64,000 nt of DNA from an archaeon (GTDB taxonomy: Archaea > Micrarchaeota > Micrarchaeia > Norongarragalinales > UBA97). Positions within the stretch are counted from its first letter, which is position 1, and every line of letters starts with the position of its first letter. The notes beneath the pieces are model-generated. The model had not been told where the DNA came from. It made no database searches and saw nothing but the letters and a program-made list of their open reading frames with translations. Positions 1 through 64,000 of the stretch are shown piece by piece. The stretch spans positions 1 through 64,000 of the forward strand of contig JAGVFW010000008.1 in NCBI GenBank assembly GCA_020057405.1, in the 5' to 3' direction. The position numbers and the translations under genes were made by a program.

Positions 1-46
1 CCGCGCGGCCGCTAATACCTCAAAAACTAGCGGCAGAGAAAAAGAT

Positions 47-86
47 GCCGATTCATCCCACGACTAAACTCGTGGGGTTTCTCGAC
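47..86 (-). mobile_element. IS200/IS605-family end-like hairpin (remnant/PATE-like, or end of an element lying left of the window)
   Basis: + strand GATTCATCCCACGACTAAACTCGTGGGGTTTCTCG; reverse complement GAGAAACCCCACGAGTTTAGTCGTGGGATGAAT. The CCCACGA...TCGTGGG stem followed by ATGAAT resembles IS200/IS605 subterminal hairpins. No tnpA/tnpB in the window. Confidence 0.5.
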
Positions 87-136
87 CAGTAGGCACTAAA
101 TCGCCCAACACGCGAGTTACCCTGAGCACGAGCGGA

Positions 137-361
137 ATGATTGCCGTGGCAACACCGGCCGGAAGCTACAGATATCAAAAGAGACCAGTGACTAAAACCG
201 AAGTCAATCGATTGAGAACTGCCTTGCGGGCAACAATTGCCAAAGTCCGCGAAATCCGAATGCAAAAGCCAGGGGGCAAACAGAACAAGCAGTACCTCGA
301 ACTGGAGGAACTGCTCGAAAAACTACACGAAACGCACTTCGGCCCAAGCGCAGGAAAATAA
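137..361 (+). CDS. Small basic hypothetical protein (alternative GTG start at 188)
   Basis: Helical-looking ORF ending 27 nt before the fibrillarin start; no recognisable motif. Confidence 0.35.
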   Translation: MIAVATPAGSYRYQKRPVTKTEVNRLRTALRATIAKVREIRMQKPGGKQNKQYLELEELLEKLHETHFGPSAGK

Positions 362-388
362 AGCCTTCCCGCACATAAACTAGTTCTC

Positions 389-1063
389 ATGCACCAAATC
401 TTTCCCGGCGTTTACTCGCTTGGCGGCAAAGAGTTCGCAACCCTTAGCCTGGCTCCGGGCATAAAAGTTTACGGCGAGGACACCATTAGGCAGGGCGCTA
501 GCGAGTATCGGGCTTGGAATCCTTTCCGAAGCAAGCTCGGCGCGGCAATTGCAAAAGGCATCCAAAAGCTTCCGATTGGGCCCGGGAGCAACGTGCTTTA
601 CCTCGGTGCAGCTAGCGGCACTACTGCAAGCCACGTGAGCGACCTCGTCGGCGCAAACGGCATTGTATTGTGCGTCGAGTTTGCGCCGCGCACCATGAGG
701 GACCTCGTCAAGGTCTGCGAGCAACGGCCGAACATGCTGCCGATGCTTAACGACGCGAGGCTGACGGACGATTACGCTGACGTCGTCAACGATGCTTGCG
801 GGGGCGCGGTTGATGTTGTCTTTGAGGACGTCAGCGACCCCGAGCAGGCGCGCATCCTGATTGCAAACGCGCGCTTCTTGCGCAAGGGCGGCATCGCCAT
901 GATTGCGGTTAAGGCACGCAGCATCAGCGGCACGGGTGATGTGAAAAAGATTTTCGCGCAAGTGGAAGAGCAGCTTTTGGCTGCGGACTTCAAGCTAATT
1001 GAAAAACTTGACCTCGAGCCGTTTGAGTTGGACCACGAGATGCTCGTGCTGGAAAAAATTTAG
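389..1063 (+). CDS. flpA: Fibrillarin-like rRNA/tRNA 2'-O-methyltransferase
   Basis: Motifs VYGE, EYRAWNPFRSKLGAAI, VLYLGAASGTTASHVSD, VEFAPR, LEPFELDH. Confidence 0.97.
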   Translation: MHQIFPGVYSLGGKEFATLSLAPGIKVYGEDTIRQGASEYRAWNPFRSKLGAAIAKGIQKLPIGPGSNVLYLGAASGTTASHVSDLVGANGIVLCVEFAPRTMRDLVKVCEQRPNMLPMLNDARLTDDYADVVNDACGGAVDVVFEDVSDPEQARILIANARFLRKGGIAMIAVKARSISGTGDVKKIFAQVEEQLLAADFKLIEKLDLEPFELDHEMLVLEKI

Positions 1064-1069
1064 AAAAGG

Positions 1070-1122
1070 CGCGGCAAAAGCCGCGAAATGCAACTAAAGT
1101 ATTAGGCGCTTAGCGAGCGCCT
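1070..1122. terminator. Two GC hairpins between convergent genes
   Basis: CGCGGC-AAAA-GCCGCG (1070-1085) and AGGCGCT-TAGCG-AGCGCCT (1104-1122) lie between the stops of flpA and the DsbA-like gene. Confidence 0.45.
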
Positions 1123-1142
1123 TGCTTTCGGCTTAACTTGCC

Positions 1143-2282
1143 TTAGGGCTTGGGCGTCGGGCTTGCCTTTGGCGTTGCGGACGGGCTCGCTGCGGGTGTC
1201 GGGCTTGCCGTCGCGTTGGTCAGGGCGAACTTGTCGCACTTGTCGGGGTATGCCTTGCAGAGCTGGTCGGCCAATTGTTGTTCGGTGAGGGCGACGAAGG
1301 CGTACTTGCAGTCGGCAACAAAGATGGGCGCCGAACGCAGGCCGTAGGTGAGGGACCCTTCGGTAAAGTCGCGGTTGACGACTAAGCCATTCTTCTCGTC
1401 GCTAAGACACGTCGTGAATTTCGCCATGTCGGCAACGCCGATTGCCTTTGCAATCTCAAGGTATTTGGCGGTTGAGAGGTTAGCATTTGCCAAGTAGGCG
1501 GCTTGCGAAAACGCGTCGAACTTGCCCTGGTCGCGGGCGCACTCGGAGGCGATGGAGGCGTTCCACGCGTTAGGCCGGCTCTTTAGCGGTAAGTGACGCT
1601 GGGTGAACTCTATTGCGTTGCCGTGGGTTGCAACGTAGTTCTGCAGCTGCGGGTACATGGCCGCGCAGAATGGGCACTCGAAGTTAGTGAACTGGTAGAG
1701 GTTCACTTTACCGGCCGGCAGCTTGCACTCGGTTTCAAGCATGCGCTTGCGGTCGTAGACGAAGCCGAGCGCCTCGATGCGGAAGCCTTCGATGTTGCCG
1801 TCGAAAGCCTGGTTTTCCTGCTGCACGGATTTAAGCAGGACAGGGTCGCGGGAAGCTTCGGCCTTGCTGATGTAAAGCGCCGGAATTTCGTTAAAGCCGT
1901 CCTTTCGGTATTGGCCCATGTCTTTACTGCGGTCGGAAAGGGTGATTTGCAGGTTCTGGCTCGCCAGCTGGGCCTGCGCCGCGGCGATTTTCTCGACAAC
2001 GTCTTTGGTGAAGTTGTCGCTTGAGTCGTAGAAGAGCTTGAGCTTGACTGTCGGGGGAGTGAGGGCCTGCTCTACGAGGGAAAGGCGGTTTTCGATTGCG
2101 AGGAGCCGGTCTGAAACGTCGGTGTTGCCGGTAGTCGAGATGCGGTTGTTAAGCTGGTTTACCTGCACGACGAAGTAGGCCGCGAAGGCGAGTAGGAGCG
2201 CAAAAGCGATTGCAAAGCCGATAAACGCGGTCGTGCGGTCAAGAGTGTTGCCCAATTGCTTTTGTTCATCCATTTCTACCAT
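1143..2282 (-). CDS. Membrane-anchored DsbA/thioredoxin-4 family oxidoreductase
   Basis: N-terminal TM helix and coiled coil; FTNFECPFCA (CxxC); RHLPL; ASECARDQGKF; cis-Pro motif SAPIF; Pro/Ala/Ser/Thr tail. Confidence 0.9.
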   Translation of the reverse strand: MVEMDEQKQLGNTLDRTTAFIGFAIAFALLLAFAAYFVVQVNQLNNRISTTGNTDVSDRLLAIENRLSLVEQALTPPTVKLKLFYDSSDNFTKDVVEKIAAAQAQLASQNLQITLSDRSKDMGQYRKDGFNEIPALYISKAEASRDPVLLKSVQQENQAFDGNIEGFRIEALGFVYDRKRMLETECKLPAGKVNLYQFTNFECPFCAAMYPQLQNYVATHGNAIEFTQRHLPLKSRPNAWNASIASECARDQGKFDAFSQAAYLANANLSTAKYLEIAKAIGVADMAKFTTCLSDEKNGLVVNRDFTEGSLTYGLRSAPIFVADCKYAFVALTEQQLADQLCKAYPDKCDKFALTNATASPTPAASPSATPKASPTPKP

Positions 2283-2330
2283 CCCCAGCCATTAAAGTGA
2301 AAAAGCGTAATCCAACAATGCCGCAGAACG

Positions 2331-2394
2331 CATAAAAGGCTTTTCGTGAAACCGCGGGCCGATGTCATGAAACTGCGGGGCGATGGTTTTTAAG
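2331..2394. promoter_or_regulatory. Divergent promoter with a 21-bp tandem direct repeat
   Basis: TCGTGAAACCGCGGGCCGATG (2344-2364) and TCATGAAACTGCGGGGCGATG (2365-2385) match at 18/21. They are flanked by TATA-like TTTTTAAG (2387-2394, +) and TTTTATG (minus, 2331-2337). Confidence 0.55.
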
Positions 2395-2412
2395 CCCCAT
2401 TACTATATTCTA

Positions 2413-5400
2413 GTGGTTCAGATTTGGGAGGGGGAAGGGGCTATTTTCGACGCCATCCGCGAGAAGTGGGAAGACTTTCTTGATTGGAGCGATGAGAAGG
2501 GACTACCCGTCGCTTCAGCGGCCGACTGGCTGGAAAGCCACGGCGTGCCCAGCCTGCCCGTTTTCGCACTGATTTTGCTGATTCTACTGGCGGGCATCGC
2601 GTTTGTCGCATTCCCGCTTGTTTCGGGGCCCTCTACTGGCGACATCAAGGTAACGCTTGCCGACGCAAACGACAATCCCATCTCAGAGGCCACAGTGCGC
2701 ATTGCAAGCACGGGCGATTCTGCTTTTGCGGTAAAGACGCAGGCAACAGATGCTGACGGCGTAGTAATATTTACGGGCATTCCTGCTGGGCCGGTGAGCG
2801 TGCTTGCAACAGCCGACGGCTTTGCCGACGCTGAAGACCACATTGAAGTTGTCGGCGGCAAGCAGCAGGAAGTCCAGTTGTCCGCAACGGTTTCCATACC
2901 CAAGACGGTTTCCGTGAGCCTCGAAATCAGCGGGCCGACGGACCCCGACCAGATTTCAACCATCTTGTTTGACGAGAACTGGAACCCGATTACGGCGGAG
3001 CAGCACGGCGAAAAACCGACGTTTACAGTTGACGCCAACACCAACTTCCACGCGCGCATCACCGCGCCCGGCTTTAGCCAGCAAAGCATCTCCAACCAGG
3101 CAGTTACAGAAAGCGACAAGTTTTTGGGCAGCTTCCAGCTTAAGGCCGAGGACACGACCAAGAAAGGCACGGTACACGTTGTTGTCACTGACTTCGACGG
3201 CAAGGCAGTCAAGGGCGCTAGCGTTGTCGTAAGCGAGCGCGTTTCCGACGGCAACGGCAAGGAATTGTTTACCGGCAAAACTGGAGAGGACGGCTCGATA
3301 TCACCGCAAGACGCAGTGCTTGGCACCCTCATCACCGCGAAAGTCACTGCAGCCGGCTATTCTCCCAAAGTAAGCGACGCGGTGACTATCGTTGCGGAAA
3401 CGGCAATCACTATTGAGATACGCAGCTTAACCGGACCGCAGAAGCTCACCGTCAGCCTCGTCGATGGCGACGGCAAGCTCGTTGCAAACGGCCTTTTGCG
3501 CCTCTACGCGCGGCAGCCCGATGGTGCGATGGCAGTCGTTGACGAGAAAAAACCGTTTAAGGAAACAGTCGATTTTGAGCTAGAGCAGAACCGCGAGTAC
3601 GCCCTCTCGGCTTACGCGACGGGATTCTTGCCCCAGTTCTTCCAAAAGCTCGAGCCGGGCGGCAAGAGTATTACTTTAGTGCAGGCGACGCCGGCAAAGA
3701 GCGCGAGGCTGCGCGTGCACGTGAGCAACTTTGATTCCGCGGACGCCTCAGGTGCAAGTGTCGCACTCTTTAGCGCCGACAGGCTGCCGCTTGGGCTTTC
3801 GGAGAAAACCACGGGCCCCGACGGCGTCCAGTACTTTGACGACGTACCGCTCACAAAAGTCATTGCAATGGCCGCCTCGCAAGGCAGGTTCGGCGAATCG
3901 CCTGTCACTGTCTCAAGCGGAAACTCTTCGGTCGAAGTGCTTTTGCCAAGAGGCAACGGCAGGGTGCTGCTGACGGTAAAAGACAAGTTCTCGCTAAAGC
4001 CGGTCAAGGGCGCTGCAGTGCGCGTAAGCGCTTTTGAGGAACGCGCCTGCACTACCGACGACAAGGGCCAGTGCGCAGTTGAGGCGACCGAATTTGCCGG
4101 CGCACGCGCGATTGCCTCCGGTGCAGGTTACGAAACTCTATCTACCGCCCAGTTTGACGTCCGGCCCGGGGTGGACACGAAAGTCGAGGCGCTCTTGTTC
4201 CCCACTTCAGTCACCGCGAGCACCAAGCTTGAGTTCAACGGCTTTTACGACACTTCGGGCAACAAAGTGACTACGCTTTCGCCCGCTAGCGTCTACCGGG
4301 CGAAGTTCACTCTCCGCTCCCCGCCAATTGACTATAGCCAAGCGCGCGCTTTTGTTTCAGTTGGGGAGCTGACCGCAACTCTTGAAGGCTCGCCGGTCAC
4401 CATCACGGCCTACGACGCGGCCGGGGCGCAAAGGGTTTACACTGGCACCGACTTCCAGCTGGCCCGACAACTGAATTCGGCAGGCGACAACACGACTTTT
4501 GACGCAGCGGCTGCAGCAAGCGTGCCCAACGCCAAGGAATACAAGTGGGTGGACTTTGTTTTCGACAAGTTTTCCGGCGGGAGGGAAATTTCAGTCACAA
4601 TCACGACAAAAGCTTCGCCTTCCGCAAAGAGCGCACTAAACTACCGCACGGAATTCTACACTACGGACGGCGTGCTTAGAAGCCCTGCGGACGCCGAGGC
4701 GGGAAAAAGCAAGAGCGAACTGTTGGCCGCGACTGACTCGGCACCAATCGACTTGAGCTTCCAAGGCACCTGCCAGGATGACTTGTGCGTCCAGGCATTT
4801 CTTGAGACTCTCGACGGGACTCGGGCGCAGACGGGATTCCAGACTCCGCTCGGCCGCGAGTTCTACCTCAAGTTCAAGGCCGCTTCATTCGGCACGCCCT
4901 TTGAGGCGCAACTGCTGACGAGCGGAGTTGCAGTCGGGCTCTTGCGCGGCACGAGTGGCGGGGCCGAGACGAGCCCCAAGCCCGCCCCTGACGGCACACT
5001 CGCAGTCAGGATGCCGGCCTCGGGCGGGGAAGGCACGTTTACCTTGCGCGGCCAGCGCGTTTCAAGCGATGCCTACGTCAAGCTCACGCTTTACCGCGGC
5101 GATGCAGTTGCTTTTGAGAAAACGCTGTTTCTGCGCGTGAATGCTGAGGGAACGCCGACACTGTCTATTATTGCAAACCCGCGAACGCTTGTCGCACTTG
5201 CGGCAACGCCGGTTGTAATCACAGTCCGCGACTCTCTTGGCGTACCCGTCACGGGGGCGCGCGTCTCCCTCGGCGGGGTTGGGAATGATGCGCTTGGCCG
5301 CATTGACGAGGCGACTGAAGACGTCACTCTACCAGGCACTTACCGCATTGAAAGCGTGACTGCCGAGAGCGCAGGCGTAATAGCGTATGCAGTTGACGCG

Positions 5401-8400
5401 GCGGGCTTTGCAATCGCGCGGGGCACCATTTCCGTAAACGCGCACAACCTCATCTCCGTTGGCGAGACGAGCTTGGCTGTCGAAGTGACTGCCAAGGGGC
5501 AGGAGACGCGTACGCCGATTACGGTCACCAACCTTCTTGACAATGAAATCAGCGTCTCGCTTTCGGTAACGCGCGATGGCATTCCCAATTTGCTCGACAT
5601 TGGCGCGGAGCCTTCGCAGGCGGCAAGAATGCCCTCACGGGGCGTCCTAAACGCCTATCTTAGGGCCGCAATTGCGGATTACGTGCTTGGCTTGGCGGCG
5701 CAGGGCGACACGATTAAGGACAGTATTAGCGGCCGCGTGCGCGTCATCGGCAAGTTAGGTGCGGTGAGGCAGGCAGTTGAAGTGCCATTCACGGCCAAGG
5801 CAACTTTAGTGCGGACTGCAATTTCTGACGCGTGGGGCATTGACGCAAGCGCCCTTAACATCGAGCTCTCGCCCCCCGATGTTGCAGAAAAGACGGTCGA
5901 GGTGCAAGTGCGCAACACCGGCCCGCACCCGCTTTTAATCAACCAGCAGGTAAACGGGCTCAAGGGCGTCTTTGTTAACCCGCCATCACAGCAAGTGAGC
6001 CCCGGCGCTACTACGGCGATGCAGATACTCGCACGCGTTTCGGGCGCTTCTTCATCAAACCAATGCGTCTTTGACGCGACAACGACTAAAGGGACAATCC
6101 GCTTTTTCGCAACATTCCAGGGCATCTCAAGCAACAAGGACCTCCCCGTCACCCTATCCCTTACTGCAAAAGGCGTGTGCCGGCCGACCGCAGAGCAACT
6201 GCTGACCATGCCCATTGCAACTCGTTTTGAATTGCCCGCAGATGCCAAGGTGCGCAAGAATGATGACGGCAGCACCACAGTCCAGATGTCCGACGGCAGG
6301 CGAGTGCGCTTTTCTGCCGGAGCGACGGTGGCGACAACCGCGGTTACCGTGCCCCCTGAAACAGAATTCTACGCCGAGGGCACTGCGGCGACAACTGCAA
6401 CTGACGGCTTCAAGTTCACCCCGCCAGTTGGCCTTATTCTAGTACTCCCAGCCGGCGTGCCGGTTATTTCAAGAGGCGATTCAAGCGCGGCCATCATCGG
6501 AACCACTCAAGTACTCTTCCCCTCAACACTCGCGTTCTCACAGGATGCCGGCGGCAGGGCGGTGCGCGTGCCACCGGGAACTATCGTGCAGATAACGGCA
6601 TTGCCGCAAGTGAGCCTCGAGTCGAACACGCTTGCAATCTTGCCCGCAAAGATAGTGTTCGACTTTAGCCGAAACGCCATTGTCCGCGAAAACGACGACG
6701 GTTCGTTCTCAGTCGAGTCTGCTGGCAATGCAATTGGCTTTAGCGCGCAATCACAGCACGCGCCCCAAGGGTCCGACGGCAGCGTGCAAGTCACTGTCCC
6801 TTCGGGCACCGGCGTGCTCTTCCCGACGGCGGTCTTTAGCGGCAGGGCAAACAATGGCTTTGAACTCCGCGTGCCCGCCTCACTCTCGATTGAAATTCCG
6901 TCCGACGTTGAAGTCGCAACTCGCGGCACGACAATTGCTGCATTCCTCCCCGACTATGACCTGCTGCTTCCTGCTGGAACGACTTTCAAGGCAAGCGCCG
7001 GCGGAAAGACTGCAGCTGTCGGGCCAAACGCAATTGTTTCATTCAAGTCAGTCACAGGCATTTCATTGACCGGCAACGCGTTTGCAAACCTGCCATTTGC
7101 CTTGAGGCTCGTGCTCCCAGGCGGGGCGCGCCTTGACGGTAGCGAAGTCGGAAAAACTGCGACCCTAGCATCGGGAGAGACAATCGGATTGCCACCGGAT
7201 GCAACAGTAAGCGACGCCCAGCTTGACGGCACGCGCGTTACCACAGTGCCACCCTACTCACAAGTGTCGCTTCCAAAAAGTTTCTTCACTCCCGTTACCG
7301 GCGGCGGGTTCAACCTGAAGCCAGCCGTTCCCTATGCCCTTGGATTCCCTATCGGGACACGGCAAGTCGAGGCAGGCAACGACCTGCTAATGCTTTTGCC
7401 AGACTATGACTTGCGCGTGCCAAAGAACACGCGCCTTGCCCCCGACTCAGGCCTCCTCTTCACCACTCAGATGGCGGCAGGCACGCAAACGCGCGCCGCT
7501 CCCGCGCCCGAAATTTCAGTTGCCGACTTGGGCCGCGTAACTCTCCCATTTGACTTGACTGCCACGCTTCCCGCGGCCGCGCGGGTCAACGAGCGAAGCG
7601 ACGGCATTGCAGTGCTCGTGCGCGACGGGCTGACGATCGGCTTTTCCGCACCTGCCGAGCTTTCGCACGACAACGGTTCGACAATAAACGCGCCGGCTGG
7701 TGCCGCAGTGCTTCTTCCGGCCTACTTGATTGAATCAACTCCTGACGGCAGCCTGAGGCTCACGCTGCCGATTGACGTTTCGCTGTCGTTTGACACTGGC
7801 GTGCAGCTCCAGCGCGGGCCTGCAGGCAACTCGTTTGTCTCCGACGACTACAAGCTTGACGCGGGTAGCGCAACGCGGGTTGACGTGAGTAAGGCGGGCG
7901 TGCTGCGCGCAATAGTCCCCGCCGGAACCGCGCTCACGCTAACCTCAACTGCAAACGCGATTGCCGCAGGCGACGAAGTCTCGATTCCCGCGCAACTGTC
8001 CCTGCAGTTGCCGGTTGATGCCATCGTGCGGGCTCGGGCCGACGGCAGGCTCTACGTCGAGGCCAGGGGAATGCGCGCGCTCTTTGGCGCCGGCGCAACT
8101 GCCGATGCCGGAAAAATAACTGTGCCTGAAAACACTCAAGTGATTTTCTCGCGCGGCATTGTCGGCCAACTCCGCAACGCTGGCCTTGCGCAAGGCCGCG
8201 ACTTCAAGCTCACCATCCCGATTGCCTACGCACTCGCATTTCCTGCAGGTGCGGGGGCGCCCGTTGCGACAAAGCGCGGCACAACCGCAATTGCATTCCG
8301 CGGCCTCGTAATTGAGTTCCCGCCAACAGCGCAATCTTCCTCAGGCGATTCGGGCACGCTAGTGTCAATGACGGGCGGCAGTGCGACCAACTTCATCACT

Positions 8401-11400
8401 TGGATAAACGGCATTCCCGCATCCGAACTTGGCGGGATAATCGACGCGGCTGATGCGGCCTTAACGCCACGCGAGCGACTCGCCCTTGCTGCAAAGGACA
8501 ACATTGCAGTGACCCTGCCGTTCCAGCTCGAGCTGCTCGTGCCCCCGTCGTTCTCAATGACAACTGCGGATGACACGGGCTCTGGGCCCGCAGTGTGGCT
8601 CTCAAGCCGGGTTGCAATAGCCTTCGGGCCAACCTCGCAAGTTGCAGGCAGCGTGCCAAAGACAATAACCGCCCCCGCAGGCACCCAGCTCTCGCTTCCC
8701 GCATCTATGCTTTCACGCTCGCCCGACGGCGGCTACGCAATCACGATTCCATTCTCAACCGCGGTTCTCATCCCGGAGGACACCGAAGTAGTCAACGACA
8801 AGCAGACTTACGCACTGCTTTCAAACGCGCGCCAAGAGCTCGCCCTCCCAGCAGGCACGGCATTTATTCAAGTGCAGGACTTGCTTCGCGCCGACCTGCA
8901 GCCAAACACGCGCATTGAAGTCAACCCAATTGGCGCCGCGCAGCTTGACGGCCTGGTGCCCGTGCGCCTGCCCGTTGATGCGGAGCTACTGTTTGCAAGC
9001 GGCGTTCGCGCATTCACTAGCGGTGCGAGCACGGTCGTGCGCCTGCCTGACGGCTCAACCGCACAATTCCCGGGAACAATTGACGCACAAACTGGCCCCG
9101 GCGGAGTGCGGGTGCTGCAGTGGACTGGCGGCACTGCGGCCATGCTGCCGCGGGCGGCAGTGACTTCGGACGCTAATGGCGGCACGCAATTCTCGCTTCC
9201 CATCGCGGCAAACGTCATCCTTCCCCCGGACGCACGAGTGGTGCAACGAAGCGGCCTCGTCGCAGTGCTTGCGGCGCAGCGCGCGCAAATTACTCTTCCG
9301 ACTAGCGCCAAGCCTGCCTCAGACAAGCGTGGCTTTATCGCAAGCGTGCCCGCAGGCGGCAGGATTTCAGTGAGCACGTTTGGCCTCGACGTGATTGGAC
9401 AGCCCATTGTCGTGCCATTTGAGATGCACGTGAACGTGCCCGCAGACGCGATTGTTGACGAGAACGCCCCCGGCGGGGTTGTCGTTGAATTCTCGGCCAA
9501 CAGCCGCGCGAAATTCTCTGGCGGCGTGTTTACCTCACCAACCGGCCTTGGCACTGGCGCCAGCCTCTATGGCCTGCAGTACGGCAACGGGTTCTTCGGC
9601 TCGCAGCTAAGCCCATACGGGGCTGGATGGCAGCAAAACCAAAACCAGTTCGCGCAGCAAGTGCGGCTCAACTTGCTAACCGTGCCGGCGTTCTCGCAAG
9701 TTACGCTCGCCCCGAGCTTAATGCGGCCGCTTGGCTACTCGCAGGGCGGCCTTGCGGGTGCAAGCGCCTATGAGTTCTCGCTCCCCGTGATGTGGACCGC
9801 AATTCCGCAAAGCACTGGCGCGATTTACAACAACCCCGACAGAAGCTACAGCATTTTCGTGCAAAACAACGAGATAGTCTTTCCCGCGGGAACCCAGTCA
9901 AGTCCCTTGTCGCAATTTGGAGGCGGGTTGGGAGCGCAGCAGCTTATAGTCCCGGCTTTTGCGCCGGTTCGAGTACTCCCAGTCTTTAACGGCGCGTCTC
10001 CGTTTGAGCGGCGGCCGCTGCCCTTTGAGATGGCGATGCAACTACCCCAAGGCGCACGCGTGCTGCCGAGGGGGCAGGATGGCACGCGCACGATTGACTT
10101 TGGCGGCGGCAGGCGCATGGTGCTTGACCGCGACCTCTTCGTCGACGAACGCAGTGTAAGCGGCCCGACGCCACCGCAGCTAAGTGAATTGGTAATCACG
10201 CAAGGGACGCTAGTTGGCTTCTCCCCCGGCATTTACCGCCCGCTCCCGCCCCAGTTTGCAAACCCGATGGAAACTGCAAGCCTGCCGCAAAACTTGTGGG
10301 GCTTTGCACTCCAGTTGCCTGCCGCGATAAAGATTCGCGTTCCGTCTGACACGCGCTTTGCCAAGAATGCCGACGGGTCGCAAAGCGCTTTTGTGCAAAA
10401 CTTTGAAATCCGCGTACCCGCAGGCACGAGCCAACCGCTAACGGAGAACGGCCAGAATGGCGTGCGCACTCTTGCAGTAGCGCCAAACGCGCAAGTTTTG
10501 GTCGTGCCCCTTGCGCTCTCTGACTCTTTCGAGCGAATCGAGCTCGCAGTGCCATTTGACGTGACGTTTGCCCTCTCGGCCGACGCGCGCGTGCTGCCAA
10601 AAGCAGCGGACGGCAGCTGGGCGATTGAGGTGCCCGGACGCGGCTCGATTGCGTTTAGGCCAGAGTCCGAGCTTGCTGCCAACAAAGTGAATGTCCCTGC
10701 AGGCAGCGGCTTCTTTGCGTCGCGCGAACTGGCGAAGGCGGACAAGAGCGTCGACGAATTTGGCACGCGCGCAACCGCATTCACGTTCACCGCGCCAATG
10801 TCAATGTCGATTAAGAGCGATACCCAACCTCAGGGAACGGGTGCAAGCCGCTCGCTCACTAGCGGCACTGTTGAACTAGTGCTGCCGGCGGGTGTGCAGT
10901 CAAGCAAGCTGGGCAACGCTTACGTAACGATAGTTTCCGCCGGCTCGCAACTCGTGCTTCGGCCGATTGACGCGAGCTTCGGGCAAAACCTGCAGGACAT
11001 TTTCCTCCCAGGCGAGGCAGCGTTTAGCCTGCCCACCGACGCCAAGGCGTTCGGGACATCGCCTGCCGGCGAAATGCCAGTCAAGTTCGCCAGCGGCCAA
11101 GGCATTGTCTTTAAGGGCGGCTCGCGCGTTGAAGGCGATGGCGCTACCAGAAAAGTCATTGTACCAAACGGCGCGTCGTTGGCGCCATCTTATGCGCTCC
11201 TAAAGACTGCAAGCACTACGGTCCGACAGCAAATTCAGCGCACTCAAACAGTGCCGCAGGGCTGGCGCTTTGCAACCCCCTCGCAACTGACGGTTACATT
11301 GCCCGCTGCAACGCGCGTCGAGACCGGCGACAACGGCTTTTTAGTGCAGGGCCAGTACGAGTCGTACTTGCTGCCTAGAAACGCCCAGCAGTCGCTTGGC

Positions 11401-14400
11401 AAGGACAAGGCACTCGTGTTTACCCTTGCGCCCGGCATGGTGATTGAGTACACGCCCGTTGACTTTAACACTGGCGGCCTGACCGAGTTTGTCTTCCCGA
11501 TTGCGGCCGCACTCACGCTCCCGCTGCGCACCCTTGAGTTTGCCGACCCCGGCACTTCAAAGGTTTACTATAGCCTGCCAAGCGGGGAGAAAGTCGTGCT
11601 TGCAGCGCCTGCCAAGAAGAACGCGGCTGGCGAGCTCGTCGCGCAAGTCGAGGCAGGACAAGTTATTTTCGTCCCGCGCGGCTGGAAGACGGACGCACCA
11701 AACGGCGTCGTGCTCAAGTACGGCTCGCGATGGAGTTTTGCAGTTCCCTCCGGCACTAAAGCAGAGGAAAACGGGGGCGAGTACCTCATTCGCGTGCCAA
11801 GCACTGCATCGCCAACCGAGCGCGCCGGCGTCTACCTGCCGTTCCCACCTGCATTCTCAAAGAATGGAGTTGAGTCAGGCGGCCGCGAGCTGAAGAACCC
11901 GTTTGCCCTTGCGGCACAGGCCACCAAGGCGTCTGCGGGCCAGAAGGCCGACGGGCAGTCGTTCGTCATCGTGCCTGCCGGCACTAGCGTTCGCTTTGAG
12001 GCAACTGAAAAGACTGCCGCCGACGTTGCAGGCGGGCCAACTGGCACCCTTGAAATTACTCTAGACTTTGACGGCGCAATCCAGGCTGCTGATGAATCAA
12101 CTGTCAACGACAAGGGCGGCAGTGTTGATGTCATGAACACTGCTTGCGGCAACCTGCAGGTTGATGACACGGTGTTCCCCAAGCCCGGCAAGCGCATCGT
12201 GCACACCAAGACCGTGCAATTCCAGATTACTAACGCGCGGGCTGACGCTGAGTCAAAGAGAATCTCGTTTAAGGCCGGCGCCAAGCTCACCATCATCGCG
12301 TGCCGGCAGTCCGAGCCCGAGTGGCGCCAAGTGCGGCTCTTCTTCCCCGTGCAGACGACGTTCATTTTGCCAAACGACGCGCCCCCGCTTGAGGGCTCGG
12401 GCAAAGTCGACTTTGGCGCGTGCAAGGAAATCAGGACTAGCGCGGATGTCAAGATGAAGCCCCCGCGCGCTGAAGTGATTGACTTTGGCTCGGTGCCAAG
12501 TCCAGTCAAGTCAAGCGACAAGCGTGGCCAGCAGCCCGACTCCTTGCCGACATTCACCGTGCCGGCTGACTACGGCATCCTCTTCACCATTTGCAAGGGC
12601 GACACTAAGTTCAACATCAACACCCAGGGGCTTGCAAAGGCGCCCGTGCCCAACTCGATTGAAGTTCAGGTTGACGGCGGGGCCTCGAAGGACGAGTTGC
12701 ACCTAGTGCTTGACGACGGCAACAGGAAGGCAAACGCGCGCATCAAGATGCGGAATTCTGGCGCAACCGTGATTGAAGTCAACCTCGACTCTACTGAGGC
12801 GGATGACAAGATCAAGGCGGCCTACAACAATGAGGGCGAAATCTGGTGGGGCCGCACGGGTGGAATTGGCGAGGGCTGGGTGTGGGAGACCGGCTACGAG
12901 AAGAAAGCGCCGGTCTTTAGGCTGTCCCCAACCGACGACTTCAGAAACGTGGTGTCAACCGACATTTCACTCCCGCGCTCTAGCGAGTTTGTCAACCCGC
13001 TTACGGGGTGCGTTGAGAAGGAGGCAGTGATTGAAGGCACTCTTACTTTCAAGGGCAGCCTCGTCACCGACAAGAGGCCGACCCAATCCAACCCGCTTAA
13101 GGTCAAGATTGAAATCAAGAAAAACCCGGGCGCCTGCGCGGCGGCGCAATCGCTTGAGCGCGTGCTTCGCTCGGGCTTCTACGCCACGCACACTGCAGAA
13201 ATCAAGGTTGGCGACTCGTTTGCAACACCCGGAAAAACGCTTTACTTCAAGACCCCAGACGCCAGCCACGTGCAGTACTTTGCGCTCATTAACAACCTGC
13301 AGGAGAAAGCCACGCTCTCGAGCAAGTGGACCGGCACGCAAGTCACCGACTGCAGCATCCTGAAGGCAGGCGAGCTAGTTCCCATTGACGCACTCGTGAT
13401 GGAGAAGGGAGAAGCGCTTGTCATAAAGTGCACGCCAAAGGCGGGGGTAACAATCCCTGACGGCGGGGACTCGGGCAAGCAGAGGCTGGAGATTAAGGCA
13501 ACGCCGAAAGGAACTGGAAGCGACACGGCCACTCAAACAACTCAATCTCCAGTTACTACCGTAACGCCAACCCCGACGCCCAACGCCGCAGGGCAAACGC
13601 AAGTGCAGCCCACTGCACCAACGGCGGGCGGTTCTTCGTTCTTCAACACCGACGAAGAGACCAAGGCCAACACTATCCGCGCAGTTCCAGTTGACACGGT
13701 TGCAGTAATTGAGTTTGACGTGTTTAACCCCGAACCGCTCAACAAGCAGTTCTACCTCGACGCCGGAACGCCTTTGGGCTCGCTTTGCCCGTTTGGCCAA
13801 AACGCAATCGACAGCTCGTGCAATGCTGCGCTTACCACCCCGGCAAATAATTTTGGCTCGGGTGCAAGCACTGGAACGCAAAACGGTGGGACGCAAGCCA
13901 ATGGCGGCACTAACGGCCAGCAAAACACCCAGCCGACCACTCCCGAACTAGGCAAGTGCGACGGCGAGACGGCGAAAGTGCCTATTGGCACTTGCTATAA
14001 TGAAGCCCACAAGGCCGATGCGACCAAGGCGGGCTATGTGTGTACTGACGCGGGTAATGGCAGGGCCGACTACCAGATGGCACCCGCACAAGGCAAGGCA
14101 ACCAAGGCGACAAACAACGTCGACCTGACGCGCTGCTGCCCTGCAGGCGGAGTCAACCTGAATCCCTCTAACGACGGCAAGGGCTGCCAGAACGAAAACA
14201 CCAACCCTGACAACACGGTCAAGGCCGCGGCCGTCTCGCGCATTAACTTCCAAAGCGCTCCAAGCGGCACGACAGGCGTGAGCGGGGCGACAGTCACCGC
14301 GCCAGAGACCACGACGGGCGGTTCTGCAGCTCCGACGGCGGACACCAAGGACGCAACGGCAGTCAATTCAGTTTACTACTCGCTTTGCGAGGAATTCTAT

Positions 14401-17400
14401 TGCTCTAGCGACCAGGCGCAAATGGCTTTCAAGTCGCACGTGATGGGCTACCGCGAAATAATTGACGAGGCACGCAAGGAGAGCGCCGGCACGACGCCGG
14501 ATGACAAGACGCAGGAAGTCAAGGTGCTCAACAAGCTGCGCGAGCGCTTCAAGCTCGGCTCGACGACAAGCGGCTTTGCGAGGGCTTTTGTCATACAAAA
14601 GGCCGGCGACGACAAGGTGACTAACGCGCAAATCCAGAAGGCTGCACTCGACGCGTTCCCGGCAACGACTTGGCACCCCAAGAACGTCGGGGTTGACGGC
14701 GAGCTTGGCGCGTGCGGAATCTACATTGTCCAGACGACCTTCAGGTTCGGGCCAAGCGCATTTAGCGCGGCCTCAAAGGCAGAGACCGCCCTTGCCGAAT
14801 CCGAAATCACGATAAACATCGTCAAGGCCGCAGACTGCCCCAAGAACCTCGCTAACGCGCCGATCCTGATGGGGCCGCCAGTTGAGAAGGACGGGCTGAC
14901 CAACACTGAAATCTGGACCGGCAGGCGCGTTGTCAAGTGGCCGACTGACGTCGACCGCATAACGCTGCTCTTTGACATTGGCGGAAGGTGGGCTGAGCTG
15001 CAGAAGGAAACCGGCGGCGGGGTAGTCGGCACCGCGCTAAGCGTGCTCTCATACCCGTCAGTCTTGGCTCTAGGCCCGTACGGAGAGGAGTACAACCTCA
15101 AGGACGCGGTAATTGCAAAAGAAGCTTACAGGCAGATGTTCGGCGTTGAACCCGCCAAAGTCCTCGCGCACAAGGGCGTGAGTTACAACGACGCGGGCTA
15201 CTGCTTCCAAAACGGCATTCGGCAAGTGTTTGACCTGTCGCTTGCCTCAATCGGCCTTTCCTTGGGCGGCCTTCTCGGCTCTTTCTTCTCCGGCGGCACT
15301 TCACTCTCTGTGACAGCAGTTGGCGTGGCAATCGGAAAAGGAGCCGGCCAGTCAATCGGCGCTTGCGCGAGCCTTGGCGCTTCAGTCGCGGCTGGTACGG
15401 TTGTCACTTCAGGCGTGGGCTCGCAGACAGTTTGCGAAGCGTTCAACGCCTGCGTTTACGGCCAAATATTCTCGCTAATGACTGGATTCGGCGGAAGCAA
15501 GACTCCACCCGCATCGCCTTCGGGCTTCACAGCAGGAGTGGCGCAAACTGGAAGCGCGTTTAAGGGCGGCTTCGGCACGGCATGGAAGGAACTTACTGGC
15601 TTTGGCCTTGGAAGCAAGGCGGTTGCAGCGCGCTTCGTCCCCGGCATGGTCGTCGGCGGCATGGTTGGCTTGGGCGGCGACGGAACGCAAAACCTGCTGC
15701 CCTCATACTACCTCGGCAAAGAAAAAGCAAGTCAAATAAGACAAAGCGCGGTGCCGGATTCACAGCAATTAATTAAAGCGCTGCGTGATGAAGGCGTGCC
15801 CGCATCAGGCGCGATACCACCAACAATGGTAACGGATGCGCAAGCAAGAGCTATTTTCAATAAATACGATGAACTGGTTAACGGAAGGGCAGCAACGGCA
15901 ACTGCGACCGCAGTTGCTCCAAGATTCCCGGCAGGCGGGGCGCAAGCCTGGAAGGAAGCAACGCTCGACGTGTTTGGTACGGGTTTTGTGAGTACAGTAA
16001 CGTTAGACAAGATAGCCCTCGCGGGTTCCAAGACGCCGTTTGGCGCGCAAACCAACGCTTACGTCAAGGCAGTTGAAGAGGCGCTCAAGAAGGCAGGCAC
16101 TACTGAAGGAAAGACCGCCAAAGTTATCTTAGGCAAGTGGGGCCCAAGCATCAGGGTTCCCGGAAAAGAGCTTACTGACGGAGTTGAGGCGCTGGCTCAG
16201 AAAGTCGCGGAGAAAATCAAGGAAGGAAAAGCGGAAGACATTGCAGTCACGGAAGCGCTTAACGAACTCAGAATGGGCCTAGACGACTCGGCAGTCATAG
16301 AATCCCTTGACGATGCAGGAAAGAAGTCTCTCGAAAGCAAAGCAACAAGTGCGGCAACTTCACTCGAAGAAGCGAAAACCGCGGCTACAGGCATCAGGTC
16401 GCTGACGCAAGAACACAACTTCGAGGATGAGTTTAACCGCATAAAGAGAGCCTCAACAGCAGCTGAACTTCAAGGCATAGAAGATAATCTAAAGGGGCTA
16501 AGCACGAGCGGTACATCATCTACCTATCGAACCAAGCTTATGAATTACATCGGCGACCGCAAGGTAGCGTTGGAAGGTAAACCGATTTCAGAAGCTAAAA
16601 TTGCGGCTGAAAGTGCTAGATTTGAGACTAGGGTCAACCTATATCGCGGTTCGGGCGGAACATCTGAAATCCAAAGCGAAATATCTAGAACAATTAGAAG
16701 AATCGAGGGATTGTCCAGTTCTGGTGATGCGGCAACACTTGAAGGAAGCATTCGAGCCGACATCGATTCTTTTGTTTCCCGACTTAAAGGCGCTAATAAT
16801 AAAGCGGCGTCAGCCGCTGAGAAAGCCGCCACCAAGGTCACGCTTGAAAACGTGCTTGATGACCTAATTCTAGTCAAAAAAGATGTTCTCGCTAACCAGG
16901 ACGGATTTAGAACTGCACAAGCAGGATTGGAAACAAAGGCAAACGCTGCAGAAGGAACGGCCGAAACCGCAACAAGAGGCAAAACTAGTGTGAGACTGCC
17001 TGCAGCAACGATTGACGTTACAAAAGTTGACGAGCTCGTTACTCGAATTGGGACTGCAACTGACGCCGAGCTAATCCAAATTGAAACCGAGCTTCGGACA
17101 ACGAAACTTTCAGCCGTAAGCGATGCTCAAAGAAAAGTTACTAAGGCAATCACTGACAGGCGAGCATATCTTACAACCAAGGCGGGCTTGGTTGGCACAA
17201 GCGAGTTTAAGACTTCATTCCTGAAGCGGTTGTTCGGCGCGGGCAAGAGCGAGGCAGACGTAATCAGCGTTGTGAAGAAAGTCAAGGCGCCGACTGCCTG
17301 GCGCGCGGCACTTGGACAGAACTTCAAGGAGTTGTTCCTCAAGAAGCTTCCAACGGGCTTGCTCAGGCTATTCTTGACGCTATTGTTCCACGTTGACGTC

Positions 17401-17919
17401 GCGCCCGTGCAGGCGGCGCTCCAGTCGCACACTAACTCGATTGTGGCGACGAACTTTGAGTATGTGACGCGCGCGGGCACCAACTACATTCCATCTATAC
17501 ACCGATACTGTGATGCGACTACGACAGGGTGCGACAAGGAAGTCGTGCTTGACGGGAATGGCGACTGCAGTCCACAGCAGGGATTTGCAGCCTGCGGCGG
17601 GTTCAGGGAAAAGACCGGCGGCGGTTACGCAGCGGCGTTCGTGGTTAACGACAGGGTCGAATCAAATAATGGCGGCCAGATAAACCAGAAGAGCGAAACG
17701 CCGGCTGGCACTATCGACCTCGGACAAGTTGATGACGACACTGGCAAGATTAAGGCCGAAGCCGCTAGCAAGGAAGAACAGAAGGCGCAGGAGTCGGTTG
17801 GACCGCAGTCAAAGAGCCTGATGTCATCAGTATTCAACCCCGCCCAACCGCCATTAGGCAAGGGCTTCGGATTGATTGGCAACCTGGAAAAGAGGAGTGA
17901 TGAAACAAATGGCGGCTAA
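2413..17919 (+). CDS. Giant (~5,170 aa) membrane-anchored surface protein: carboxypeptidase-regulatory-like/Ig-like domains, ~12 x 150-aa beta repeats, Cys-containing and helical C-terminal region
   Basis: Uninterrupted 15.5-kb ORF (track start 2383; GTG 2413 lies ~20 nt after the TATA box). N-terminal TM helix LPVFALILLILLAGIAFVAF; repeated (V/L)xDxxGxPVxGAxV...TDxxG motifs; Thr/Pro/Gly linkers. Confidence 0.9.
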   Translation: MVQIWEGEGAIFDAIREKWEDFLDWSDEKGLPVASAADWLESHGVPSLPVFALILLILLAGIAFVAFPLVSGPSTGDIKVTLADANDNPISEATVRIASTGDSAFAVKTQATDADGVVIFTGIPAGPVSVLATADGFADAEDHIEVVGGKQQEVQLSATVSIPKTVSVSLEISGPTDPDQISTILFDENWNPITAEQHGEKPTFTVDANTNFHARITAPGFSQQSISNQAVTESDKFLGSFQLKAEDTTKKGTVHVVVTDFDGKAVKGASVVVSERVSDGNGKELFTGKTGEDGSISPQDAVLGTLITAKVTAAGYSPKVSDAVTIVAETAITIEIRSLTGPQKLTVSLVDGDGKLVANGLLRLYARQPDGAMAVVDEKKPFKETVDFELEQNREYALSAYATGFLPQFFQKLEPGGKSITLVQATPAKSARLRVHVSNFDSADASGASVALFSADRLPLGLSEKTTGPDGVQYFDDVPLTKVIAMAASQGRFGESPVTVSSGNSSVEVLLPRGNGRVLLTVKDKFSLKPVKGAAVRVSAFEERACTTDDKGQCAVEATEFAGARAIASGAGYETLSTAQFDVRPGVDTKVEALLFPTSVTASTKLEFNGFYDTSGNKVTTLSPASVYRAKFTLRSPPIDYSQARAFVSVGELTATLEGSPVTITAYDAAGAQRVYTGTDFQLARQLNSAGDNTTFDAAAAASVPNAKEYKWVDFVFDKFSGGREISVTITTKASPSAKSALNYRTEFYTTDGVLRSPADAEAGKSKSELLAATDSAPIDLSFQGTCQDDLCVQAFLETLDGTRAQTGFQTPLGREFYLKFKAASFGTPFEAQLLTSGVAVGLLRGTSGGAETSPKPAPDGTLAVRMPASGGEGTFTLRGQRVSSDAYVKLTLYRGDAVAFEKTLFLRVNAEGTPTLSIIANPRTLVALAATPVVITVRDSLGVPVTGARVSLGGVGNDALGRIDEATEDVTLPGTYRIESVTAESAGVIAYAVDAAGFAIARGTISVNAHNLISVGETSLAVEVTAKGQETRTPITVTNLLDNEISVSLSVTRDGIPNLLDIGAEPSQAARMPSRGVLNAYLRAAIADYVLGLAAQGDTIKDSISGRVRVIGKLGAVRQAVEVPFTAKATLVRTAISDAWGIDASALNIELSPPDVAEKTVEVQVRNTGPHPLLINQQVNGLKGVFVNPPSQQVSPGATTAMQILARVSGASSSNQCVFDATTTKGTIRFFATFQGISSNKDLPVTLSLTAKGVCRPTAEQLLTMPIATRFELPADAKVRKNDDGSTTVQMSDGRRVRFSAGATVATTAVTVPPETEFYAEGTAATTATDGFKFTPPVGLILVLPAGVPVISRGDSSAAIIGTTQVLFPSTLAFSQDAGGRAVRVPPGTIVQITALPQVSLESNTLAILPAKIVFDFSRNAIVRENDDGSFSVESAGNAIGFSAQSQHAPQGSDGSVQVTVPSGTGVLFPTAVFSGRANNGFELRVPASLSIEIPSDVEVATRGTTIAAFLPDYDLLLPAGTTFKASAGGKTAAVGPNAIVSFKSVTGISLTGNAFANLPFALRLVLPGGARLDGSEVGKTATLASGETIGLPPDATVSDAQLDGTRVTTVPPYSQVSLPKSFFTPVTGGGFNLKPAVPYALGFPIGTRQVEAGNDLLMLLPDYDLRVPKNTRLAPDSGLLFTTQMAAGTQTRAAPAPEISVADLGRVTLPFDLTATLPAAARVNERSDGIAVLVRDGLTIGFSAPAELSHDNGSTINAPAGAAVLLPAYLIESTPDGSLRLTLPIDVSLSFDTGVQLQRGPAGNSFVSDDYKLDAGSATRVDVSKAGVLRAIVPAGTALTLTSTANAIAAGDEVSIPAQLSLQLPVDAIVRARADGRLYVEARGMRALFGAGATADAGKITVPENTQVIFSRGIVGQLRNAGLAQGRDFKLTIPIAYALAFPAGAGAPVATKRGTTAIAFRGLVIEFPPTAQSSSGDSGTLVSMTGGSATNFITWINGIPASELGGIIDAADAALTPRERLALAAKDNIAVTLPFQLELLVPPSFSMTTADDTGSGPAVWLSSRVAIAFGPTSQVAGSVPKTITAPAGTQLSLPASMLSRSPDGGYAITIPFSTAVLIPEDTEVVNDKQTYALLSNARQELALPAGTAFIQVQDLLRADLQPNTRIEVNPIGAAQLDGLVPVRLPVDAELLFASGVRAFTSGASTVVRLPDGSTAQFPGTIDAQTGPGGVRVLQWTGGTAAMLPRAAVTSDANGGTQFSLPIAANVILPPDARVVQRSGLVAVLAAQRAQITLPTSAKPASDKRGFIASVPAGGRISVSTFGLDVIGQPIVVPFEMHVNVPADAIVDENAPGGVVVEFSANSRAKFSGGVFTSPTGLGTGASLYGLQYGNGFFGSQLSPYGAGWQQNQNQFAQQVRLNLLTVPAFSQVTLAPSLMRPLGYSQGGLAGASAYEFSLPVMWTAIPQSTGAIYNNPDRSYSIFVQNNEIVFPAGTQSSPLSQFGGGLGAQQLIVPAFAPVRVLPVFNGASPFERRPLPFEMAMQLPQGARVLPRGQDGTRTIDFGGGRRMVLDRDLFVDERSVSGPTPPQLSELVITQGTLVGFSPGIYRPLPPQFANPMETASLPQNLWGFALQLPAAIKIRVPSDTRFAKNADGSQSAFVQNFEIRVPAGTSQPLTENGQNGVRTLAVAPNAQVLVVPLALSDSFERIELAVPFDVTFALSADARVLPKAADGSWAIEVPGRGSIAFRPESELAANKVNVPAGSGFFASRELAKADKSVDEFGTRATAFTFTAPMSMSIKSDTQPQGTGASRSLTSGTVELVLPAGVQSSKLGNAYVTIVSAGSQLVLRPIDASFGQNLQDIFLPGEAAFSLPTDAKAFGTSPAGEMPVKFASGQGIVFKGGSRVEGDGATRKVIVPNGASLAPSYALLKTASTTVRQQIQRTQTVPQGWRFATPSQLTVTLPAATRVETGDNGFLVQGQYESYLLPRNAQQSLGKDKALVFTLAPGMVIEYTPVDFNTGGLTEFVFPIAAALTLPLRTLEFADPGTSKVYYSLPSGEKVVLAAPAKKNAAGELVAQVEAGQVIFVPRGWKTDAPNGVVLKYGSRWSFAVPSGTKAEENGGEYLIRVPSTASPTERAGVYLPFPPAFSKNGVESGGRELKNPFALAAQATKASAGQKADGQSFVIVPAGTSVRFEATEKTAADVAGGPTGTLEITLDFDGAIQAADESTVNDKGGSVDVMNTACGNLQVDDTVFPKPGKRIVHTKTVQFQITNARADAESKRISFKAGAKLTIIACRQSEPEWRQVRLFFPVQTTFILPNDAPPLEGSGKVDFGACKEIRTSADVKMKPPRAEVIDFGSVPSPVKSSDKRGQQPDSLPTFTVPADYGILFTICKGDTKFNINTQGLAKAPVPNSIEVQVDGGASKDELHLVLDDGNRKANARIKMRNSGATVIEVNLDSTEADDKIKAAYNNEGEIWWGRTGGIGEGWVWETGYEKKAPVFRLSPTDDFRNVVSTDISLPRSSEFVNPLTGCVEKEAVIEGTLTFKGSLVTDKRPTQSNPLKVKIEIKKNPGACAAAQSLERVLRSGFYATHTAEIKVGDSFATPGKTLYFKTPDASHVQYFALINNLQEKATLSSKWTGTQVTDCSILKAGELVPIDALVMEKGEALVIKCTPKAGVTIPDGGDSGKQRLEIKATPKGTGSDTATQTTQSPVTTVTPTPTPNAAGQTQVQPTAPTAGGSSFFNTDEETKANTIRAVPVDTVAVIEFDVFNPEPLNKQFYLDAGTPLGSLCPFGQNAIDSSCNAALTTPANNFGSGASTGTQNGGTQANGGTNGQQNTQPTTPELGKCDGETAKVPIGTCYNEAHKADATKAGYVCTDAGNGRADYQMAPAQGKATKATNNVDLTRCCPAGGVNLNPSNDGKGCQNENTNPDNTVKAAAVSRINFQSAPSGTTGVSGATVTAPETTTGGSAAPTADTKDATAVNSVYYSLCEEFYCSSDQAQMAFKSHVMGYREIIDEARKESAGTTPDDKTQEVKVLNKLRERFKLGSTTSGFARAFVIQKAGDDKVTNAQIQKAALDAFPATTWHPKNVGVDGELGACGIYIVQTTFRFGPSAFSAASKAETALAESEITINIVKAADCPKNLANAPILMGPPVEKDGLTNTEIWTGRRVVKWPTDVDRITLLFDIGGRWAELQKETGGGVVGTALSVLSYPSVLALGPYGEEYNLKDAVIAKEAYRQMFGVEPAKVLAHKGVSYNDAGYCFQNGIRQVFDLSLASIGLSLGGLLGSFFSGGTSLSVTAVGVAIGKGAGQSIGACASLGASVAAGTVVTSGVGSQTVCEAFNACVYGQIFSLMTGFGGSKTPPASPSGFTAGVAQTGSAFKGGFGTAWKELTGFGLGSKAVAARFVPGMVVGGMVGLGGDGTQNLLPSYYLGKEKASQIRQSAVPDSQQLIKALRDEGVPASGAIPPTMVTDAQARAIFNKYDELVNGRAATATATAVAPRFPAGGAQAWKEATLDVFGTGFVSTVTLDKIALAGSKTPFGAQTNAYVKAVEEALKKAGTTEGKTAKVILGKWGPSIRVPGKELTDGVEALAQKVAEKIKEGKAEDIAVTEALNELRMGLDDSAVIESLDDAGKKSLESKATSAATSLEEAKTAATGIRSLTQEHNFEDEFNRIKRASTAAELQGIEDNLKGLSTSGTSSTYRTKLMNYIGDRKVALEGKPISEAKIAAESARFETRVNLYRGSGGTSEIQSEISRTIRRIEGLSSSGDAATLEGSIRADIDSFVSRLKGANNKAASAAEKAATKVTLENVLDDLILVKKDVLANQDGFRTAQAGLETKANAAEGTAETATRGKTSVRLPAATIDVTKVDELVTRIGTATDAELIQIETELRTTKLSAVSDAQRKVTKAITDRRAYLTTKAGLVGTSEFKTSFLKRLFGAGKSEADVISVVKKVKAPTAWRAALGQNFKELFLKKLPTGLLRLFLTLLFHVDVAPVQAALQSHTNSIVATNFEYVTRAGTNYIPSIHRYCDATTTGCDKEVVLDGNGDCSPQQGFAACGGFREKTGGGYAAAFVVNDRVESNNGGQINQKSETPAGTIDLGQVDDDTGKIKAEAASKEEQKAQESVGPQSKSLMSSVFNPAQPPLGKGFGLIGNLEKRSDETNGG
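6199..12600 (+). repeat. Protein-level tandem repeat array in the giant ORF (~12 units of ~150 aa, each two ~70-aa halves)
   Basis: Recurring pattern xLPF/IxxxxxLPxxAxVxxxxDG...F...VPAGT...F.L.(L/I)P...(L/I)PxDT...LPAGT. Unit starts: MPIATRFELPADA, LPAKIVFDF, LPFALRLVLPGGA, LPFDLTATLPAAA, IPAQLSLQLPVDA, LPFQLELLVP, LPVDAELLF, VPFEMHVNVPADA, LPFEMAMQLPQGA, VPFDVTFALSADA, LPGEAAFSLPTDA, FPIAAALTLP. Confidence 0.8.
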
Positions 17920-18535
17920 GCCTAGAAAAACAAACAGCTGGCCGCTCGTCGCCGTCCTAGCGATTGCCGCGATAGCAATTGCAGTAGGCTACCTCGCGTT
18001 CCAGGCGCCGGGAACAAACCCGGTAAAACAGGTGCTCAACCCAAAGAGCCCGCTTGAGAAGGCAGGCGCGGTTTTCGAGCAACAGTACGGAAAAGACTTT
18101 GCCACCTACTCCGACCCTGACTACGGGTTTTCACTCAAGTATCCCCTTGGCTACAAGATTGACAAGGGCTTTACCGACGACGCGAGGGTAATAGTCTATG
18201 CAGTATCGGCCGAAGGCGCACCCGAAACATTTACGGTCGGAGTGGACAACGCCTCAGTCGGACAAAACGAGTTTGACGGAATCGTGCAGCTATACGACCC
18301 GCAGTACGTCGAGTCGGCAACGCAAACGACGATAAACTCGGCAAACGCCTACATCCTCAGCGTAGTCGGGCCAGACGAGTACACCAACTCCAACTCGACA
18401 ATGCACCAGGCTTTCGTAAGCTGCAAGCGTGACGACGGCTTGACCTACACCGCCATCCTCACCGCAATGGTGCCACGAGAACTGGGCGCCAACGTTCCAC
18501 TAATGGACTACATGATTTCCTCCTTCAGGTGCTAG
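17909..18535 (+). CDS. Membrane-anchored PsbP/Mog1/DcrB-like protein
   Basis: N-terminal TM helix; FATYSDPDYGFSLKYPLGY; TTINSANAY; ends MISSFRC, which is typical of the PsbP-like fold. Overlaps the giant-gene stop. Confidence 0.7.
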   Translation: MAAKPRKTNSWPLVAVLAIAAIAIAVGYLAFQAPGTNPVKQVLNPKSPLEKAGAVFEQQYGKDFATYSDPDYGFSLKYPLGYKIDKGFTDDARVIVYAVSAEGAPETFTVGVDNASVGQNEFDGIVQLYDPQYVESATQTTINSANAYILSVVGPDEYTNSNSTMHQAFVSCKRDDGLTYTAILTAMVPRELGANVPLMDYMISSFRC

Positions 18536-18852
18536 AATTGATTTGGGTAAAGGTGCACGAGCGCAGTTTCAAAGGACAGACGCGCACGGTCATCGCAGCC
18601 TGCGACGCCAGGCTCCTTGGCAAAGTGCTTAAGGGGAGAAACGGCGTTGTGCTCAACCTCAAGCTCCACCGCGCATTCTACGAGGGCGAGAAGGTAAACG
18701 GCATGGAGCTTGCCGAGATACTCAAAGGTGCGATTAACGTCAATCTAGTCGGCGACGAGACTATCGCCGCCGCGTCAAAAGCTTTGCCCGTGAAGAAAGA
18801 GTACGCGAAAAAGATTGCAGGCGTGCCACACTTACAGTTCTACCGGATTTAG
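18529..18852 (+). CDS. DUF424 family protein
   Basis: VKVH, VIAACDARLLGK, FYEGE, VNLVG, IAGVPHLQ. Confidence 0.9.
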   Translation: MLELIWVKVHERSFKGQTRTVIAACDARLLGKVLKGRNGVVLNLKLHRAFYEGEKVNGMELAEILKGAINVNLVGDETIAAASKALPVKKEYAKKIAGVPHLQFYRI

Positions 18853-18863
18853 GGCAAACTTAG

Positions 18864-18995
18864 TTCGCCAGCAAAGGCAAGAACTTGTCCTTCGTTGACG
18901 GCATCGGCTACACCCTTGCAAGAAAACAGGGCCTGACTTTCCTAACTGGCGACCCTGCCTTTGAGGGAATGCAGGGAGTCGAATTCGTCAGGTAA
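18864..18995 (+). pseudogene. 3' remnant of a VapC/PIN-domain gene
   Basis: Translates FASKGKNLSFVDGIGYTLARKQGLTFLTGDPAFEGMQGVEFVR*, matching the PIN C-terminal LSxxD...LTGD..F motifs. Preceded by an in-frame TAG at 18861; the N-terminal two-thirds is absent. Confidence 0.8.
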
Positions 18996-19005
18996 CTGCG
19001 GCGAG

Positions 19006-19284
19006 CTATTCAGGCAGGATTGGCGGCCGCTCGTCGGTGATGAAGGAGTAGTACGCCCCGAACTTGTACTGGTAGTCTAGCACGCGGCGCAGAAAACTGC
19101 TTACGCGCGCGGAGCGCATGCCGCGGATGAGCACGGAGCCGAAGTTAAGAATCCAGCCGAGGAACGAAAGGACGCTTAGGATGTAGAGCACGAGGACTAC
19201 GGGAATCCAGTAGACCAGGCGCACGAGAAGTTCGAAGCGCGAGGCTTTTTGCGGCGATTTTACCGAAGTCTGGATGGTTTTCAT
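19006..19284 (-). CDS. DUF4389-type small membrane protein (paralog 1)
   Basis: SRFELLVRLVY...LIRGMR...YYSFITDERPP. Confidence 0.8.
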   Translation of the reverse strand: MKTIQTSVKSPQKASRFELLVRLVYWIPVVLVLYILSVLSFLGWILNFGSVLIRGMRSARVSSFLRRVLDYQYKFGAYYSFITDERPPILPE

Positions 19285-19575
19285 TTACCCGCTCTCGGGA
19301 ATGATTGGGGGCCGCTCGTCGGTTGTGCCAAACGCGTAGGCCGAGCTCTTGAAGAGATAGTCAAAAGCCAGGTTGAGGAAGGCGGATACGCGAACGCTGC
19401 GGCGGCCGCGGATTAGGATTGAGCCCCAGTTGAGCAGCCAGCCGAGTCCCGAGAGGAGCATGAGGATGTAGGTGACTATTGCAAGCGGAATCGTGTAAAC
19501 CAATCGCACGAGCAGTTCGAAGCGCGAGGCCTCGGGGGCGGAATTGACTGAAGTCCGGATAGTTTGCATGGGCAA
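19285..19575 (-). CDS. DUF4389-type small membrane protein (paralog 2)
   Basis: SRFELLVRLVY...LIRGRR...YAFGTTDERPP; GGTGA SD upstream; abuts paralog 1. Confidence 0.8.
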   Translation of the reverse strand: MPMQTIRTSVNSAPEASRFELLVRLVYTIPLAIVTYILMLLSGLGWLLNWGSILIRGRRSVRVSAFLNLAFDYLFKSSAYAFGTTDERPPIIPESG

Positions 19576-19630
19576 ATCACCTATTTAGGCTTAGCCAACC
19601 TGCGTTTTTAAAGGAATCTGCAGTAACCAT

Positions 19631-20110
19631 GTGGTGGACAGGCGCATTCTCTACAGCATCGCCGCTTTTGTGGCAACCGCCGGCCTTTACCTCGCAATAA
19701 CCGCCTCGGGCGCGTCGCTTCCGCAAGTGCCGTCACTCTACTACTATGGCTTGGAAGACTGGGGCAACGGCAAGGCAGTGAGCCTGGCGGGCGTCGTGCT
19801 CGCCTATCTTTTCGTCTCAGTGGCGGCACTGCTTTTCTTCGGCCACGCGGCGCCCCTTGCGATGGCAATGGAGGGGTTGAAATACGCCTCGGCGTACAGC
19901 CACGCGAGCGTGCACCCCTACGATTTTCTCTTCGTCATCCCGCAGTTCATCGCAGTCTACGCGGGCCTGAGGTTGAGTGCGAACGCCGAGGCCGACTTTG
20001 ACCACAGGGGAACGGTGTTCAAGCAATGGCAGTTTCCGCTTTTACTCTACGTCGCCGGCGCGGCTTTGGCCCTAGTGCTTTACCTCGTGCGGCCGCCGTT
20101 TGTCAGCTGA
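19631..20110 (+). CDS. Multi-pass membrane protein
   Basis: About 4-5 hydrophobic segments; TATA-like TTTTTAAA upstream. Confidence 0.75.
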   Translation: MVDRRILYSIAAFVATAGLYLAITASGASLPQVPSLYYYGLEDWGNGKAVSLAGVVLAYLFVSVAALLFFGHAAPLAMAMEGLKYASAYSHASVHPYDFLFVIPQFIAVYAGLRLSANAEADFDHRGTVFKQWQFPLLLYVAGAALALVLYLVRPPFVS

Positions 20111-20186
20111 CTTGAGGCACGCGGGCAACGCGCCCACACCCGCCCCCCAACAGCAGTTTTTAAAACGACGGCGCAGTTGGTAATCC

Positions 20187-20771
20187 ATGCTGCCTGTCGC
20201 GGCCGTCATGCCGCTTTCAATACTTGGCGACTTTAGCGACACGCTGGGCGAGCTTGGGTTCGTCATTCGGCTGATGGCTTTTGTCTACATCTTGTTCTGG
20301 CTCTTTGCGACGTTTCAGGACAACCAAATTGTTTTTGGCTTCACCTCGCTCATTGCTGCTTACTTCGTCATTTTCTACGCGTCCGTGATAGTCGTTTTGG
20401 CGGTGGTCGTTTTACTCATGGTGAACGGGATGTTCATACAGCAGTCGCTCATGTTCGGACTCTTTCCGACATTGGGCAGGGACCAGCACGGTAGCCCCAT
20501 CGATTACGGCATGCAAATGGAGGAGATGAAGAAACAGGAACTCCACGCGCAACTTAACGCCGGAAGGCAGGTAAGCGAGCAGGACATGCAATTCCTCGCG
20601 CAAGCGCAACAGAGACAAGAAATAGCCCAGCAGCAAGTGACTCAGGCAATGCAGAGCATGGGACAACCGAGCAGCCAGCCGCAAGGCGGCTTCGGGTTTG
20701 CCCAGCCGCAAACAAGCCAGCTTTCGGACAGCCTATCAAGCCAGCAAGTTGGAATGAGGAGAATGAGGTGA
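20187..20771 (+). CDS. Membrane protein with Gln/Met-rich C-terminal tail
   Basis: Three hydrophobic helices, then QAQQRQEIAQQQVTQAMQSMGQPSSQPQGG; TTTTTAAA promoter at ~20157. Confidence 0.8.
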   Translation: MLPVAAVMPLSILGDFSDTLGELGFVIRLMAFVYILFWLFATFQDNQIVFGFTSLIAAYFVIFYASVIVVLAVVVLLMVNGMFIQQSLMFGLFPTLGRDQHGSPIDYGMQMEEMKKQELHAQLNAGRQVSEQDMQFLAQAQQRQEIAQQQVTQAMQSMGQPSSQPQGGFGFAQPQTSQLSDSLSSQQVGMRRMR

Positions 20772-20775
20772 GCGG

Positions 20776-21054
20776 ATGAGTTTCTTTGAGGACTTTTTCT
20801 TCATGCTGGACTTGGCCAAGTGGTTTCTCATGCTATATATGGCCTACTGGCTCTACACGTGGGCACGCGACAAGCTAGTCTTTGCCCCAACTATCGGCCT
20901 CATCGTCGCCGGCATCCTAATCTATTTTCTCGTAATCGAGCACCCGTTTATCGGCGCGCTAGGCATTTTTGGCTGGATGATGATTACTGGCGGGCTGATG
21001 TACGTCATCGGCACTTTCGCACCCGGACTCTACATGTTCATGCATCGGAGGTAA
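20776..21054 (+). CDS. Small membrane protein
   Basis: 92 aa, about 3 TM segments; GAGGTGA SD; operonic spacing. Confidence 0.8.
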   Translation: MSFFEDFFFMLDLAKWFLMLYMAYWLYTWARDKLVFAPTIGLIVAGILIYFLVIEHPFIGALGIFGWMMITGGLMYVIGTFAPGLYMFMHRR

Positions 21055-21059
21055 AACAA

Positions 21060-21437
21060 ATGAAACAACGCATACACCACTTCCTCGCTGCCTACAAGCA
21101 GACGCACTTTAACAGGGCGTTTTGGGTGAGCCCCAAGTGGAGGCTCTTCGTCGTGCTTTTAGTCATTGCGACGATGTTTTTGGTCCAGGACTACCTGACC
21201 GGCAAGTACTTGGCCGAATTCAAGGAGAGCCCCCTTGCGTTTGAGGCACTCGACAAGGTCATGTACTGGTTCGGCGTCGGCATCGTCGTTGGCGCGGCGG
21301 CACTCTTCCTCATGTTTGAAGGCGAGTTCGCAATTGGCATGTGGAATCACTTGAGGCGCGCCGAGCAGGCTGCACTGAAGGAATTTGCGGGCCTGCCGGC
21401 AGGCAAGAGAAAAGTGCGGCGCAAGAAGAAGCGCTAG
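21060..21437 (+). CDS. Two-TM membrane protein with basic C-terminus
   Basis: ATG 21060 after GGAGGT SD (the track ORF is over-extended to 20820); LMFEGEF motif; ends KRKVRRKKKR. Confidence 0.8.
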   Translation: MKQRIHHFLAAYKQTHFNRAFWVSPKWRLFVVLLVIATMFLVQDYLTGKYLAEFKESPLAFEALDKVMYWFGVGIVVGAAALFLMFEGEFAIGMWNHLRRAEQAALKEFAGLPAGKRKVRRKKKR

Positions 21438-21549
21438 CTGCACCCCCCCCCGCGTCCTACGCCACAAGCCATGGCCACGCTAGGTTTTTTGAAAAACCGG
21501 ACTCTCGGTGCCCGTCCCACCACAAAGCGGTTGGGCGCCGAAAGCCGGT

Positions 21550-21855
21550 TTAAACGCCAAGAATAATGGCGATGAGGCCGAAGATGATTACCGCGCCAAA
21601 GCCGATGGTGAACCACTCGGTGAGCTTGGTGAAGTAGGCGAAGAACAAAAGCGCCGCTAGGGCGCCGAAAAGCGGACCCGCTGAAGCCAGCGGAATCAAG
21701 ATGTTCTCAACTGGCCACAATTGTATTTGACCAACGCCGTTAACGAACCAGTGCCCCGAATAGCTATCCGCCTGGCCAGTGAAAATGAGCAGCGTGACCA
21801 ATATGAATACGAAGAATACCCACTCTTCAGCCGGCAAGTCCAGGAATAAAGCCAT
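21550..21855 (-). CDS. Small membrane protein
   Basis: About 101 aa with 3 hydrophobic segments. Confidence 0.7.
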   Translation of the reverse strand: MALFLDLPAEEWVFFVFILVTLLIFTGQADSYSGHWFVNGVGQIQLWPVENILIPLASAGPLFGALAALLFFAYFTKLTEWFTIGFGAVIIFGLIAIILGV

Positions 21856-21963
21856 AAAACACACCCTTACAACTACTTTATAGTAGTTACAAGTATTTAA
21901 GGTTTGGTGCTTTAAAAGCGGGTAGCGGAGGATATTTAAGCGGCGGGCGGATTAGTTAGCTGC

Positions 21964-22191
21964 ATGAGCGAGTTTTTCGACGCGCTTGGGGTAATCGTCC
22001 TCATACTTGATTTCGTCATGCTCTACAGGCTCTTTTACCCCGCAGTGGTAAGCAGCAACTTCATCGCACTCATGCTCACTACGCTTGTCGCCTTCCTCCT
22101 CCTAGTTCCCTACCCGTGGCTCGCCTGGGTGATGTTCGCGGCGCTCTTCATGCAAGGGTTTTTCGCACAGTTGTCGGAGCACCAGTGGTAA
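21964..22191 (+). CDS. Small membrane protein
   Basis: 75 aa, almost entirely hydrophobic; TATA-like ATTTAAG upstream. Confidence 0.75.
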   Translation: MSEFFDALGVIVLILDFVMLYRLFYPAVVSSNFIALMLTTLVAFLLLVPYPWLAWVMFAALFMQGFFAQLSEHQW

Positions 22192-22192
22192 G

Positions 22193-22480
22193 ATGGACTT
22201 CACTTTCCTTTTCCTCATTATCCTCATGCTGATGGCCTACCAGTCGGGCTTGGGCTTAATTGCCGCGGGCCTGTTCGTCGTAACGCTCGTGATGGCTAAA
22301 AACAAGTTCCTCATGGCTGCAGCTGCGGTCGGGGGGCTGGCCTTGGGCGCGCTCTTCCTCGGGTTTGGCGAGGAAAGTACGCTTATTATTGGCGGGGCGC
22401 TGTTCCTAGTGTTCATTCTTTTGGCTTGGAAGGACGACCAACCCGGCGGACAGCCGGGATATCCGGGAATGGGTTATTAG
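22193..22480 (+). CDS. Small membrane protein
   Basis: 95 aa, about 4 short TM helices, tail PGGQPGYPGMGY; 1-nt gap to the previous gene. Confidence 0.75.
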   Translation: MDFTFLFLIILMLMAYQSGLGLIAAGLFVVTLVMAKNKFLMAAAAVGGLALGALFLGFGEESTLIIGGALFLVFILLAWKDDQPGGQPGYPGMGY

Positions 22481-22487
22481 TGATAAA

Positions 22488-22799
22488 ATGAACTTTTTGC
22501 TCGCCGCACTGCTTTTCTTCCTCACCTGGTGGTTTGCAGACCAGGGGCTATATTTCTTCTCAATGCTCTTCATCATCGTCCTCGTCATGGTGGCGATTGC
22601 CGAGGGCAACAAGCCCCCCACTACCAAGGTGATGATGCAAGTAAACGCACACCCGGCGGCCTCGCCGGCAATCGCGCCTCACCCGGAGTGGAATGACGAC
22701 AGGATTGAGAAGTTCGGGCGCGGGCTGGCAAACGTAATTCTAGTGCCGTTGAAAATCTTGTGGAAGCTCCTCAACTACGCGTGGGGAAACAGGAAATAA
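22488..22799 (+). CDS. Small membrane protein
   Basis: N-terminal hydrophobic hairpin, Pro-rich linker, amphipathic C-terminal helix. Confidence 0.7.
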   Translation: MNFLLAALLFFLTWWFADQGLYFFSMLFIIVLVMVAIAEGNKPPTTKVMMQVNAHPAASPAIAPHPEWNDDRIEKFGRGLANVILVPLKILWKLLNYAWGNRK

Positions 22800-22801
22800 A
22801 A

Positions 22802-23131
22802 TCAGTTTTTGAGCCGCAAGAGAATGTCGCGGTTTGTTTCCAGAATCTTCTTGTTTGTTTCTTGTAGGGCCTTTAGCAGGGCGAGGGCCTCGTTTAGCTT
22901 GTCGCCAATGTCTCCCGACGGTCCCGAGGCTTGGGAGGGCAGGGGCTTTGAAAACAGGCTGTCGGGTGCTTGTGGGGATGCCGGGGGCGCCATGGGCTTT
23001 AAAGTCTCGGTCGCCTTGCGAAAGACTTCCTCTGGGTTGCCGACGCCAAGCTGGCGAAGGTTTTCGAGAACTTCTGCCTCAGCCATGCCGGACTTGAGCA
23101 TGTCGCGGATGGCGGCGTTCAAGTCAGCCAA
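22802..23131 (-). CDS. Hypothetical protein (helical N-domain, Pro linker, C-terminal coiled coil)
   Basis: Likely TTG start MADLNAAIRDMLKSG; C-terminus LNEALALLKALQETNKKILETNR. Confidence 0.7.
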   Translation of the reverse strand: MADLNAAIRDMLKSGMAEAEVLENLRQLGVGNPEEVFRKATETLKPMAPPASPQAPDSLFSKPLPSQASGPSGDIGDKLNEALALLKALQETNKKILETNRDILLRLKN

Positions 23132-23192
23132 ACAAGTGCACCGGCAATCATTACTGCGCAAGGCTTTTTATGCCTAGTGACGTAAGCAAATC

Positions 23193-24692
23193 GTGGAACT
23201 TGATTTCCCGTTCGGCCCGTGGAAGCGCGTGGTCTTTGGCAACTGGGGAGAATACCCTACGGGCATCTACTCGAATCCCGACAGGCTCATCCTCTTGGCC
23301 GTCTTTGAGCGCGACGAGGCGGGAGTAAAGGGAGTACTTACCATGCTTGCAAAGGCCTTTGTCACCGACGCGGACCTAAGCAAGGCAGCCCGCGCGCAAA
23401 AGCGGGAAGTGACGATTATCGAGAAGCACAGCGTGGAGTCCAGCCGACGGTACGCCATCGTGAGCACTGCGCCCATCTACTCGCCTTACTCGCAAAAGGC
23501 CATAGTTGATGCCATCAACAGGCAGGCGGGAGAAGTAAAGGTGATTGCAAAGTCGGTTGAGGAGCTTGCGGAGGCTTACGGCAGCAAGGCAAAGGACCTG
23601 GCAGTAGCTTCTGACGAGGAGGCAAACGCGCTTTTGGGCGATCCGTTTCTCATCATGGCACTCGTTAACCCACGGGCGCCGCCGACGAAGGAAAGCTTAA
23701 GCACCACGGTAGTGCACGTTGGCGCAAGCGGGGCCGGAGAGCCAGTGTCGGTGCCCCTGCAGTCGCTGGCAACGGCAGTCGTCGCCGGGGGCAGCCGCGA
23801 GCAGCGCTTGGCTGCAGTGCAGGTGCTGTGCGAAGACGCCCTTGCAAACAGCGTGCCCGTCGTCATCATCGATTCGAGCAATTCTTTTGCGGGCCTGGCA
23901 TCGCCAAACCGCCTCACGCGCGACTTTACGAAATTCAAGATGACTGCGATGCCCCTGGGTTTTCCCTACCGCGACTACCGGCTTGGCAGTGGCTTTTACG
24001 TCGACTTGGCGGGGCTTGACGCAAAGACGTTCACAAAATGCTTGGGCTTGTCGCAAACGAGCCCGGGGGACGCGATTGAGGCAGCGTGGAGGCCCGACGC
24101 ACACGCTATCTCGGATTTGATTGAGCAAATTGAGGCGCACGGCACTGCAAGCAAGGAACCCTCGGCGGCTTATGATGCGGCTAAGGCCAAGCGCGCCATC
24201 CGAGTTGCGGAAAAGACGCTGCAGGGCATTTTCGCCAAGTTCGTCGAAGGAGAACTGCTCGCGCCGTGGCAGGAAGGCATTGGCAGGGCTTTCCACCTTG
24301 ACGCGTCCGGCTACGGGGACGCGGGCCAGAACCTCGCAATCGCCTCTCTTCTTAACGCAGTTAAGCCGCCGAAAGGAAAGCGGCTGCGCGCCGTTGTTGC
24401 CTTTGAGGCCGACTTGGCAGTAGTGCAGGACGAAGTGCTTGAGCTGATTAACTCGATGAGGGGCAACGGGCTTGGCTTCATTTTGCACGCCGAGCACGAA
24501 CTGGACGCCCAGCTCATTCCCAACGCCGAGCTAAAGCTTGAGCTAATCAAGAACGAGATTGTCGCAACAGTGGTTGGTCAAAAACCCGCCCGCTTTTTCT
24601 TAAGGCCCACTTACACCGATGCGCCTTACGCGCGGCAAGAGCCCCAGCCACAGATTGCAAGGCGACCCGCCCCCACTCAAACCACCGGCTGA
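23193..24692 (+). CDS. HerA/VirB4-like (DUF87/DUF853-type) P-loop protein with degenerate Walker A
   Basis: VHVG...VSVPL...AVVAGGSREQR occupies the GxxGxGKS position; EDALANSVPVVIIDSSNSFAGLASPN; GLGFIL; C-terminal RFFLRPT. Confidence 0.7.
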   Translation: MELDFPFGPWKRVVFGNWGEYPTGIYSNPDRLILLAVFERDEAGVKGVLTMLAKAFVTDADLSKAARAQKREVTIIEKHSVESSRRYAIVSTAPIYSPYSQKAIVDAINRQAGEVKVIAKSVEELAEAYGSKAKDLAVASDEEANALLGDPFLIMALVNPRAPPTKESLSTTVVHVGASGAGEPVSVPLQSLATAVVAGGSREQRLAAVQVLCEDALANSVPVVIIDSSNSFAGLASPNRLTRDFTKFKMTAMPLGFPYRDYRLGSGFYVDLAGLDAKTFTKCLGLSQTSPGDAIEAAWRPDAHAISDLIEQIEAHGTASKEPSAAYDAAKAKRAIRVAEKTLQGIFAKFVEGELLAPWQEGIGRAFHLDASGYGDAGQNLAIASLLNAVKPPKGKRLRAVVAFEADLAVVQDEVLELINSMRGNGLGFILHAEHELDAQLIPNAELKLELIKNEIVATVVGQKPARFFLRPTYTDAPYARQEPQPQIARRPAPTQTTG

Positions 24693-24697
24693 GCACA

Positions 24698-25234
24698 ATG
24701 GCCAAGGTACTTTCCGAAAAGCAGGTGTTCAAAGGCACTGTTTTTGCGGTAAAGGAACTGCAGGCCGAGCTGCCGAACGGCAAGCGCATGAAATTCAACG
24801 TCGTAGAGAAGAACGACTCTGCGATGATTGTCCCAATCACCGACGACGGACAGCTAGTGCTGCAAAAAGAGTACTTCGTTGCCAGCGATGTCTACATGCT
24901 CAGCCTGCCGAAGGGAGCGATGGCCGACGGGGAACACCGCCTTGACGCGGCTAACCGCGAACTCCAGGAAGAGGCGGGCTACAAGGCGGGAGAACTCATT
25001 GAACTGGGCACACTTACCGTCTCGCCCGGCTACATACGGCAGAAGACGCACGTCTTCCTCGCCAGAAAGCTCACCGAAAGCAGACTTTCCGGCGACGAGG
25101 ACGAGGAAATTGAAGTCAAGAGAATCCCGTTTGCCGACTTCGAGAAGCTAGTCTACAGCCACGAAATCAGCGAAGCGCGCGTGATTGCCGCGCTCTTCCT
25201 TGCAAAGAAATACTTGGAAACAAACAAGAAATAG
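24698..25234 (+). CDS. Nudix hydrolase (NudE/NudF-like ADP-compound hydrolase)
   Basis: Nudix box LPKGAMADGEHRLDAANRELQEEAGY; SPGY; GDEDEEIEV. Confidence 0.93.
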   Translation: MAKVLSEKQVFKGTVFAVKELQAELPNGKRMKFNVVEKNDSAMIVPITDDGQLVLQKEYFVASDVYMLSLPKGAMADGEHRLDAANRELQEEAGYKAGELIELGTLTVSPGYIRQKTHVFLARKLTESRLSGDEDEEIEVKRIPFADFEKLVYSHEISEARVIAALFLAKKYLETNKK

Positions 25235-25237
25235 GAA

Positions 25238-25681
25238 TTAGATTCGCTTGAATAAGCCGGAAGCACCGCCCCCCGCGCCCCTTTGGGCCGGAGGCTTTTC
25301 GTCGGATTCCTTCTTGGCGGCCTTTAGCGCACCCAGTTTTTCCTCGAGCAAGTCGCGCACTTGAGTGATGGTGGCGTAATCTAGGGGGTTTATCGTGTCG
25401 AGAACGTAGCGCAGCTCGCGGAGCTCTTGTTTTGTGGCAAACTTCTTCTCCAAATCTTCCTGCGAGGCAGTTGAGGGACGGTTGCCGGAACTTGGGGAAA
25501 AACCGCCCGACGCGGCCTGCTCTTCTAGCTTCTTGAGCCTGCCGTTTAGCGCAATCATCGTGCGGCCGATGACTTCCTCGTTCTTCTCCATCGTGCGCAG
25601 CTTCTGGGCGATTAAGCCCAGCTTGGAGTCGAGGCTGCGCAGGTCGGCCATCACACTCTCGATAACTTCAGCTTTTGCCAT
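25238..25681 (-). CDS. Coiled-coil hypothetical protein
   Basis: GAGGT SD before ATG 25681; heptad pattern LRSLDSKLGLIAQKLRTMEKNEE...LNGRLKKLE. Confidence 0.75.
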   Translation of the reverse strand: MAKAEVIESVMADLRSLDSKLGLIAQKLRTMEKNEEVIGRTMIALNGRLKKLEEQAASGGFSPSSGNRPSTASQEDLEKKFATKQELRELRYVLDTINPLDYATITQVRDLLEEKLGALKAAKKESDEKPPAQRGAGGGASGLFKRI

Positions 25682-25737
25682 TGCTACCTCAAGCATTAGG
25701 CAAACCTTATATTAAGGGATTTCGAGAAAGGCTTGTC

Positions 25738-26112
25738 GTGCAGCTTAACATTCACGAACACGTCAAGACGCTCAAGTCTACGGGAGCGAGATTCGTAGTT
25801 GAAAGAAACGCGAAGGTGGCGTCGGGACAGCCGGTGCGCCAAAACGACTGGAAAATTACCGAGGTCACGCCTGCGACAGTGACCTTTTTCCGAAGTGAAG
25901 GCAAGAAAGCCGCCGTTAAAACCGTCTCGCATGCAGAATTTGCCGAATGGCAGTTTAATTGGCTCGGGTTAATGGAAAAGCGGGTGCAGAAAGAATCTGG
26001 GAGCATTAGACAACAGCCGTTAACCAGGGCGAGGGTGTACCAAGAAAACCAAGTGACCGATCCGATTCGGGCCATTTACGATGCCGTGATAAGGCACCGG
26101 ACCGGCGTCTGA
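25738..26112 (+). CDS. Orphan hypothetical protein
   Basis: GTG start about 25 nt after TTATATTAAG; basic, AT-richer codons. Confidence 0.55.
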   Translation: MQLNIHEHVKTLKSTGARFVVERNAKVASGQPVRQNDWKITEVTPATVTFFRSEGKKAAVKTVSHAEFAEWQFNWLGLMEKRVQKESGSIRQQPLTRARVYQENQVTDPIRAIYDAVIRHRTGV

Positions 26113-26168
26113 CCTGCCCCGCTTTTAAATCGCCACTGTTTTTAGCCCTTCCCGTCCATTCTACTAGC

Positions 26169-28586
26169 ATGAAGGCGTTCCTGCTTGAAGTCGAGCCCTC
26201 CGCACGCAGGGGCCAAAGCGGGGTACGACTTTTCCTAAAGACGCCGGGCGGAAAGAGCGTGGCCGCTTTTGCGCCCTTCGAACCATATTTTTACCTAGTG
26301 CCAAACGGAGACATTTCGCAGGCCGCAGTGCAAATAATGGCCGTGAAGGCCCTGTCGCGAAACGAGATGATCGGCGTAAAGCGGACCGAGGAAATCGAGC
26401 GCAACGCATTTGGCAACGCGACAAAGATGCTAAAAGTGTTCACGCACGCCCCCGGCCACGTGCCTGCCTTGCGGGAAGAGTGCAAAGCCTTCGGGCAGTC
26501 ATACGAGCACACCATCCTCTTTACTAGGCGCTTTGTCATCGACTCTGGCCTGGTGCCGGGAGCGCTTGCCGAATTCGAGCTGGACGAGCACAAAACAGTT
26601 AAGTCGTGGAAGAACTTGCCCCCCGAGGAGGCGTTCGCGACGATGCCGCCACTGCGCACGCTGACTTTTGACATCGAGACGCACAACCCGGGCGGCATTT
26701 CGCGGCCAGAGAAGGACCCGATTTTGATGGTGAGCTACTCTGCCGACGACGGCGAGGGCGTCATTACTTATGCGAAAAGCGCGGTTGGAAAGAAGTTCGT
26801 CAAGCTTGTCAAGGGAGAAAAGGAAATGCTTGAGGCATTCGTCGCGCTTGTGAAAGAGAAGAAGGCCGACCTCATCTGCGGCTACAATTCCGACGAGTTC
26901 GACTTGCCTTACATGATGGAGCGCGCAAGCAAGCTGCGCACCGACTTCAACATCGGCCGCGGGAAGAAAGGCCGCGTCACGCTCAAGAAGCTCGGCCTGC
27001 GCAGGCGCGCCCGCGTTGCCGGCCGCATCCACTTCGACGCGTTCTCGCCAGCGTCATTCATGGACTTTACTGGCACAGTCAAGTTCCCACGCCTGACTTT
27101 GGGCGCAGTCTACGAGACGCTGTCGGGCGACAAGAAGATTGACACCGACAAGACCGCGATTTGGAAGGCATGGGACGCTGGTGGCGAAGCGCTTGCACAC
27201 CTCTTTGACTACTCGCTTGCCGACTCGCGGGCCTGCCGCAAAGTGATGGAGTTCGAGCTGCCGCTTGAGATTGCAATGGGCCGCGTCACGCGCATGACGC
27301 TCTTTGACGTCAGCAGAACCACGCCAGGGCAGATGGTGGAATCGCTTTTAATGCGCCGCGCGTTTGAGCGCGGGGAAATCGTGCCAAACAAGCCCGACTA
27401 CTCTACCGTCCAGGCGAGGCTTGACGACCAAATCCAGGGCGCCTATGTCAAGGTCCCGATGCCCGGAGTTTACGAGAACATTGCGGTCTTCGACTTCCGC
27501 TCGCTTTACCCGAGCATCATCACTTCGCACAACATCGACCCGTTTACGCTAAACTGCAGCTGCTGCGGGGATGACGCGTTTGTCGCCCCGACGGGCAGCA
27601 AGTTCTGCGTGAAGAAGAAGGGCATCGTGCCGGAAACTCTTGAGAAAGTGCTTGACGAGCGCACTAGCCTCAAAGCCAAGCTCAAGAAGCTCGAGAAGGG
27701 CAGCACTGAATACAAGCTTACCGACGCGCACCAGTGGGCGCTCAAAATCTTGGCAAACAGCACTTACGGCTATCTAGTCTACAGCCGGTCGCGCTATTAT
27801 TCACGCGAGTGCGGCGAGGCGATTACCGCCTTGGCGCGAAAGTACATCCAGGATACCATGGCTGACGCCGAGAAAGCTGGCTTTGAGGTGCTCTACGGTG
27901 ATACTGATTCGTGCTTTTTACTCCTCGGGAGCCAGAAACGCGAGGACGCTGAGGCGTTCCGGCACGAGGTCAACAAGAAGTTGCCTGGCCGGATGGAATT
28001 GGAACTGGAGGACATTTACCCGCGCGGGATTTTTGTGAGCAAGAAGCAGGGGGAGAAGGGGGCGAAGAAGAAGTACGCCCTCATTAACGCTGCCGGCGCC
28101 ATCAAGATCCGCGGCTTTGAGCTCGTGCGGCGCGACTGGAGCCTGGTTGCGCGCAACACGCAGAGAAAAGTGCTTGAAATACTGCTCAAGGAAGGCGATT
28201 TGCCAAAGGCAAAAGACCTCGTGCGGGGAGTTCTCGAAGACTTGCGGGGAGGGAAAATGCCGCTTAAGGACCTTGCCATCACAACGCAGTTGCGAAAGAG
28301 CGCGGGCAGTTATGATATCATGTCACCAGAGCTAAGCGCGGTGCAAAAAGCGAAGGCCGCGGGCGTGAGGGTTGAGGAGCACGCGCTAATCGAATACATC
28401 ATAACCAAGCAGGGCAAGACAATCAGCGAAAAAGCCCAGCTCCTAGAGCTTGCGAAAGACTATGACGCGGACTACTACGTCAACAACCAGTTAATGCCCG
28501 CGGTGCTAAAGATATTGGGCGCACTCGGGGTTGACGGGGAAGACATCAAGACGAAAAGCTCGCAAAAGTCGCTTGGCGACTGGTAA
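26169..28586 (+). CDS. polB: Family B DNA polymerase (archaeal PolB3-like)
   Basis: Exo motifs FDIET and GYNSDEFDLPY; Pol motifs DFRSLYPSII, KILANSTYGY, YGDTDS, KKKYA, RGFELVRRDWS; C-terminal PIP-like QKSLGDW; no intein. Confidence 0.98.
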   Translation: MKAFLLEVEPSARRGQSGVRLFLKTPGGKSVAAFAPFEPYFYLVPNGDISQAAVQIMAVKALSRNEMIGVKRTEEIERNAFGNATKMLKVFTHAPGHVPALREECKAFGQSYEHTILFTRRFVIDSGLVPGALAEFELDEHKTVKSWKNLPPEEAFATMPPLRTLTFDIETHNPGGISRPEKDPILMVSYSADDGEGVITYAKSAVGKKFVKLVKGEKEMLEAFVALVKEKKADLICGYNSDEFDLPYMMERASKLRTDFNIGRGKKGRVTLKKLGLRRRARVAGRIHFDAFSPASFMDFTGTVKFPRLTLGAVYETLSGDKKIDTDKTAIWKAWDAGGEALAHLFDYSLADSRACRKVMEFELPLEIAMGRVTRMTLFDVSRTTPGQMVESLLMRRAFERGEIVPNKPDYSTVQARLDDQIQGAYVKVPMPGVYENIAVFDFRSLYPSIITSHNIDPFTLNCSCCGDDAFVAPTGSKFCVKKKGIVPETLEKVLDERTSLKAKLKKLEKGSTEYKLTDAHQWALKILANSTYGYLVYSRSRYYSRECGEAITALARKYIQDTMADAEKAGFEVLYGDTDSCFLLLGSQKREDAEAFRHEVNKKLPGRMELELEDIYPRGIFVSKKQGEKGAKKKYALINAAGAIKIRGFELVRRDWSLVARNTQRKVLEILLKEGDLPKAKDLVRGVLEDLRGGKMPLKDLAITTQLRKSAGSYDIMSPELSAVQKAKAAGVRVEEHALIEYIITKQGKTISEKAQLLELAKDYDADYYVNNQLMPAVLKILGALGVDGEDIKTKSSQKSLGDW

Positions 28587-28602
28587 AACAGGGGGATGAA
28601 AA

Positions 28603-29541
28603 ATGGCACACGAACACTCACACGATGGACACGACCATGCTGAAGTTGACGAGGAGCACTGGGCTGAGTATCTCGCTGAATTTGAGAAGGCGGGAGAAAT
28701 TTGCAAAAAAGCAAAGGAAAAAATGCTTACCGTAGCCAAGCCCGGCGTCAAGCTCATTGACTTGGCCGAGGGAATCGAGGCGCACATCCTCGAACTCGGC
28801 GGAAAGCCTGCTTTCCCGGTGAACTTGAGCGCGAACAACCGCGCGGCGCACTATACGCCCGCTGCTGACGACGCTACGGTCATCAGCGAGAAGGACTTGC
28901 TCAAAATTGACTTCGGCGTGCATCTCGACGGCTGCATTGTCGACAATTCGGTGACTGTTGATTTTAGTGGCGAGAACGGCAAGCTCGTTGAGGCGGCAAA
29001 AGAGGCGCTTGCCAACGCGCTTGGCATGATGAAGGCGGGAGTAAACACCGCCGATGTCGGGAAAGTGATTGAGGAGACGGTCAAAAAGAGGGGCTTCAAG
29101 CCCATCGAAAACCTCTGCGGCCACAGCATCATGCCGTGGCAGTTGCACGCGGGCGTCGAAGTGCCCAATGTGGGGAACCACGGCGGCGTGCCCCTTGAGG
29201 AAGGCATGGTCTACGCGGTCGAGCCATTCGTCTCAACGGGCGAGGGCCGCGTGAAGGACGACCCTGACTTCTGCGAGATCTACTCGCTCTCCGAACCCAA
29301 GTCCGTGCGGCTCCCGGCTAGCAGAAAAGTTTTGGACTTAGTCATCGAAGAGTACCAGACGCTGCCCTTTGCCAGGAGATGGCTGCAGGAAGTGCCCATG
29401 CTTTCAATGGCCCTAAGCGACTTGCAAAGGCAAGGCGTGCTTCACGGCTATAACTTGTTGCGCGAAGCGCCGGGCACGCTGATCAGCCAGGCAGAGACCA
29501 GCGTAATCATCGAGGAAGACGGCGTCAAAGTGCTCGTCTAA
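28603..29541 (+). CDS. map: Type II methionine aminopeptidase
   Basis: AFPVNLS, AAHYTP, KIDFGVHLDGCIVD, NLCGH, AVEPF, SQAETS; His-rich N-terminal extension. Confidence 0.96.
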   Translation: MAHEHSHDGHDHAEVDEEHWAEYLAEFEKAGEICKKAKEKMLTVAKPGVKLIDLAEGIEAHILELGGKPAFPVNLSANNRAAHYTPAADDATVISEKDLLKIDFGVHLDGCIVDNSVTVDFSGENGKLVEAAKEALANALGMMKAGVNTADVGKVIEETVKKRGFKPIENLCGHSIMPWQLHAGVEVPNVGNHGGVPLEEGMVYAVEPFVSTGEGRVKDDPDFCEIYSLSEPKSVRLPASRKVLDLVIEEYQTLPFARRWLQEVPMLSMALSDLQRQGVLHGYNLLREAPGTLISQAETSVIIEEDGVKVLV

Positions 29542-29587
29542 TTTGCGGCGCCAAAGTGCTCGCGTGAGACACATAGCGGCCAAGCAA

Positions 29588-29791
29588 TTAGTCCAAGCTG
29601 TTTAGCTTGTGCACTAGCAAAAGCGTTGCCAGACCGATTGCTGCAGAAGCGGCGTAGCTGAGGGCCGGGTTTTCGGGCAGCAGGTAGAGGTCAAACAATC
29701 CCCAAATGCCGCGCCAGTAGACGACTATTGCAGTTCCGGCAACCAGGGTGACTAAGAGCGAGCGCGGCAGTCCGAAATTATTGCGCTTCAT
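29588..29791 (-). CDS. Small two-TM membrane protein
   Basis: YWRGIWGLFDLYLLP motif between two helices. Confidence 0.75.
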   Translation of the reverse strand: MKRNNFGLPRSLLVTLVAGTAIVVYWRGIWGLFDLYLLPENPALSYAASAAIGLATLLLVHKLNSLD

Positions 29792-29792
29792 T

Positions 29793-30926
29793 TTACAACA
29801 CGAATTTTACCAGCGCCCACGCCAAGATTGTCGCGAGCACGTGGACGAAGAGGTTGACTATGCTTAGTACGCCGGCAACGGTTAGGGCGGCCATCAGGCC
29901 AAGGTAGTTGTAGAGCAGGCGCGTCTGCGGCACTGCTTGAAGTTGCTTGGTGAGGATTTTGGGAGTCAAGAATTGGGTGACGTTTGCCGAAGAGATTTGC
30001 TTGCTTGCGTCAATGCCCCGGATGACTTTCGCGAAGTCTTTTTGGAGTTTTGAGGCGACTTCAATGGACTTGTCAATCGAGTAGGTATAGGCGCTGTCGA
30101 CAATCGCCTGCCTTGACACTGCCGGAAGCGCGGTGTAGACCGCACCGCCGTTTGCATCCATGCTCGCGGCAAAATCGTCTTTAGTAAAGATCGTCTGCAC
30201 CTGGTCTTTCTTGATTTGGGCCGAGTCGATTAGGTCTGCGCAGAAGATGACCGCCTGCTGGGCGCCTGCCGGTGCGGCTGACGCGAGGAGTTCCGGCGCC
30301 TGGTTCACCACGCCTAAAATGAGGGTGTTGAAGTAACGCTCCTTGTTTGCCTCAACATGCATGTAGGTGAAGAGGAAGGAGAGGACGACCAGCACGGTGA
30401 GGGCCTTTGAAGTGATGTTCCACGCTGCCGAGGGGGTAAGCTCCTTTGCGAAGCTTGCGAAAAACGCGGCGGCGCCCAAAGTGAGGGCAAAGCCGATGAA
30501 GGCGGCGCCATAGGGCCCGAAGAAAAGCGATTCAATAGCTGCGACAATCACTAGCACGACGGCCGGAATCGCTGCCTGCAATTTTGGCAGGCCCAGGCCG
30601 TAGGCGGTGAGAAGAGCCATCGACAGGCTGAAGAGGACGAGGAAGAGCAGAAAGTACAGGCTGTAGAGCTTGCCTGCGTTAAACTCAATGCGCGAGTAGT
30701 CAAAGATGTCGCTTGTCGCGAAGTTCGAGCGGGCGAAGAGGAAGAGGGAAAACGTAAAGAGCAGGATTGCAAACGCGAGGATCGCCAGCTTGAAGTGGAA
30801 CTGGGGGCCAAAGTCGGCCATAGACGGCAACGAGATTACGATTTGCTTGGGCTGCGGAGCTGCCTGAGGCTGAGGCAGCATGGGCGCTACTTTTCCCTTG
30901 TCCGGGCTCTTCTTATCGGATGGCAT
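29793..30926 (-). CDS. Multi-pass membrane protein
   Basis: About 6 TM segments with a large soluble loop. Confidence 0.8.
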   Translation of the reverse strand: MPSDKKSPDKGKVAPMLPQPQAAPQPKQIVISLPSMADFGPQFHFKLAILAFAILLFTFSLFLFARSNFATSDIFDYSRIEFNAGKLYSLYFLLFLVLFSLSMALLTAYGLGLPKLQAAIPAVVLVIVAAIESLFFGPYGAAFIGFALTLGAAAFFASFAKELTPSAAWNITSKALTVLVVLSFLFTYMHVEANKERYFNTLILGVVNQAPELLASAAPAGAQQAVIFCADLIDSAQIKKDQVQTIFTKDDFAASMDANGGAVYTALPAVSRQAIVDSAYTYSIDKSIEVASKLQKDFAKVIRGIDASKQISSANVTQFLTPKILTKQLQAVPQTRLLYNYLGLMAALTVAGVLSIVNLFVHVLATILAWALVKFVL

Positions 30927-30973
30927 TGCAGGAATTACTCACGAATCGTTTTTAAAACCCTTCGCGTGGGCAT

Positions 30974-31549
30974 TCAACCAACTATCCGGCGAAGATTCTC
31001 GTAAAATTCCGGGTTTTTCATGCTTCCCGGGGGCGCTACTATGAGCCGGTCGCCGAAATTGCGCAACAGGGGTCTTGCTGCCGCCTTCACTTCATCGGGG
31101 TTAGCGTTCGACATGAGAACAACCTTCAGGTCATGGTCTGTCGAGAGAAACGATTCAGCAAGCGTTATTCCATTCTGGCCTATGTCCCTCAAGTACTTCT
31201 TAAGGTCAGCTTCCCAAGGATCAAGCGACTTTGCGTGAGTCCTAAGGCGACGCATTAGCTGGGAACCGCCCTCGCGCAGCCGGTCAATCATGTAATTTCG
31301 CTTTACTACAGAAAGGCCGCCCGGGTTTGTGCGCAAAAGGTTTATAGTCTGGTCTTTTTCCGGCTGAAACTGCCAGTCGACAACGACTACGTGGGGATTA
31401 AACTCGATTCGCTTGGCGTGGGCGTCCTTGAAATTGTCAACTGCCTCGCACTTGAAATTTCCGTGACGCACGGCAGCTTGGGTTATGGCCAAACGCGCGC
31501 CATCATAGTCGTGCACAACAAGCAAGCGTCGTTCCGGCATTTGGCTCAT
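30974..31549 (-). CDS. Atypical receiver (REC)-like protein with internal insertion
   Basis: RLLVVHD...PHVVVVDWQF...[~65-aa insert]...NGITLAE...KVVLMS. Confidence 0.6.
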   Translation of the reverse strand: MSQMPERRLLVVHDYDGARLAITQAAVRHGNFKCEAVDNFKDAHAKRIEFNPHVVVVDWQFQPEKDQTINLLRTNPGGLSVVKRNYMIDRLREGGSQLMRRLRTHAKSLDPWEADLKKYLRDIGQNGITLAESFLSTDHDLKVVLMSNANPDEVKAAARPLLRNFGDRLIVAPPGSMKNPEFYENLRRIVG

Positions 31550-31851
31550 ACCTCGACAAACACTTTGCCGCCCTCAACCTTGACTGGATAGGCGGCCTGC
31601 TTTGCGCCCGGGTTGCTTACCGACTCGCCCGTGCGCACGTCAAAAGTCCAGCCGTGCATGGCGCACATGACAACGGTTCCGTCTAGAAAGCCGTCGCAGA
31701 GGGGACTGCCCTTGTGGCTGCAGGAATTGTCAATGGCGTAGAATCCGGCGGGCGTGTTGAAGACAGCGATTTTCTTGCCCTTGACGGTGACGCACTTGGC
31801 ACCGCCTGCCGGTACGTCGGACGCGCTGCACACTTCGACAAAATCGGCCAT
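31546..31851 (-). CDS. Rieske [2Fe-2S] ferredoxin
   Basis: CSHKG...CAMHGWTFD. Confidence 0.95.
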   Translation of the reverse strand: MADFVEVCSASDVPAGGAKCVTVKGKKIAVFNTPAGFYAIDNSCSHKGSPLCDGFLDGTVVMCAMHGWTFDVRTGESVSNPGAKQAAYPVKVEGGKVFVEV

Positions 31852-31890
31852 TTCAAACGGAGTTTGCGGCCGGGCGCTATTTAACGCTTC

Positions 31891-32520
31891 TTAAAACAAG
31901 TCAGAGAGCCAGTCCATTTCGGACTCAAGGGTAGTCTCGATGCCGTGGCCGCCGGCCACGCGCGTTGCCGCAGGAAGGCCAGCAATTTTCTTGAGGCTCT
32001 CTTTTAGCAGCATCGCGTTGCCGCCGGGAAAATCCGAGCGGCCGTGGGCGCCCTCAAGGAGGGTGTCTCCGGTAAAGACGATTGCCTCGGCTGCAGAGTA
32101 GAGGCACACGCTTCCCGGAGTGTGGCCCGGAGTGTGCATCACAGACAGCCGCAGGCCGCCAAGCTCGACTACTTGGCCGTCGGAAAGAAAGCCGTCGGCG
32201 GTGCTTGGCTCAAATGGGAACTCTTGGTCAGTTGGCGGGAAGGGCACGGTTAGCATTTGCGCGTCTGCCTCGCTTATGAGGATGCGCGCCCCCGTTGCGG
32301 CCTTTAGCGCGGCGTTGCCGCCAACGTGGTCAAAGTGGCCGTGGGTGTTGAGGATGAGCTCGATTTTGAGGCCCAAATCGGCGGCCGCGGGCAGGATTTT
32401 CTCCGCCGACCCGAAGGTGGGGTCGATTACGAGTGCCCGCTTGCTCTCCGCGTCTGACACTAAGTAGACGTTGTTGAAAAGGAGTCCCACAATGAACTTT
32501 TGGACCAGCAAATCGCTCAC
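31891..32520 (-). CDS. Metallo-beta-lactamase fold hydrolase (glyoxalase II-like)
   Basis: THGHFDHVGG, HTPGHTPG, FTGDTL, GHG. Confidence 0.95.
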   Translation of the reverse strand: MSDLLVQKFIVGLLFNNVYLVSDAESKRALVIDPTFGSAEKILPAAADLGLKIELILNTHGHFDHVGGNAALKAATGARILISEADAQMLTVPFPPTDQEFPFEPSTADGFLSDGQVVELGGLRLSVMHTPGHTPGSVCLYSAAEAIVFTGDTLLEGAHGRSDFPGGNAMLLKESLKKIAGLPAATRVAGGHGIETTLESEMDWLSDLF

Positions 32521-33752
32521 GCCATGAGCACGCGCAAGTAGAAGAGCGGCGAGACGTACTTGTTGCGCGAGTGGGAGTCGGTGAGGGTGCCTGCAATCAT
32601 GTCGCGGAGTTCAGCCGAGCGCGATGCCTTGCCCATGAAGAGGTTTAGCAGCCAGTTCTTCGTGCCCACGCGCTGCATGTTGTAGCTGTTTTTCAGCTCG
32701 GGGTCGAGTTCCGCGCGCATCGTGTCCTCGTAGCGCTTGAGGAACTTTTCGCTAAAGTCGTTTGCGGTGAAGGCCTCGTTGATTGCATCCGACGCCATCT
32801 TGCCAGTTAGAAGCGCGTTGCCGATTCCTTCGCCCGTGAACGGGTCGACAAGAGCCGCTGCATCGCCGATGAGCAGCCAGCCTGCGCCGTGGGCCTTCCA
32901 GTGCCAGCTGCCGAACGGCAGGTTCCAGCCCTTGATGTCGCCGACGAGCTCGGCCTGCGCAAAGCGGTCCTTGAAAAGTAGGTTGTCCTTCATCGCCTTG
33001 TTCATCGCGTCTTTCAGGTTGACGTGCTTCTTCTGCAGGTCGCGCAGCACCATGCCGACACCTACATTCGCGTAGCCGTTCTCAAGGGGGAAAATCCAGA
33101 AGTAGCCGGGCATCGTCTCGTCAATGAAGTGAAGCTCGATGTTGGGGGTCAGGCCGCGCACGTTTTTGTAGTAGCCACGGATTGCAGCGCACCAGTGGTC
33201 GGGCTTGGCCTCGTAGACGCCCAGCTTTCGCGCGACAATGCTGTTAGCGCCGTCGGCGCCGACAACTACTTTTGCGCGGAACTCGGCTTCTGCCTTGTCC
33301 TCGCCAATGCCCTTGATGCCGACGACAACGCCGTCTTCAGTGAGAAGGTCGGTAACTTGGAAGCCTTCCATGGTCGTGGCGTACTTCTTGGCGTTCTGGT
33401 AGAGCACGTTGTCGAAGACTTCGCGCCTGCAGCAATAGCCGTAGTCAATCTTCTGCGCGTTACCCTTCGGGATTGGAATCTCGACGACCGTGCCGTTGGG
33501 GCTAGAGAACATCACGCCGTGGATCTTGCCGTGCGGGGCGCGCTCGATTGCGTCAGTGATGCCCAGCTCTTTTAGGATGCGCATGCTTTTCCCGCTGATG
33601 CCGTCACCGCAGGTCTTGTCGCGGGGAAAATGCGCTTTGTCTAGAAGTAGGACCTTCTTTCCTGACTTTCCAAGGAAGGCCGAGCAGCTTGCGCCGGCCG
33701 GGCCCCCTCCAACAACTATGACGTCGTAATCCTGCAAAGCAATGCACCCCAA
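32517..33752 (-). CDS. Geranylgeranyl reductase family flavoprotein
   Basis: DVIVVGGGPAG, FPRDKTCGDG, VGADGANS, GYFWIFP, GDAAALVDPFTGEGI. Confidence 0.93.
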   Translation of the reverse strand: MGCIALQDYDVIVVGGGPAGASCSAFLGKSGKKVLLLDKAHFPRDKTCGDGISGKSMRILKELGITDAIERAPHGKIHGVMFSSPNGTVVEIPIPKGNAQKIDYGYCCRREVFDNVLYQNAKKYATTMEGFQVTDLLTEDGVVVGIKGIGEDKAEAEFRAKVVVGADGANSIVARKLGVYEAKPDHWCAAIRGYYKNVRGLTPNIELHFIDETMPGYFWIFPLENGYANVGVGMVLRDLQKKHVNLKDAMNKAMKDNLLFKDRFAQAELVGDIKGWNLPFGSWHWKAHGAGWLLIGDAAALVDPFTGEGIGNALLTGKMASDAINEAFTANDFSEKFLKRYEDTMRAELDPELKNSYNMQRVGTKNWLLNLFMGKASRSAELRDMIAGTLTDSHSRNKYVSPLFYLRVLMA

Positions 33753-33823
33753 AATAGTGTAATGACGATAATGCTATGGACGTGAAAAGTATTTAAATGG
33801 CTAACGGCCGGCTTGGGGAGTAG

Positions 33824-34519
33824 TCACTGATACCCTTCAAAGTGCTCGATTCGGACCTGCCCCTCAGGCACGCCCATTGACTTTAGCAGTTGCGTAAGGC
33901 CCTCGACCATTGCCGGCGGGCCGCAGATGAAGAACATCGCGCGCGCAAGGTCGGGAACGGCTTCCCGCACCATTGTCTCGTCGATGCGGCCGATTTTCCC
34001 GCCCCAATCAACTCCGACTGGCACTTCGGCGACCACCGAAACTACGGCCACGCCCTTGCCAGCAAGTTCCTCAAGCTCATGGCGAAAGGGTATCTCGGAA
34101 AGCGTCCGGTTGCCAAAGAGCAGGGTGAGCTTGTCCGACTCGCCGCGGTTGACTGCCGCCTCAAGCATGCTCTTGATTGGAGTGATGCCGATGCCGCCTG
34201 AAAGAAAAACTGCGTGACCAGCACCGCCGTCATAAGAGAAGCCGCCTAGGGGGCCCGCGATGTCAACTTCGTCGCCTTCGGCAAGGGACCAGAATGCCGC
34301 CTTGAAGGCCGAGTCGCTCTTGCGGCAGGCAAACTCGAGGTAGGGCTGGCCGGGCGCGTTTGAGATTGAAAGAGAGTGCGCCATGCCGGGCTTTACTGCA
34401 AAGAGGCAGTACTGGCCAGGCTTGAAGGGAAAGACGGCGCCGGCGAGGTCAAGATGCACGCTCCTTACGGTCGGCGTCTCGTCACGCACTTGTAAAACCT
34501 TGAGCTTGAAGCGGGGCAT
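33824..34519 (-). CDS. Ferredoxin-NAD(P) reductase-like FAD/NAD-binding oxidoreductase
   Basis: FKPGQY, SLSIS, GPLGGF, GGIGITP, ICGPPAMV, EHF; likely start MPRFKLK at 34519. Confidence 0.92.
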   Translation of the reverse strand: MPRFKLKVLQVRDETPTVRSVHLDLAGAVFPFKPGQYCLFAVKPGMAHSLSISNAPGQPYLEFACRKSDSAFKAAFWSLAEGDEVDIAGPLGGFSYDGGAGHAVFLSGGIGITPIKSMLEAAVNRGESDKLTLLFGNRTLSEIPFRHELEELAGKGVAVVSVVAEVPVGVDWGGKIGRIDETMVREAVPDLARAMFFICGPPAMVEGLTQLLKSMGVPEGQVRIEHFEGYQ

Positions 34520-34583
34520 ATTAGGGCAGTAGGCAGCGCAGGTTTTAATTGGTTCGCCGCATTCAACATTGCGGTGGGATTTC

Positions 34584-35501
34584 ATGCGGATTGGATTTGT
34601 CGGACTGCGGCGCATGGGCGCAAACATCGTGCTAAATGCCCTAGACCGTGGCGTGGCGGTTGTGGCCTACAACCGCACGGGCGAAGTAACGAGAGAGTTC
34701 GCTAGGGAAGCGAAAAGCAGGAACTTAACCCCCGCTTACTCGCTCTCGCAAATGTGCGCCGCGCTGCCTTCACCGCGCGTCATCTGGCTCATGGTGACCG
34801 CCGGTCCAGCCGTTGACGAAATCATCAAGGAGCTTCTGCCAAACCTTAAGGCCGGCGACACGATAATCGACGGCGGCAACTCATTCTTCAAGGACTCCGT
34901 CCACCGAAACAAATTCCTCAAGGCGAGAGGCATCCATTACCTTGACTGCGGCACTAGCGGCGGGCTCGAGGGCGCGCGAAACGGTGCGTGCCTCATGGTA
35001 GGCGGTGACAAGCGGGTTTTCGACAAGCTCGAACCGCTCTTTTCAAAAATCGCGACCAGCCACGGCTACATGTACTGCGGCCCCTCAGGCGCAGGCCACT
35101 ACACGAAGATGGTGCACAACGGCATCGAATACGGCCTCTTGCAGGCGTTCGGTGAAGGGTACGAACTACTTGAAAAGTCGCCTTACAGCATTGACTTGGA
35201 AAAGACTTCACGCGTATGGAGCCACGGGAGCGTCGTTCGCGGGTGGATGACCGAACTGGCCGAGCGGGCTTTTGGAAAAGACGCGCACTTGAAGAAAATC
35301 AGGGGCGTGATTGGCGGCGGGGAGACCGGCGGCTGGACTCTAAAGACGGCAAAAGAGAGGAAAGCCGAGATGCCCGTGCTTGAGGCGTCGCTTGCGATGC
35401 GCAAGCGGTCGGCGAAGAAGGAAGTTTTTGCTGGAAAAGTCATCGCTGCCTTGCGAAACGAGTTCGGCGGGCACGCGGTTGTCAAGGCGAAGAAAAAATG
35501 A
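34584..35501 (+). CDS. gnd: 6-phosphogluconate dehydrogenase (short NAD-dependent type)
   Basis: IIDGGNS, DCGTSGG, GAGHYTKMVHNGIEYG, LRNEFGGH; the Rossmann motif reads GLRRMG. Confidence 0.95.
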   Translation: MRIGFVGLRRMGANIVLNALDRGVAVVAYNRTGEVTREFAREAKSRNLTPAYSLSQMCAALPSPRVIWLMVTAGPAVDEIIKELLPNLKAGDTIIDGGNSFFKDSVHRNKFLKARGIHYLDCGTSGGLEGARNGACLMVGGDKRVFDKLEPLFSKIATSHGYMYCGPSGAGHYTKMVHNGIEYGLLQAFGEGYELLEKSPYSIDLEKTSRVWSHGSVVRGWMTELAERAFGKDAHLKKIRGVIGGGETGGWTLKTAKERKAEMPVLEASLAMRKRSAKKEVFAGKVIAALRNEFGGHAVVKAKKK

Positions 35502-35514
35502 GTCGTGCAAAAAA

Positions 35515-36153
35515 ATGAAAGTCAAGAAAATCATCGACATTTCCCTGCCCATCAGCGGCTCGATGCTCGTCTATCCGGGTAACGCGGCGCCCAAGCTCGA
35601 GTTCACGCGCAAAATCCCGGGAAAAAGCATCCTCTCGGCAATCACTCTGGGCAGCCACACTGGCACGCACGTTGACGCGCGAATGCACGTGAGGCACGGC
35701 GCGGTAAAGGAAACTATCGAGAAAATCCCGCTCGAGGCGTTTGTTGGCGAGTGCCGAGTGCTTGACTTGACTAAAGTAAAGGGAAACGCGATTGGCGAAC
35801 GGCACCTGCGCAAGTTCAAGCTGAAGAAAAACAAAATCATTTTGCTCAAGACCAAGAACTCCTTGCGCGGGTTCAAGAAATTTACGTTTGACTACGTTTA
35901 TGTCGACGAGAGTGCGGCCGCTTACTGCGCAAAAGCAGGCATCCGCACGATTGGCGTTGACTACTTAAGCGTGCAGAAGCCGAATTCCGGCAATTACCGA
36001 GTGCACGAGCTATTGCTTGACAACAAAATCACTATTTTTGAGGGCCTGAATCTTGCGAAGGCCAAGGGCGGGAAATACTTTTTCGCGGGCCTGCCGCTCA
36101 ACGTCGTTGGCGCCGAGGGCGCCCCGGCAAGATGCGTCTTGCTGGAAGTCTAG
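35515..36153 (+). CDS. Cyclase/kynurenine formamidase (KynB-like) family
   Basis: IDIS, YPG, HTGTHVDA, IGVDYLSV, VHELLL, EGL, PL...AEGAPAR. Confidence 0.92.
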   Translation: MKVKKIIDISLPISGSMLVYPGNAAPKLEFTRKIPGKSILSAITLGSHTGTHVDARMHVRHGAVKETIEKIPLEAFVGECRVLDLTKVKGNAIGERHLRKFKLKKNKIILLKTKNSLRGFKKFTFDYVYVDESAAAYCAKAGIRTIGVDYLSVQKPNSGNYRVHELLLDNKITIFEGLNLAKAKGGKYFFAGLPLNVVGAEGAPARCVLLEV

Positions 36154-38225
36154 CGGTGGATGCGGCCGTTGGCGATTGAAACGAGCCTATCTTGGAAGGC
36201 GGGGTTGAAAAGGTGGCCGCGCGCCTGGGACATGAGTCTTTCCTTGGCAGCGTAGAAGTTCGAGTAGTGGCTCATGTGATCGTGGTTGGGAATGGACTTG
36301 TCGCTGTGCGCGTACTCGTGCACCACTAGTTCGGTAAGTGCGTTTAGGTGTTCGTGGGTGAAGCGGCCTGCCTTGATGTCGGTGAGGGTGCGCCTGATGA
36401 GCGGGTCGCGGAGGTTGAGTGCCACCCAAGAAGAGGCGAGTGGCAAATGGGCTGAGCCGAGATTGTGCGCTGATTCCTTTCCGCCAAGCACGAGCCCAAC
36501 GCCAATGTTTTGGGCGTCACTGTGTGCCGCAAGCTCGCGCGAAATCTCCGAAGCAACTCGGACTAGCCTAGCGCGCGGGTGGTTCGAACCAAAAGCCTGG
36601 CGAACGGCGTTTTCTGCCTGGAATAGCGGGTATGAAACTTGGGAGGAGAGCTGGGTTGCAAAGCCGCCAACCGCTTTTGCAGCTTCCCTCAAGCGCCCTT
36701 CGTCTTCCTCTTTTTGCTCGGGCTTTAGCAATTCGGCGTAGTCGGCGTGCACGTTGAGGCCTTCCTCGAGCTCTTCTGACTCAAGTGATTTTGATAGGAA
36801 CAAGCGACCTGCCCCGAATTCTCGTCGCGCGGTGTTGAGGCTGATTTTCGTTTTCTGTTGCTTTCCGTTCTCTACGCTCACTGCCGGAATGACTTTCTTG
36901 TTGGCAATCGAAGGTGTGAAAAGCCCGCCAAGCGAGAATCCGAGCCTTCGTTTGGTGACTGACACGCCCTTCTTTTCACGCGAGGCGAGCCTTTTGGCAA
37001 TAGTGTTTTTGATGCCGTACACAACCGGTATTGCGCTAATCGCGCCTAGGGCATAAGCGCCATACTGTACGCCGTGCTCTGCAATGTCGGGCAGGTTGAG
37101 CTTGCTTGCGCCGTAGGCAAGCGCGGCTGCAGCTGCAACCTTTGCCGTCCTCCCGCCTAGCTTCTTCCAGTCGAACCTTGCCGACTGCAATAGTGCGAGC
37201 TCGCGCGGCGTCAGCGTTTCGCTTTTAAGAAGCAAATTCAGGTAGTTTTTCCTAAGCTTTGGCAGTTTGGCCATGACTGCCTCGTGGACTTCCTGTGGCA
37301 CAGTGTCGCGCCCGCGGGTTAGGAGCACTTCAGTCGGAAGTTCGGCAACAAATTTGATGCCATTCGTCGGTTTCTCCCCCTGCACACTGGTAATTGCCAG
37401 GCCCGATTGAGTGAAGTTCAGCTCGCCTGACTGTGTGTGGTGGTAGGCTTGGGCAAAAATGTTTATTGGCCCGATAGGCGTGGCAACCGGTCCAAGCTGC
37501 GCGTAACCTTCGCGCGAGTTCAGCACCGCTTGCTTGCTTTTATACTTGCTCACAATCTGGTACTGCGTTGGGTCGACGAAATTCGCATAGTCTATGATGC
37601 TGTAGGTTGGAGCATAGTTGATCCGGATTCCGCGCGCCTCGACCGAAGTGCCCTGCAGGGGCTTTTTCAGCTTGGAGAATTCTGCAAAATACTCGCCGCC
37701 TTCCTTGAAGATACGCACGGCATTGTCGCGGGAATTCACTACGACTTCTTTAGAAATTCCTGCAATTGCCTTGAATCCCTGGCCGTGGCCGCCAACGCTG
37801 CCCTTCACCTTGCTTGTTGCGCCAACGGTCAGCAAGTAGCGGATGATTCCCTCGGTGTCTAGCCCGCCCGCTTTATCACTTAGTACGAAGTTGCGCGTGC
37901 CGTCCCGGTTTTCTTTCTGTTCCACCTCGATAATTCCCGGGCCCTCCAATTCCCCGCGTTGTCGCATTGCCAAGTATGCATCCATCGAGTTTTGCACCAA
38001 CTCCTGAAACGAACGGGCGCCCTGTGAATGCTGGAGCTCTGCTGCCTGGAGGAATTCCTTTTCCGCAAGAGCCTCGTCAACCTTTTGAGCTGCCGAGTGG
38101 ATTAGCTCGTCCGCCTTTTGCTGCGAGCCTCTGCGGATTGCCTCGACAAGCCCATCCATCATCGGGCTTTGTCGGCCTTTGGCGTGGAAATACGACAGAT
38201 ACTTCACGGGTACTCTTACGGCCAT
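36150..38225 (-). CDS. GHKL (Hsp90/MORC-like) ATPase with central hydrophobic hairpin and C-terminal HExxH motif
   Basis: ELVQNSMDA, SDKAGGL, VGGHGQGF, QGTSV, LLTRGRD; ALNLRDPLI; VVHEYAH...H..H.SNFY. Confidence 0.85.
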   Translation of the reverse strand: MAVRVPVKYLSYFHAKGRQSPMMDGLVEAIRRGSQQKADELIHSAAQKVDEALAEKEFLQAAELQHSQGARSFQELVQNSMDAYLAMRQRGELEGPGIIEVEQKENRDGTRNFVLSDKAGGLDTEGIIRYLLTVGATSKVKGSVGGHGQGFKAIAGISKEVVVNSRDNAVRIFKEGGEYFAEFSKLKKPLQGTSVEARGIRINYAPTYSIIDYANFVDPTQYQIVSKYKSKQAVLNSREGYAQLGPVATPIGPINIFAQAYHHTQSGELNFTQSGLAITSVQGEKPTNGIKFVAELPTEVLLTRGRDTVPQEVHEAVMAKLPKLRKNYLNLLLKSETLTPRELALLQSARFDWKKLGGRTAKVAAAAALAYGASKLNLPDIAEHGVQYGAYALGAISAIPVVYGIKNTIAKRLASREKKGVSVTKRRLGFSLGGLFTPSIANKKVIPAVSVENGKQQKTKISLNTARREFGAGRLFLSKSLESEELEEGLNVHADYAELLKPEQKEEDEGRLREAAKAVGGFATQLSSQVSYPLFQAENAVRQAFGSNHPRARLVRVASEISRELAAHSDAQNIGVGLVLGGKESAHNLGSAHLPLASSWVALNLRDPLIRRTLTDIKAGRFTHEHLNALTELVVHEYAHSDKSIPNHDHMSHYSNFYAAKERLMSQARGHLFNPAFQDRLVSIANGRIHR

Positions 38226-38232
38226 AGTCAAT

Positions 38233-39954
38233 TCATCTCTCAACAAGCTTGAAAATCAATTTTTGTTCCGCAGCGTCGTGACCGTAAAGTGCAATGGCAA
38301 GACAACGCTTGGCCCAAGCGCGGTCCTGCTGGGTAGCGCCCGTGAGTGCAGGGTGGTTGACGTTGACATAAAGGCCAGGCGCGACTGTCTTTTCAGCAGC
38401 AGAAGATACCTCCGATTTCTGAACAAAAAGAAATGGCGAATGATTCTGTGGCGACAAGCTTACTCGATGCACGATTAGCTCCTCTTCAGATTCGTCCTCT
38501 GGCTCTTCTTCAAAACCCATGGCTTTTTTCTCGGCGGCTGGCAGCTTGGAGAAAGGAAATGGCTTTGATGCCCGCCTTTCCTCAAGAAATGCGCCTAAAT
38601 GGACGGCCGCCTTGTTTTCAAGCGTTCCAGAATTGAACGGCGAGAAGAATTGGTGGTACGCGCCTTCGCCGTAGAAATTCGCGTCGGCGGTTATGAAGTG
38701 AGTTGCATCCAAGTGTCTTTCGTCGCTTACTACGAGTCGCTTTTGAGGGTCAAGTTTGGGCTCATAAGGCTTTCGAAGGCCATTGGCGTATTCAATGATT
38801 TTATCCGTTTTCGCAAGTGCGCCAAAAGATTGCTTGTATTTGAAGCCAAGTTGGGTAAATCCGCCAAGCATCGCGCGCTTGAAGTCCTTAAAGTCGAGCG
38901 CCGCGCGTCCAGTCTTCCGTTCCCCTTCCATTTCCTGCACGTAATCCCATAACTTTGAGAAGACTATCGCTTCTGCCTGCTTCAGTTCGGGCGTTTCGCG
39001 AAAGTCGCGTCGGTTTTCCCCAACTTGGAATGAGGCGGGCATGTGCACGACTGTTCGGAACGGTTTCGCGCCGTAATTGTAAGGCATCTTGTTAAGCAAA
39101 ATGCCGCCCGAAGTGATTGGCAAGTACCGGCCAGTATTCATCCGCGAGCCGAAGTCGAGGTCAACTACTATCTTCTCGTCGCCAAACGGGATTTCGTACT
39201 TTCGAGCGTAACGCGATAGCCTAGGCGGACGGTTGAGTTGCCTGCCGTTAAGCTCGATTACAGCGTGCTTTGGGCTCACGTGCTGCAGGTATTCGGATAG
39301 CTCTCGTGAAATTTCCTTAACCTGCCTCTTTGACAGTTCTCCGCTGATTTCGACGCGCGTTCCCGGAGCTGCAGAAGTCTTCTCGAATGCTGCCATGACG
39401 TCGTTGCCGGTTGGAGAGTTATCCGATGGCTTGAGGCTGAATTCAGCTGCAGTCGCGTGGCCGCCTGAGTTGCTCTCCACCCGCACTGCACGGGCGGTGC
39501 CAGATGTGAGAAATGAGAGATTTGAAAGAAAGCCAAGGCCGAAACGGCCAATTTGCTTTGAGGCTACGCCCGTCTCAGCCCTTGCTTTTCCGGAGTAGTA
39601 CGGCACCGACAGGTTCTGCATCATCGAGTCAAGCGTCATGCCCCCGCCGTTATCCCTAACGACAACGCCGTTTCTGCCAACTGTGATGCTCACCTTGCCC
39701 CCGCCTTTCTCGCGCGTCGCGTCAACAGCGTTTGAAGCGAGCTCGACAACAGAGCGCGGGAGCTCAAACTGGCTGTTGACAAGGTCAAGAAACTTTCCGC
39801 GCACGAAGTGCTCGTCAAAAGACACTTGGTGGGAAGGCACTTCGCCGCTTCCGTGCACCGCCTTGACAACGCTCTTTCTTAGCTCGGCAAAATGCGCCTT
39901 GTCATACTGGGCAATGCCGAAAAGGCGGTGAGCCGGGATTTCGAAACGAGCCAC
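38233..39954 (-). CDS. GHKL (Hsp90/MORC-like) ATPase
   Basis: ELASNAVDA, RDNGGGM, IGRFGLGF, PGTRV, ENRRDF; HtpG-like LYVNVNHPAL near the C-terminus. Confidence 0.88.
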   Translation of the reverse strand: MARFEIPAHRLFGIAQYDKAHFAELRKSVVKAVHGSGEVPSHQVSFDEHFVRGKFLDLVNSQFELPRSVVELASNAVDATREKGGGKVSITVGRNGVVVRDNGGGMTLDSMMQNLSVPYYSGKARAETGVASKQIGRFGLGFLSNLSFLTSGTARAVRVESNSGGHATAAEFSLKPSDNSPTGNDVMAAFEKTSAAPGTRVEISGELSKRQVKEISRELSEYLQHVSPKHAVIELNGRQLNRPPRLSRYARKYEIPFGDEKIVVDLDFGSRMNTGRYLPITSGGILLNKMPYNYGAKPFRTVVHMPASFQVGENRRDFRETPELKQAEAIVFSKLWDYVQEMEGERKTGRAALDFKDFKRAMLGGFTQLGFKYKQSFGALAKTDKIIEYANGLRKPYEPKLDPQKRLVVSDERHLDATHFITADANFYGEGAYHQFFSPFNSGTLENKAAVHLGAFLEERRASKPFPFSKLPAAEKKAMGFEEEPEDESEEELIVHRVSLSPQNHSPFLFVQKSEVSSAAEKTVAPGLYVNVNHPALTGATQQDRAWAKRCLAIALYGHDAAEQKLIFKLVER

Positions 39955-39993
39955 GCTAGAATTCCGCCGAGGAGATTAAAAAAGAGCTTGCCG

Positions 39994-41148
39994 CTATCGG
40001 CCCAGCTTCTTGCGCCAGTCGCTTATTGGAATGTTGTAGGCATAGTCTGCAAACATGTAGGTCTTGCCGAAGTTGGCAAAAACCTCTTCGGGAATGTTTG
40101 AGTTTCGGATGTCCTGCACGGCTTTCCACTGGCCCGCGTCCTTGAGCTTTTTCAAGGATTGCTTGAGCCGCGTGAGGTAAAGCCTCGCGTCGTCCGAGCC
40201 TGCAGTGCGGATGTCATCATCAATCCGCACGAAAGAAGGGTCGTCGCCGTAGCGCGAAGCGGCGTGGACGACGACCAAAGGGTGGTAATTCAAGGGCTTT
40301 GCTGCCTTTTCGACCGGAATGAAAGCGTCTACCGGAATTTTCTTCGAGCCGTACATTCCCTGCAGGTAGTGCAGGAACATCCAAATGTTGTAGTGATCGA
40401 ACTTGTGCTCAACGCGATACCACTCTGAACCGGCTATCGCGTCCTTGAAATTCGCAATCGCTTCCGATTTCACGCGCGTTTCGGTTTTTCGCACAGCAAC
40501 GGCAGTCCGGCCGGATTCGCCACTCTTGATTGAACTTACGTACGAGCTCAAGCCCAAATAACCGGCTACTGCTGCTAAGGCAATGCCTCCAGCTGCGGAT
40601 AACCGCTTTGTGCGAGCCGCGGCTAGTCGTTGGCGAGAAGCGGCCTCTTCGGGACTTAACCGCTCGGCGTTCGGCTTGACTATGCTGAACTCGTTCCGGG
40701 ATGCCGTTTTCAAGTAATTGGCAGTTGCCTTTGGAGCGACAACCAGGTGCACTACCTGCGTGTTGCCCTCCATCTCGAGTCTTTTGAGCAAAACTGGTTC
40801 CTTCATCCTTAGGACAGCAAGTTCCTTGGAGTCCCGCAGCACATTACCCCAGTGGCGTGACAGGCCGGCATCGTCGTAAACGTCTGCATCGCCTTGGCGA
40901 ATCTTGACAGCCGCAACGCGCATCCGCATCTCCTTTGCCTGAAGCTGATTTAACGCCTTGATGCGCTCAGCGCTAAATCCCTTGAGTCTGGAAGTCTCAA
41001 GTCGTCTTGCCTCAGTCGTCCGGTCATTCGTAACATCACTTGGAATCAACGCATTAACAGAAGTCTCGTGGAGCTTGTGTGCTTTAGGATTCAGACGCTC
41101 AACTAGAGCACCAGCGAATACCTTTGCTCCGGCGTAAACGGCTTTCAC
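39994..41148 (-). CDS. Orphan protein with central TM helix
   Basis: Basic N-half; TM segment LSAAGGIALAAVAGYLGLSSYV; GTG start. Confidence 0.7.
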   Translation of the reverse strand: MKAVYAGAKVFAGALVERLNPKAHKLHETSVNALIPSDVTNDRTTEARRLETSRLKGFSAERIKALNQLQAKEMRMRVAAVKIRQGDADVYDDAGLSRHWGNVLRDSKELAVLRMKEPVLLKRLEMEGNTQVVHLVVAPKATANYLKTASRNEFSIVKPNAERLSPEEAASRQRLAAARTKRLSAAGGIALAAVAGYLGLSSYVSSIKSGESGRTAVAVRKTETRVKSEAIANFKDAIAGSEWYRVEHKFDHYNIWMFLHYLQGMYGSKKIPVDAFIPVEKAAKPLNYHPLVVVHAASRYGDDPSFVRIDDDIRTAGSDDARLYLTRLKQSLKKLKDAGQWKAVQDIRNSNIPEEVFANFGKTYMFADYAYNIPISDWRKKLGR

Positions 41149-41266
41149 GAAAAAGTTGTTTTTTCTGACCTTATTAATCGTTCGGATGGTTAAGACCGCA
41201 AGCCGAATGGCCGGGCGGGTAGTGTTTTAAACGCCCGACTGCCTAAGCTAGCTTTGGTGGTCTACA

Positions 41267-41872
41267 ATGTTCGAGTTACCTAAATTGCCTTATGCATACA
41301 ACGCCCTTGAACCATTCATCGACGAGTTGACTATGACTATTCACCACACCAAGCACCACGCAGCTTACGTTGACAACGCGAACAAGGCGCTTTCGGGAAC
41401 GCCGTTTGGGGGCGCGCCAGTTGCCGATGTGGTAATGTCCCTCGATAGCGTTCCAGACGCGGTTAGGACCGCTGTTCGAAACAACGCTGGCGGGCACCTT
41501 AACCACTCGCTCTTCTGGCAGATGATGGGCCCCGGAAAGGGCGGCTCCCCGGGCGGCGAGCTTGAAGAAGCGATTTCAAAGAAGTTCGGCGGCTTTGACA
41601 AGTTCACTGAGCAGATGAATGCCGCTGGCGTCGGAAGATTTGGTTCGGGGTGGGCTTGGCTGGTTTTGAACAAAGGCGAATTGGAAATAATGTCAACACC
41701 AAACCAGGACAACCCGATTACCGAAGGTAAGCAGCCGATTCTGGGAATCGACGTGTGGGAGCATAGTTATTACCTCAAGTGGAAATCCAATCGAGCCGAA
41801 TATCTCAAAAATTGGTGGAATGTAGCGAATTGGGATTTTATGAAAGAGACCTATGTAAGGCTGATTGGCTGA
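41267..41872 (+). CDS. sod: Fe/Mn superoxide dismutase
   Basis: [44 protein letters not shown]. Confidence 0.97.
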
Positions 41873-42705
41873 GTTGACTTTTTTAAATTCAGCCAATTTT
41901 CAACAAAACTCGCTTTTTCCGGCTTAAGTTTGGTGGTCGGTATGCTTTCCAAGAATCGACGCACAAAATCTTTTTTATATATTCTTAGATGATAGGACTC
42001 TTTTCTGGGCGACCCGTCTTTAGACATGTACGCCTTTTGAATAGAATATTTCGCGTCGATATCGAGATGTTCCTTGAGCAGAATACGGACTAATTCTAGA
42101 TATGAATAATTCGTGTTGCAAAGGTCAGGACATATTTTCGGAGTTTTCCTGACTTTTTCTTTGATGATTTTTATGCACCCTTCCGCATCAAAAAAGCCCC
42201 CTATGAACTCAAGAGAATTTGCTCTAAAGTCTCCATCGGCCATAAGCAACTTTAGTTTCTCTAGGTCGCGTCTGATTTCTTTAAACAAGAAAAACAATTC
42301 GGCATTTCCAACGACAACAAACCAGACGTGCCTGCTGCGATTGATGTAACCTTTTACTTTCCTTCCAATGCATACCGATAGCTTCTGGGCGTATTTGTCG
42401 ATGAACTCTTTTTCTCCAACCACGCCTACAATATGCCGGTCTGTTTTCCAAGAATATACGTAACCATCACCGAGCAAAGCACCCAGTACATAGAAAAGTT
42501 CCTTGCAGAATCTTATTCTCCTCTTTCTAAAGGGAGAACTGCTTCCTAAAATCCAGCAATAAACCGTGCCTGAAGGAATTCCGTACGTCTCACTAATTAG
42601 TCGCACTATCTGGACTCGTTCAACGCCTTTTGCCTGCAGTTCTTCTAAATGTCGAAACGCTTTCACTCTGACCGCCGAGGGTATTCTGTTCATCATCTCA
42701 CGCAA
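41851..42705 (-). mobile_element. Free-standing double-motif LAGLIDADG homing endonuclease with N-terminal HTH
   Basis: LFYVLGALLGDG and LEFIGGFFDAEG; N-terminal ISETYGIPSGTVYCW; markedly AT-rich; no intein or intron context; overlaps the sod stop. Confidence 0.9.
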
Positions 42706-42817
42706 ACACTAGAGAAACAACAACTGAAAAATTGCTTTTAAGCCGACTTAGAGCGGGTTGCCGGCCTTGCCGGAGTTAAACCCAGCGAATTTATTCGCCC
42801 AGCGAGTAGCTTAATTT

Positions 42818-43321
42818 GTGAAAACCGAGAAGGCTGCATTCGCGGCAGGATGCTTTTGGGGCGTGGAGCAGCTCTTTGACGGCGTGCGGGGAGTAGTCTC
42901 AACGCGCGCGGGCTACACGGGCGGGCACTTCGACAAGCCCACTTACGCGGATGTCTGCAGAGACGCGACGGGCCACGCCGAGGCAGTCGAGGTAGAGTAC
43001 GACCCGGCGAAAGTGAAGTTCGAGGAACTCTTGAAGCTGTTTTGGGAAATGCACGACCCCACGCAGGACGACGGCCAGGGGCCCGACATCGGCAGTCAAT
43101 ACCGCTCTGCGATTTTCTGCCACACTGATGCCCAGAGGAAAGCGGCGGAAAAATCTCTTGCTGAAGAGCAGAAGAAACACGAAGACAAGATTGTCACACA
43201 AATCGTGAAGGCAAAGGAATTCTGGCCTGCCGAAGGCTACCACCAGAAGTATTATTTGAGCCACGCGGTCGCGTGCCACTTGCCAGTAAGTGCCCTAAAG
43301 AAAATGGGACTGGCCAAGTAG
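42818..43321 (+). CDS. msrA: Peptide methionine sulfoxide reductase A
   Basis: GCFWG, GYTGG, TGHAEAV, HDPT, QYRSAIF, AEGYHQKY. Confidence 0.97.
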   Translation: MKTEKAAFAAGCFWGVEQLFDGVRGVVSTRAGYTGGHFDKPTYADVCRDATGHAEAVEVEYDPAKVKFEELLKLFWEMHDPTQDDGQGPDIGSQYRSAIFCHTDAQRKAAEKSLAEEQKKHEDKIVTQIVKAKEFWPAEGYHQKYYLSHAVACHLPVSALKKMGLAK

Positions 43322-43371
43322 CCGATTAGCGGAAGTCCAGTGTTTAAAATCTGGCGGGATGTATTGAGTCT

Positions 43372-43797
43372 ATGAAATTTCAGGACCTAGGCAAGGCCGC
43401 GGACAAGGAAATGGCGAAGGCCAAAATCAACCCCTACCGCTTCGGGTGGGCCGTCGTGCTGCTATTCCCCATCGTAGCCTTCCTAATCGACAGGGGCTTT
43501 TTGCTAAAGTCGCTCGGCATCTTAATCGCGTTTCCCATAGTGGAATATATTTCAAAGAGCATCGACAACTACGAGGGCCGCTACGGCAGGAAAAGCCTGC
43601 TGCACGTCGGCATCTACCTTGACCGCATCAACGCGTTTCCAGTCTTCGTCATGAAAGTCGTCGGCCTGTTTTTGCTCTCGACTTGGTTCTCCGACTTATT
43701 CGCCGCCTACCTGACAAGCTACTCGGGTGTAATCACGGCCTACTTGGTCATGGCCGCGGTCTTTCTCTACTACCGCACTACGGTAAACGGCAAGTGA
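43372..43797 (+). CDS. Membrane protein
   Basis: About 4 TM segments. Confidence 0.7.
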   Translation: MKFQDLGKAADKEMAKAKINPYRFGWAVVLLFPIVAFLIDRGFLLKSLGILIAFPIVEYISKSIDNYEGRYGRKSLLHVGIYLDRINAFPVFVMKVVGLFLLSTWFSDLFAAYLTSYSGVITAYLVMAAVFLYYRTTVNGK

Positions 43798-43827
43798 ATC
43801 CAAAAAAAGCAGTGCTCTGGGCCAAGG

Positions 43828-44691
43828 CTAGTCAAGCGGCTCTTCGTGCACGAGAACTTCCCGCACTTGCGGCACTGCCTTGATGACCGCGTACTTCACT
43901 GCGCCGGAAATCCGGTGCGCCCGCCTTAACGACATGCGTTCAGGAAACTGCAGGTGGACGTCAACGTAAATGCCACCGGAATAAGAGCGGGCGCGAAGCT
44001 TGTGGAAGCTTAGGACGCCGTTTTGGCTCATGATTGCCGTCCGGATTTTCGAAATAACTTCATCGTCGGGACCGCCGTCGGTAAGCTCACGGACCGAGTT
44101 GGAGCCAATCACGTAGACGATACGAATCATGAGGAGCGACACGATTACTGCCGCGATGGCGTCAAGGCGGTAAAGACCTAGGGACGAGCCGAAGAGGCCC
44201 AAGAGAACAACCGAGTTTTGGAGAATGTCCGAAGAGTAGTTGGCGGCTGTTGCCGAAAGGGCCGAACTACCGTACTCGCGAGCCTTTCGGGAGAGGTACC
44301 TTGACATCAAGACGTTGACGATAATGGTGCAAACGAGAACCGCCAAAACAAGCGGCGTGATTAGAAGCGGCCTTGACTCAAAATAGCGCTCGACTGCCTC
44401 AAACAAGATGAAAAAGGCCGTGAGGAAAATTAAAGTAAGCTGCGCGAGGCCCGAGAGGGCGCCGTACTTCTTGTGGCCGTAAAAGTGGTTGTGGTCGGGC
44501 GGCTCCTGCGCCTTTTTCACGCCAAAGTACGCAAGCAACCCTCCCGCCAAGTCGAAAATGGAGTCAACAAGGACTGCCAAAACGCCGAGGCTGCCAGTCC
44601 AGATGACTACGAGAAGCTTGCTTGAGATAAGAAAAACGTTTGCGACCAGCACCAGTTTGGCCGCGCCCTCCTCGCCGTCGAAAAAACCCAT
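43828..44691 (-). CDS. Cation diffusion facilitator (FieF-like) transporter
   Basis: DSIFD, PPDHNHFYGHKK, SD, HKLRAR, VDVH, VLVHEEP; TTTAAA box at 44715-44720. Confidence 0.93.
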   Translation of the reverse strand: MGFFDGEEGAAKLVLVANVFLISSKLLVVIWTGSLGVLAVLVDSIFDLAGGLLAYFGVKKAQEPPDHNHFYGHKKYGALSGLAQLTLIFLTAFFILFEAVERYFESRPLLITPLVLAVLVCTIIVNVLMSRYLSRKAREYGSSALSATAANYSSDILQNSVVLLGLFGSSLGLYRLDAIAAVIVSLLMIRIVYVIGSNSVRELTDGGPDDEVISKIRTAIMSQNGVLSFHKLRARSYSGGIYVDVHLQFPERMSLRRAHRISGAVKYAVIKAVPQVREVLVHEEPLD

Positions 44692-44750
44692 GCAGGAAAA
44701 ATACTCCGCTGGCATTTAAAGCAATCCGCCCGAAGGCGGATGAACTTAAG

Positions 44751-44811
44751 TCAGACCGTCCGTCAATCGTCACAGCCCCGTAACGGGCTCCGAGTGTTGC
44801 ATGATCATCAC
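44751..44811 (-). ncRNA. Box C/D sRNA (dual 2'-O-methylation guide for 16S rRNA)
   Basis: Minus strand reads C box GUGAUGA, guide UCAUGCAACACU, D' CGGA, short hairpin, C' GUGACGA, guide UUGACGGACGGU, D box CUGA. TATA-like CTTAAG at 44835-44840 upstream; cUUCGg hairpin at 44724-44741 downstream. Confidence 0.92.
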
Positions 44812-44868
44812 GGAAAGTATTGGGGTGGGGAAAGCTTAAGAGATGGGCGCAGGATGGTTTCCCGAAGG

Positions 44869-45372
44869 CTAGTTCATGGAACTGGAATTGAGCCGTGCCT
44901 GGTTTATCAGCTCTTGCAGCCCAAAAAAACTCACGAAAGCAAGTAGGTAAAAAGGAAGCGCAACCCACGCGCCAAGGTGCTGGATGCCTGACTCAGTCGT
45001 CATGCTTAGGAAAGTTGCGGTAAAACCAAGTACGATAATTGTTTCAGGAAACGTGAGAATCAGAAGCGCGGCGCCGTCGCTCAGGCGGTTATTGCGCGAG
45101 AGGTCGTTTTTGATAAAGTATTTCGACAAGCGCGGGAAAACTAAAATCAAGGCAACCGATAAGCCGAGGAAAACCAAATAGAAACCGGGAAACGCGTCAA
45201 GCGAATAGCTCGGGGCTGCGGTGGACGGTTCGAAAGATTTGCCCAAAAACCACAGGACAAAAGCCAGCACGCCTGCAGAACCGAAAAAGGCTAGTTTTGC
45301 CAGCGCAGTTCCGTCAATCCCGCCCGGCCTGCCTTCAGAAACCAACGCGTCCCGCCACCTCAAATTAGTCAA
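44869..45372 (-). CDS. Membrane protein
   Basis: About 4 TM segments; overlaps the upstream stop. Confidence 0.7.
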   Translation of the reverse strand: MTNLRWRDALVSEGRPGGIDGTALAKLAFFGSAGVLAFVLWFLGKSFEPSTAAPSYSLDAFPGFYLVFLGLSVALILVFPRLSKYFIKNDLSRNNRLSDGAALLILTFPETIIVLGFTATFLSMTTESGIQHLGAWVALPFYLLAFVSFFGLQELINQARLNSSSMN

Positions 45373-46111
45373 TGCTCTCCAAAAACTTTACTGCCAGGTT
45401 CTCGACGTCGTCGCTAGAACTGAGGCCCGCCCACTGCTGGCCGGGCTCGACTACGTTGACGACGACGATGTTGGCGCCGTTAAAACTGGCCGTCTGGGCC
45501 TCCTTGAGGTCAACGCCCCCGGCAGCGCTGATGAGCACGTCGAACTTGCTCTTCACGCGCTTGACGTGGCGGTAGCCGATGACTTTCCCGCGCGTGGACT
45601 CCTCGTCGCGGCCGCGGTGCAGGATGACTACCGAAGGTGCGTGGCGGACAAGCGGCCGCAGGACACCAAGCGGGTCGGCAACTCCAAGCATGTCAACCAT
45701 CGAGTCGACGCCAAGGGACTCGCAGGCAACTATGAAGCGCTCGACGGTCTCGATGGGCGCGCTGCCGAGAACCGTGACGCCGTTGGCGCCCGCCTGCGCA
45801 GCCATGGCTGCCTCAATTGCGCCGCCGTCAGCAGACTTGATGTCGGCAACAACGTAACCGCCCCACGCGCCTTTTATTTCAGAAATCGCGTTGGCGCCGA
45901 ATTCTTTTACAAGCGGCGTGCCGGCCTCGACGAGAATGCGCTCGTCGCGGGGCAAGTGCGGAATGATGGCGAGAGCCGAGTCTAGAGAGCCGTTGAATGC
46001 GATTTGAAGGTAGCGTTTGTTGCGCTCAAGGCGCGTGCCGGGCGAAAAACGACGGGACCCCAGGCCAGACCTGAGCCGGCCGAGGAGGGCTGCTGAGAGT
46101 TCCGAGCGCAT
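45365..46111 (-). CDS. 3-hexulose-6-phosphate synthase-like (OMPDC/HUMPS family)
   Basis: YLQIAF, LVEAGTPLVK, VVADIKSADGG, LHRGRDEE, AAGG. Confidence 0.88.
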   Translation of the reverse strand: MRSELSAALLGRLRSGLGSRRFSPGTRLERNKRYLQIAFNGSLDSALAIIPHLPRDERILVEAGTPLVKEFGANAISEIKGAWGGYVVADIKSADGGAIEAAMAAQAGANGVTVLGSAPIETVERFIVACESLGVDSMVDMLGVADPLGVLRPLVRHAPSVVILHRGRDEESTRGKVIGYRHVKRVKSKFDVLISAAGGVDLKEAQTASFNGANIVVVNVVEPGQQWAGLSSSDDVENLAVKFLESID

Positions 46112-46127
46112 CAACGCCACCGCACGC

Positions 46128-46913
46128 CTACTTTCGCGAATCCTTGCCGCCGGACAGCAGTTGCGTGACCGCACCGGCAAAGTCGGACGGCACGAGGATG
46201 ATGATTTTCTCGCTCGGGTCTGCCGCAATGTCGTTAATCGTCTGCAGCGTGCGCAGGTGGAGTGCGCCCGGAGCTGAGGAAAGCTCGAGTGCGGCCTTGC
46301 TGAGGCTCTTGGATGCGCTCAGTTCGCCCTCGGCCTTGATTATCATGGCACGGCGTTCGCGCTCGCTCTCCGCCTGCTTTGCCATCGCGCGCTTCATCTC
46401 GGCAGGCAACTCGATTTCCTGCACGTTGATGCCGGTGATGTCAACGCCCCAGTCGTCAGTGTCCTTCTCGACCACGCCCTGAATCGAGGCGGCAATATTG
46501 TCCGGGTCGGATAGAACCTCGTCAAGCTCGTTGCCGCCGACTACGTTGCGCAAGGCCGCCTGAGTGAGCTGGGCGACGGCGAAAGTGTAGTCCTCAATCT
46601 CGGTAACCGCGTCTTTTGCGTTCTTGACCTTGAAGTACACCACTGCGTTTACGAGCATTGGAACGTTGTCCTTGGTCATTATCTCCTGCTTCTCGACCTC
46701 GACGGTGCGTATGCGCATGTCAACGCGGATCATCGTCTGGATAACGGGAATGACGAAGTTGAGGCCGGGTTCAAGGGTTGCCGAGTACTTGCCGAGAGTC
46801 AGGACGACGCCCCGCTCCCACTGCGGAATGACCTTGATTGCCGAAAGCGCGATGATGAATGCGAAGAAGAGAATGCCGAATCCGCTGAAAATCAATTCCC
46901 ACACGACAACCAC
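46128..46913 (-). CDS. SPFH/band-7 (stomatin-like) protein
   Basis: WERGVVLTLGK, TKDNVP, AALRNVVG, WGV, MKRAMAKQAESERERRA, LRTLQT. Confidence 0.95.
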   Translation of the reverse strand: MVVVWELIFSGFGILFFAFIIALSAIKVIPQWERGVVLTLGKYSATLEPGLNFVIPVIQTMIRVDMRIRTVEVEKQEIMTKDNVPMLVNAVVYFKVKNAKDAVTEIEDYTFAVAQLTQAALRNVVGGNELDEVLSDPDNIAASIQGVVEKDTDDWGVDITGINVQEIELPAEMKRAMAKQAESERERRAMIIKAEGELSASKSLSKAALELSSAPGALHLRTLQTINDIAADPSEKIIILVPSDFAGAVTQLLSGGKDSRK

Positions 46914-47084
46914 CCGTCCACAATCACGGCAGGGAAGTTAAAAAAGGTTATTCGGGGGGCGGGAGGAAGCCCCATCGCCAGGGAGAAAGTAGTTTGTACG
47001 GCTAGCCTGATTGTTTGCATCTGGTACGCCTTTGCGCGCCAGCTAATGCAAGCGTTAAAAACCGCCTTAGAGTAAGCACTCTCG

Positions 47085-48017
47085 ATGGTTCTCGAATACC
47101 GGCTTGAGCCGACGAAAAAACAGCTAGTCATTGTCGCCAACGAGCGCTCGGGAAGGCCCCTTGTTTTCGGAAAGACTAAAGTCACCTGCCCGTTTGACAA
47201 GGGAGTCGAGAAAGTCACTCCGCCAACAAAGCTCGCCCTGCCGAATGAGAGGCAGTGGCGCACGCGCGTTTTCGACAACGCCTTTGCGTTTCTTAAGCGC
47301 CGTGGCAAGTTCAAACCGATGAAGCAAGGCGAGCTTTACTGGACTTCACCCGCTTTTGGCGACCATGAAGTAATTGTCGAGAGCGACGTGCACGGCGCGC
47401 TCTACCAAGAATTAGGGGACGAGCAACTCCAGCTCGTGCTCGAGACTTACCAAAAGCGCTTCCGCACTCTCTCGGCGCAAAAGGGCGTCGAGTGCACTTA
47501 CTTGTTCAAGAACCACGGGCAAAAGGCCGGGGCGAGCATCGACCACGAACACAGCCAGATTGTGACACTGCCGTTTGTCCCGCCCGTCATAAAGGAAGAG
47601 CTCGAGGCGAACAAGCGGGCCGGCACTTGCCTGCACTGCGCTCTCCTAAAGCGCGAGAAAAAGAACGTCTTGGCGAAGCAGGGCGCGTTCACTGCCGTGT
47701 GCCCCAGTTTCGCGCGGTTCCCGTTCGAGACGTGGATTGTGGCAAACGAGCACATCCGCAGCTTCACCGAGTTCTCTGCAGGGGACAACCGCGACTTCAT
47801 GCGCTTGTTGCGCGATGTCGTGGCAAGAGTCTACGGCGTGAGCCACGACTACAACGTTCTTTACCACAACTCGCCCCGCACCGGCGAATTGCACTTCCAC
47901 GCAGAAGTTTGCCCGCGGCCGAGCGTGTGGGCGGGCTTCGAGCTCGGAACTGGCGTATTGGTTAATCCAAAGAGCACTGAAGAGGCACTCGCGGCCCTGC
48001 GGGCAGTGCAAGTCTAA
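47085..48017 (+). CDS. galT: Galactose-1-phosphate uridylyltransferase-like HIT protein
   Basis: ERSGRP, CPF, HEVIVES, FKNHGQKAGASIDHEHSQ, AGFELGTG. Confidence 0.88.
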   Translation: MVLEYRLEPTKKQLVIVANERSGRPLVFGKTKVTCPFDKGVEKVTPPTKLALPNERQWRTRVFDNAFAFLKRRGKFKPMKQGELYWTSPAFGDHEVIVESDVHGALYQELGDEQLQLVLETYQKRFRTLSAQKGVECTYLFKNHGQKAGASIDHEHSQIVTLPFVPPVIKEELEANKRAGTCLHCALLKREKKNVLAKQGAFTAVCPSFARFPFETWIVANEHIRSFTEFSAGDNRDFMRLLRDVVARVYGVSHDYNVLYHNSPRTGELHFHAEVCPRPSVWAGFELGTGVLVNPKSTEEALAALRAVQV

Positions 48018-48061
48018 GTCTAACCCCCCCCCCCCGAATCTAGCGCCCGGGCTAAGGGATT

Positions 48062-48092
48062 GAAAAATAAAAGAGGGGGGTTTGAATCCCCT
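48062..48092 (-). terminator. Hairpin plus T-tract terminator after ssb
   Basis: Minus strand GGGGATTCAAACCCCCCTCTTTTATTTTTC just downstream of the ssb stop. Confidence 0.55.
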
Positions 48093-48107
48093 AAATTCAG
48101 AAAGAGT

Positions 48108-48392
48108 TTAGATCGAGCTTATCTTGCCGAACTTGCCTAAGGTGAGCTGGATCTTGTCCTGCCACGTGTTGACGTAGCCGTTCTCAATCTTCACTTTGGC
48201 GCCTTCGCTGACTTTCTCGATGTTCTCGTTCCAGAGGGCGAGCACGATGGTGCCCGTCTCGTCACGGAGGGTGACGTCGGCAACGCGGAGGTCGCGGCCG
48301 TACTTGTTGATGACGCGGGGCTCGCTAATGCTTGCCACTTCGGCTTCGAGCATTACATTGCCGGTTCCGGGCTTGAGGTCTGATATTTTCAT
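48108..48392 (-). CDS. ssb: Single-OB-fold single-stranded DNA-binding protein
   Basis: MKISDLKPG...VAD...DETGTI.L.LW...IENGY...LTLGKFG; AGGTG SD. Confidence 0.92.
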   Translation of the reverse strand: MKISDLKPGTGNVMLEAEVASISEPRVINKYGRDLRVADVTLRDETGTIVLALWNENIEKVSEGAKVKIENGYVNTWQDKIQLTLGKFGKISSI

Positions 48393-48539
48393 TTCACATG
48401 CACCTATATTGCGTTTTAACAGGCGTATGGCGCACAAGGGGTATTTCTTCAAACGCTCTTAGAAAGAGGCTCTCGAAAACCCAGGTTTTGCTCTTCCACC
48501 TGACTAAGAAATTATGGAAAAGCGCGTATTTAAGGCTTG

Positions 48540-48983
48540 TCAGGGCGCCTTTCCGAGGATGGCGTCGTGGAGGGCCCGAAATGCCGCGTTTATTTTGACG
48601 TCATTTTTTGGCTTACCCAACTCGGCCTCAATTGCGTCTATTTTGCTTAAGTGCTTTGCGTCAAAAGAGAGGGTGGGGACTATTGCAGTCACGGAATAGC
48701 CGTAAAACGATTTTCCGCCAGCCTTATTGCTGATTTCCTTGCCAACGCCTTCAGGCAGCATGTCTAAGAGTATTCGCCTGATGCGGTCCCGCTCGGCCTT
48801 TGCAACGCGCTTAGTATTCATACTGGCAAGAATTGAAATGCCCCAGTGGTTTGGATCCTCGACAGTCGGCTCCATGACGAAATTATAAGTCCTGGGCAAG
48901 TTGCTAACCGGCCCTTTTTTCCCGTAGTGCAGAACGAATCCCTTGTCCTGAAGTCTTCTGAAAATTTCAGCTAAAGGTTTCAT
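48540..48983 (-). CDS. Orphan hypothetical protein
   Basis: 147-aa ORF abutting the aminopeptidase stop; AT-richer codons. Confidence 0.6.
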   Translation of the reverse strand: MKPLAEIFRRLQDKGFVLHYGKKGPVSNLPRTYNFVMEPTVEDPNHWGISILASMNTKRVAKAERDRIRRILLDMLPEGVGKEISNKAGGKSFYGYSVTAIVPTLSFDAKHLSKIDAIEAELGKPKNDVKINAAFRALHDAILGKAP

Positions 48984-50303
48984 CTACCAAACCGGCCTCC
49001 CGCCCTTCATCACGGCCTTGCCATCAACCCAAAGGACGCCCTTTCGCATGTCTTTGACCATGTCAAGATGGCCTGAGGCCTTGTTTTTGCCGTGGTAACT
49101 GCCAGTGTTGTTGCCAATTGCGAGGTGAATCGTGCCTGCAATCTTCTCGTCGGTAAGGATGTAGCCGCTGTATTTCGCCGACAGGTTGGCGCCGATGCCG
49201 AGCTCGGCAAGCACGCGCGTGCTGGGAGTGTTTTCCTTAAGATAGTTGGCAAAGTGCTTGACGTTCTGGCGGGCCTTGAAGGAAACCACGCGGCCTCCCT
49301 TGAAAGTCAGCTGCAACCCATCGACAAAGCCGTGGCCGTCGACGTGAATCCTGTCGAACTTGATGATGCCGTTTGCTGTCGTCTCAAGAGGCGAGATGAA
49401 GGACTCGCCGCTTGGCAGGTTTAGGCCAAAATCGCCGAGTTCGGGCTCCATGTAGCCTGCGTCCTTTAGGGGCGGGCGGCCCTTGACTGAAAACGACAGG
49501 TCGCTGCCGTCGGCGTGCGTGATGCGCACCGCATCACCGCCCTCAAGCGAAGCGTAGTAGTACTCGACTAGCTTGCGCGTGCGCGGGGAAAAGCTCTCGG
49601 CAAGCGAGGCGAACACCATTTTCTCAAACCACTTTGCCGGCACGCCGAAGCCCTTGGCGGTCATGGCGAAGGGCCAGCCGAGGTAGAGCCACCTGACTTT
49701 GCGGCTGTCGAGAATCTCGTGGGCCTTCTGGCCATTTGCCTGGCCGGCCTTGAGTTTCGAGAGTGGCAAGCCGCGCTTCCAGTGCGGGTCGTCCTCGTTC
49801 TCTAGGTAAATTGTCACGTCAACGGTCTTCATCGACGCTCCGGCCATTTCCGGCCAGTCCTCAAGCGCTTCGACGCTCTTGGCAGTCATCAGGTCGTGGC
49901 TCAATGCCGAGTAGTCGCAAGTCCAGCTTACGTGAGCACCACGCTTGGCAGCGGCGAGGATAATCTCCTTTGCCAGGGGCCAGTTGTCGGGATGGTAGCG
50001 CAGGCGCACGGCCTCGCCAATCCGAGGGCGCACTAGGAACTTGGCACCGCGCTTTGAGAGAAGCGGGCCGTAGTCGGGCTTCTGCAATTCGGCGATTGCG
50101 GCAGGCGAAAAACCTTTTGCGCGCAATTGTTTTTCGGACAAGAGTTTGCCGTCAAATTCCTCGAAGAACTTCTCCGCCGAGCGCAAGTGCTTTTTCGCCA
50201 TTGCCACGCCGTGTGAGTTCCACTTGCGGCCTATTAGCATTGCGGAAACAGTTTTCTCTGCGATGAATCGGATTTCTGAAGCTGAAGGCATAGGCAAAAC
50301 CAC
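48984..50303 (-). CDS. M29 (AmpS/AmpT-type) aminopeptidase
   Basis: NLPSGESFISP, LAELGIG, LTDEKIAGTIHLAIG, SGHLDMV. Confidence 0.92.
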   Translation of the reverse strand: MVLPMPSASEIRFIAEKTVSAMLIGRKWNSHGVAMAKKHLRSAEKFFEEFDGKLLSEKQLRAKGFSPAAIAELQKPDYGPLLSKRGAKFLVRPRIGEAVRLRYHPDNWPLAKEIILAAAKRGAHVSWTCDYSALSHDLMTAKSVEALEDWPEMAGASMKTVDVTIYLENEDDPHWKRGLPLSKLKAGQANGQKAHEILDSRKVRWLYLGWPFAMTAKGFGVPAKWFEKMVFASLAESFSPRTRKLVEYYYASLEGGDAVRITHADGSDLSFSVKGRPPLKDAGYMEPELGDFGLNLPSGESFISPLETTANGIIKFDRIHVDGHGFVDGLQLTFKGGRVVSFKARQNVKHFANYLKENTPSTRVLAELGIGANLSAKYSGYILTDEKIAGTIHLAIGNNTGSYHGKNKASGHLDMVKDMRKGVLWVDGKAVMKGGRPVW

Positions 50304-50340
50304 CCGACACTATTTTATGCTGGCGGCTAATAAGCATTGC

Positions 50341-51360
50341 ATGAAGTTCGACTTTGGCAAACGGCTGGCGCGGCTTCAAAAGTTTGTCGAAAAGCGCAAC
50401 TGCGCGGCCGTGCTTACCGCCGCCGAAGGCTTTGACGCCAACGCGTACTACTACAGTGGTGACGAGACGTTCCCGACAACGCTCGTCGTCACGCCGGATT
50501 ACGCCGGCATTTACACCATGCACCCGTCTGACTTCGGGAGCCTCTTTGACGAGGCCATGGGCCTCCCGGAGCTGCGCAAGGGCCTTGGGAAAAAACTTAA
50601 AGAGCTCAAGGTGAAGGCCATCGGAGTTGACGACAACTCAGCTTCCGCAGGTGTTTTCCTGCGCGCGCAAAAGCGGCTTGGCGTTAAGCTGCTGCCAATC
50701 GGCAACGAGCTTGCGCAAGAGCGCCTCATCAAGGAACCGGCTGAAATAAAGTGCATCCGCGAGGCGGGACGGATTTCAGTTGCGGCAGTCAAGGGGTTTG
50801 GCAGCGGCTACTTTTCCGGCAAGACCGAAAACGCAGTCACTGGTGAAATGGAACTGCGGGCAAGGAAGATGGGCGCTGCGCTTGACGCTTTTCCCACCAT
50901 GGTACTTAGCGGGGCGCGGAGCGCGTTTTTCCACAACCACACTTCAAACAAGAGAATCGGTCGCAGCGAAGCGGTGTTGATTGACTGGGGCGGCCGCTTT
51001 GAGCACTACTGCAGCGACCATTCGCGCACTTACTACGACGGCAGGGACAAGCAGCTAAAGGACGCGATTGAGGCGACGGTCGAATCGAAGAAGGCTGCCG
51101 AGAAGCTCGCGAAAGTGGATGCCGACGGCAAGAAGATTGCCGATGCCGCGGAGAAAGTCATCGGGGAGTACGGATTTGGCGAGTGGTCGTTCCGCAAGAC
51201 TGGCCTGGCACTCGGGCATTTTGTCGGCCTTGATGTCCATGACGCTGGCGTTGGCTTTGAACGCACTAAACTAAGGCGCGGAATGGCGTTTACGATTGAG
51301 CCCGGCGTCTACATCCCCGGCAAGTTCGGCGTGCGGTTCGAGGACACGTACTGTCTTTGA
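50341..51360 (+). CDS. M24 Xaa-Pro peptidase
   Basis: RLIKEPAEI, LIDWG, YCSDHSRT, LGHFVGLDVHD, TIEPGVY, GVRFED. Confidence 0.94.
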   Translation: MKFDFGKRLARLQKFVEKRNCAAVLTAAEGFDANAYYYSGDETFPTTLVVTPDYAGIYTMHPSDFGSLFDEAMGLPELRKGLGKKLKELKVKAIGVDDNSASAGVFLRAQKRLGVKLLPIGNELAQERLIKEPAEIKCIREAGRISVAAVKGFGSGYFSGKTENAVTGEMELRARKMGAALDAFPTMVLSGARSAFFHNHTSNKRIGRSEAVLIDWGGRFEHYCSDHSRTYYDGRDKQLKDAIEATVESKKAAEKLAKVDADGKKIADAAEKVIGEYGFGEWSFRKTGLALGHFVGLDVHDAGVGFERTKLRRGMAFTIEPGVYIPGKFGVRFEDTYCL

Positions 51361-51516
51361 AAATGCCGCTTGAAAACGCGGGTTTTTCCTCTAAAAAAAC
51401 GAGTCCGGCAAGTGACTGAAGTTGCTTTAAAACCCTTTGGCGTCGGGTTTGCTTTATAAGCGTTTTTTGGGTTAATTACTCTAGATTTGCACTTAAGGGA
51501 GAGGGTGGTTCGGGAT

Positions 51517-51975
51517 ATGGAAATGACTCAGGAAGCTGTGGCGTCACAACAACTAGTTGAAGCTATTGAAGAGAATGAAGTCGAGGACGACGAGAGCGAA
51601 CACCTGCCTTTCCCCAACGCGCGCGTCGTGCGAATCATCAAGGGCAACTTAAAGAAAGAACACCAGCTAAAGCGCGACGTGAAAGTCGCCGCCAACATCC
51701 TCGTCGGCGAGATTCTTTCCGACATCGCGCAGAGCATGGACCACGAGGAGTACTTCACCCTTAGCATCGAGCACTTCAACCGCGCGGCCCGCAAGTACCG
51801 CGAGATTGCGCTTAACCAAAAGCGAATCCGCCGCATCCAGAAGGTTCTTGAGAAGCAGCGCGCCGAGCTTGACGAGATTGTCACTGAAATCGAGCTTGAA
51901 GCCAACCCCGAAGCGACGTTAACGCCTGGGCAGATGGCCTCAATGGATTCAAGGCAATCCGGGCAAACCGTTTAA
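51517..51975 (+). CDS. Histone-fold protein with acidic N-terminus and C-terminal coiled coil
   Basis: LPFPNARVVRIIK...VKVAANILVGEILSDIAQ...TLSIEHF, followed by a long heptad helix. Confidence 0.75.
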   Translation: MEMTQEAVASQQLVEAIEENEVEDDESEHLPFPNARVVRIIKGNLKKEHQLKRDVKVAANILVGEILSDIAQSMDHEEYFTLSIEHFNRAARKYREIALNQKRIRRIQKVLEKQRAELDEIVTEIELEANPEATLTPGQMASMDSRQSGQTV

Positions 51976-51985
51976 GGAACAATTT

Positions 51986-52873
51986 ATGTCCCAGCGTTTG
52001 GACGCAGTGGCAACAGCCGACCCTAAGCTAGCGGGACGCAGGCAATACAGCGGCACGCAAAGCAAGGAAGTAAGCGCGCTTGCCCGCGAGAACTCCGCAC
52101 TGATTACGGAATTCCGCACTCTGCTCGTCAAGGCCAAGCTATTGCGCGCCGAACGCGACTTGCTTAACGCAAGAGTGCCGGAACTTCGCGCCAAGAAAAA
52201 CGACTTGCTTGGAAAGCTGAAGACCATCACCGCCAGCCTGCGCGAGGCACGCGAGAAGGCCGGCGTGGAAAAGGAGCCGGAACCCCAGCCCCGAGGAAAG
52301 GAGAAGGGACCGACTTACGGACAGCTTTTCACCGAACTCGAGCGGCTAGAGTGGGAGCAGATGACCGAAGCGCTCTCGATAAAGGATGGAAAAGCGCTTG
52401 AGAAAAAAATCCGCGAGCTAAGAAAGCAGATGCCGGTAGTGTCAAAGGGCGCTGCTGCCCGCTCGCAAGTGCGCGTGTTGTCAAAGGAACTGCGGCCCGT
52501 CAAGATAGAGCTCGACAAGGTGCGGACCGAGTTTGACGGGGTGCGAAAAGAGTCGGACGCCAAGCACGAGGAGGCAATGGCGCTCTCGAAGAAGGCCGAC
52601 GGGATTGGAAAGAAGATTGGAGCGAACATCAAGGTACTTGACGAAAAACGGCAGGCTGAAGGCGAGGAGCGAAAGCAGTTCGGCGAGAGGCTCAAGGTCG
52701 TCATGACTGCCGAGGAACGCGAGGAGAAGGAGCGCCACCAGAAGAAACGCCGCGAGCACGACAAGCGCGCTGCGCAAGTCAAGGCGATGGCGGAAAAAGT
52801 CCGCGAGAAAATGAAGGCCGGCGGCAAGCTCTCGATGGAAGAATTCCAGATATTACAGCAGACTGGCGAGTAG
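51986..52873 (+). CDS. Archaeal coiled-coil protein
   Basis: ERDLLNARV, LERLEWEQMTEALS, KSDAKHEE-like segment, GGKLSMEEF. Confidence 0.8.
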   Translation: MSQRLDAVATADPKLAGRRQYSGTQSKEVSALARENSALITEFRTLLVKAKLLRAERDLLNARVPELRAKKNDLLGKLKTITASLREAREKAGVEKEPEPQPRGKEKGPTYGQLFTELERLEWEQMTEALSIKDGKALEKKIRELRKQMPVVSKGAAARSQVRVLSKELRPVKIELDKVRTEFDGVRKESDAKHEEAMALSKKADGIGKKIGANIKVLDEKRQAEGEERKQFGERLKVVMTAEEREEKERHQKKRREHDKRAAQVKAMAEKVREKMKAGGKLSMEEFQILQQTGE

Positions 52874-53476
52874 CTAGGCTAGTTTTATTTTATTGTCAAG
52901 CAACAGCGCGTGCAAAATCGGGCCACTCGAGTAATGGTGTCTGAATGCGCTTTCAATTAGGTCAAGTTCGCCGGCAGGTAGTGCGTCGGACTTTGACTCT
53001 ACCGCTTGCTTGATGCTTTGGTCAATTAAATGGTCTACAGCAAGTGGCGCGTATCCCCTGACATCCTCGGCAAAAAACGGCTGATCAACGATTTTCTCGC
53101 GCCATTCCTTCACCCAAGCCCGATCTTTTCGGTCAAAATTCTCGTTCAAATAACTAGCTATTCTTTCGGAAATGTCCCGGACGTGCTCTTCATTGCGCGC
53201 TAATACTACCCGATTTTTTCGCTCGTCTTTCATCTTGTCGCGTCTGAACATCTGGTCGGCTTGATTTCCATCCACCCCAAAGAGCTTGGCTGCATTCATT
53301 CGCGCCTGTGCGGCGTTCTTGACATCCCCACCAACCATGAAGTAAATTGACGCCAAGCGCGCTGCCCGAAATTTTTCAGAAGCGTCAAGCTTTTTGGCAC
53401 GAGCAATTACCATTAGCCGGTCGCCAGCGCCAAGGCTGCCTGAGCGGGGTTCCGGTAGCTTGCGTTTGAATAGCAT
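52874..53476 (-). CDS. Orphan hypothetical protein
   Basis: 200-aa ORF with basic N-terminus MLFKRKLP; AT-richer codons; TATA-like TTTTAAG upstream. Confidence 0.65.
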   Translation of the reverse strand: MLFKRKLPEPRSGSLGAGDRLMVIARAKKLDASEKFRAARLASIYFMVGGDVKNAAQARMNAAKLFGVDGNQADQMFRRDKMKDERKNRVVLARNEEHVRDISERIASYLNENFDRKDRAWVKEWREKIVDQPFFAEDVRGYAPLAVDHLIDQSIKQAVESKSDALPAGELDLIESAFRHHYSSGPILHALLLDNKIKLA

Positions 53477-53507
53477 GAGAAAAAGATTAATGAATTGCCT
53501 TAAAACG

Positions 53508-54209
53508 CTACCGTGAATGCTTCACGCCAACCCTTGGGCAGTCCCTTGCAAGCGGGCAGCGGCTGCAGAAAGGCGAGACCGGCACGCAAGTCTTCTGGCC
53601 GTGCAAGACGAAAAGCTCGTTTACCGCTAGCCAATCCTTTTCGGGCAACAATTTCATCAAGGCTAACTCTGTCTTCGCGGGAGTTTTCGTCTCAATTAAA
53701 CCCAACCGGTTGCTTACTTCGTGCACGTGCGAGTCAACAGGAATGGCAGGCAACTCGTGGGCATAGACCATGACGCAACCGGCAGTCTTTCGGCCAACGC
53801 CGGTTAGTGACGTAAGCTCGTCCATGGAGTTAGGCACTACACCGCCGAAATTTTCAAGCAGCTCTTGGCTGCACTTTTTCACGTACTTTGCCTTGGTGCG
53901 GTAGAAGCCGACGGGCTTGATGAGCTTTTGGATGGCGGCGACGGGAGCGGCGGCCAGTTTTTGTGGAGTGGGATATTTTGCAATTAGCGCGTCAGTTGCA
54001 ATTTCTGTTCTTTCATCTTTGGTTCTGTGGGATAAAATAGTTCCAATCAAGATGCGGAATGCCTTCAGGTTGTCGCCAACTCGTTCTTTCTTGGCAGTGT
54101 CGCTTACGCGCTGCAAGTGAGTCAGGTCAACAGAGTAAAGTTTGGAGAGCTTGGCGAGGGCGGCTTGGCCGCGCGAACGGCGGGCGAAAACTGAATCCAC
54201 GCAAATCAA
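53508..54209 (-). CDS. nth: Endonuclease III
   Basis: ILSHRTKD, HhH LTGVGRKTA, IPVDSHV, [4Fe-4S] motif CVPVSPFCSRCPLARDC. Confidence 0.95.
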   Translation of the reverse strand: MICVDSVFARRSRGQAALAKLSKLYSVDLTHLQRVSDTAKKERVGDNLKAFRILIGTILSHRTKDERTEIATDALIAKYPTPQKLAAAPVAAIQKLIKPVGFYRTKAKYVKKCSQELLENFGGVVPNSMDELTSLTGVGRKTAGCVMVYAHELPAIPVDSHVHEVSNRLGLIETKTPAKTELALMKLLPEKDWLAVNELFVLHGQKTCVPVSPFCSRCPLARDCPRVGVKHSR

Positions 54210-54289
54210 ATGAGCAAGCGCAAATAAACCCTTAACGACTCCCGTCGTAGTCGGTTACGCTTATATTCATGGAGTTGGTTCATAGTCTA

Positions 54290-55702
54290 ATGCGACGAAC
54301 TAAAATCGTGTGTACCGTAGGTCCGGCGTGCGACGACCCAAGGCACCTCTTGGGGCTTGTTGAGCACGGGATGGATATTGCGAGGCTCAACATGAGCCAC
54401 GGAACGCTAGATGAGCACGCAAGGCGAGCGAAGCTCGTTCGCGAGAACGCCGAGAAACTAAACCGCACGGTCGGCATCCTCTTTGACATCCGGGGGCCAA
54501 AAATCCGCACTGGCCTGATGAAGGGCGGAAAAATGCATCTCAAGGAAGGCACGAAACTCACCCTCACCACTGAAAAAGTGCTTGGCGATTCGACAATTAT
54601 CCCGATTGACTACCCGTCGTTTTACGGCATGGTGACACAGGGCCAGCAGATTTTCCTCTCCGACGGCATGCTGGAACTTAAAGTTGAGGAAGTCAAGGAA
54701 AGCGGAGTGAAGTGTAAAGTCGTCATCGGGGGAGACCTCTTTGACCGAAAGGGCGTCAACCTGCCGGGTGTCGACCTCAACATGCCGGTATTGAGCGAAA
54801 AAGACAAGCGCGACGTCGAATTTGCAGTCAGCCAGGACGCCGACTTCATCGCCCAGAGCTTCGTCGGAAACGCCCAGGACGTGCGTGACCTGCGCAAGCT
54901 TTTGCACAAGCACGGGAGCGAGGCCTGGATAGTCGCCAAGATAGAGAGCGCCGAAGCGTACCATAACATTGACGAGATTATTGCCGAAGCGGACGCGGTC
55001 ATGGTCGCGCGAGGCGACCTGGGCGTGCAGCTGCCAAGCGAGGACATTCCAATCATGCAAAAGACGATAGTCAGCAAGTGCAACGCCGCTGCAAAGCCCG
55101 TCATCATCGCCACGCAGATGCTTGAGAGCATGACGAACCTGCCGCAGCCCACCCGCGCCGAAGTGAGCGACGTGGCAAACGGCATTCTTGACGGCGCCTG
55201 CGCCCTGATGCTTAGCGGGGAGACTGCAAACGGCAAGCACCCCGTACGCGTGGTCGAGGTTATGGACCGCATTGCGAGGAAAGCTGAAGCAACTCTACTG
55301 CGCTACGAGCGCGCAAAGGACTTTGACGGGGTAAAGATTACGGGCACTGCTCAGAGCGTGAGCAAGAGCGTGTGCTCGACCGCAAGGGACCTGCACGCGA
55401 ACGCCATCGTACTTTACACCCACAAGGGGCACACGGCCCGCTTTACCGCAATGTACCGTCCCTTCACGCCCATTATTGGTGCGACCAGCTCGGAACAGGT
55501 GATGCGCAAGCTCTCAATCGTGTGGGGCGTGCACCCGGTTCTCATCAAGGAACCGAAGACCACCGACGAGCTCATCGACTCGTGCGTCGAGGTGGCCAAG
55601 CAAATGCACCTCGTTGGCAAGGGTGACAAGGTCGTCATCGCGGCCGGCGTGCCAGTGCAGGAACCCAGCCACACTAACTTGATGAAGATTCACGAAGTTT
55701 AG
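54290..55702 (+). CDS. pyk: Pyruvate kinase
   Basis: RRTKIVCTVGPA, ARLNMSHG, GPKIR, AKIE, MVARGDLGV, ATQMLESM, PTRAEVSDVAN, MLSGETA. Confidence 0.98.
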   Translation: MRRTKIVCTVGPACDDPRHLLGLVEHGMDIARLNMSHGTLDEHARRAKLVRENAEKLNRTVGILFDIRGPKIRTGLMKGGKMHLKEGTKLTLTTEKVLGDSTIIPIDYPSFYGMVTQGQQIFLSDGMLELKVEEVKESGVKCKVVIGGDLFDRKGVNLPGVDLNMPVLSEKDKRDVEFAVSQDADFIAQSFVGNAQDVRDLRKLLHKHGSEAWIVAKIESAEAYHNIDEIIAEADAVMVARGDLGVQLPSEDIPIMQKTIVSKCNAAAKPVIIATQMLESMTNLPQPTRAEVSDVANGILDGACALMLSGETANGKHPVRVVEVMDRIARKAEATLLRYERAKDFDGVKITGTAQSVSKSVCSTARDLHANAIVLYTHKGHTARFTAMYRPFTPIIGATSSEQVMRKLSIVWGVHPVLIKEPKTTDELIDSCVEVAKQMHLVGKGDKVVIAAGVPVQEPSHTNLMKIHEV

Positions 55703-55742
55703 CCCCTGGCCACCTGCTCAAGATTTGAATAATTTCCAACGC

Positions 55743-56789
55743 CTAGGGGGGCATGAACGTGCCGAAGGCGCCGCGCAGGACGCCCAAAGCGGCCAGGTAG
55801 ATGCCAAGCGAGACTAGCACGAACGGCAGGACGTACTTTAGACCCTTGATTGCCTTGCCTTCCTGGATTAGCCCCAAAGACAGCGCCGCGAAGAAGGTGG
55901 TTATGAAGATGTTTGAGAGGGAAAACCAGAAAATGTCCTGGGCCGTAATAGAGTCGGGCGAGCGCTTCTTGGTGGCTGACGCAAACGTCGAGAGAGCACC
56001 AAGGCCTCCGGCCTGGCCTGAGACGCGCTTTGCATCGGAGCTCGATTGCTTGACCTGCTGCGCGAGGACTTTCTCGTTCATCTCGCTGTAGAAAGTCGAC
56101 AGGCTGAATAGTGCCGGGGCTGCAAGCACTGCAGCGAATATGATGAAGATTGCGTACATCATCGTGCTCGTTATGATTTCCTTTTTCAGGAGCTGTTCTG
56201 AGCGGATGTCAACTGCCACCGCGTCAAGGAGGGGCGCCATCTCGCCACCCAGGCGGATGCCCTCGTTGATGAGGCGGATGCTGCGCTCCAGGATGGCAGA
56301 GTGAACGCGCGAGGTCATGCGCGTCAGGCTCTCGGTAATCGGCACGCCTCCGTAGGTGTCGGCACTAACGCGCTTGATTTCGTCGGCCATCGCGCCGAAT
56401 TCGGGGCGCGCCGCGGTCCAGACCGCGTTCTCAAGGGTCATGCCGGCGCGGATGTTTGCGCTGATGATTTGGAGCGCTTCTGGGAGGATGGATTCAATGC
56501 GCTCGGCGCGCGTGTCGGCGGCTATGACCAAAAGCAGGTAAAAACCGGTCAGCGAGAGAGCGAAAACGCCTAGGGGCGTCACGACGAGCAGGATGTTGGT
56601 TTGCGTGATAAACGGCATGATGAAGAACGAGAGGACGGCTAGAAAGAAGGAGAAGAACACTGCAAAGCCCACGTAAATGCGGGGGGAAATGTCGGTGAAC
56701 CCGCCTTGGAGCATGAGCCTGCTGGCCCAGCGGGTGATGCCGCGCGGGAGGATGGCGGAAATTTGGTGGTAAATCCTTTCGAACACCAT
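55743..56789 (-). CDS. Type II secretion/Tad F-family membrane platform protein (TadC/FlaJ-like)
   Basis: LPEALQIISANIRAGMTLE, ARPEFG, GG, multiple TM segments. Confidence 0.9.
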   Translation of the reverse strand: MVFERIYHQISAILPRGITRWASRLMLQGGFTDISPRIYVGFAVFFSFFLAVLSFFIMPFITQTNILLVVTPLGVFALSLTGFYLLLVIAADTRAERIESILPEALQIISANIRAGMTLENAVWTAARPEFGAMADEIKRVSADTYGGVPITESLTRMTSRVHSAILERSIRLINEGIRLGGEMAPLLDAVAVDIRSEQLLKKEIITSTMMYAIFIIFAAVLAAPALFSLSTFYSEMNEKVLAQQVKQSSSDAKRVSGQAGGLGALSTFASATKKRSPDSITAQDIFWFSLSNIFITTFFAALSLGLIQEGKAIKGLKYVLPFVLVSLGIYLAALGVLRGAFGTFMPP

Positions 56790-56791
56790 CG

Positions 56792-57664
56792 TTAGATCAC
56801 CGGGCGGCGGCTGCCGACGAAGTTCATGAAGAAGAGCTGGAAGCCCGTCAGGCCACCCAACACCGCGATGAGCAAGAGCTTGGGCACCACGACGTTAAGG
56901 AGGCCGATGACGACGATGAGCATGGTAAGGCCGAGGCTGGGCACGATGACTGCGGCCATCATGTAAATCATCGTAAAGGGCGACAGCTCCTGCCCGTACT
57001 TGCGGATTTGGTCGATGCGCTCGCGGGTGAGCTCGGCCACCTGCAGCTCGAGCACTATCGCAACGTCGCTGCCGACTTTCAGGGCGTTTGAGATTTGCCA
57101 GAGCACGCGGCGGAACTGCGGATTGGGGTTTGACGTTGTTGACTCGGCGATTGCGTCGAGCTCGGGCACGCCTGAATTGATTTTCTGCACTATTTTTCGG
57201 AATTCCTTGCTGACTTCGCCGTAGTCGGTGCTCACGCTCGCCATCGAGTTGAAGAGCGGCACGCCCGACTTGATTTCAATGAGGAGCTGGCGCACCGCCG
57301 GAATCAGGGTGGCGTCAAGCTCGCGCGACCTCTTGCCGGCAATCACCTGCGGGTAGTAGAGTATGGTGATGAAGGTTGCGAAAAAGACTATTATCATGAG
57401 GGCAAGGCCGAAGGCGAGCATGGAAACGTTGTGGGTGACTACAGCAATGACGACGAAGAGGAGCACGATTGCAAAACTGTTGAAGAACGCGGCGGTAAAA
57501 GCAAGGGCGGCGTAATTGCGTGCGGTGTAGTCGCTCTCGGCCTGCAAAAGCGAGTCGTGCATGAAGGGAAAGAACGCCGAGGTGAAGTAGCCGAAGTTCT
57601 CAAAGTTGTGTGAAAGGGATTCCAGTAGTGGGGCGGGGAGTATCGAGAACGGAATGCGCTTCAT
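56792..57664 (-). CDS. Type II secretion/Tad F-family membrane platform protein (TadB/FlaJ-like)
   Basis: IEIKSGVPLFN, DYGEVSKEF, WQISNALKVG, YMMAAVIVPSLG. Confidence 0.9.
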   Translation of the reverse strand: MKRIPFSILPAPLLESLSHNFENFGYFTSAFFPFMHDSLLQAESDYTARNYAALAFTAAFFNSFAIVLLFVVIAVVTHNVSMLAFGLALMIIVFFATFITILYYPQVIAGKRSRELDATLIPAVRQLLIEIKSGVPLFNSMASVSTDYGEVSKEFRKIVQKINSGVPELDAIAESTTSNPNPQFRRVLWQISNALKVGSDVAIVLELQVAELTRERIDQIRKYGQELSPFTMIYMMAAVIVPSLGLTMLIVVIGLLNVVVPKLLLIAVLGGLTGFQLFFMNFVGSRRPVI

Positions 57665-57671
57665 CCCCCGT

Positions 57672-59165
57672 TCACTCCAGAAGAAGTTTTACAATCTGGC
57701 CCTTCTCGGCCAGGCCGACGACCGAGTCCTTGTCAAGGTAGTAGCCTGCGATGACGCGCCCCACGTCGTTGACCTTCATAATCTGCTTGTCAACCATCGC
57801 TTCAAGGACAGTCTGCTTGCCCTTCATGTCCTCGAAAATTTCCTTCTGAGTCATGCCAGTGTGCAGCATGAGGTCGTTTGAAATGCGGAGTAAATCGCCG
57901 ACTTTGCGCAGCTTGTCCTCGCGCGCGTCAAGCTTGTAGACGATGTTGAGGCTCGCACCGTCATTGGTCTGCAGAAGCTCGGCAATCTCGTAAGTGCGCC
58001 TAACGCCGGTGCGCCTCTGGCGGTACTGGACTAAAATGAGCTGGAGGGACCCGACGAGCATTTCGGGCAGGCTGATTGGCGGGTTGATGAGCCGCTGCTT
58101 GACTTGCGAAGCGTCGTCGGCGTGAAGCGTGCCGTAGACGCTGTGGCCAGTGTGCACGGCCTCGAAGAGGACTTCGGCCTCGCGCTGTCTGCGGATTTCG
58201 CCAAGCACGATTCTATCGGGCCGCATACGCAGGCTGTTTACCATCAGGTCAAGCATCTCAACCCCGCCGCGGCCCTCGGGGTTGGGCTGGCGCGTGCTCA
58301 TCGGCACCCAGTTGAGGAACTCCGGCAGCACGAGCTCGCGCGTGTCCTCGATGGTGATTACGCGCTGGTTGGGCGGGGTGAAGATTAAAAGCGAGTTAAG
58401 CATCGAGGTCTTGCCACTGCCGGTGCCCCCGCCGACGATCATGCTCATTTCGTACTGCATGGCGAGCCAGATGAGTGCGGCTGCGTCGGGGGTAATCGTG
58501 CCGTTGGTGATGAGATTTGAAATCGTCCACGGGTCTTTGGCAAACTTGCGGATGGTGATGGTGTTGCCGTGCGTAGAGATTGGGAAGAGCGTGGCGTTGA
58601 CGCGGTCCCCAGTGCCGAGGTTGGCGTCAAGGAGGGGGCTGAGGTTGGTGATTTGCCTGCCGACGCGGCGGCCGATGATGCTCGAGTAATTGTGAATCTG
58701 CTCCTCGGTCGGGACGTAGATGTTGGACTTTAGCCAGCCGTGGCGCTTGTGGTAGACCCAGACTGGCTCGCGGCTTGAGTTTACGACGAGCTCTTCGAGG
58801 TTCTCGTCCGCCAAAATGAGTTCGAGCTCTCCTAGCCCGAGCATTTCCTGGCTGAGGCGGCCGACGATGATGCGCTCCTCGTCGTCGGTAAGGCCGCTTA
58901 GTTCGGCCCTAACGATTTCGTGCGCCTTTGCGACCAGGCGTTGCTTGACGCGCTCGCCCTCGCGGGGGTCAAGGATTTCGCTTACCTTGATGTTTACCCC
59001 TTCGATGATTTTTTCCTTCAAGTAGTTTATCGCAACGGTCGTCGCTTCCCTCAGGCGCGTGTGGCGGAGCTCGTAGATGCGGACGTACTCGTGCGGCTCT
59101 TCCACGATGGCGACTTCTGCTGGTACGCCCTCGCTTTCTATCTCGTAAGTTTCGAGAACCTTCAT
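57672..59165 (-). CDS. Type IV pilus assembly ATPase (CpaF/TadA/FlaI family)
   Basis: GGTGSGKT, TIEDTRE, SLRMRPDRIVLGEIR, HTGH, TLHAD. Confidence 0.96.
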   Translation of the reverse strand: MKVLETYEIESEGVPAEVAIVEEPHEYVRIYELRHTRLREATTVAINYLKEKIIEGVNIKVSEILDPREGERVKQRLVAKAHEIVRAELSGLTDDEERIIVGRLSQEMLGLGELELILADENLEELVVNSSREPVWVYHKRHGWLKSNIYVPTEEQIHNYSSIIGRRVGRQITNLSPLLDANLGTGDRVNATLFPISTHGNTITIRKFAKDPWTISNLITNGTITPDAAALIWLAMQYEMSMIVGGGTGSGKTSMLNSLLIFTPPNQRVITIEDTRELVLPEFLNWVPMSTRQPNPEGRGGVEMLDLMVNSLRMRPDRIVLGEIRRQREAEVLFEAVHTGHSVYGTLHADDASQVKQRLINPPISLPEMLVGSLQLILVQYRQRRTGVRRTYEIAELLQTNDGASLNIVYKLDAREDKLRKVGDLLRISNDLMLHTGMTQKEIFEDMKGKQTVLEAMVDKQIMKVNDVGRVIAGYYLDKDSVVGLAEKGQIVKLLLE

Positions 59166-60064
59166 CGGCCTCTCCTCTTGATGACGAAGCGCTTGCGAAC
59201 TGAACCCGATTTCGAGCCGGGGCGAAGCTTGAACGGCATTGGTAGCTTGCGCGAGCTTGCGGGAGCTTCCTCTTCCTTTTGCGTCTCCGGACGCGCAGTG
59301 GCTGTTACCGGCGCCAGGGTTTGCTTGGGCTTTTCTTCGCCGGGTTTTTCCCCGCTTGCCTCTGGCTTCTCGCCGAGGATTTCATCCGGCCCGGCTTTTG
59401 GCTCAGTGGCCGGCTTGGAGGCCGCCCCCGGCTTCTTGACTATCAGGATGATGTCAAGCAGGTTAAGCAAAAAGTCGATGATGCCGCTCCTTCCTTTTCT
59501 TGGCGCGGAGGTCGCGCGGGCTTCGATGTGGTCAATGCGAGACCTGAATCCCTTGAGCTTGGAATAGAATTCAGTCTCGCGCTCGCCTAGTTTGCGCACT
59601 TCCGCGCTGAAGCTTTCAAGCTGCTGGAGGGCCAAGTCAACTTCAGTGCGCAGGCGGTCAAGTTCCTCGGCAGTAAAGCCCTCGCGCGACTCAAGGTCGG
59701 CCAAGAGTTTTTCGGAAACGTGAATGCGGCGTTCGATGTCGGTCTCGAAGAATCGGAGCAGGTTCTCGGTAGTCAGGATTTCGCGCTCAAGGCGGCTGAC
59801 TTCCTCGATTGCGCTCGTGCCTTCGTCCTTGTCCCCTAATTCCTGCTTTTGGACTGAGGGCTTCTTCTTTGAGACGAGGCGGATGCCTGAAATCGAGTAG
59901 TGAACGTCAATTAAGCCCGCCTCCTCAAGCAAAAGCGCGAAGCGCTCGACTTGCGCGGGCTTACGCGCGACGGCCTTGGCGGCGTCCTTTAGCGATACGC
60001 TGCCGCTTGCCGCAATGTAGTCGGCCAGCCGGTCGATTACAGTCTGAATGTCTTCCTTAACCAC
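59162..60064 (-). CDS. Pilus-operon leader protein: wHTH-like N-domain, coiled coil, disordered tail
   Basis: IDRL...VSLKDAA...LLEEAGLIDVHY; 4-bp overlap with the ATPase gene. Confidence 0.75.
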   Translation of the reverse strand: MVKEDIQTVIDRLADYIAASGSVSLKDAAKAVARKPAQVERFALLLEEAGLIDVHYSISGIRLVSKKKPSVQKQELGDKDEGTSAIEEVSRLEREILTTENLLRFFETDIERRIHVSEKLLADLESREGFTAEELDRLRTEVDLALQQLESFSAEVRKLGERETEFYSKLKGFRSRIDHIEARATSAPRKGRSGIIDFLLNLLDIILIVKKPGAASKPATEPKAGPDEILGEKPEASGEKPGEEKPKQTLAPVTATARPETQKEEEAPASSRKLPMPFKLRPGSKSGSVRKRFVIKRRGR

Positions 60065-60156
60065 AACAATGGGAATGGACTTTCCGCTATTAAGCCTTGC
60101 GCACTACGGCCCAAATGCCGCCTAGCTTTATAAGAAGCGGCGGAGTAAGAACACCG

Positions 60157-63100
60157 ATGCCGATGCGTAAGGGCATAGTCTTCTCTCTTGACGCAGTGCT
60201 GACGCTGCTAGTGCTCTTGATGCTGGTGCCGCTCTCTAGCTTCTTTAGGCTTGAGACGACGCCGTCTCCCGTGTTCCAAAGCTCGCTGTATTTTCAGGCG
60301 CAGGACGCGATTGACTCTCTTTCGCGAGTGCGGATTTCGGATGTCAGGTCGAATCCGGCGGTTCAGAGTATTTTCGACCAGGGGCTTCTTACGGACGAGG
60401 AATTAAATGCGTCTGTGCTTGACGCCATCGGCGGGCTTTGGGCGATGAACACTACTATTAGCCGGAGTGCGGCGACGAACCTTACCCGCGCCATGCTTGA
60501 CGGGCTGATGCCCCAAAGCGTGCAGTGGGGCTTTGCCGCCGAAGTGCCGGGGGGCGAGGACCTGCTCTACAACACTTCACAAATGCCTTCCGACGCGCGC
60601 GTGGTGTTCAAGAGCACGCGCTACGCGTCCGGCTTCCAGATAAACCAGCCTTCGCGGGGTTACGTCGCACGCGCGGTGTTGGATGCCATCAAGGGCAAGC
60701 AAAGCGCGTCATACGCCTACTTCGGAGGGTTTGTCGGACAGGGCAACGTCACGGCAGCCATTGACGGCGTGCCCGACGATGCGGACGTGAAGTGGATTTA
60801 TGTTGAAGCCGACTTGGGCAGCAACGCCACGGTATTTGTTAACGGCGTTCAGTGCGGCACGCTAAACGTGAGCCGCGATCCCATATTTCAGGCGGCAAAC
60901 GCGACTTACACCGGCGCAGGTTGCTTAAGCGCGGTTGTGAAGGGAGCGGCAAACACGGTTTTTCTTAACTTCAGCGGTTCTGACGACCTGGTCAAGTACG
61001 TTGGCGGCGGTTACGCCAGCATCACTTACTCGACTCAAAAGTTTGCCGACACTTCGGAAAACCGGACACTCTACCGGTTCCCTGGCATCCGTGGCCTCGT
61101 GAATCTGTACGACTCGTTCTACGTGCCCGGCAATGTCACCAATGCGAGTGCCTACGTCCACATCAACACGAGCTACCAGTTCTACCTGCAAATAGGGAAC
61201 GCGACAGTCATCAACTCATCCGGTGCATCCGGCGAGCAAATGATCTTTATTGACAACGCCACGTTTGCGGCCAACATCAGCAAGGCATTCTACGGCGGGG
61301 GAAGCACGCTGAACCCGCTTGACGCGACAAACGTGCCCGTGCGCCTTGGCCTTGCCAACATCCCGCTAAACCAGGCGGCCGACATTTCACTCTCAATAGA
61401 CGTTTCGGGAAGCATGGCAACTTGCGTCGGCGCCAGCGGCATCACCCCGACGAAGAATGAAAACTTTACTGTCGACAACGGCATCCTCTATTGCGGCGCG
61501 GTTTCCTACGCCACGTGCGTGCTGCCCGACTTTGAAACGCGCGTGCAGGGGGCAGTCAACGCGTCCAAGAGCTTTATCGACCACATCATCACCCGCTCGA
61601 TAAACCGCCTGGGAATCGCCGAGTTCACGGCCGCAAGCTCCCGCAACAATTTCGGCAGCCCGCCTGCGGGTTTCTACAACTTCATTCCAACCGGCATTTG
61701 GCCGTGGATGTCGAAGAACTACCCCTACCGCGTGCACCTTGAAATACTCAATAACAACCTCACGCGCCAAATTCCCGCAGGCACGCCTGTAAACTTCAGC
61801 TTCAACCACTCGCGCCTGGCGATTCAAGGCAAGTCTAACGCGAGTGGCTATGACGTGCGCGTGGCGTGGTTTAACACATCACTTGGCACCTACGTCATGC
61901 TCGAGCGCTTCAACACCACCAAATTCAACGACCCGGCGGCGCAGACGACAGTGTGGTTCCCGCTGCAGCAAAACGTGAGTGCCGGTTCCGTTGACTACAA
62001 CTACTTTGTCTACTACGGCAACATGACCGCCACCAACCCGCCCGACGACCCGCGCAGGATTTTCCTGCTCTACGACGACTTTTCAGACGGCGACTACGCC
62101 AACTTCACCAACTGGACTGCCAGGGTGAACTCCACAGTCTGGAACGTCACGTCCGGCAACCTCACCGTCAACGGCAGCAACTACAAGGCGACGATATTCG
62201 CGGGCGATCCAAGCTGGAGCGACTACGCGGTCGAGGCGGACGCGTGGTTCGGGCCGGTAAACAACAACCAGACCGCAAGCGTGTTGCTTTACTTCAACTC
62301 GACGATGACGGGCGGCTATGAAACTACGATGATGGGCGCGGCGCTTGACGACTACCGCAACTACTGGTGGAACGGATTAAACGGCTCACAGGCAAGTTAC
62401 GGCAAGTTCGTGCAGCTCTCAAGCTCAAACCTCGCTAACATCGCCAACAACCGGTGGTACCACTTCAAGACCGGCATCTACGAAAAGTACCTCCGCTCGT
62501 TCCTTGACGGGACGCTCTACAATACCAACTTCAACTCATCTTACTCCTCCGGCCTCATCGGCCTTGGCGCAGGTGGTGGCACGGGCGCGAATAATGCCTT
62601 CGTCAGGTTCAGGAAAGTTTTCGTGCGCAAATGGATTTACCCGGACCCGACGACAACAGTCAACAAGGAAGAGGCGTTTTCGGGAGGGGGCACGACGATG
62701 CTCACACTCGGAATTCTAAACAACGCGAGCGCCAATGTCTTCAAACCGGTGAATAACACGTTCTCCTACGCAAACGGCACGGAAATCGGCAACAACACGG
62801 CAGTGCCATTCATCCCGTTTGACTCTGCAAGCGCCTCAATTGACTGGAACTACACCCCAGGCGTCACTATCGTTAACGCCACCACCGACTACCCGCCTGC
62901 GCCCAACGGCGAGTTCTCGGAGTCTAACGAGTCAAACAACATCAGCGCAAGAATCGTTTTCAAGCCCGACCTGCGCGTGGACTGGGTTGCGATAACGCCG
63001 TTTGCGCCCGTTGCCGGCGCAGTCAATACCTTTACGCTAAACGCACTCGTCATCAATCAGGGGCCGGTTGACGCAAGCAACATCGTAGTGCGATTTACAA

Positions 63101-64000
63101 AAGCATCGGGCGAGAACTCGGGAACATGGGGAGAAACCACGGTATCGCTTGCATCAGGCCAAAGCGCAATGGCGGCGCTAGTGGTTGCAAAGACTTTTGC
63201 AGTAGTGGGCCAGCACAACCTGACTGCAACTGCTGACCCTGACGGCGTTATCGACGAGAGCTACGAGACAAACAACGCCGGTTACGGTAGCATCTGGGTT
63301 GCCGGCAAAGGCAGCGACTACTTCGGCGGCGTTGCAGACAACTACACTGGCCGGGGAACGGCGGGAACGCTTTACTACACGCCCGCAAACGTTTGCGGCG
63401 GCCCGACGACCACGATATTCGGCAACGGCAAGGCGAGGAGCCTGAACCTGACGAGCAACACGCGGTCCCTGAAGGACTTTTTGGCATCATCCAAACCGTG
63501 GTTAAACACCTGCATCTGCTGCGGCGTCAACGCAAGCGTCGAGCTTTTGCGCTCGAACAACGCGGTGCAGCGCACGCGCTCGCTCATCCTCATGACTGAC
63601 GGGCAGCCCAACGTCGACTGCCCGGGAATGCCCGGCAGCACTGGAAATCCAGTCCGCGACTCCATCGTCTCCGCCTGCAACGCTTACAACAACTACAGCA
63701 TCCGCGTTTACACCATCGGCTTTGGCACGCAGACCGGCGGGGAAGTCAACTGGACGCTGCTTAAGGCAATGGCCGACTGCGGAGGTGGCGCTAACTACTC
63801 TGGAGCCAACTCAAGCGAGCTTGAAATCGCGTTCCAGAAAATCATCGAACAAATCCTCAACCAGACGCAGATCCAGCAGGCAATCAACGTGAGCGGCGAT
63901 TATATCACGACGAACTTGTTCCCGGACTCATACATCGACGTCAACTACACTTACAACCGCCCGCCGCCCGCGTTTAAGGAAATCACGCTGCCGATAGAGA
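60157..64000 (+). CDS. Large pilin-like adhesin (class III signal peptide) with split VWA domain, DUF2341-like, ConA-like and CARDB domains; truncated by the window edge
   Basis: Manually translated; open from ATG 60157/60163 to 64000. MRKG/IVFSLDAVLTLL; IDVSGSMA (DxSxS, 61399); GKSNASGYDVR...YYGN; FLLYDDF...WSDYAVEAD...WYHFK; ESNESNN and DPDGVIDESYETNN; TCICCG...LILMTDG...VYTIGFG. Many N-x-S/T sequons. Confidence 0.9.
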   Translation, partial: MPMRKGIVFSLDAVLTLLVLLMLVPLSSFFRLETTPSPVFQSSLYFQAQDAIDSLSRVRISDVRSNPAVQSIFDQGLLTDEELNASVLDAIGGLWAMNTTISRSAATNLTRAMLDGLMPQSVQWGFAAEVPGGEDLLYNTSQMPSDARVVFKSTRYASGFQINQPSRGYVARAVLDAIKGKQSASYAYFGGFVGQGNVTAAIDGVPDDADVKWIYVEADLGSNATVFVNGVQCGTLNVSRDPIFQAANATYTGAGCLSAVVKGAANTVFLNFSGSDDLVKYVGGGYASITYSTQKFADTSENRTLYRFPGIRGLVNLYDSFYVPGNVTNASAYVHINTSYQFYLQIGNATVINSSGASGEQMIFIDNATFAANISKAFYGGGSTLNPLDATNVPVRLGLANIPLNQAADISLSIDVSGSMATCVGASGITPTKNENFTVDNGILYCGAVSYATCVLPDFETRVQGAVNASKSFIDHIITRSINRLGIAEFTAASSRNNFGSPPAGFYNFIPTGIWPWMSKNYPYRVHLEILNNNLTRQIPAGTPVNFSFNHSRLAIQGKSNASGYDVRVAWFNTSLGTYVMLERFNTTKFNDPAAQTTVWFPLQQNVSAGSVDYNYFVYYGNMTATNPPDDPRRIFLLYDDFSDGDYANFTNWTARVNSTVWNVTSGNLTVNGSNYKATIFAGDPSWSDYAVEADAWFGPVNNNQTASVLLYFNSTMTGGYETTMMGAALDDYRNYWWNGLNGSQASYGKFVQLSSSNLANIANNRWYHFKTGIYEKYLRSFLDGTLYNTNFNSSYSSGLIGLGAGGGTGANNAFVRFRKVFVRKWIYPDPTTTVNKEEAFSGGGTTMLTLGILNNASANVFKPVNNTFSYANGTEIGNNTAVPFIPFDSASASIDWNYTPGVTIVNATTDYPPAPNGEFSESNESNNISARIVFKPDLRVDWVAITPFAPVAGAVNTFTLNALVINQGPVDASNIVVRFTKASGENSGTWGETTVSLASGQSAMAALVVAKTFAVVGQHNLTATADPDGVIDESYETNNAGYGSIWVAGKGSDYFGGVADNYTGRGTAGTLYYTPANVCGGPTTTIFGNGKARSLNLTSNTRSLKDFLASSKPWLNTCICCGVNASVELLRSNNAVQRTRSLILMTDGQPNVDCPGMPGSTGNPVRDSIVSACNAYNNYSIRVYTIGFGTQTGGEVNWTLLKAMADCGGGANYSGANSSELEIAFQKIIEQILNQTQIQQAINVSGDYITTNLFPDSYIDVNYTYNRPPPAFKEITLPIE

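Follow-up and report, generated by a model that had tools for sequence, protein, structure and literature searches.

The window analysed here, by which the whole stretch of 64,000 nucleotides is meant, carries a run of genes that an initial annotation had tentatively joined into one host-contact and translocation machine, and every gene listed there was recovered at approximately the same coordinates from the open reading frames and their translations. The run opens with a minus-strand gene (1143..2282) for a putative DsbA-like, membrane-anchored thiol-disulfide oxidoreductase of 379 aa. Its product matches the Pfam families Thioredoxin_4 (E 1.2e-13, 52 bits, cut-off 23.2) and DSBA (E 3.2e-6, 27.5 bits, cut-off 25.6), has one N-terminal TM segment (aa 14-44) and contains a CPFC motif in its translation; the combination of a thioredoxin-fold HMM match with a CxxC active site predicts an oxidoreductase role. 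The gene lies divergent from a giant gene, an adjacency that had been taken as part of the machine and that holds in the window, but is limited to the window's own family (genomes G000, G001 and G002). The DsbA-like family is multi-copy, with three matches in G000, and the gene is only loosely attached to the block.

The giant gene itself (2383..17919, plus strand) encodes a surface protein of 5,178 aa, slightly longer than the 5,170 aa first reported. A short conserved cytoplasmic N-terminus and one TM anchor (aa 50-85) precede a very large ectodomain, in which a CarboxypepD_reg domain (aa 88-166, E 1.6e-15) is the sole Pfam match above the cut-off and no internal repeats were found by BLASTP. 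The protein contains 34 cysteines, with sequential neighbours 5-57 residues apart, and three N-x-S/T sequons compared with 27.8 +/- 4.7 in 1000 shuffles. Its first 1000 aa find matches in all 41 Norongarragalinales genomes, at 1-8 per genome. Overlapping the end of the giant gene by 20 nt is a PsbP-like gene (17900..18535, plus strand; open reading frame 17876-18535, with the probable ATG at 17900), the product of which scores below the gathering cut-off of 27 bits against Pfam PsbP_2 (PF18933; 16.9 bits, E 0.0066). Its structural model (pLDDT 77.8) matches cyanobacterial PsbP (2xb3) with a Foldseek E of 2.3e-6 and a TM score of 0.70 on the target, and 36 Foldseek matches at E <= 0.001 include plant PsbP, DcrB, Tsi3, LpqN and EagT6, SciW being matched as well; as modelled, the protein has the PsbP/Mog1/DcrB fold. 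An N-terminal TM anchor and two invariant cysteines (Cys 183 and Cys 219; alignment A4) indicate that it probably sits outside the cell. The family occurs in 39 of 41 genomes, with a single match in 37 and two in G036 and G039, where the second is weak. The proposed link between the two genes is supported by all 25 genomes that carry both on one contig, in which the PsbP-like gene is co-oriented with and downstream of the giant ortholog, and its status as an obligate downstream partner of the giant gene is strongly supported.

Ten small membrane open reading frames, rather than the approximately eight originally counted, with 1-4 TM segments each according to a crude hydropathy scan, account for much of what follows. 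Three of them lie outside the conserved core. Two tandem DUF4389 genes (19006..19575, minus strand; Pfam E 4e-14 and 5e-11) are a recent insertion, since HMM matches are found only in one same-genus genome (L046) among the Norongarragalinales loci and in L112 among the Iainarchaeota loci. The gene tm104 (21550..21864, minus strand; 3 TM segments in the hydropathy scan) is an insert that was detected in the window's own family alone, with HMM matches in L046 and 100-aa minus-strand open reading frames at the same position in L025 and L030. That DUF424, DUF4389 and Nudix genes interrupt the block, as noted at the outset, is borne out by Pfam. Gaps of 1-7 nt separate tm194, tm92 and tm125, tm75, tm95 and tm103, tm103 and cc119, as well as herA499, the Nudix gene and cc152, an operon-like packing.

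The remaining seven small genes are all encoded on the plus strand. tm159 (19631..20110; about 4 TM segments in the hydropathy scan; alignment A5) is usually the first gene of the cluster, upstream of tm194 in most loci, and in family f9 it is retained as a single copy that sits alone. The next three genes form a triad that starts with tm194 (20187..20771; about 3 TM segments and a Gln-rich helical tail of about 100 aa; alignment A3), followed by tm92 (20776..21054; 2-3 TM segments; alignment A2) and tm125 (21060..21437; 2 TM segments, basic N- and C-termini and a conserved EGE motif at E87, G88 and E89). According to its relatives, tm125 starts at about 21060, and the listed open reading frame (20820-21437) begins too early. 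The triad is contiguous in 35 of the 36 loci found with tm92, and likewise in every herA499 or relative locus holding tm92, except L044, where no tm92 open reading frame was selected. The most conserved small subunit is tm92, with the motifs W..Y.W...HL.FSP and ...LVIEHP, which is present as one copy each in 39 of 41 Norongarragalinales relatives. Downstream, tm75 (21964..22191; a 2-TM hairpin; alignment A7) and tm95 (22193..22480; a tail rich in Gly, Pro and Tyr after about 3 TM segments; alignment A8) hold together where they are parted from the triad, namely in L039, L040 and the f9 genomes, and the tm95 HMM recognises the gene in Iainarchaeota loci. The last gene, tm103 (22488..22799; 1 TM segment and a tail of about 60 aa), is weakly conserved, and Iainarchaeota have open reading frames of 115-135 aa with 2-3 TM segments at the same position. 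A comparison by hhalign (probability 69%, E 4e-5) suggests that tm92 and tm75 are distantly paralogous hairpins. Matches to known, unrelated transporters would have spoken against the one-machine proposal; the small proteins match no transporter or other family among Pfam, NCBIfam and PDB profiles, which includes the individual searches with tm159 and tm194. The PDB searches covered tm92, tm194, tm159 and tm125, and the profiles of these four gave nothing below E 0.09 against all PDB sequences.

At the downstream end of the cluster, the gene for a HerA/VirB4-fold protein of 499 aa, herA499 (23193..24692, plus strand), is flanked by two genes for helical proteins. cc119 (22802..23161, minus strand; alignment A9) lies next to herA499 in divergent orientation; in its soluble product, a variable, Pro-rich linker connects a small helical domain at the N-terminus with a conserved helix at the C-terminus. 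cc152 (25238..25696, minus strand; alignment A11, with 20 invariant columns), helical and coiled-coil-like, is convergent with herA499 and divergent from PolB, and its relatives give only weak matches to generic coiled-coil families of the DivIVA, DivIC and FlaC type. herA499 has a RecA-like ASCE ATPase core with HerA/VirB4/TrwB topology, which places it in the FtsK-HerA superfamily at the level of the fold, preceded by a beta-rich N-domain (aa 1-160). Its closest folds are the DNA translocases HerA, DndH and FtsK. HerA alignments begin at about model residue 169 and leave the N-domain uncovered, so that no HAS-barrel match is seen, and the alignments to R388 TrwK/VirB4 alone also span this domain (model residues 16-490, 353-368 residues aligned, rmsd ~15). 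With hhalign (83%), the P-loop region pairs with an intact DUF87 domain encoded in the same genome, GGSREQRL of herA499 standing opposite GGTGSGKS of the intact domain. The initial description of a dead ATPase holds for the entire family, as a canonical Walker A motif (G-x4-G-K-[ST]) is found at this site in none of 156 aligned members: the Lys position is R in 128 and K in one, and the Ser/Thr position is S or T in eight. The Walker B site reads VVAFEAD in place of hhhhDE, and among the same 156 members the Asp position is E in 45, P in 26 and D in 24, with E at the Glu position in only 33. Since none of the aligned members carries a canonical Walker A, herA499 cannot be the motor of the proposed machine. 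Pfam DUF87 (PF01935) gave no hmmscan match to herA499, and a whole-genome search with this family returned four other loci, which leaves the hhalign alignment as the sole link to DUF87. The best 150 database representatives of herA499 relatives are all stand-alone proteins of about 450-530 aa, the longest of 685 aa.

These features bear directly on the proposal that the cluster is a conduit resembling Ced, Ted or type IV secretion systems, or a host-attachment machine, in which the small proteins would be VirB2/VirB3/CedA1-like, herA499 a VirB4-like base and the giant protein a contact spike. The span of the TrwK/VirB4 alignments, the paralogous appearance of tm92 and tm75 and the conserved gene order are consistent with such a machine, and active HerA/TraG-type ATPases encoded elsewhere in G000 could serve it: energy might come from a TraG/VirB4-type ATPase or from DUF87-fused giant proteins. 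Against it stand the missing Walker A and the empty PDB profile searches, which revealed neither a VirB2/CedA1/TedC-like nor a polytopic VirB6/CedA-like protein among the four proteins searched. The crude hydropathy scan detected no protein with at least 5 TM segments in the cluster, the largest small protein having about four, and a TraG-P-loop ATPase is encoded beside polytopic membrane proteins on another contig of G000. With a dead P-loop site in 156 of 156 members and no family match for the small proteins, there is no demonstrable Ced or type IV secretion system, and a conduit of this kind appears distinctly unlikely.

The prediction that the components are syntenic and co-occur in relatives was verified across Norongarragalinales and Iainarchaeota. 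A recurrent order, consisting of the giant gene, the small TM genes, cc119 (minus strand), herA499 (plus strand), cc152 (minus strand), PolB and MetAP, is found in Norongarragalinales (Micrarchaeota) and in all 20 Iainarchaeota loci examined; the arrangement is far beyond chance and recurs in dozens of genomes. Among the Iainarchaeota loci, the cc119/herA499 pair in divergent orientation and TM-family HMM matches directly upstream are present in 20 of 20, cc152 follows herA499 in 16, a giant open reading frame lies upstream in 14 and no match to the psbP-like HMM was seen. For Norongarragalinales, 20 herA499-centred loci show the TM triad within 10 kb in ten and a divergent cc119 in 13, and of 36 tm92-based loci, 21 have at least 8 kb of downstream sequence, 16 of them with both herA499 and cc119. 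Orthologs of herA499 occur in 38 of 41 Norongarragalinales genomes (the raw tally of 40 includes two local P-loop matches, which were excluded) and in 99 of the 101 genomes in the phylum to which an Iainarchaeum record belongs, and in none of 133 genomes of other Micrarchaeota orders. In the phylum sample, tm92 likewise occurs in 18 of 18 in-order genomes, with two weak matches among the 133 genomes of the other orders. The region is best explained as one copy of a conserved block of genes that goes back to the Iainarchaeota/Micrarchaeota stem. According to a 2025 paper (PMC12892359), Iainarchaeota and Norongarragalinales are proposed to be the least host-dependent lineages; to the extent that this proposal holds, the presence of the block in these two lineages, and its absence from the other Micrarchaeota orders sampled, weakens the host-contact reading.

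Within the block, four modules can be distinguished that part in some lineages without loss: the giant and PsbP-like genes, tm194-tm92-tm125, tm75-tm95, and cc119/herA499/cc152. The linkage between herA499 and the TM genes breaks down in three lineages (family f9 and the genera g17 and g28), which together make up nine of the 20 herA499 loci, so that co-transcription is not required. In f9, f11 and g17, the giant gene is remote from the TM cluster. All parts stay single-copy even where dispersed in f9, g17 and g28. The conserved order also takes in PolB and MetAP, so gene order alone is no proof of one machine; together with DUF424, these housekeeping genes suggest that the conserved order may reflect a frozen stretch of the core genome. 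Unrelated genes are also interleaved in relatives, including those for phosphoglucomutase, deoxyhypusine synthase, a tRNA-splicing endonuclease, a HAD hydrolase and an SLOG protein.

It could thus be that independent modules are held in a frozen synteny block, with a neighbourhood that is historical and implies no shared function. The giant and PsbP-like proteins would then be an adhesin or surface module, the small proteins an unrelated membrane complex (channel or transporter), and herA499, cc119 and cc152 a DNA- or division-associated pseudo-ATPase complex, with a role in segregating chromosomes, in assisting the replisome beside PolB or in cytokinesis. Besides the parting of the modules and the fixed place of PolB and MetAP in both lineages, this is favoured by genus g17 (L019 and L029), in which cc119-herA499-cc152 form one group distant from both the TM genes and PolB, by the DNA-translocase folds closest to herA499, a protein encoded two genes from PolB, by the weak matches of cc152 relatives to DivIVA-, DivIC- and FlaC-type coiled coils and by the near-universal, single-copy occurrence of herA499 (99/101; 38-40/41), as would suit a core function of the cell. 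Proteins of the HerA family generally act on DNA; however, no DNA-binding domain was detected in herA499 with Pfam. Other observations also count against a purely historical neighbourhood: in f9 and g28, cc119 travels with tm75-tm95, away from herA499, a bond between the soluble and the membrane module, the TM genes stay directly upstream of cc119/herA499 in all Iainarchaeota loci despite 20-30% identity, and the unusual distribution of herA499 is also that of tm92. On balance, a shared history without shared function seems somewhat unlikely. An origin of PolB, a HerA/FtsK-type packaging-ATPase-like protein and the small membrane proteins from a provirus or other mobile element, integrated or domesticated, is very unlikely indeed. 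Almost every genome of both lineages has the block once and at the same place in the chromosome, and its base composition equals that of the remaining window. PolB, with MetAP behind it, is a family B polymerase of full length, and no integrase, capsid gene or repeat boundaries were seen in the open reading frame list and Pfam scans.

Gene order kept across two lineages of very small archaea argues that the block probably builds an undescribed cell-envelope structure, and no description of it was found in the literature searched. Of the one-machine proposal, the synteny, the co-occurrence and the giant-PsbP-like link stand, and the Ced/Ted/T4SS-like host-contact conduit is not supported, in view of the dead Walker A, the empty profile searches with four of the small proteins, the family-limited DsbA adjacency and the dispersal of modules in three lineages. 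We tentatively prefer, at somewhat less than even confidence, a static scaffold in the envelope, linked to giant surface proteins, that is, an envelope assembly with no working translocation motor. Six or seven small integral membrane proteins (tm159, tm194-tm92-tm125, tm75-tm95 and tm103) would form a membrane platform, with herA499 on its cytoplasmic face, where the ring-forming HerA/VirB4 fold would be kept and the ATP-binding P-loop lost family-wide, and with cc119 and cc152 as adaptors. The parts may associate physically, herA499 may form a ring, and the assembly, the genes of which are coupled to that of a giant surface protein with an N-terminal anchor, might take part in the biogenesis of the latter. 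In Norongarragalinales, the giant protein would have its own extracytoplasmic PsbP-fold partner, and in the window's family the DsbA-like oxidase might additionally serve its 34 cysteines. As a static scaffold or gate, such an assembly might dock, organise or anchor the giant surface protein or proteins at the membrane, with energy, if needed, coming from elsewhere. The full combination, in which an inactive HerA/VirB4-type ring docks through two helical adaptors on a platform of hairpin proteins, two of them distant paralogs, installs or anchors surface proteins of several thousand residues and was lost in strongly host-dependent Micrarchaeota orders, must be regarded as unlikely.

DPANN archaea encode many giant surface proteins and lineage-specific membrane proteins of unknown biogenesis and role, and the block offers a concrete, bounded target of about 12 genes in nearly every sampled Iainarchaeota and Norongarragalinales genome. 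Judged by its motifs, the HerA/VirB4-fold protein at its centre appears to have lost its catalytic competence before the two lineages diverged. Should the parts act jointly, this would represent a new use of a translocase fold as a static scaffold and could explain how proteins of 2,000-5,000 residues are installed; were the full combination true, it would constitute a new class of pseudo-ATPase-based surface-assembly apparatus. As far as the 2025 proposal on host dependence goes, the block could also mark the shift towards host dependence, being present in the two proposed least dependent lineages and not found in the 133 Micrarchaeota genomes of other orders. Caution is advised in that HerA/VirB4-like genes in DPANN genomes are not always secretion motors.

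Among known systems, the hexameric HerA DNA translocases (Sulfolobus HerA, PDB 4d2i; Deinococcus HerA, 7wrw) differ from the herA499 family, which is without the Walker A Lys and Ser/Thr, has a degenerate Walker B, escapes Pfam DUF87 and is without NurA, Mre11 or Rad50 neighbours according to Pfam. Type IV secretion systems combine VirB4/TrwK with VirB3 and VirB2, and archaeal DNA import relies on CedA, CedA1, CedA2 and CedB or on TedC. In comparison, the ATPase motifs of herA499 are dead, the four small proteins used in profile searches are without similarity to solved pilins or other type IV parts, the cluster is without a polytopic CedA/VirB6-like protein, and a separate TraG-type ATPase with polytopic membrane proteins is present elsewhere in the same genome. 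Naturally degenerate ATPase domains are carried by the EssC/EccC ATPases of type VII secretion. Matches of herA499 to these proteins (PDB 4lya, 5fv0 and 4nh0) score far below those to HerA and VirB4; herA499 is a single-domain protein without a TM segment or an active partner domain in cis, and WXG/LXG-like genes were not recognised in the window by Pfam. The PsbP-like protein shares its modelled fold with PsbP/Mog1/DcrB/Eag (DUF1795) proteins, including CyanoP (2xb3) and DcrB (6e8a), at Foldseek E values from 2.3e-6 to 6.6e-3. Whereas the Eag chaperones (EagT6, 6xrf; SciW, 6xrb) are cytoplasmic, the PsbP-like protein is membrane-anchored and probably extracellular, and its likeness to them lies in the genetic pairing with one very large partner protein.

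The gene order of the window, which represents contig C2 of the G000 assembly (1.22 Mb in 17 contigs), was established from the ORF list, translations and scans against Pfam and NCBIfam. A fibrillarin gene (389-1063, +) is followed by the gene for a DsbA-like thioredoxin (1143-2282, -), the giant ORF for an anchored surface protein of 5,178 aa (2383-17919, +) and a PsbP-like ORF (17876/17900-18535, +), which overlaps the subsequent DUF424 gene (18529-18852) by 7 nt. This position of DUF424 right after the PsbP-like gene is also observed in many Norongarragalinales loci. Two DUF4389 genes (-) precede a series of genes for small membrane proteins in the order tm159, tm194, tm92, tm125, tm104 (-), tm75, tm95 and tm103. 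Next, cc119 (-) and cc152 (-), genes for small helical proteins, flank herA499, the gene for a 499-aa protein with a HerA/VirB4 fold, and the order is completed by genes for a family B DNA polymerase (PolB) and a methionine aminopeptidase (MetAP). The block is compact, most neighbouring genes being 1-7 nt apart, and the start codons of several small genes were inferred from alignments. A simple, crude hydropathy scan assigns 1-4 TM segments to each small protein and one N-terminal anchor apiece to the DsbA-like, giant and PsbP-like proteins. A plus-strand ORF at 22809-23177 was rejected as a real gene, the conserved one being the minus-strand cc119, and the ORF p145 (25675-26112) was omitted, as it is without a match and is not conserved at this position in relatives. 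Between herA499 and cc152, the window contains a gene for a NudE-like Nudix hydrolase (24698-25234; NF008736 in NCBIfam, E 7e-50, scoring at the cut-off), for which phmmer and HMM scans gave no match in the relatives' loci, where other genes fill the slot. In one relative (G011), this slot holds an 897-aa protein (L013:13167-15860) with NlpC/P60 and SLT lytic-transglycosylase domains, i.e. murein-hydrolase domains in an archaeon.

Pfam and NCBIfam scans returned nothing usable for the small membrane proteins, cc119 and cc152, and profiles of tm92, tm194, tm159, tm125 and cc152 gave nothing below E 0.026 against the PDB. In the ESM Atlas, tm92 falls into unnamed archaeal clusters only. A homologous-protein search retrieved 7 close relatives only, all without names. 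Profile comparison using hhalign raises the possibility that tm92 is a distant paralog of tm75 (69%, E 4e-5) and detects no relation between tm194 and tm159. In the cc119 alignment, a small helical domain at the N-terminus is joined through a variable, Pro-rich linker to a C-terminal helix that is conserved; cc152 shows good conservation, with matches restricted to generic coiled-coil families. The model of the PsbP-like protein (pLDDT 77.8) matches CyanoP, plant PsbP, DcrB, Tsi3, LpqN and the EagT6/SciW chaperones, and its family presents two invariant cysteines. The giant protein contains 34 cysteines, with sequence neighbours 5-57 residues apart. In addition, its ORF encodes 3 N-x-S/T sequons compared to 27.8 +/- 4.7 in 1000 shuffles, none of which had 3 or fewer, suggesting that N-glycosylation sites are strongly avoided.

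For herA499, neither Pfam and NCBIfam scans nor the PDB provided a sequence match. The AlphaFold model (pLDDT 84.1, 24 homologs used) groups with HerA, VirB4, DndH-C and TrwB in Foldseek searches (best E 2e-9), and VIA-align of residues 170-490 yielded 20.9 for HerA (4d2i_B), 20.4 for DndH-C (7es4), 20.3 for HerA (7wrw) and 19.6 for VirB4 (4ag5_A). The beta-rich N-domain (aa 1-160) lies outside all HerA alignments and finds no match in the ESM Atlas; it is spanned by TrwK/VirB4 alignments only, whose rmsd of ~15 makes this a lead and no more. Additionally, hhalign relates the herA499 family to the active DUF87 domain of a giant ORF on contig C17 of G000 (83% probability, E 9e-6), aligning GGSREQRL of herA499 with GGTGSGKS of this domain. 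A search of 1.84 billion representatives with the family profile identified 249 proteins at E <= 0.001 and 174 at E <= 1e-30, and the best 150 are all stand-alone proteins of ~450-530 aa (longest 685). None of 156 aligned members carries a canonical Walker A at the P-loop site: Arg takes the place of the Lys in 128 of the 156, Leu, Lys or Ile mostly occupy the Ser/Thr position, and the Walker B motif is likewise degenerate. The term "dead HerA/VirB4-like ATPase" used in the initial annotation is therefore right, and the P-loop loss, judging from this alignment, is as old as the family. As the universally dead P-loop rules out a motor role of herA499, a putative static membrane-associated scaffold is the reading that we favour, if only tentatively.

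Within Norongarragalinales, the components of the block are widespread, keeping in mind that each group was sampled in part and that related genomes are not independent. Matches to herA499 occur in 40 of 41 genomes, 38 of which were counted as containing orthologs, as G003 and G025 present local P-loop hits only. A tm92 match is found in 39/41 genomes, with a single copy in each, and a PsbP-like match in 39/41, single-copy in 37 and accompanied by a second, weak match in G036 and G039. The first 1000 aa of the giant protein match in 41/41 genomes, 1-8 times per genome. Among 20 loci inspected +/-10 kb around herA499, cc119 is divergent from herA499 in 13 and the triad tm194-tm92-tm125 is present in 10, usually alongside tm159, tm75 and tm95. 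A further 36 loci, found through tm92 by a pattern scan that is biased to closer relatives, share the order giant, PsbP-like gene, DUF424, tm159, tm194, tm92, tm125, tm75, tm95, (tm103), cc119 (-), herA499, cc152 (-), PolB and MetAP. The triad is complete in 35 of these 36; herA499 and cc119 occur in 16 of the 21 with at least 8 kb downstream, and, where at least 6 kb upstream are available, the PsbP-like gene occurs in 10/20 and a giant match in 9/20. A mobile element or provirus was rejected as an explanation, since the block is universal and single-copy and its composition equals that of the rest of the window. The main rival to a scaffold, which we consider somewhat unlikely, is that independent modules reside within a frozen stretch of genes; it draws on the inclusion of PolB and MetAP in the same stretch.

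The block is modular, its parts being dispersed in family f9 and genera g17 and g28. In f9, the triad is located among genes for phosphoglucomutase, deoxyhypusine synthase and tRNA-splicing endonuclease, tm75-tm95-cc119 stand together at another site, and tm159 and herA499 are each found alone; each part is still single-copy in all five genomes searched. In g17, cc119-herA499-cc152 remain joined, and in g28 cc119 remains with tm75-tm95. No separation was observed between the giant ortholog and the PsbP-like gene: in 25/25 genomes with both on a single contig, the latter is co-oriented and downstream, with an estimated gap of <=200 nt in 17 of the 25. In G036 (C8:100579-110967), the PsbP-like match lies within an open frame of 3,470 aa, which suggests that it is fused in frame to the giant ORF or joined to it by read-through. 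DsbA-like genes are multi-copy, and DsbA was rejected as a core part because one adjoins the giant in three genomes only (G000, G001 and G002). The deeply conserved order, the common distribution and the persistence of the parts after dispersal speak for a functional relationship among the TM genes, cc119, herA499 and cc152, and for a coupling of the block to giant surface proteins.

Of 151 genomes sampled from the phylum of the window, 17 contain a herA499 match, all from Norongarragalinales (17/18 in-order genomes counting G000), compared to 0/133 from other orders; tm92 occurs in 18/18 in-order genomes, with two weak matches (E 0.002 and 0.005) among the 133 others, and the PsbP-like profile gives weak matches only, in 6/133. 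The lower-scoring herA499 representatives bear the names Candidatus Diapherotrites and Candidatus Iainarchaeum and are all annotated as hypothetical proteins. An Iainarchaeum contig presents an ORF resembling the giant, TM genes (among them a relative of tm92), cc119 (-), herA499, PolB and MetAP, and a herA499 homologue exists in 99/101 genomes from the phylum of this record. In 20 Iainarchaeota loci, the cc119(-)/herA499(+) pair and TM-family matches immediately upstream of it are found in all 20, cc152 and PolB in 16 each and a giant ORF upstream in 14; a PsbP-like match was seen in none. Keyword searches of the literature on DPANN, Norongarragalinales and Iainarchaeota, at title and abstract level, yielded no description of the block, and two papers on Micrarchaeota make no mention of HerA, VirB4, DUF87, secretion or giant proteins. 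PMC12892359 proposes that Norongarragalinales and Iainarchaeota depend only weakly on hosts or live freely. These are precisely the two groups in which the block occurs, an overlap that speaks against host contact as its role. The correlation with low host dependence is loose, since the paper assigns a lessened dependence to some other orders too.

Whole-genome searches indicated that the P-loop columns of the herA499 profile also match giant ORFs, among them ORFs of 2,500-12,000 aa in G011, G014, G019, G023, G027 and G031. In G000, one such ORF on C17 (at least 3,430 aa; 141418-151710, -; locus L033) runs off the contig end and combines a huge ectodomain, including MG2-like and filamin-like matches, with a terminal TM helix followed by a cytoplasmic DUF87/HerA domain, in which Walker A and Walker B are both intact; its product would represent a fusion between a giant surface protein and a HerA-type ATPase. 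The initial annotation had proposed that the genes of the block may build one attachment or conduit machine, with reference to the archaeal Ced/Ted DNA-transfer systems. A Ced/T4SS-like conduit appears improbable: herA499 lacks the defining ATPase motif, profile searches and the hydropathy scan revealed neither a pilin-like nor a channel-like subunit in the block, and the same genome encodes, on another contig, a TraG-P-loop ATPase next to polytopic membrane proteins. There, at ~88-96 kb of C17 (L082:4192-12348), the genes for a 585-aa protein (~4 TM) and a polytopic membrane protein of 317 aa lie ahead of that for a TraG-P-loop/AAA_10/DUF87 ATPase of 792 aa, and a DUF87 protein of 566 aa that carries an REase domain is encoded next to them. 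This locus is a candidate for an active T4SS/Ced-like or defence module in G000.

Follow-up and report, generated by a model that had tools for sequence, protein, structure and literature searches.

A LAGLIDADG endonuclease gene convergent with sod in a Micrarchaeota genome, and a likely homing cassette that carries a replacement sod 3' end

Introduction

How does a superoxide dismutase gene (sod) on an archaeal chromosome come to end in AT-rich codons, beside an antisense homing endonuclease gene? The question is raised by a 64,000-nt stretch of contig JAGVFW010000008.1 (GCA_020057405.1; Micrarchaeota, Norongarragalinales, UBA97), hereafter the window. A first-pass annotation had proposed that a free-standing LAGLIDADG endonuclease brought a replacement 3' end of sod with it, in the manner of intronless homing with co-conversion of a neighbouring gene. 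The reading reached here, which is considered likely, is that a homing cassette of about 1 kb (approximately 41765-42750) lies inside sod just after the metal-ligand residue His166, and consists of a replacement sod end, the antisense endonuclease gene and a spacer (Table 1).

Table 1. Coordinates of the sod-endonuclease locus in the window, with the evidence for each feature.
Feature	Positions	Strand	Evidence and remarks
sod, Fe/Mn superoxide dismutase	41267..41872	+	201 aa; Pfam Sod_Fe_N and Sod_Fe_C; host/element mosaic
sod host-like 5' part, codons 1-122	41267..41632	+	Codon score, GC (0.557), G001 similarity
sod mixed zone, codons 123-166	41633..41764	+	Codon score, GC 0.50
sod codons 164-174 (11 residues), putative insertion junction and target region, variant form in the window	41756..41788	+	
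Putative replacement sod 3' end carried by the element, codons 167-201 and stop	41765..41872	+	GC (0.389), two-fold codons, codon score
Free-standing LAGLIDADG homing endonuclease gene	41851..42705	-	284 aa from TTG start; PF14528; GC 0.413
Second LAGLIDADG motif IGGFFDAEGC, residues 168-177, acidic E175	42175..42204	-	Family alignment
First LAGLIDADG motif YVLGALLGDGY, residues 72-82, acidic D80	42460..42492	-	Family alignment
N-terminal three-helix domain, residues 10-53	42547..42678	-	Predicted structure
AT-rich stretch on the 5' side of the endonuclease gene, where the element probably ends on the right	42706..42750		GC 0.333; the following 67 nt (42751-42817) have 0.537
msrA, peptide methionine sulfoxide reductase, flanking host gene	42818..43321	+	Pfam PMSR, E = 5e-63; GC 0.571

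The endonuclease gene and its product

The genome gave no sod match other than the window sod, whose frame is continuous over 201 codons and colinear with that of relatives without the element. The endonuclease gene converges on it, with positions 41851-41872 common to both genes, which is the 22-nt overlap described in the first-pass annotation. The protein is also a free-standing LAGLIDADG endonuclease, as had been proposed: residues 165-255 matched PF14528 (LAGLIDADG_3) with a score of 38.3 bits (cut-off 22.5; E = 1.7e-9), both motifs were present, no intein domains were found in the Pfam search, and the gene lies on the strand opposite sod. It is present in a single copy in the genome and looks intact. 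Residues 4 and 5 are encoded by ATG and could serve as alternative starts; the database entry gives a protein of 280 aa.

Among 36 aligned family members, G75, G79, D80 and G81 of the first motif and G170, F172, D173, A174, E175, G176 and C177 of the second were invariant; D80 and E175 are taken, from established knowledge of the LAGLIDADG family, to be the catalytic acidic residues. The top Foldseek matches of an AlphaFold2 model of the protein (pLDDT 93.5, pTM 0.88) were chains of I-DmoI (E = 4e-10, target-normalised TM 0.67-0.69, 20-22% identity), and the modelled structure is the pseudo-dimeric α/β fold of monomeric enzymes of the I-DmoI kind. At its N-terminus, the model contains helices at residues 10-25, 30-41 and 45-53. 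No Pfam family matched the first 71 residues at E ≤ 10, and W51 and P58 were invariant in the 36 family members; this predicted three-helix domain is possibly an extra DNA-binding module.

Sixty-five of the 77 distinct family sequences were full length, with an uninterrupted frame and both motifs present, whereas three possessed internal stops. The closest homologue of the window protein was just 61% identical to it. Viral contigs scanned for the endonuclease yielded only two distant relatives (26-29% identity), so that no viral carrier was seen. A PADLOC search with three proteins gave no convincing match, the best being that of a 573-aa ATPase to TmtA (E = 6.7e-4, 16 bits).

Composition and codon usage of sod

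The endonuclease gene has 41% GC in a genome of 56% GC. A low-GC island at 41765-42750 coincides with the proposed element boundaries and is bordered by host-like sequence on both sides, positions 42706-42750 being the probable right end. Gene order downstream of sod differed between the window and a genome of the same genus (G001), and varied within genus g44 as well; as this order is not conserved, the right boundary cannot be fixed from close genomes.

Within sod, a plain GC3 change-point analysis over all codons was not significant (permutation p = 0.43), and a test on two-fold-degenerate codons and an analysis of codon usage conditional on the amino acid were used instead. Upstream of codon 173, 46 of 63 two-fold codons ended in G or C, whereas beyond it 1 of 13 did (permutation p = 0.0006). 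Codon 166 marked a second peak, and a lower peak stood at codon 118. In the stretch of codons 166-201, a G or C ending was seen in 3 of 17 two-fold codons, compared to 44 of 59 upstream. Each codon was also rated as typical of the host or of the endonuclease gene for the amino acid that it encodes; summed along sod, this score reached its maximum at codon 122 (nt 41632), and its mean per codon was +0.233 over codons 1-122, -0.059 over codons 123-165 and -0.354 over codons 166-201. The observed CUSUM value was reached in none of 5000 permutations.

The codon usage of sod is host-like up to codon 122, mixed up to codon 165 and endonuclease-like from about codon 166. Non-uniform usage along sod, as the first-pass annotation had described it, is thus borne out by the two-fold codons and the CUSUM, though not by plain GC3 alone. 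Its placement of the switch near a conserved motif of ten residues holds in part: the onset at codon 122 lies just before that motif, but codons 123-165 are mixed and usage becomes clearly foreign only at about codon 166. Codons 123-166 may represent co-conversion on the upstream side of the junction.

Chimeric assembly joins are known to occur at conserved genes. A chimeric metagenome join at conserved sod sequence would suit an assembly of 17 contigs with an estimated completeness of 90.6%, and an AT-rich 3' end could otherwise be a local compositional quirk without any transfer. Host-like sequence, however, flanks the low-GC island on both sides. A 3' drop as large over the last 36 codons was found in only one of the 709 long ORFs of the genome, a set that includes sod, so that this one may be sod itself, and the shift was absent from the sod genes of all seven relatives. 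The same architecture was also found in 80 contigs from other records, and an artefact of either kind is regarded as very improbable. No public sequencing run was listed as containing positions 41000-43100.

Linkage to sod and patchy distribution

Endonuclease homologues were antisense to sod and convergent on its 3' end at 80 of 83 loci, that is, at all 80 that could be judged; at the other three, the contig left only 11, 73 and 81 nt after the endonuclease gene. The gap between the two stop codons ranged from -103 to +30 nt, with one exception at +161 nt (L101). A search of 400 genomes of the phylum added three carriers, all with the same sod arrangement, and the adjacency noticed in the window therefore recurs throughout the survey: the endonuclease family spans DPANN and is strictly linked to sod.

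The distribution of the element is patchy. Of the 136 genomes with sod in the phylum sample, it was found in three, each belonging to a different family, and none of the 40 closest relatives possessed a close endonuclease homologue. G001 has sod without the element, and the same-genus and congeneric genomes that lack it keep the gene order upstream of sod. On a tree of the sod N-terminal part, presence and absence required at least 21 state changes. One site in one host gene, sporadic presence and foreign composition mark a mobile element, and all three were observed here.

A linkage this strict could also have arisen if the LAGLIDADG protein had been domesticated as a partner of sod, perhaps as a regulator that binds DNA through its N-terminal helical domain. 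It would then have descended vertically from an ancestor early in DPANN history and disappeared from the majority of lineages, and the oddities of the sod 3' end would be side effects of convergent packing. Adjacency kept across deep divergence, the large majority of intact ORFs (65 of 77) and the conservation of the extra N-terminal domain agree with such a history. The restriction to three carriers in three families and the absence from same-genus and congeneric genomes do not, and neither does a 41% GC gene within a 56% GC genome. Moreover, both catalytic acidic residues are invariant, which a pure DNA binder would not need, and some members are interrupted, with internal stops in 3 of 77 distinct sequences and one internal TAA in the endonuclease match obtained by genome search in G123.

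Displaced sod 3' remnants

At 19 of the 65 distinct related loci, a displaced remnant of the sod 3' end was found in sod orientation, 9-195 nt past the start of the endonuclease gene. All 19 scored above the control maximum of 37 (130 control searches), and loci without the endonuclease gave one weak remnant-like match among 26 (L130, score 42). The best-preserved remnants start at codon 167/168, run to the sod C-terminus and never keep DVWEH. Within one and the same locus, the canonical motif stood in the remnant and a variant motif in the functional sod end, as in the pairs (remnant/functional end) KYQNRR/KYMWNR, YYLKYQNRR/YYVRYTYNR and LKYQNRR/ILYKWQR.

These starts support a cassette insertion junction at sod codons 166-168, between WEH and AYY, instead of at the ten-residue motif, where the first-pass annotation had drawn it from the codon switch. 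Its central proposal, that the endonuclease brought its own sod 3' end, finds its strongest support in the remnants, which it had not predicted. Of its further suggestion, co-conversion of a neighbouring gene, the replacement of the sod end is retained, whereas the element itself would be an insertion within sod that carries the replacement end.

In the window, no sod 3' remnant was detected over 42676-43400 (best E = 1.8), and a remnant was likewise absent from all three carriers among the species genomes. The window copy is read as a derived member of the family that has lost its C-terminal duplicate. A mobile endonuclease that inserts after the sod stop codon, in the manner of phage enzymes, and cuts at a distance without a carried end would leave no remnant in the window either; the AT-rich end would then be due to co-conversion and the remnants elsewhere to unrelated duplications. 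Back-to-back stop codons (zero gap) at 16 of the 80 loci are in keeping with this, as is the co-conversion of flanks that PMC2988022 gives as typical of phage free-standing endonucleases. Yet the remnants start consistently at codon 167/168, are oriented like sod and reach its C-terminus, as would be expected of an insertion within the gene with a carried end. Their presence at 19 of 65 loci argues against a domesticated partner as well.

Diversification of codons 167-174

In endonuclease-bearing sod alleles, nucleotide conservation was lost only at codons 167-174. The ligand residues D162 and H166 were retained in all 53 endonuclease-bearing alleles compared. The canonical residues A167, Y172 and N174 were found in 6 of 53 carrier alleles and in 71 of 86 alleles lacking the endonuclease (the remaining 15 non-carrier alleles lacking the canonical three), in allele sets that come from different sampling frames and for which a Fisher test is phylogenetically non-independent. 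With independent pairs, about 5 of 7 showed loss of the motif in the carrier and 0.1 the opposite (sign test, median p = 0.06). The motif of carriers was also less similar to that of the nearest non-carrier neighbour than expected (residual -0.174 compared to +0.028, p = 3.5e-10).

A diversification restricted to codons 167-174, which adjoin the junction, speaks against insertion after the stop codon, and so does a recombination breakpoint near codon 169 in G325 (see below); an element of that kind is considered improbable.

Recombination and co-divergence

Two sod genes showed breakpoints by the maximum chi-square method. In G325 the break lies at about codon 169 (p < 0.001), the sequence upstream resembling that of a congener and the sequence downstream that of an unrelated endonuclease-bearing allele, and in G123 it lies at about codons 150-160 (p ≤ 0.008). 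For the window sod, three-sequence tests were not significant with L027, gave p = 0.09 with L009, and were significant but confounded by composition with L060. Its N-terminal part was closest to that of G001 (identity 0.76), and its C-terminal part, at the protein level, was 0.63 identical to that of G001 and 0.59 to those of L027 and L060. The incongruence between sod halves foreseen by the first-pass annotation is accordingly present in G325 and G123, whereas the window gives a mixed picture, with a C-terminal part still closest to G001. A different origin of the sod 3' end from that of the 5' part is supported by codon usage in the window and by the breakpoints in G325 and G123.

Distances between L087/L094 and L107 were 0.30-0.31 for the endonuclease, 0.28-0.33 for the sod C-terminal part and 0.53-0.54 for the N-terminal part. 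With the N-terminal part controlled, partial Mantel tests showed that endonuclease distance tracks that of the motif (r = 0.17) and of the tail (r = 0.24; p = 0.0005 each); with the C-terminal part controlled, it still tracked the N-terminal part (r = 0.36). In plain Mantel tests, coupling of the endonuclease was no tighter to the C-terminal part (r = 0.45) than to the N-terminal part (r = 0.51; random 41-column subsets of the latter, r = 0.46 ± 0.05). As the coupling to the N-terminal part was as strong, much of the family history is co-divergence with the host gene.

These correlations with the N-terminal part (r = 0.51, partial r = 0.36) would also be expected of a domesticated partner of sod. 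The recombination breakpoints at the junction would not and, together with the remnants, the foreign composition and the patchy distribution described above, make a domesticated partner quite improbable.

Proposed mechanism

In the favoured model of an in-gene homing cassette, the replacement sod end would be fused in frame to the host 5' part, so that full-length SOD is still produced. The antisense gene would encode a monomeric LAGLIDADG endonuclease of two domains, extended at its N-terminus by the three-helix domain, and a short AT-rich spacer would complete the element. The enzyme is predicted to cut element-free sod alleles at the conserved sequence encoding WEH followed by AYYL(K/Q)Y(Q/K)N. 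Repair of the break from an element-carrying allele would copy the cassette in, and the original sod 3' end would be displaced downstream, where it would decay; a surviving remnant could act as right-hand homology for the next invasion. As the carried end is variant at codons 167-174, carrier alleles would be protected from recutting, and widening of the gap during repair might account for the mixed codon usage of codons 123-165. The layout of the locus, its tie to sod, the remnants, the varied motif, the scattered occurrence, the foreign composition and the recombinant sod genes are established here, whereas cleavage, the exact target, the resistance of carriers and the route of the DNA between cells are conjectural parts of the model.

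Comparison with known systems and implications

In Endoconidiophora resinifera, mitochondrial endonuclease genes in atp6 and cob are flanked by a duplication of the C-terminal part of the host gene (PMC6279837). Together with the intronless homing of phages, this is the nearest known parallel: the endonuclease stands at the 3' end of a conserved gene with a partial C-terminal copy on its far side, the functional host gene retains a complete frame, and the ORFs are of the LAGLIDADG or GIY-YIG type. The far-side copy, a hallmark of the fungal type, is missing from the window and present at the 19 related loci with remnants. Compared to the fungal type, the sod element differs in residing in DPANN archaeal chromosomes instead of organelles, in targeting sod, in having an endonuclease antisense to the host gene and with the extra three-helix domain, and in a carried end that is strongly diversified beside the junction, the duplicate of the window copy having been lost. 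Allomyces atp6 is reportedly a hybrid-gene case of the same fungal mitochondrial type.

Intronless homing by free-standing endonucleases is described for SegF, SegG and MobE of phage T4, GIY-YIG or HNH enzymes whose cleavage sites lie hundreds or thousands of bp away from the genes that encode them (PMC2988022). In both systems, the endonuclease gene is housed in neither an intron nor an intein, spread would proceed by double-strand-break repair with co-conversion of flanks, and carriers must differ at the cleavage site. By contrast, the sod-linked enzyme belongs to the LAGLIDADG family, about 105 nt separate its ORF from the presumed junction inside the neighbouring gene, a whole replacement gene end would be brought along, and the host is cellular. 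Whether one speaks of a phage-like insertion or of an in-gene cassette depends mainly on where the left boundary of the element is drawn.

I-DmoI is encoded in an rRNA intron. It is a monomeric archaeal enzyme whose core of two LAGLIDADG domains (PDB 2vs7, 5a0w and others) resembles that of the window protein, which differs in being free-standing, about 90 residues longer, and provided with an N-terminal helical domain without a Pfam match. The intein-encoded endonucleases PI-PfuI and PI-SceI are directed, as the sod-linked enzyme presumably is, at the conserved stretch of a host protein gene that encodes the active site, and all of them possess a LAGLIDADG_3-type domain. Unlike the inteins, the sod element has no splicing domains, and its endonuclease is read from the other strand and translated separately from SOD, whose function would be kept by the replacement 3' end and not by protein splicing.

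A literature search returned no report of a free-standing LAGLIDADG gene with superoxide dismutase. Among the matches listed for homing endonucleases with superoxide dismutase and archaea, no title or abstract opening concerned this element, nor did any for DPANN with LAGLIDADG homing endonucleases. Invasion of a gene with a carried replacement end is apparently known from fungal mitochondria and not reported for archaeal chromosomes. On balance, but by a narrow preference, the locus is seen as representing a previously undescribed class of DPANN chromosomal homing cassettes that carry a replacement gene end without intron or intein, in which conflict of endonuclease and target drives rapid diversification of the residues beside the SOD active site (codons 167-174), the displaced end provides the homology for spread between distant lineages, and the design is perhaps widespread but overlooked at the 3' ends of other conserved prokaryotic genes.

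With such a class, the invasion of genes by elements that bring a replacement end would be seen in the chromosomes of cellular archaea as well as in fungal mitochondria, and homing endonucleases would thus be able to colonise essential conserved prokaryotic genes without introns or inteins. It would also mean that DPANN lineages, about whose routes of gene transfer little is known, exchange DNA. The comparison set holds more than 70 distinct enzymes, each with its own presumably resistant allele; at 19 loci a relic of the presumably susceptible sequence is preserved as well, which makes the co-evolution of endonuclease and target readable directly from paired sequences. As compact monomeric LAGLIDADG scaffolds with a putative target in a widely conserved sod motif, the enzymes may interest meganuclease engineers. 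For annotation, an AT-rich or oddly diverged sod 3' end beside a LAGLIDADG ORF on the opposite strand can serve as a marker of the element, as can an isolated fragment of the sod C-terminus, and neither need be taken for an assembly error.

Gene arrangement and linkage to sod

The sod gene and a free-standing LAGLIDADG endonuclease gene are convergent and share 22 nt at their 3' ends, and this arrangement is a real feature of the host genome (1.22 Mb, 17 contigs, 55.8% GC, estimated completeness 90.6%), where the endonuclease gene is present in one copy.

Features of the sod-endonuclease locus and its surroundings in the window
Feature	Position	Strand	Description
Two adjacent genes upstream of sod	38233-41148	-	573-aa and 384-aa products
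sod	41267-41872	+	201 aa; Pfam Sod_Fe_N and Sod_Fe_C
Low-GC island	41765-42750		GC 0.389, 0.413 and 0.333 by segment; flanks 0.54-0.57
LAGLIDADG endonuclease ORF	41851-42705	-	284 aa; Pfam LAGLIDADG_3, 38.3 bits against a cut-off of 22.5
msrA	from 42818		next gene
CDF cation-efflux transporter gene	43828-44715	-	

A protein search returned 249 endonuclease homologues (E<=1e-3), with sources labelled Diapherotrites, Woesearchaeota, Micrarchaeota and Nanoarchaeota, which makes the host a member of the DPANN archaea. Among the 83 loci whose neighbourhood was examined (three in species genomes, the rest metagenomic), 80 had sod on the opposite strand, abutting the 3' end of the endonuclease gene; in the other three, only 11, 73 and 81 nt of contig followed that gene. 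The stop-to-stop gap ranged from -103 to +30 nt and was exactly 0 in 16 loci (manual count). An exception was locus L101 (about 864-1283), with a gap of +161 nt and a truncated sod (an 85-aa ORF; only residues 1-84 match), where the host gene may have been broken and not rebuilt.

Distribution was patchy. In the phylum sample of 400 other genomes, sod was found in 136 (E<=1e-30; the unpublished G216 included), and the endonuclease in only three of these, from three different families, each time beside sod in convergent orientation. No close homologue turned up in any of the 40 nearest relatives, and a congener of the host (G001) possessed a 75% identical sod without the endonuclease and with other neighbours. 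Within genus g44, the order of upstream gene and sod was kept both in a carrier (G325) and in non-carriers (G239, G173). Two sod types occurred within single genera, in g44 (52-57% identity to the window's sod in G173, G239 and G325 vs 42-45% in G052, G053, G063, G090 and more) and in others of the phylum sample, and the endonuclease family adjoins both types.

The CDF gene lies near sod and msrA (41267-44715), and the three may form a small oxidative-stress and metal-handling cluster that the element invaded. Upstream of sod, the 573-aa protein carries an ATPase domain of the GHKL type (HATPase_c_3, E 1e-7) and is matched weakly by TmtA in PADLOC (E 6.7e-4). The 384-aa protein had no match in Pfam or PADLOC; the two genes could be a pair of unassigned function.

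Displaced sod 3' ends

The central finding is that, of 65 distinct loci, 19 contain a degraded duplicate of the C-terminal end of sod (a remnant). It has the same orientation as sod and lies past the start of the endonuclease gene, at a distance of 9-195 nt. All 19 scored above the control maximum (37, in 130 control searches with reversed and wrong-strand sequence), and the 26 loci without endonuclease gave one weak match only (score 42). Remnants were also present in L076 and L077, which fall outside the 65 loci owing to a length filter; none was found in the window or in the three species-genome carriers. The best-kept remnants start at codon 167 or 168 (AYYL... or YYL...), and DVWEH is never retained. 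At several loci, the remnant has the canonical motif and the in-frame functional end a variant: KYQNRR vs KYMWNR (L053), YYLKYQNRR vs YYVRYTYNR (L076), LKYQNRR vs ILYKWQR (L092) and AYYLQYK vs SYYLQYK (L078). It follows that the element lies within sod, after the metal ligand His166, and that it has supplied its own gene end.

Diversification after the metal ligand

Among unique complete sod alleles, 53 carriers of the endonuclease were compared with 86 non-carriers; only at codons 167-174 had the carriers lost nucleotide conservation. The canonical A167/Y172/N174 combination was found in 6/53 carriers vs 71/86 non-carriers (Fisher 3e-17, the alleles not being phylogenetically independent). 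D162 and H166 were retained in all 53 carrier alleles. On an allele tree built from codons 1-160 only, there were seven well-supported independent pairs, of which on average 5.0 went the predicted way, 0.1 went the opposite way and 1.9 showed no change (sign test, median p 0.06, with the pair count as the limiting factor). Carrier motifs were also less similar to the nearest non-carrier allele than the N-part predicts (-0.174 vs +0.028, p 3.5e-10), and the tail from codon 178 showed a smaller effect. Carrier-like motifs such as AYYIDVGPDR and AYYKKFGPAR also occurred in some non-carriers, which would fit loss of the endonuclease after invasion.

Composition and mosaic structure of sod

The first-pass annotation had described a switch from host-like to AT-rich codons within the window's sod. 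The shift itself is borne out by codon usage, with a clear switch at about codon 166; codons 123-165 are mixed. With each codon scored, given its amino acid, for host usage vs endonuclease-gene usage, the running total climbs as far as codon 122 (nt 41632), is flat to 165 and falls from 166 (mean per codon +0.233, -0.059 and -0.354), a CUSUM reached in 0 of 5000 permutations. An equally large drop over the last 36 codons was found in one of the genome's 709 long ORFs, a set that includes sod, perhaps that very ORF. Two-fold-degenerate codons ended in G/C in 46/63 cases before codon 173 vs 1/13 after (p 0.0006), and a GC3 change-point over all sod codons was not significant (p 0.43). The 3' shift was absent from the sod of seven relatives.

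Recombinant genes were found among other carriers. The G325 sod resembles that of its congener G239 to about codon 169 and then that of L024, an unrelated carrier allele (informative sites 135/42 upstream vs 13/28 downstream, p<0.001), and the G123 sod has a breakpoint at about codons 150-160 (p<=0.008). Between L087/L094 and L107, distances were 0.30-0.31 for the endonuclease and 0.28-0.33 for the sod C-part vs 0.53-0.54 for the N-part. With the N-part controlled, endonuclease distance tracked the motif (partial Mantel r 0.17) and the tail (r 0.24; each p 0.0005). Three results count against the mosaic reading: the N-part also tracked endonuclease distance (partial r 0.36); in the plain Mantel test the endonuclease was coupled no more tightly to the C-part (0.45) than to the N-part (0.51); and for the window's sod, protein-level tests pointed to no donor. 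L072 and L085 differ by 0.02 in the sod N-part and by 0.32 in the endonuclease, which suggests that one cassette displaced another or that one sod background was invaded twice independently.

Proposed mechanism and known analogues

An intein or intron was ruled out because sod is colinear with its relatives and the endonuclease is antisense. The earlier proposal of homing with a replacement sod end is supported and sharpened. The data directly show the element's anatomy, its tie to sod, the displaced 3' ends, the diversified junction codons, the patchy occurrence, the foreign composition of the element and the recombinant sod genes; the mechanism as a whole is considered probable. The enzyme would cut the canonical sequence around WEH|AYYL(K/Q)Y(Q/K)N, and repair off a carrier allele would transfer the endonuclease gene together with the replacement gene end, with the variant motif shielding carriers from renewed cutting. 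Gap widening could account for the mixed zone at codons 123-165, and the remnant would serve as right-hand homology for entering new lineages; the window's copy lacks one, so its spread may be confined to genomes that share the msrA-side flank.

In design, the nearest analogues are fungal mitochondrial endonuclease genes bordered by a duplicated C-terminus of atp6 or cob (PMC6279837); in process, the nearest is phage intronless homing with co-conversion (PMC2988022); and in fold it is I-DmoI, nearest to the endonuclease core (Foldseek, E 4e-10, TM 0.67-0.69 normalised to target). In the non-subscription literature, judged mostly by title and abstract opening, no report was found tying LAGLIDADG endonucleases to sod or describing such an archaeal design.

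Features of the enzyme

Across 36 aligned homologues (46-61% identical), the acidic residues D80 and E175 of the two LAGLIDADG motifs were invariant and the N-terminal region was conserved too; the first 71 residues matched no Pfam family. In the AlphaFold2 model, which is confident (pLDDT 93.5), residues 10-53 form an N-terminal domain of three helices, and two alpha/beta domains come after it. Among 77 distinct sequences, 65 were full length with both motifs and three had an internal stop; in a genome search, the G123 match contained one TAA. Eight others (L045, L048, L055, L057, L066, L073, L100, L106) lacked the N-terminal 55-68 residues, corresponding to the three-helix domain, though the contig runs on upstream, and may represent a short enzyme form or a strongly diverged N-terminus. 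Many members end in ...NWLNNGK, with the endonuclease stop directly against that of sod. The window's enzyme runs on 11 residues past this end, hence the antisense overlap with sod (41851-41872); run-on tails at other loci reach up to 103 nt, and their length is variable and not conserved.
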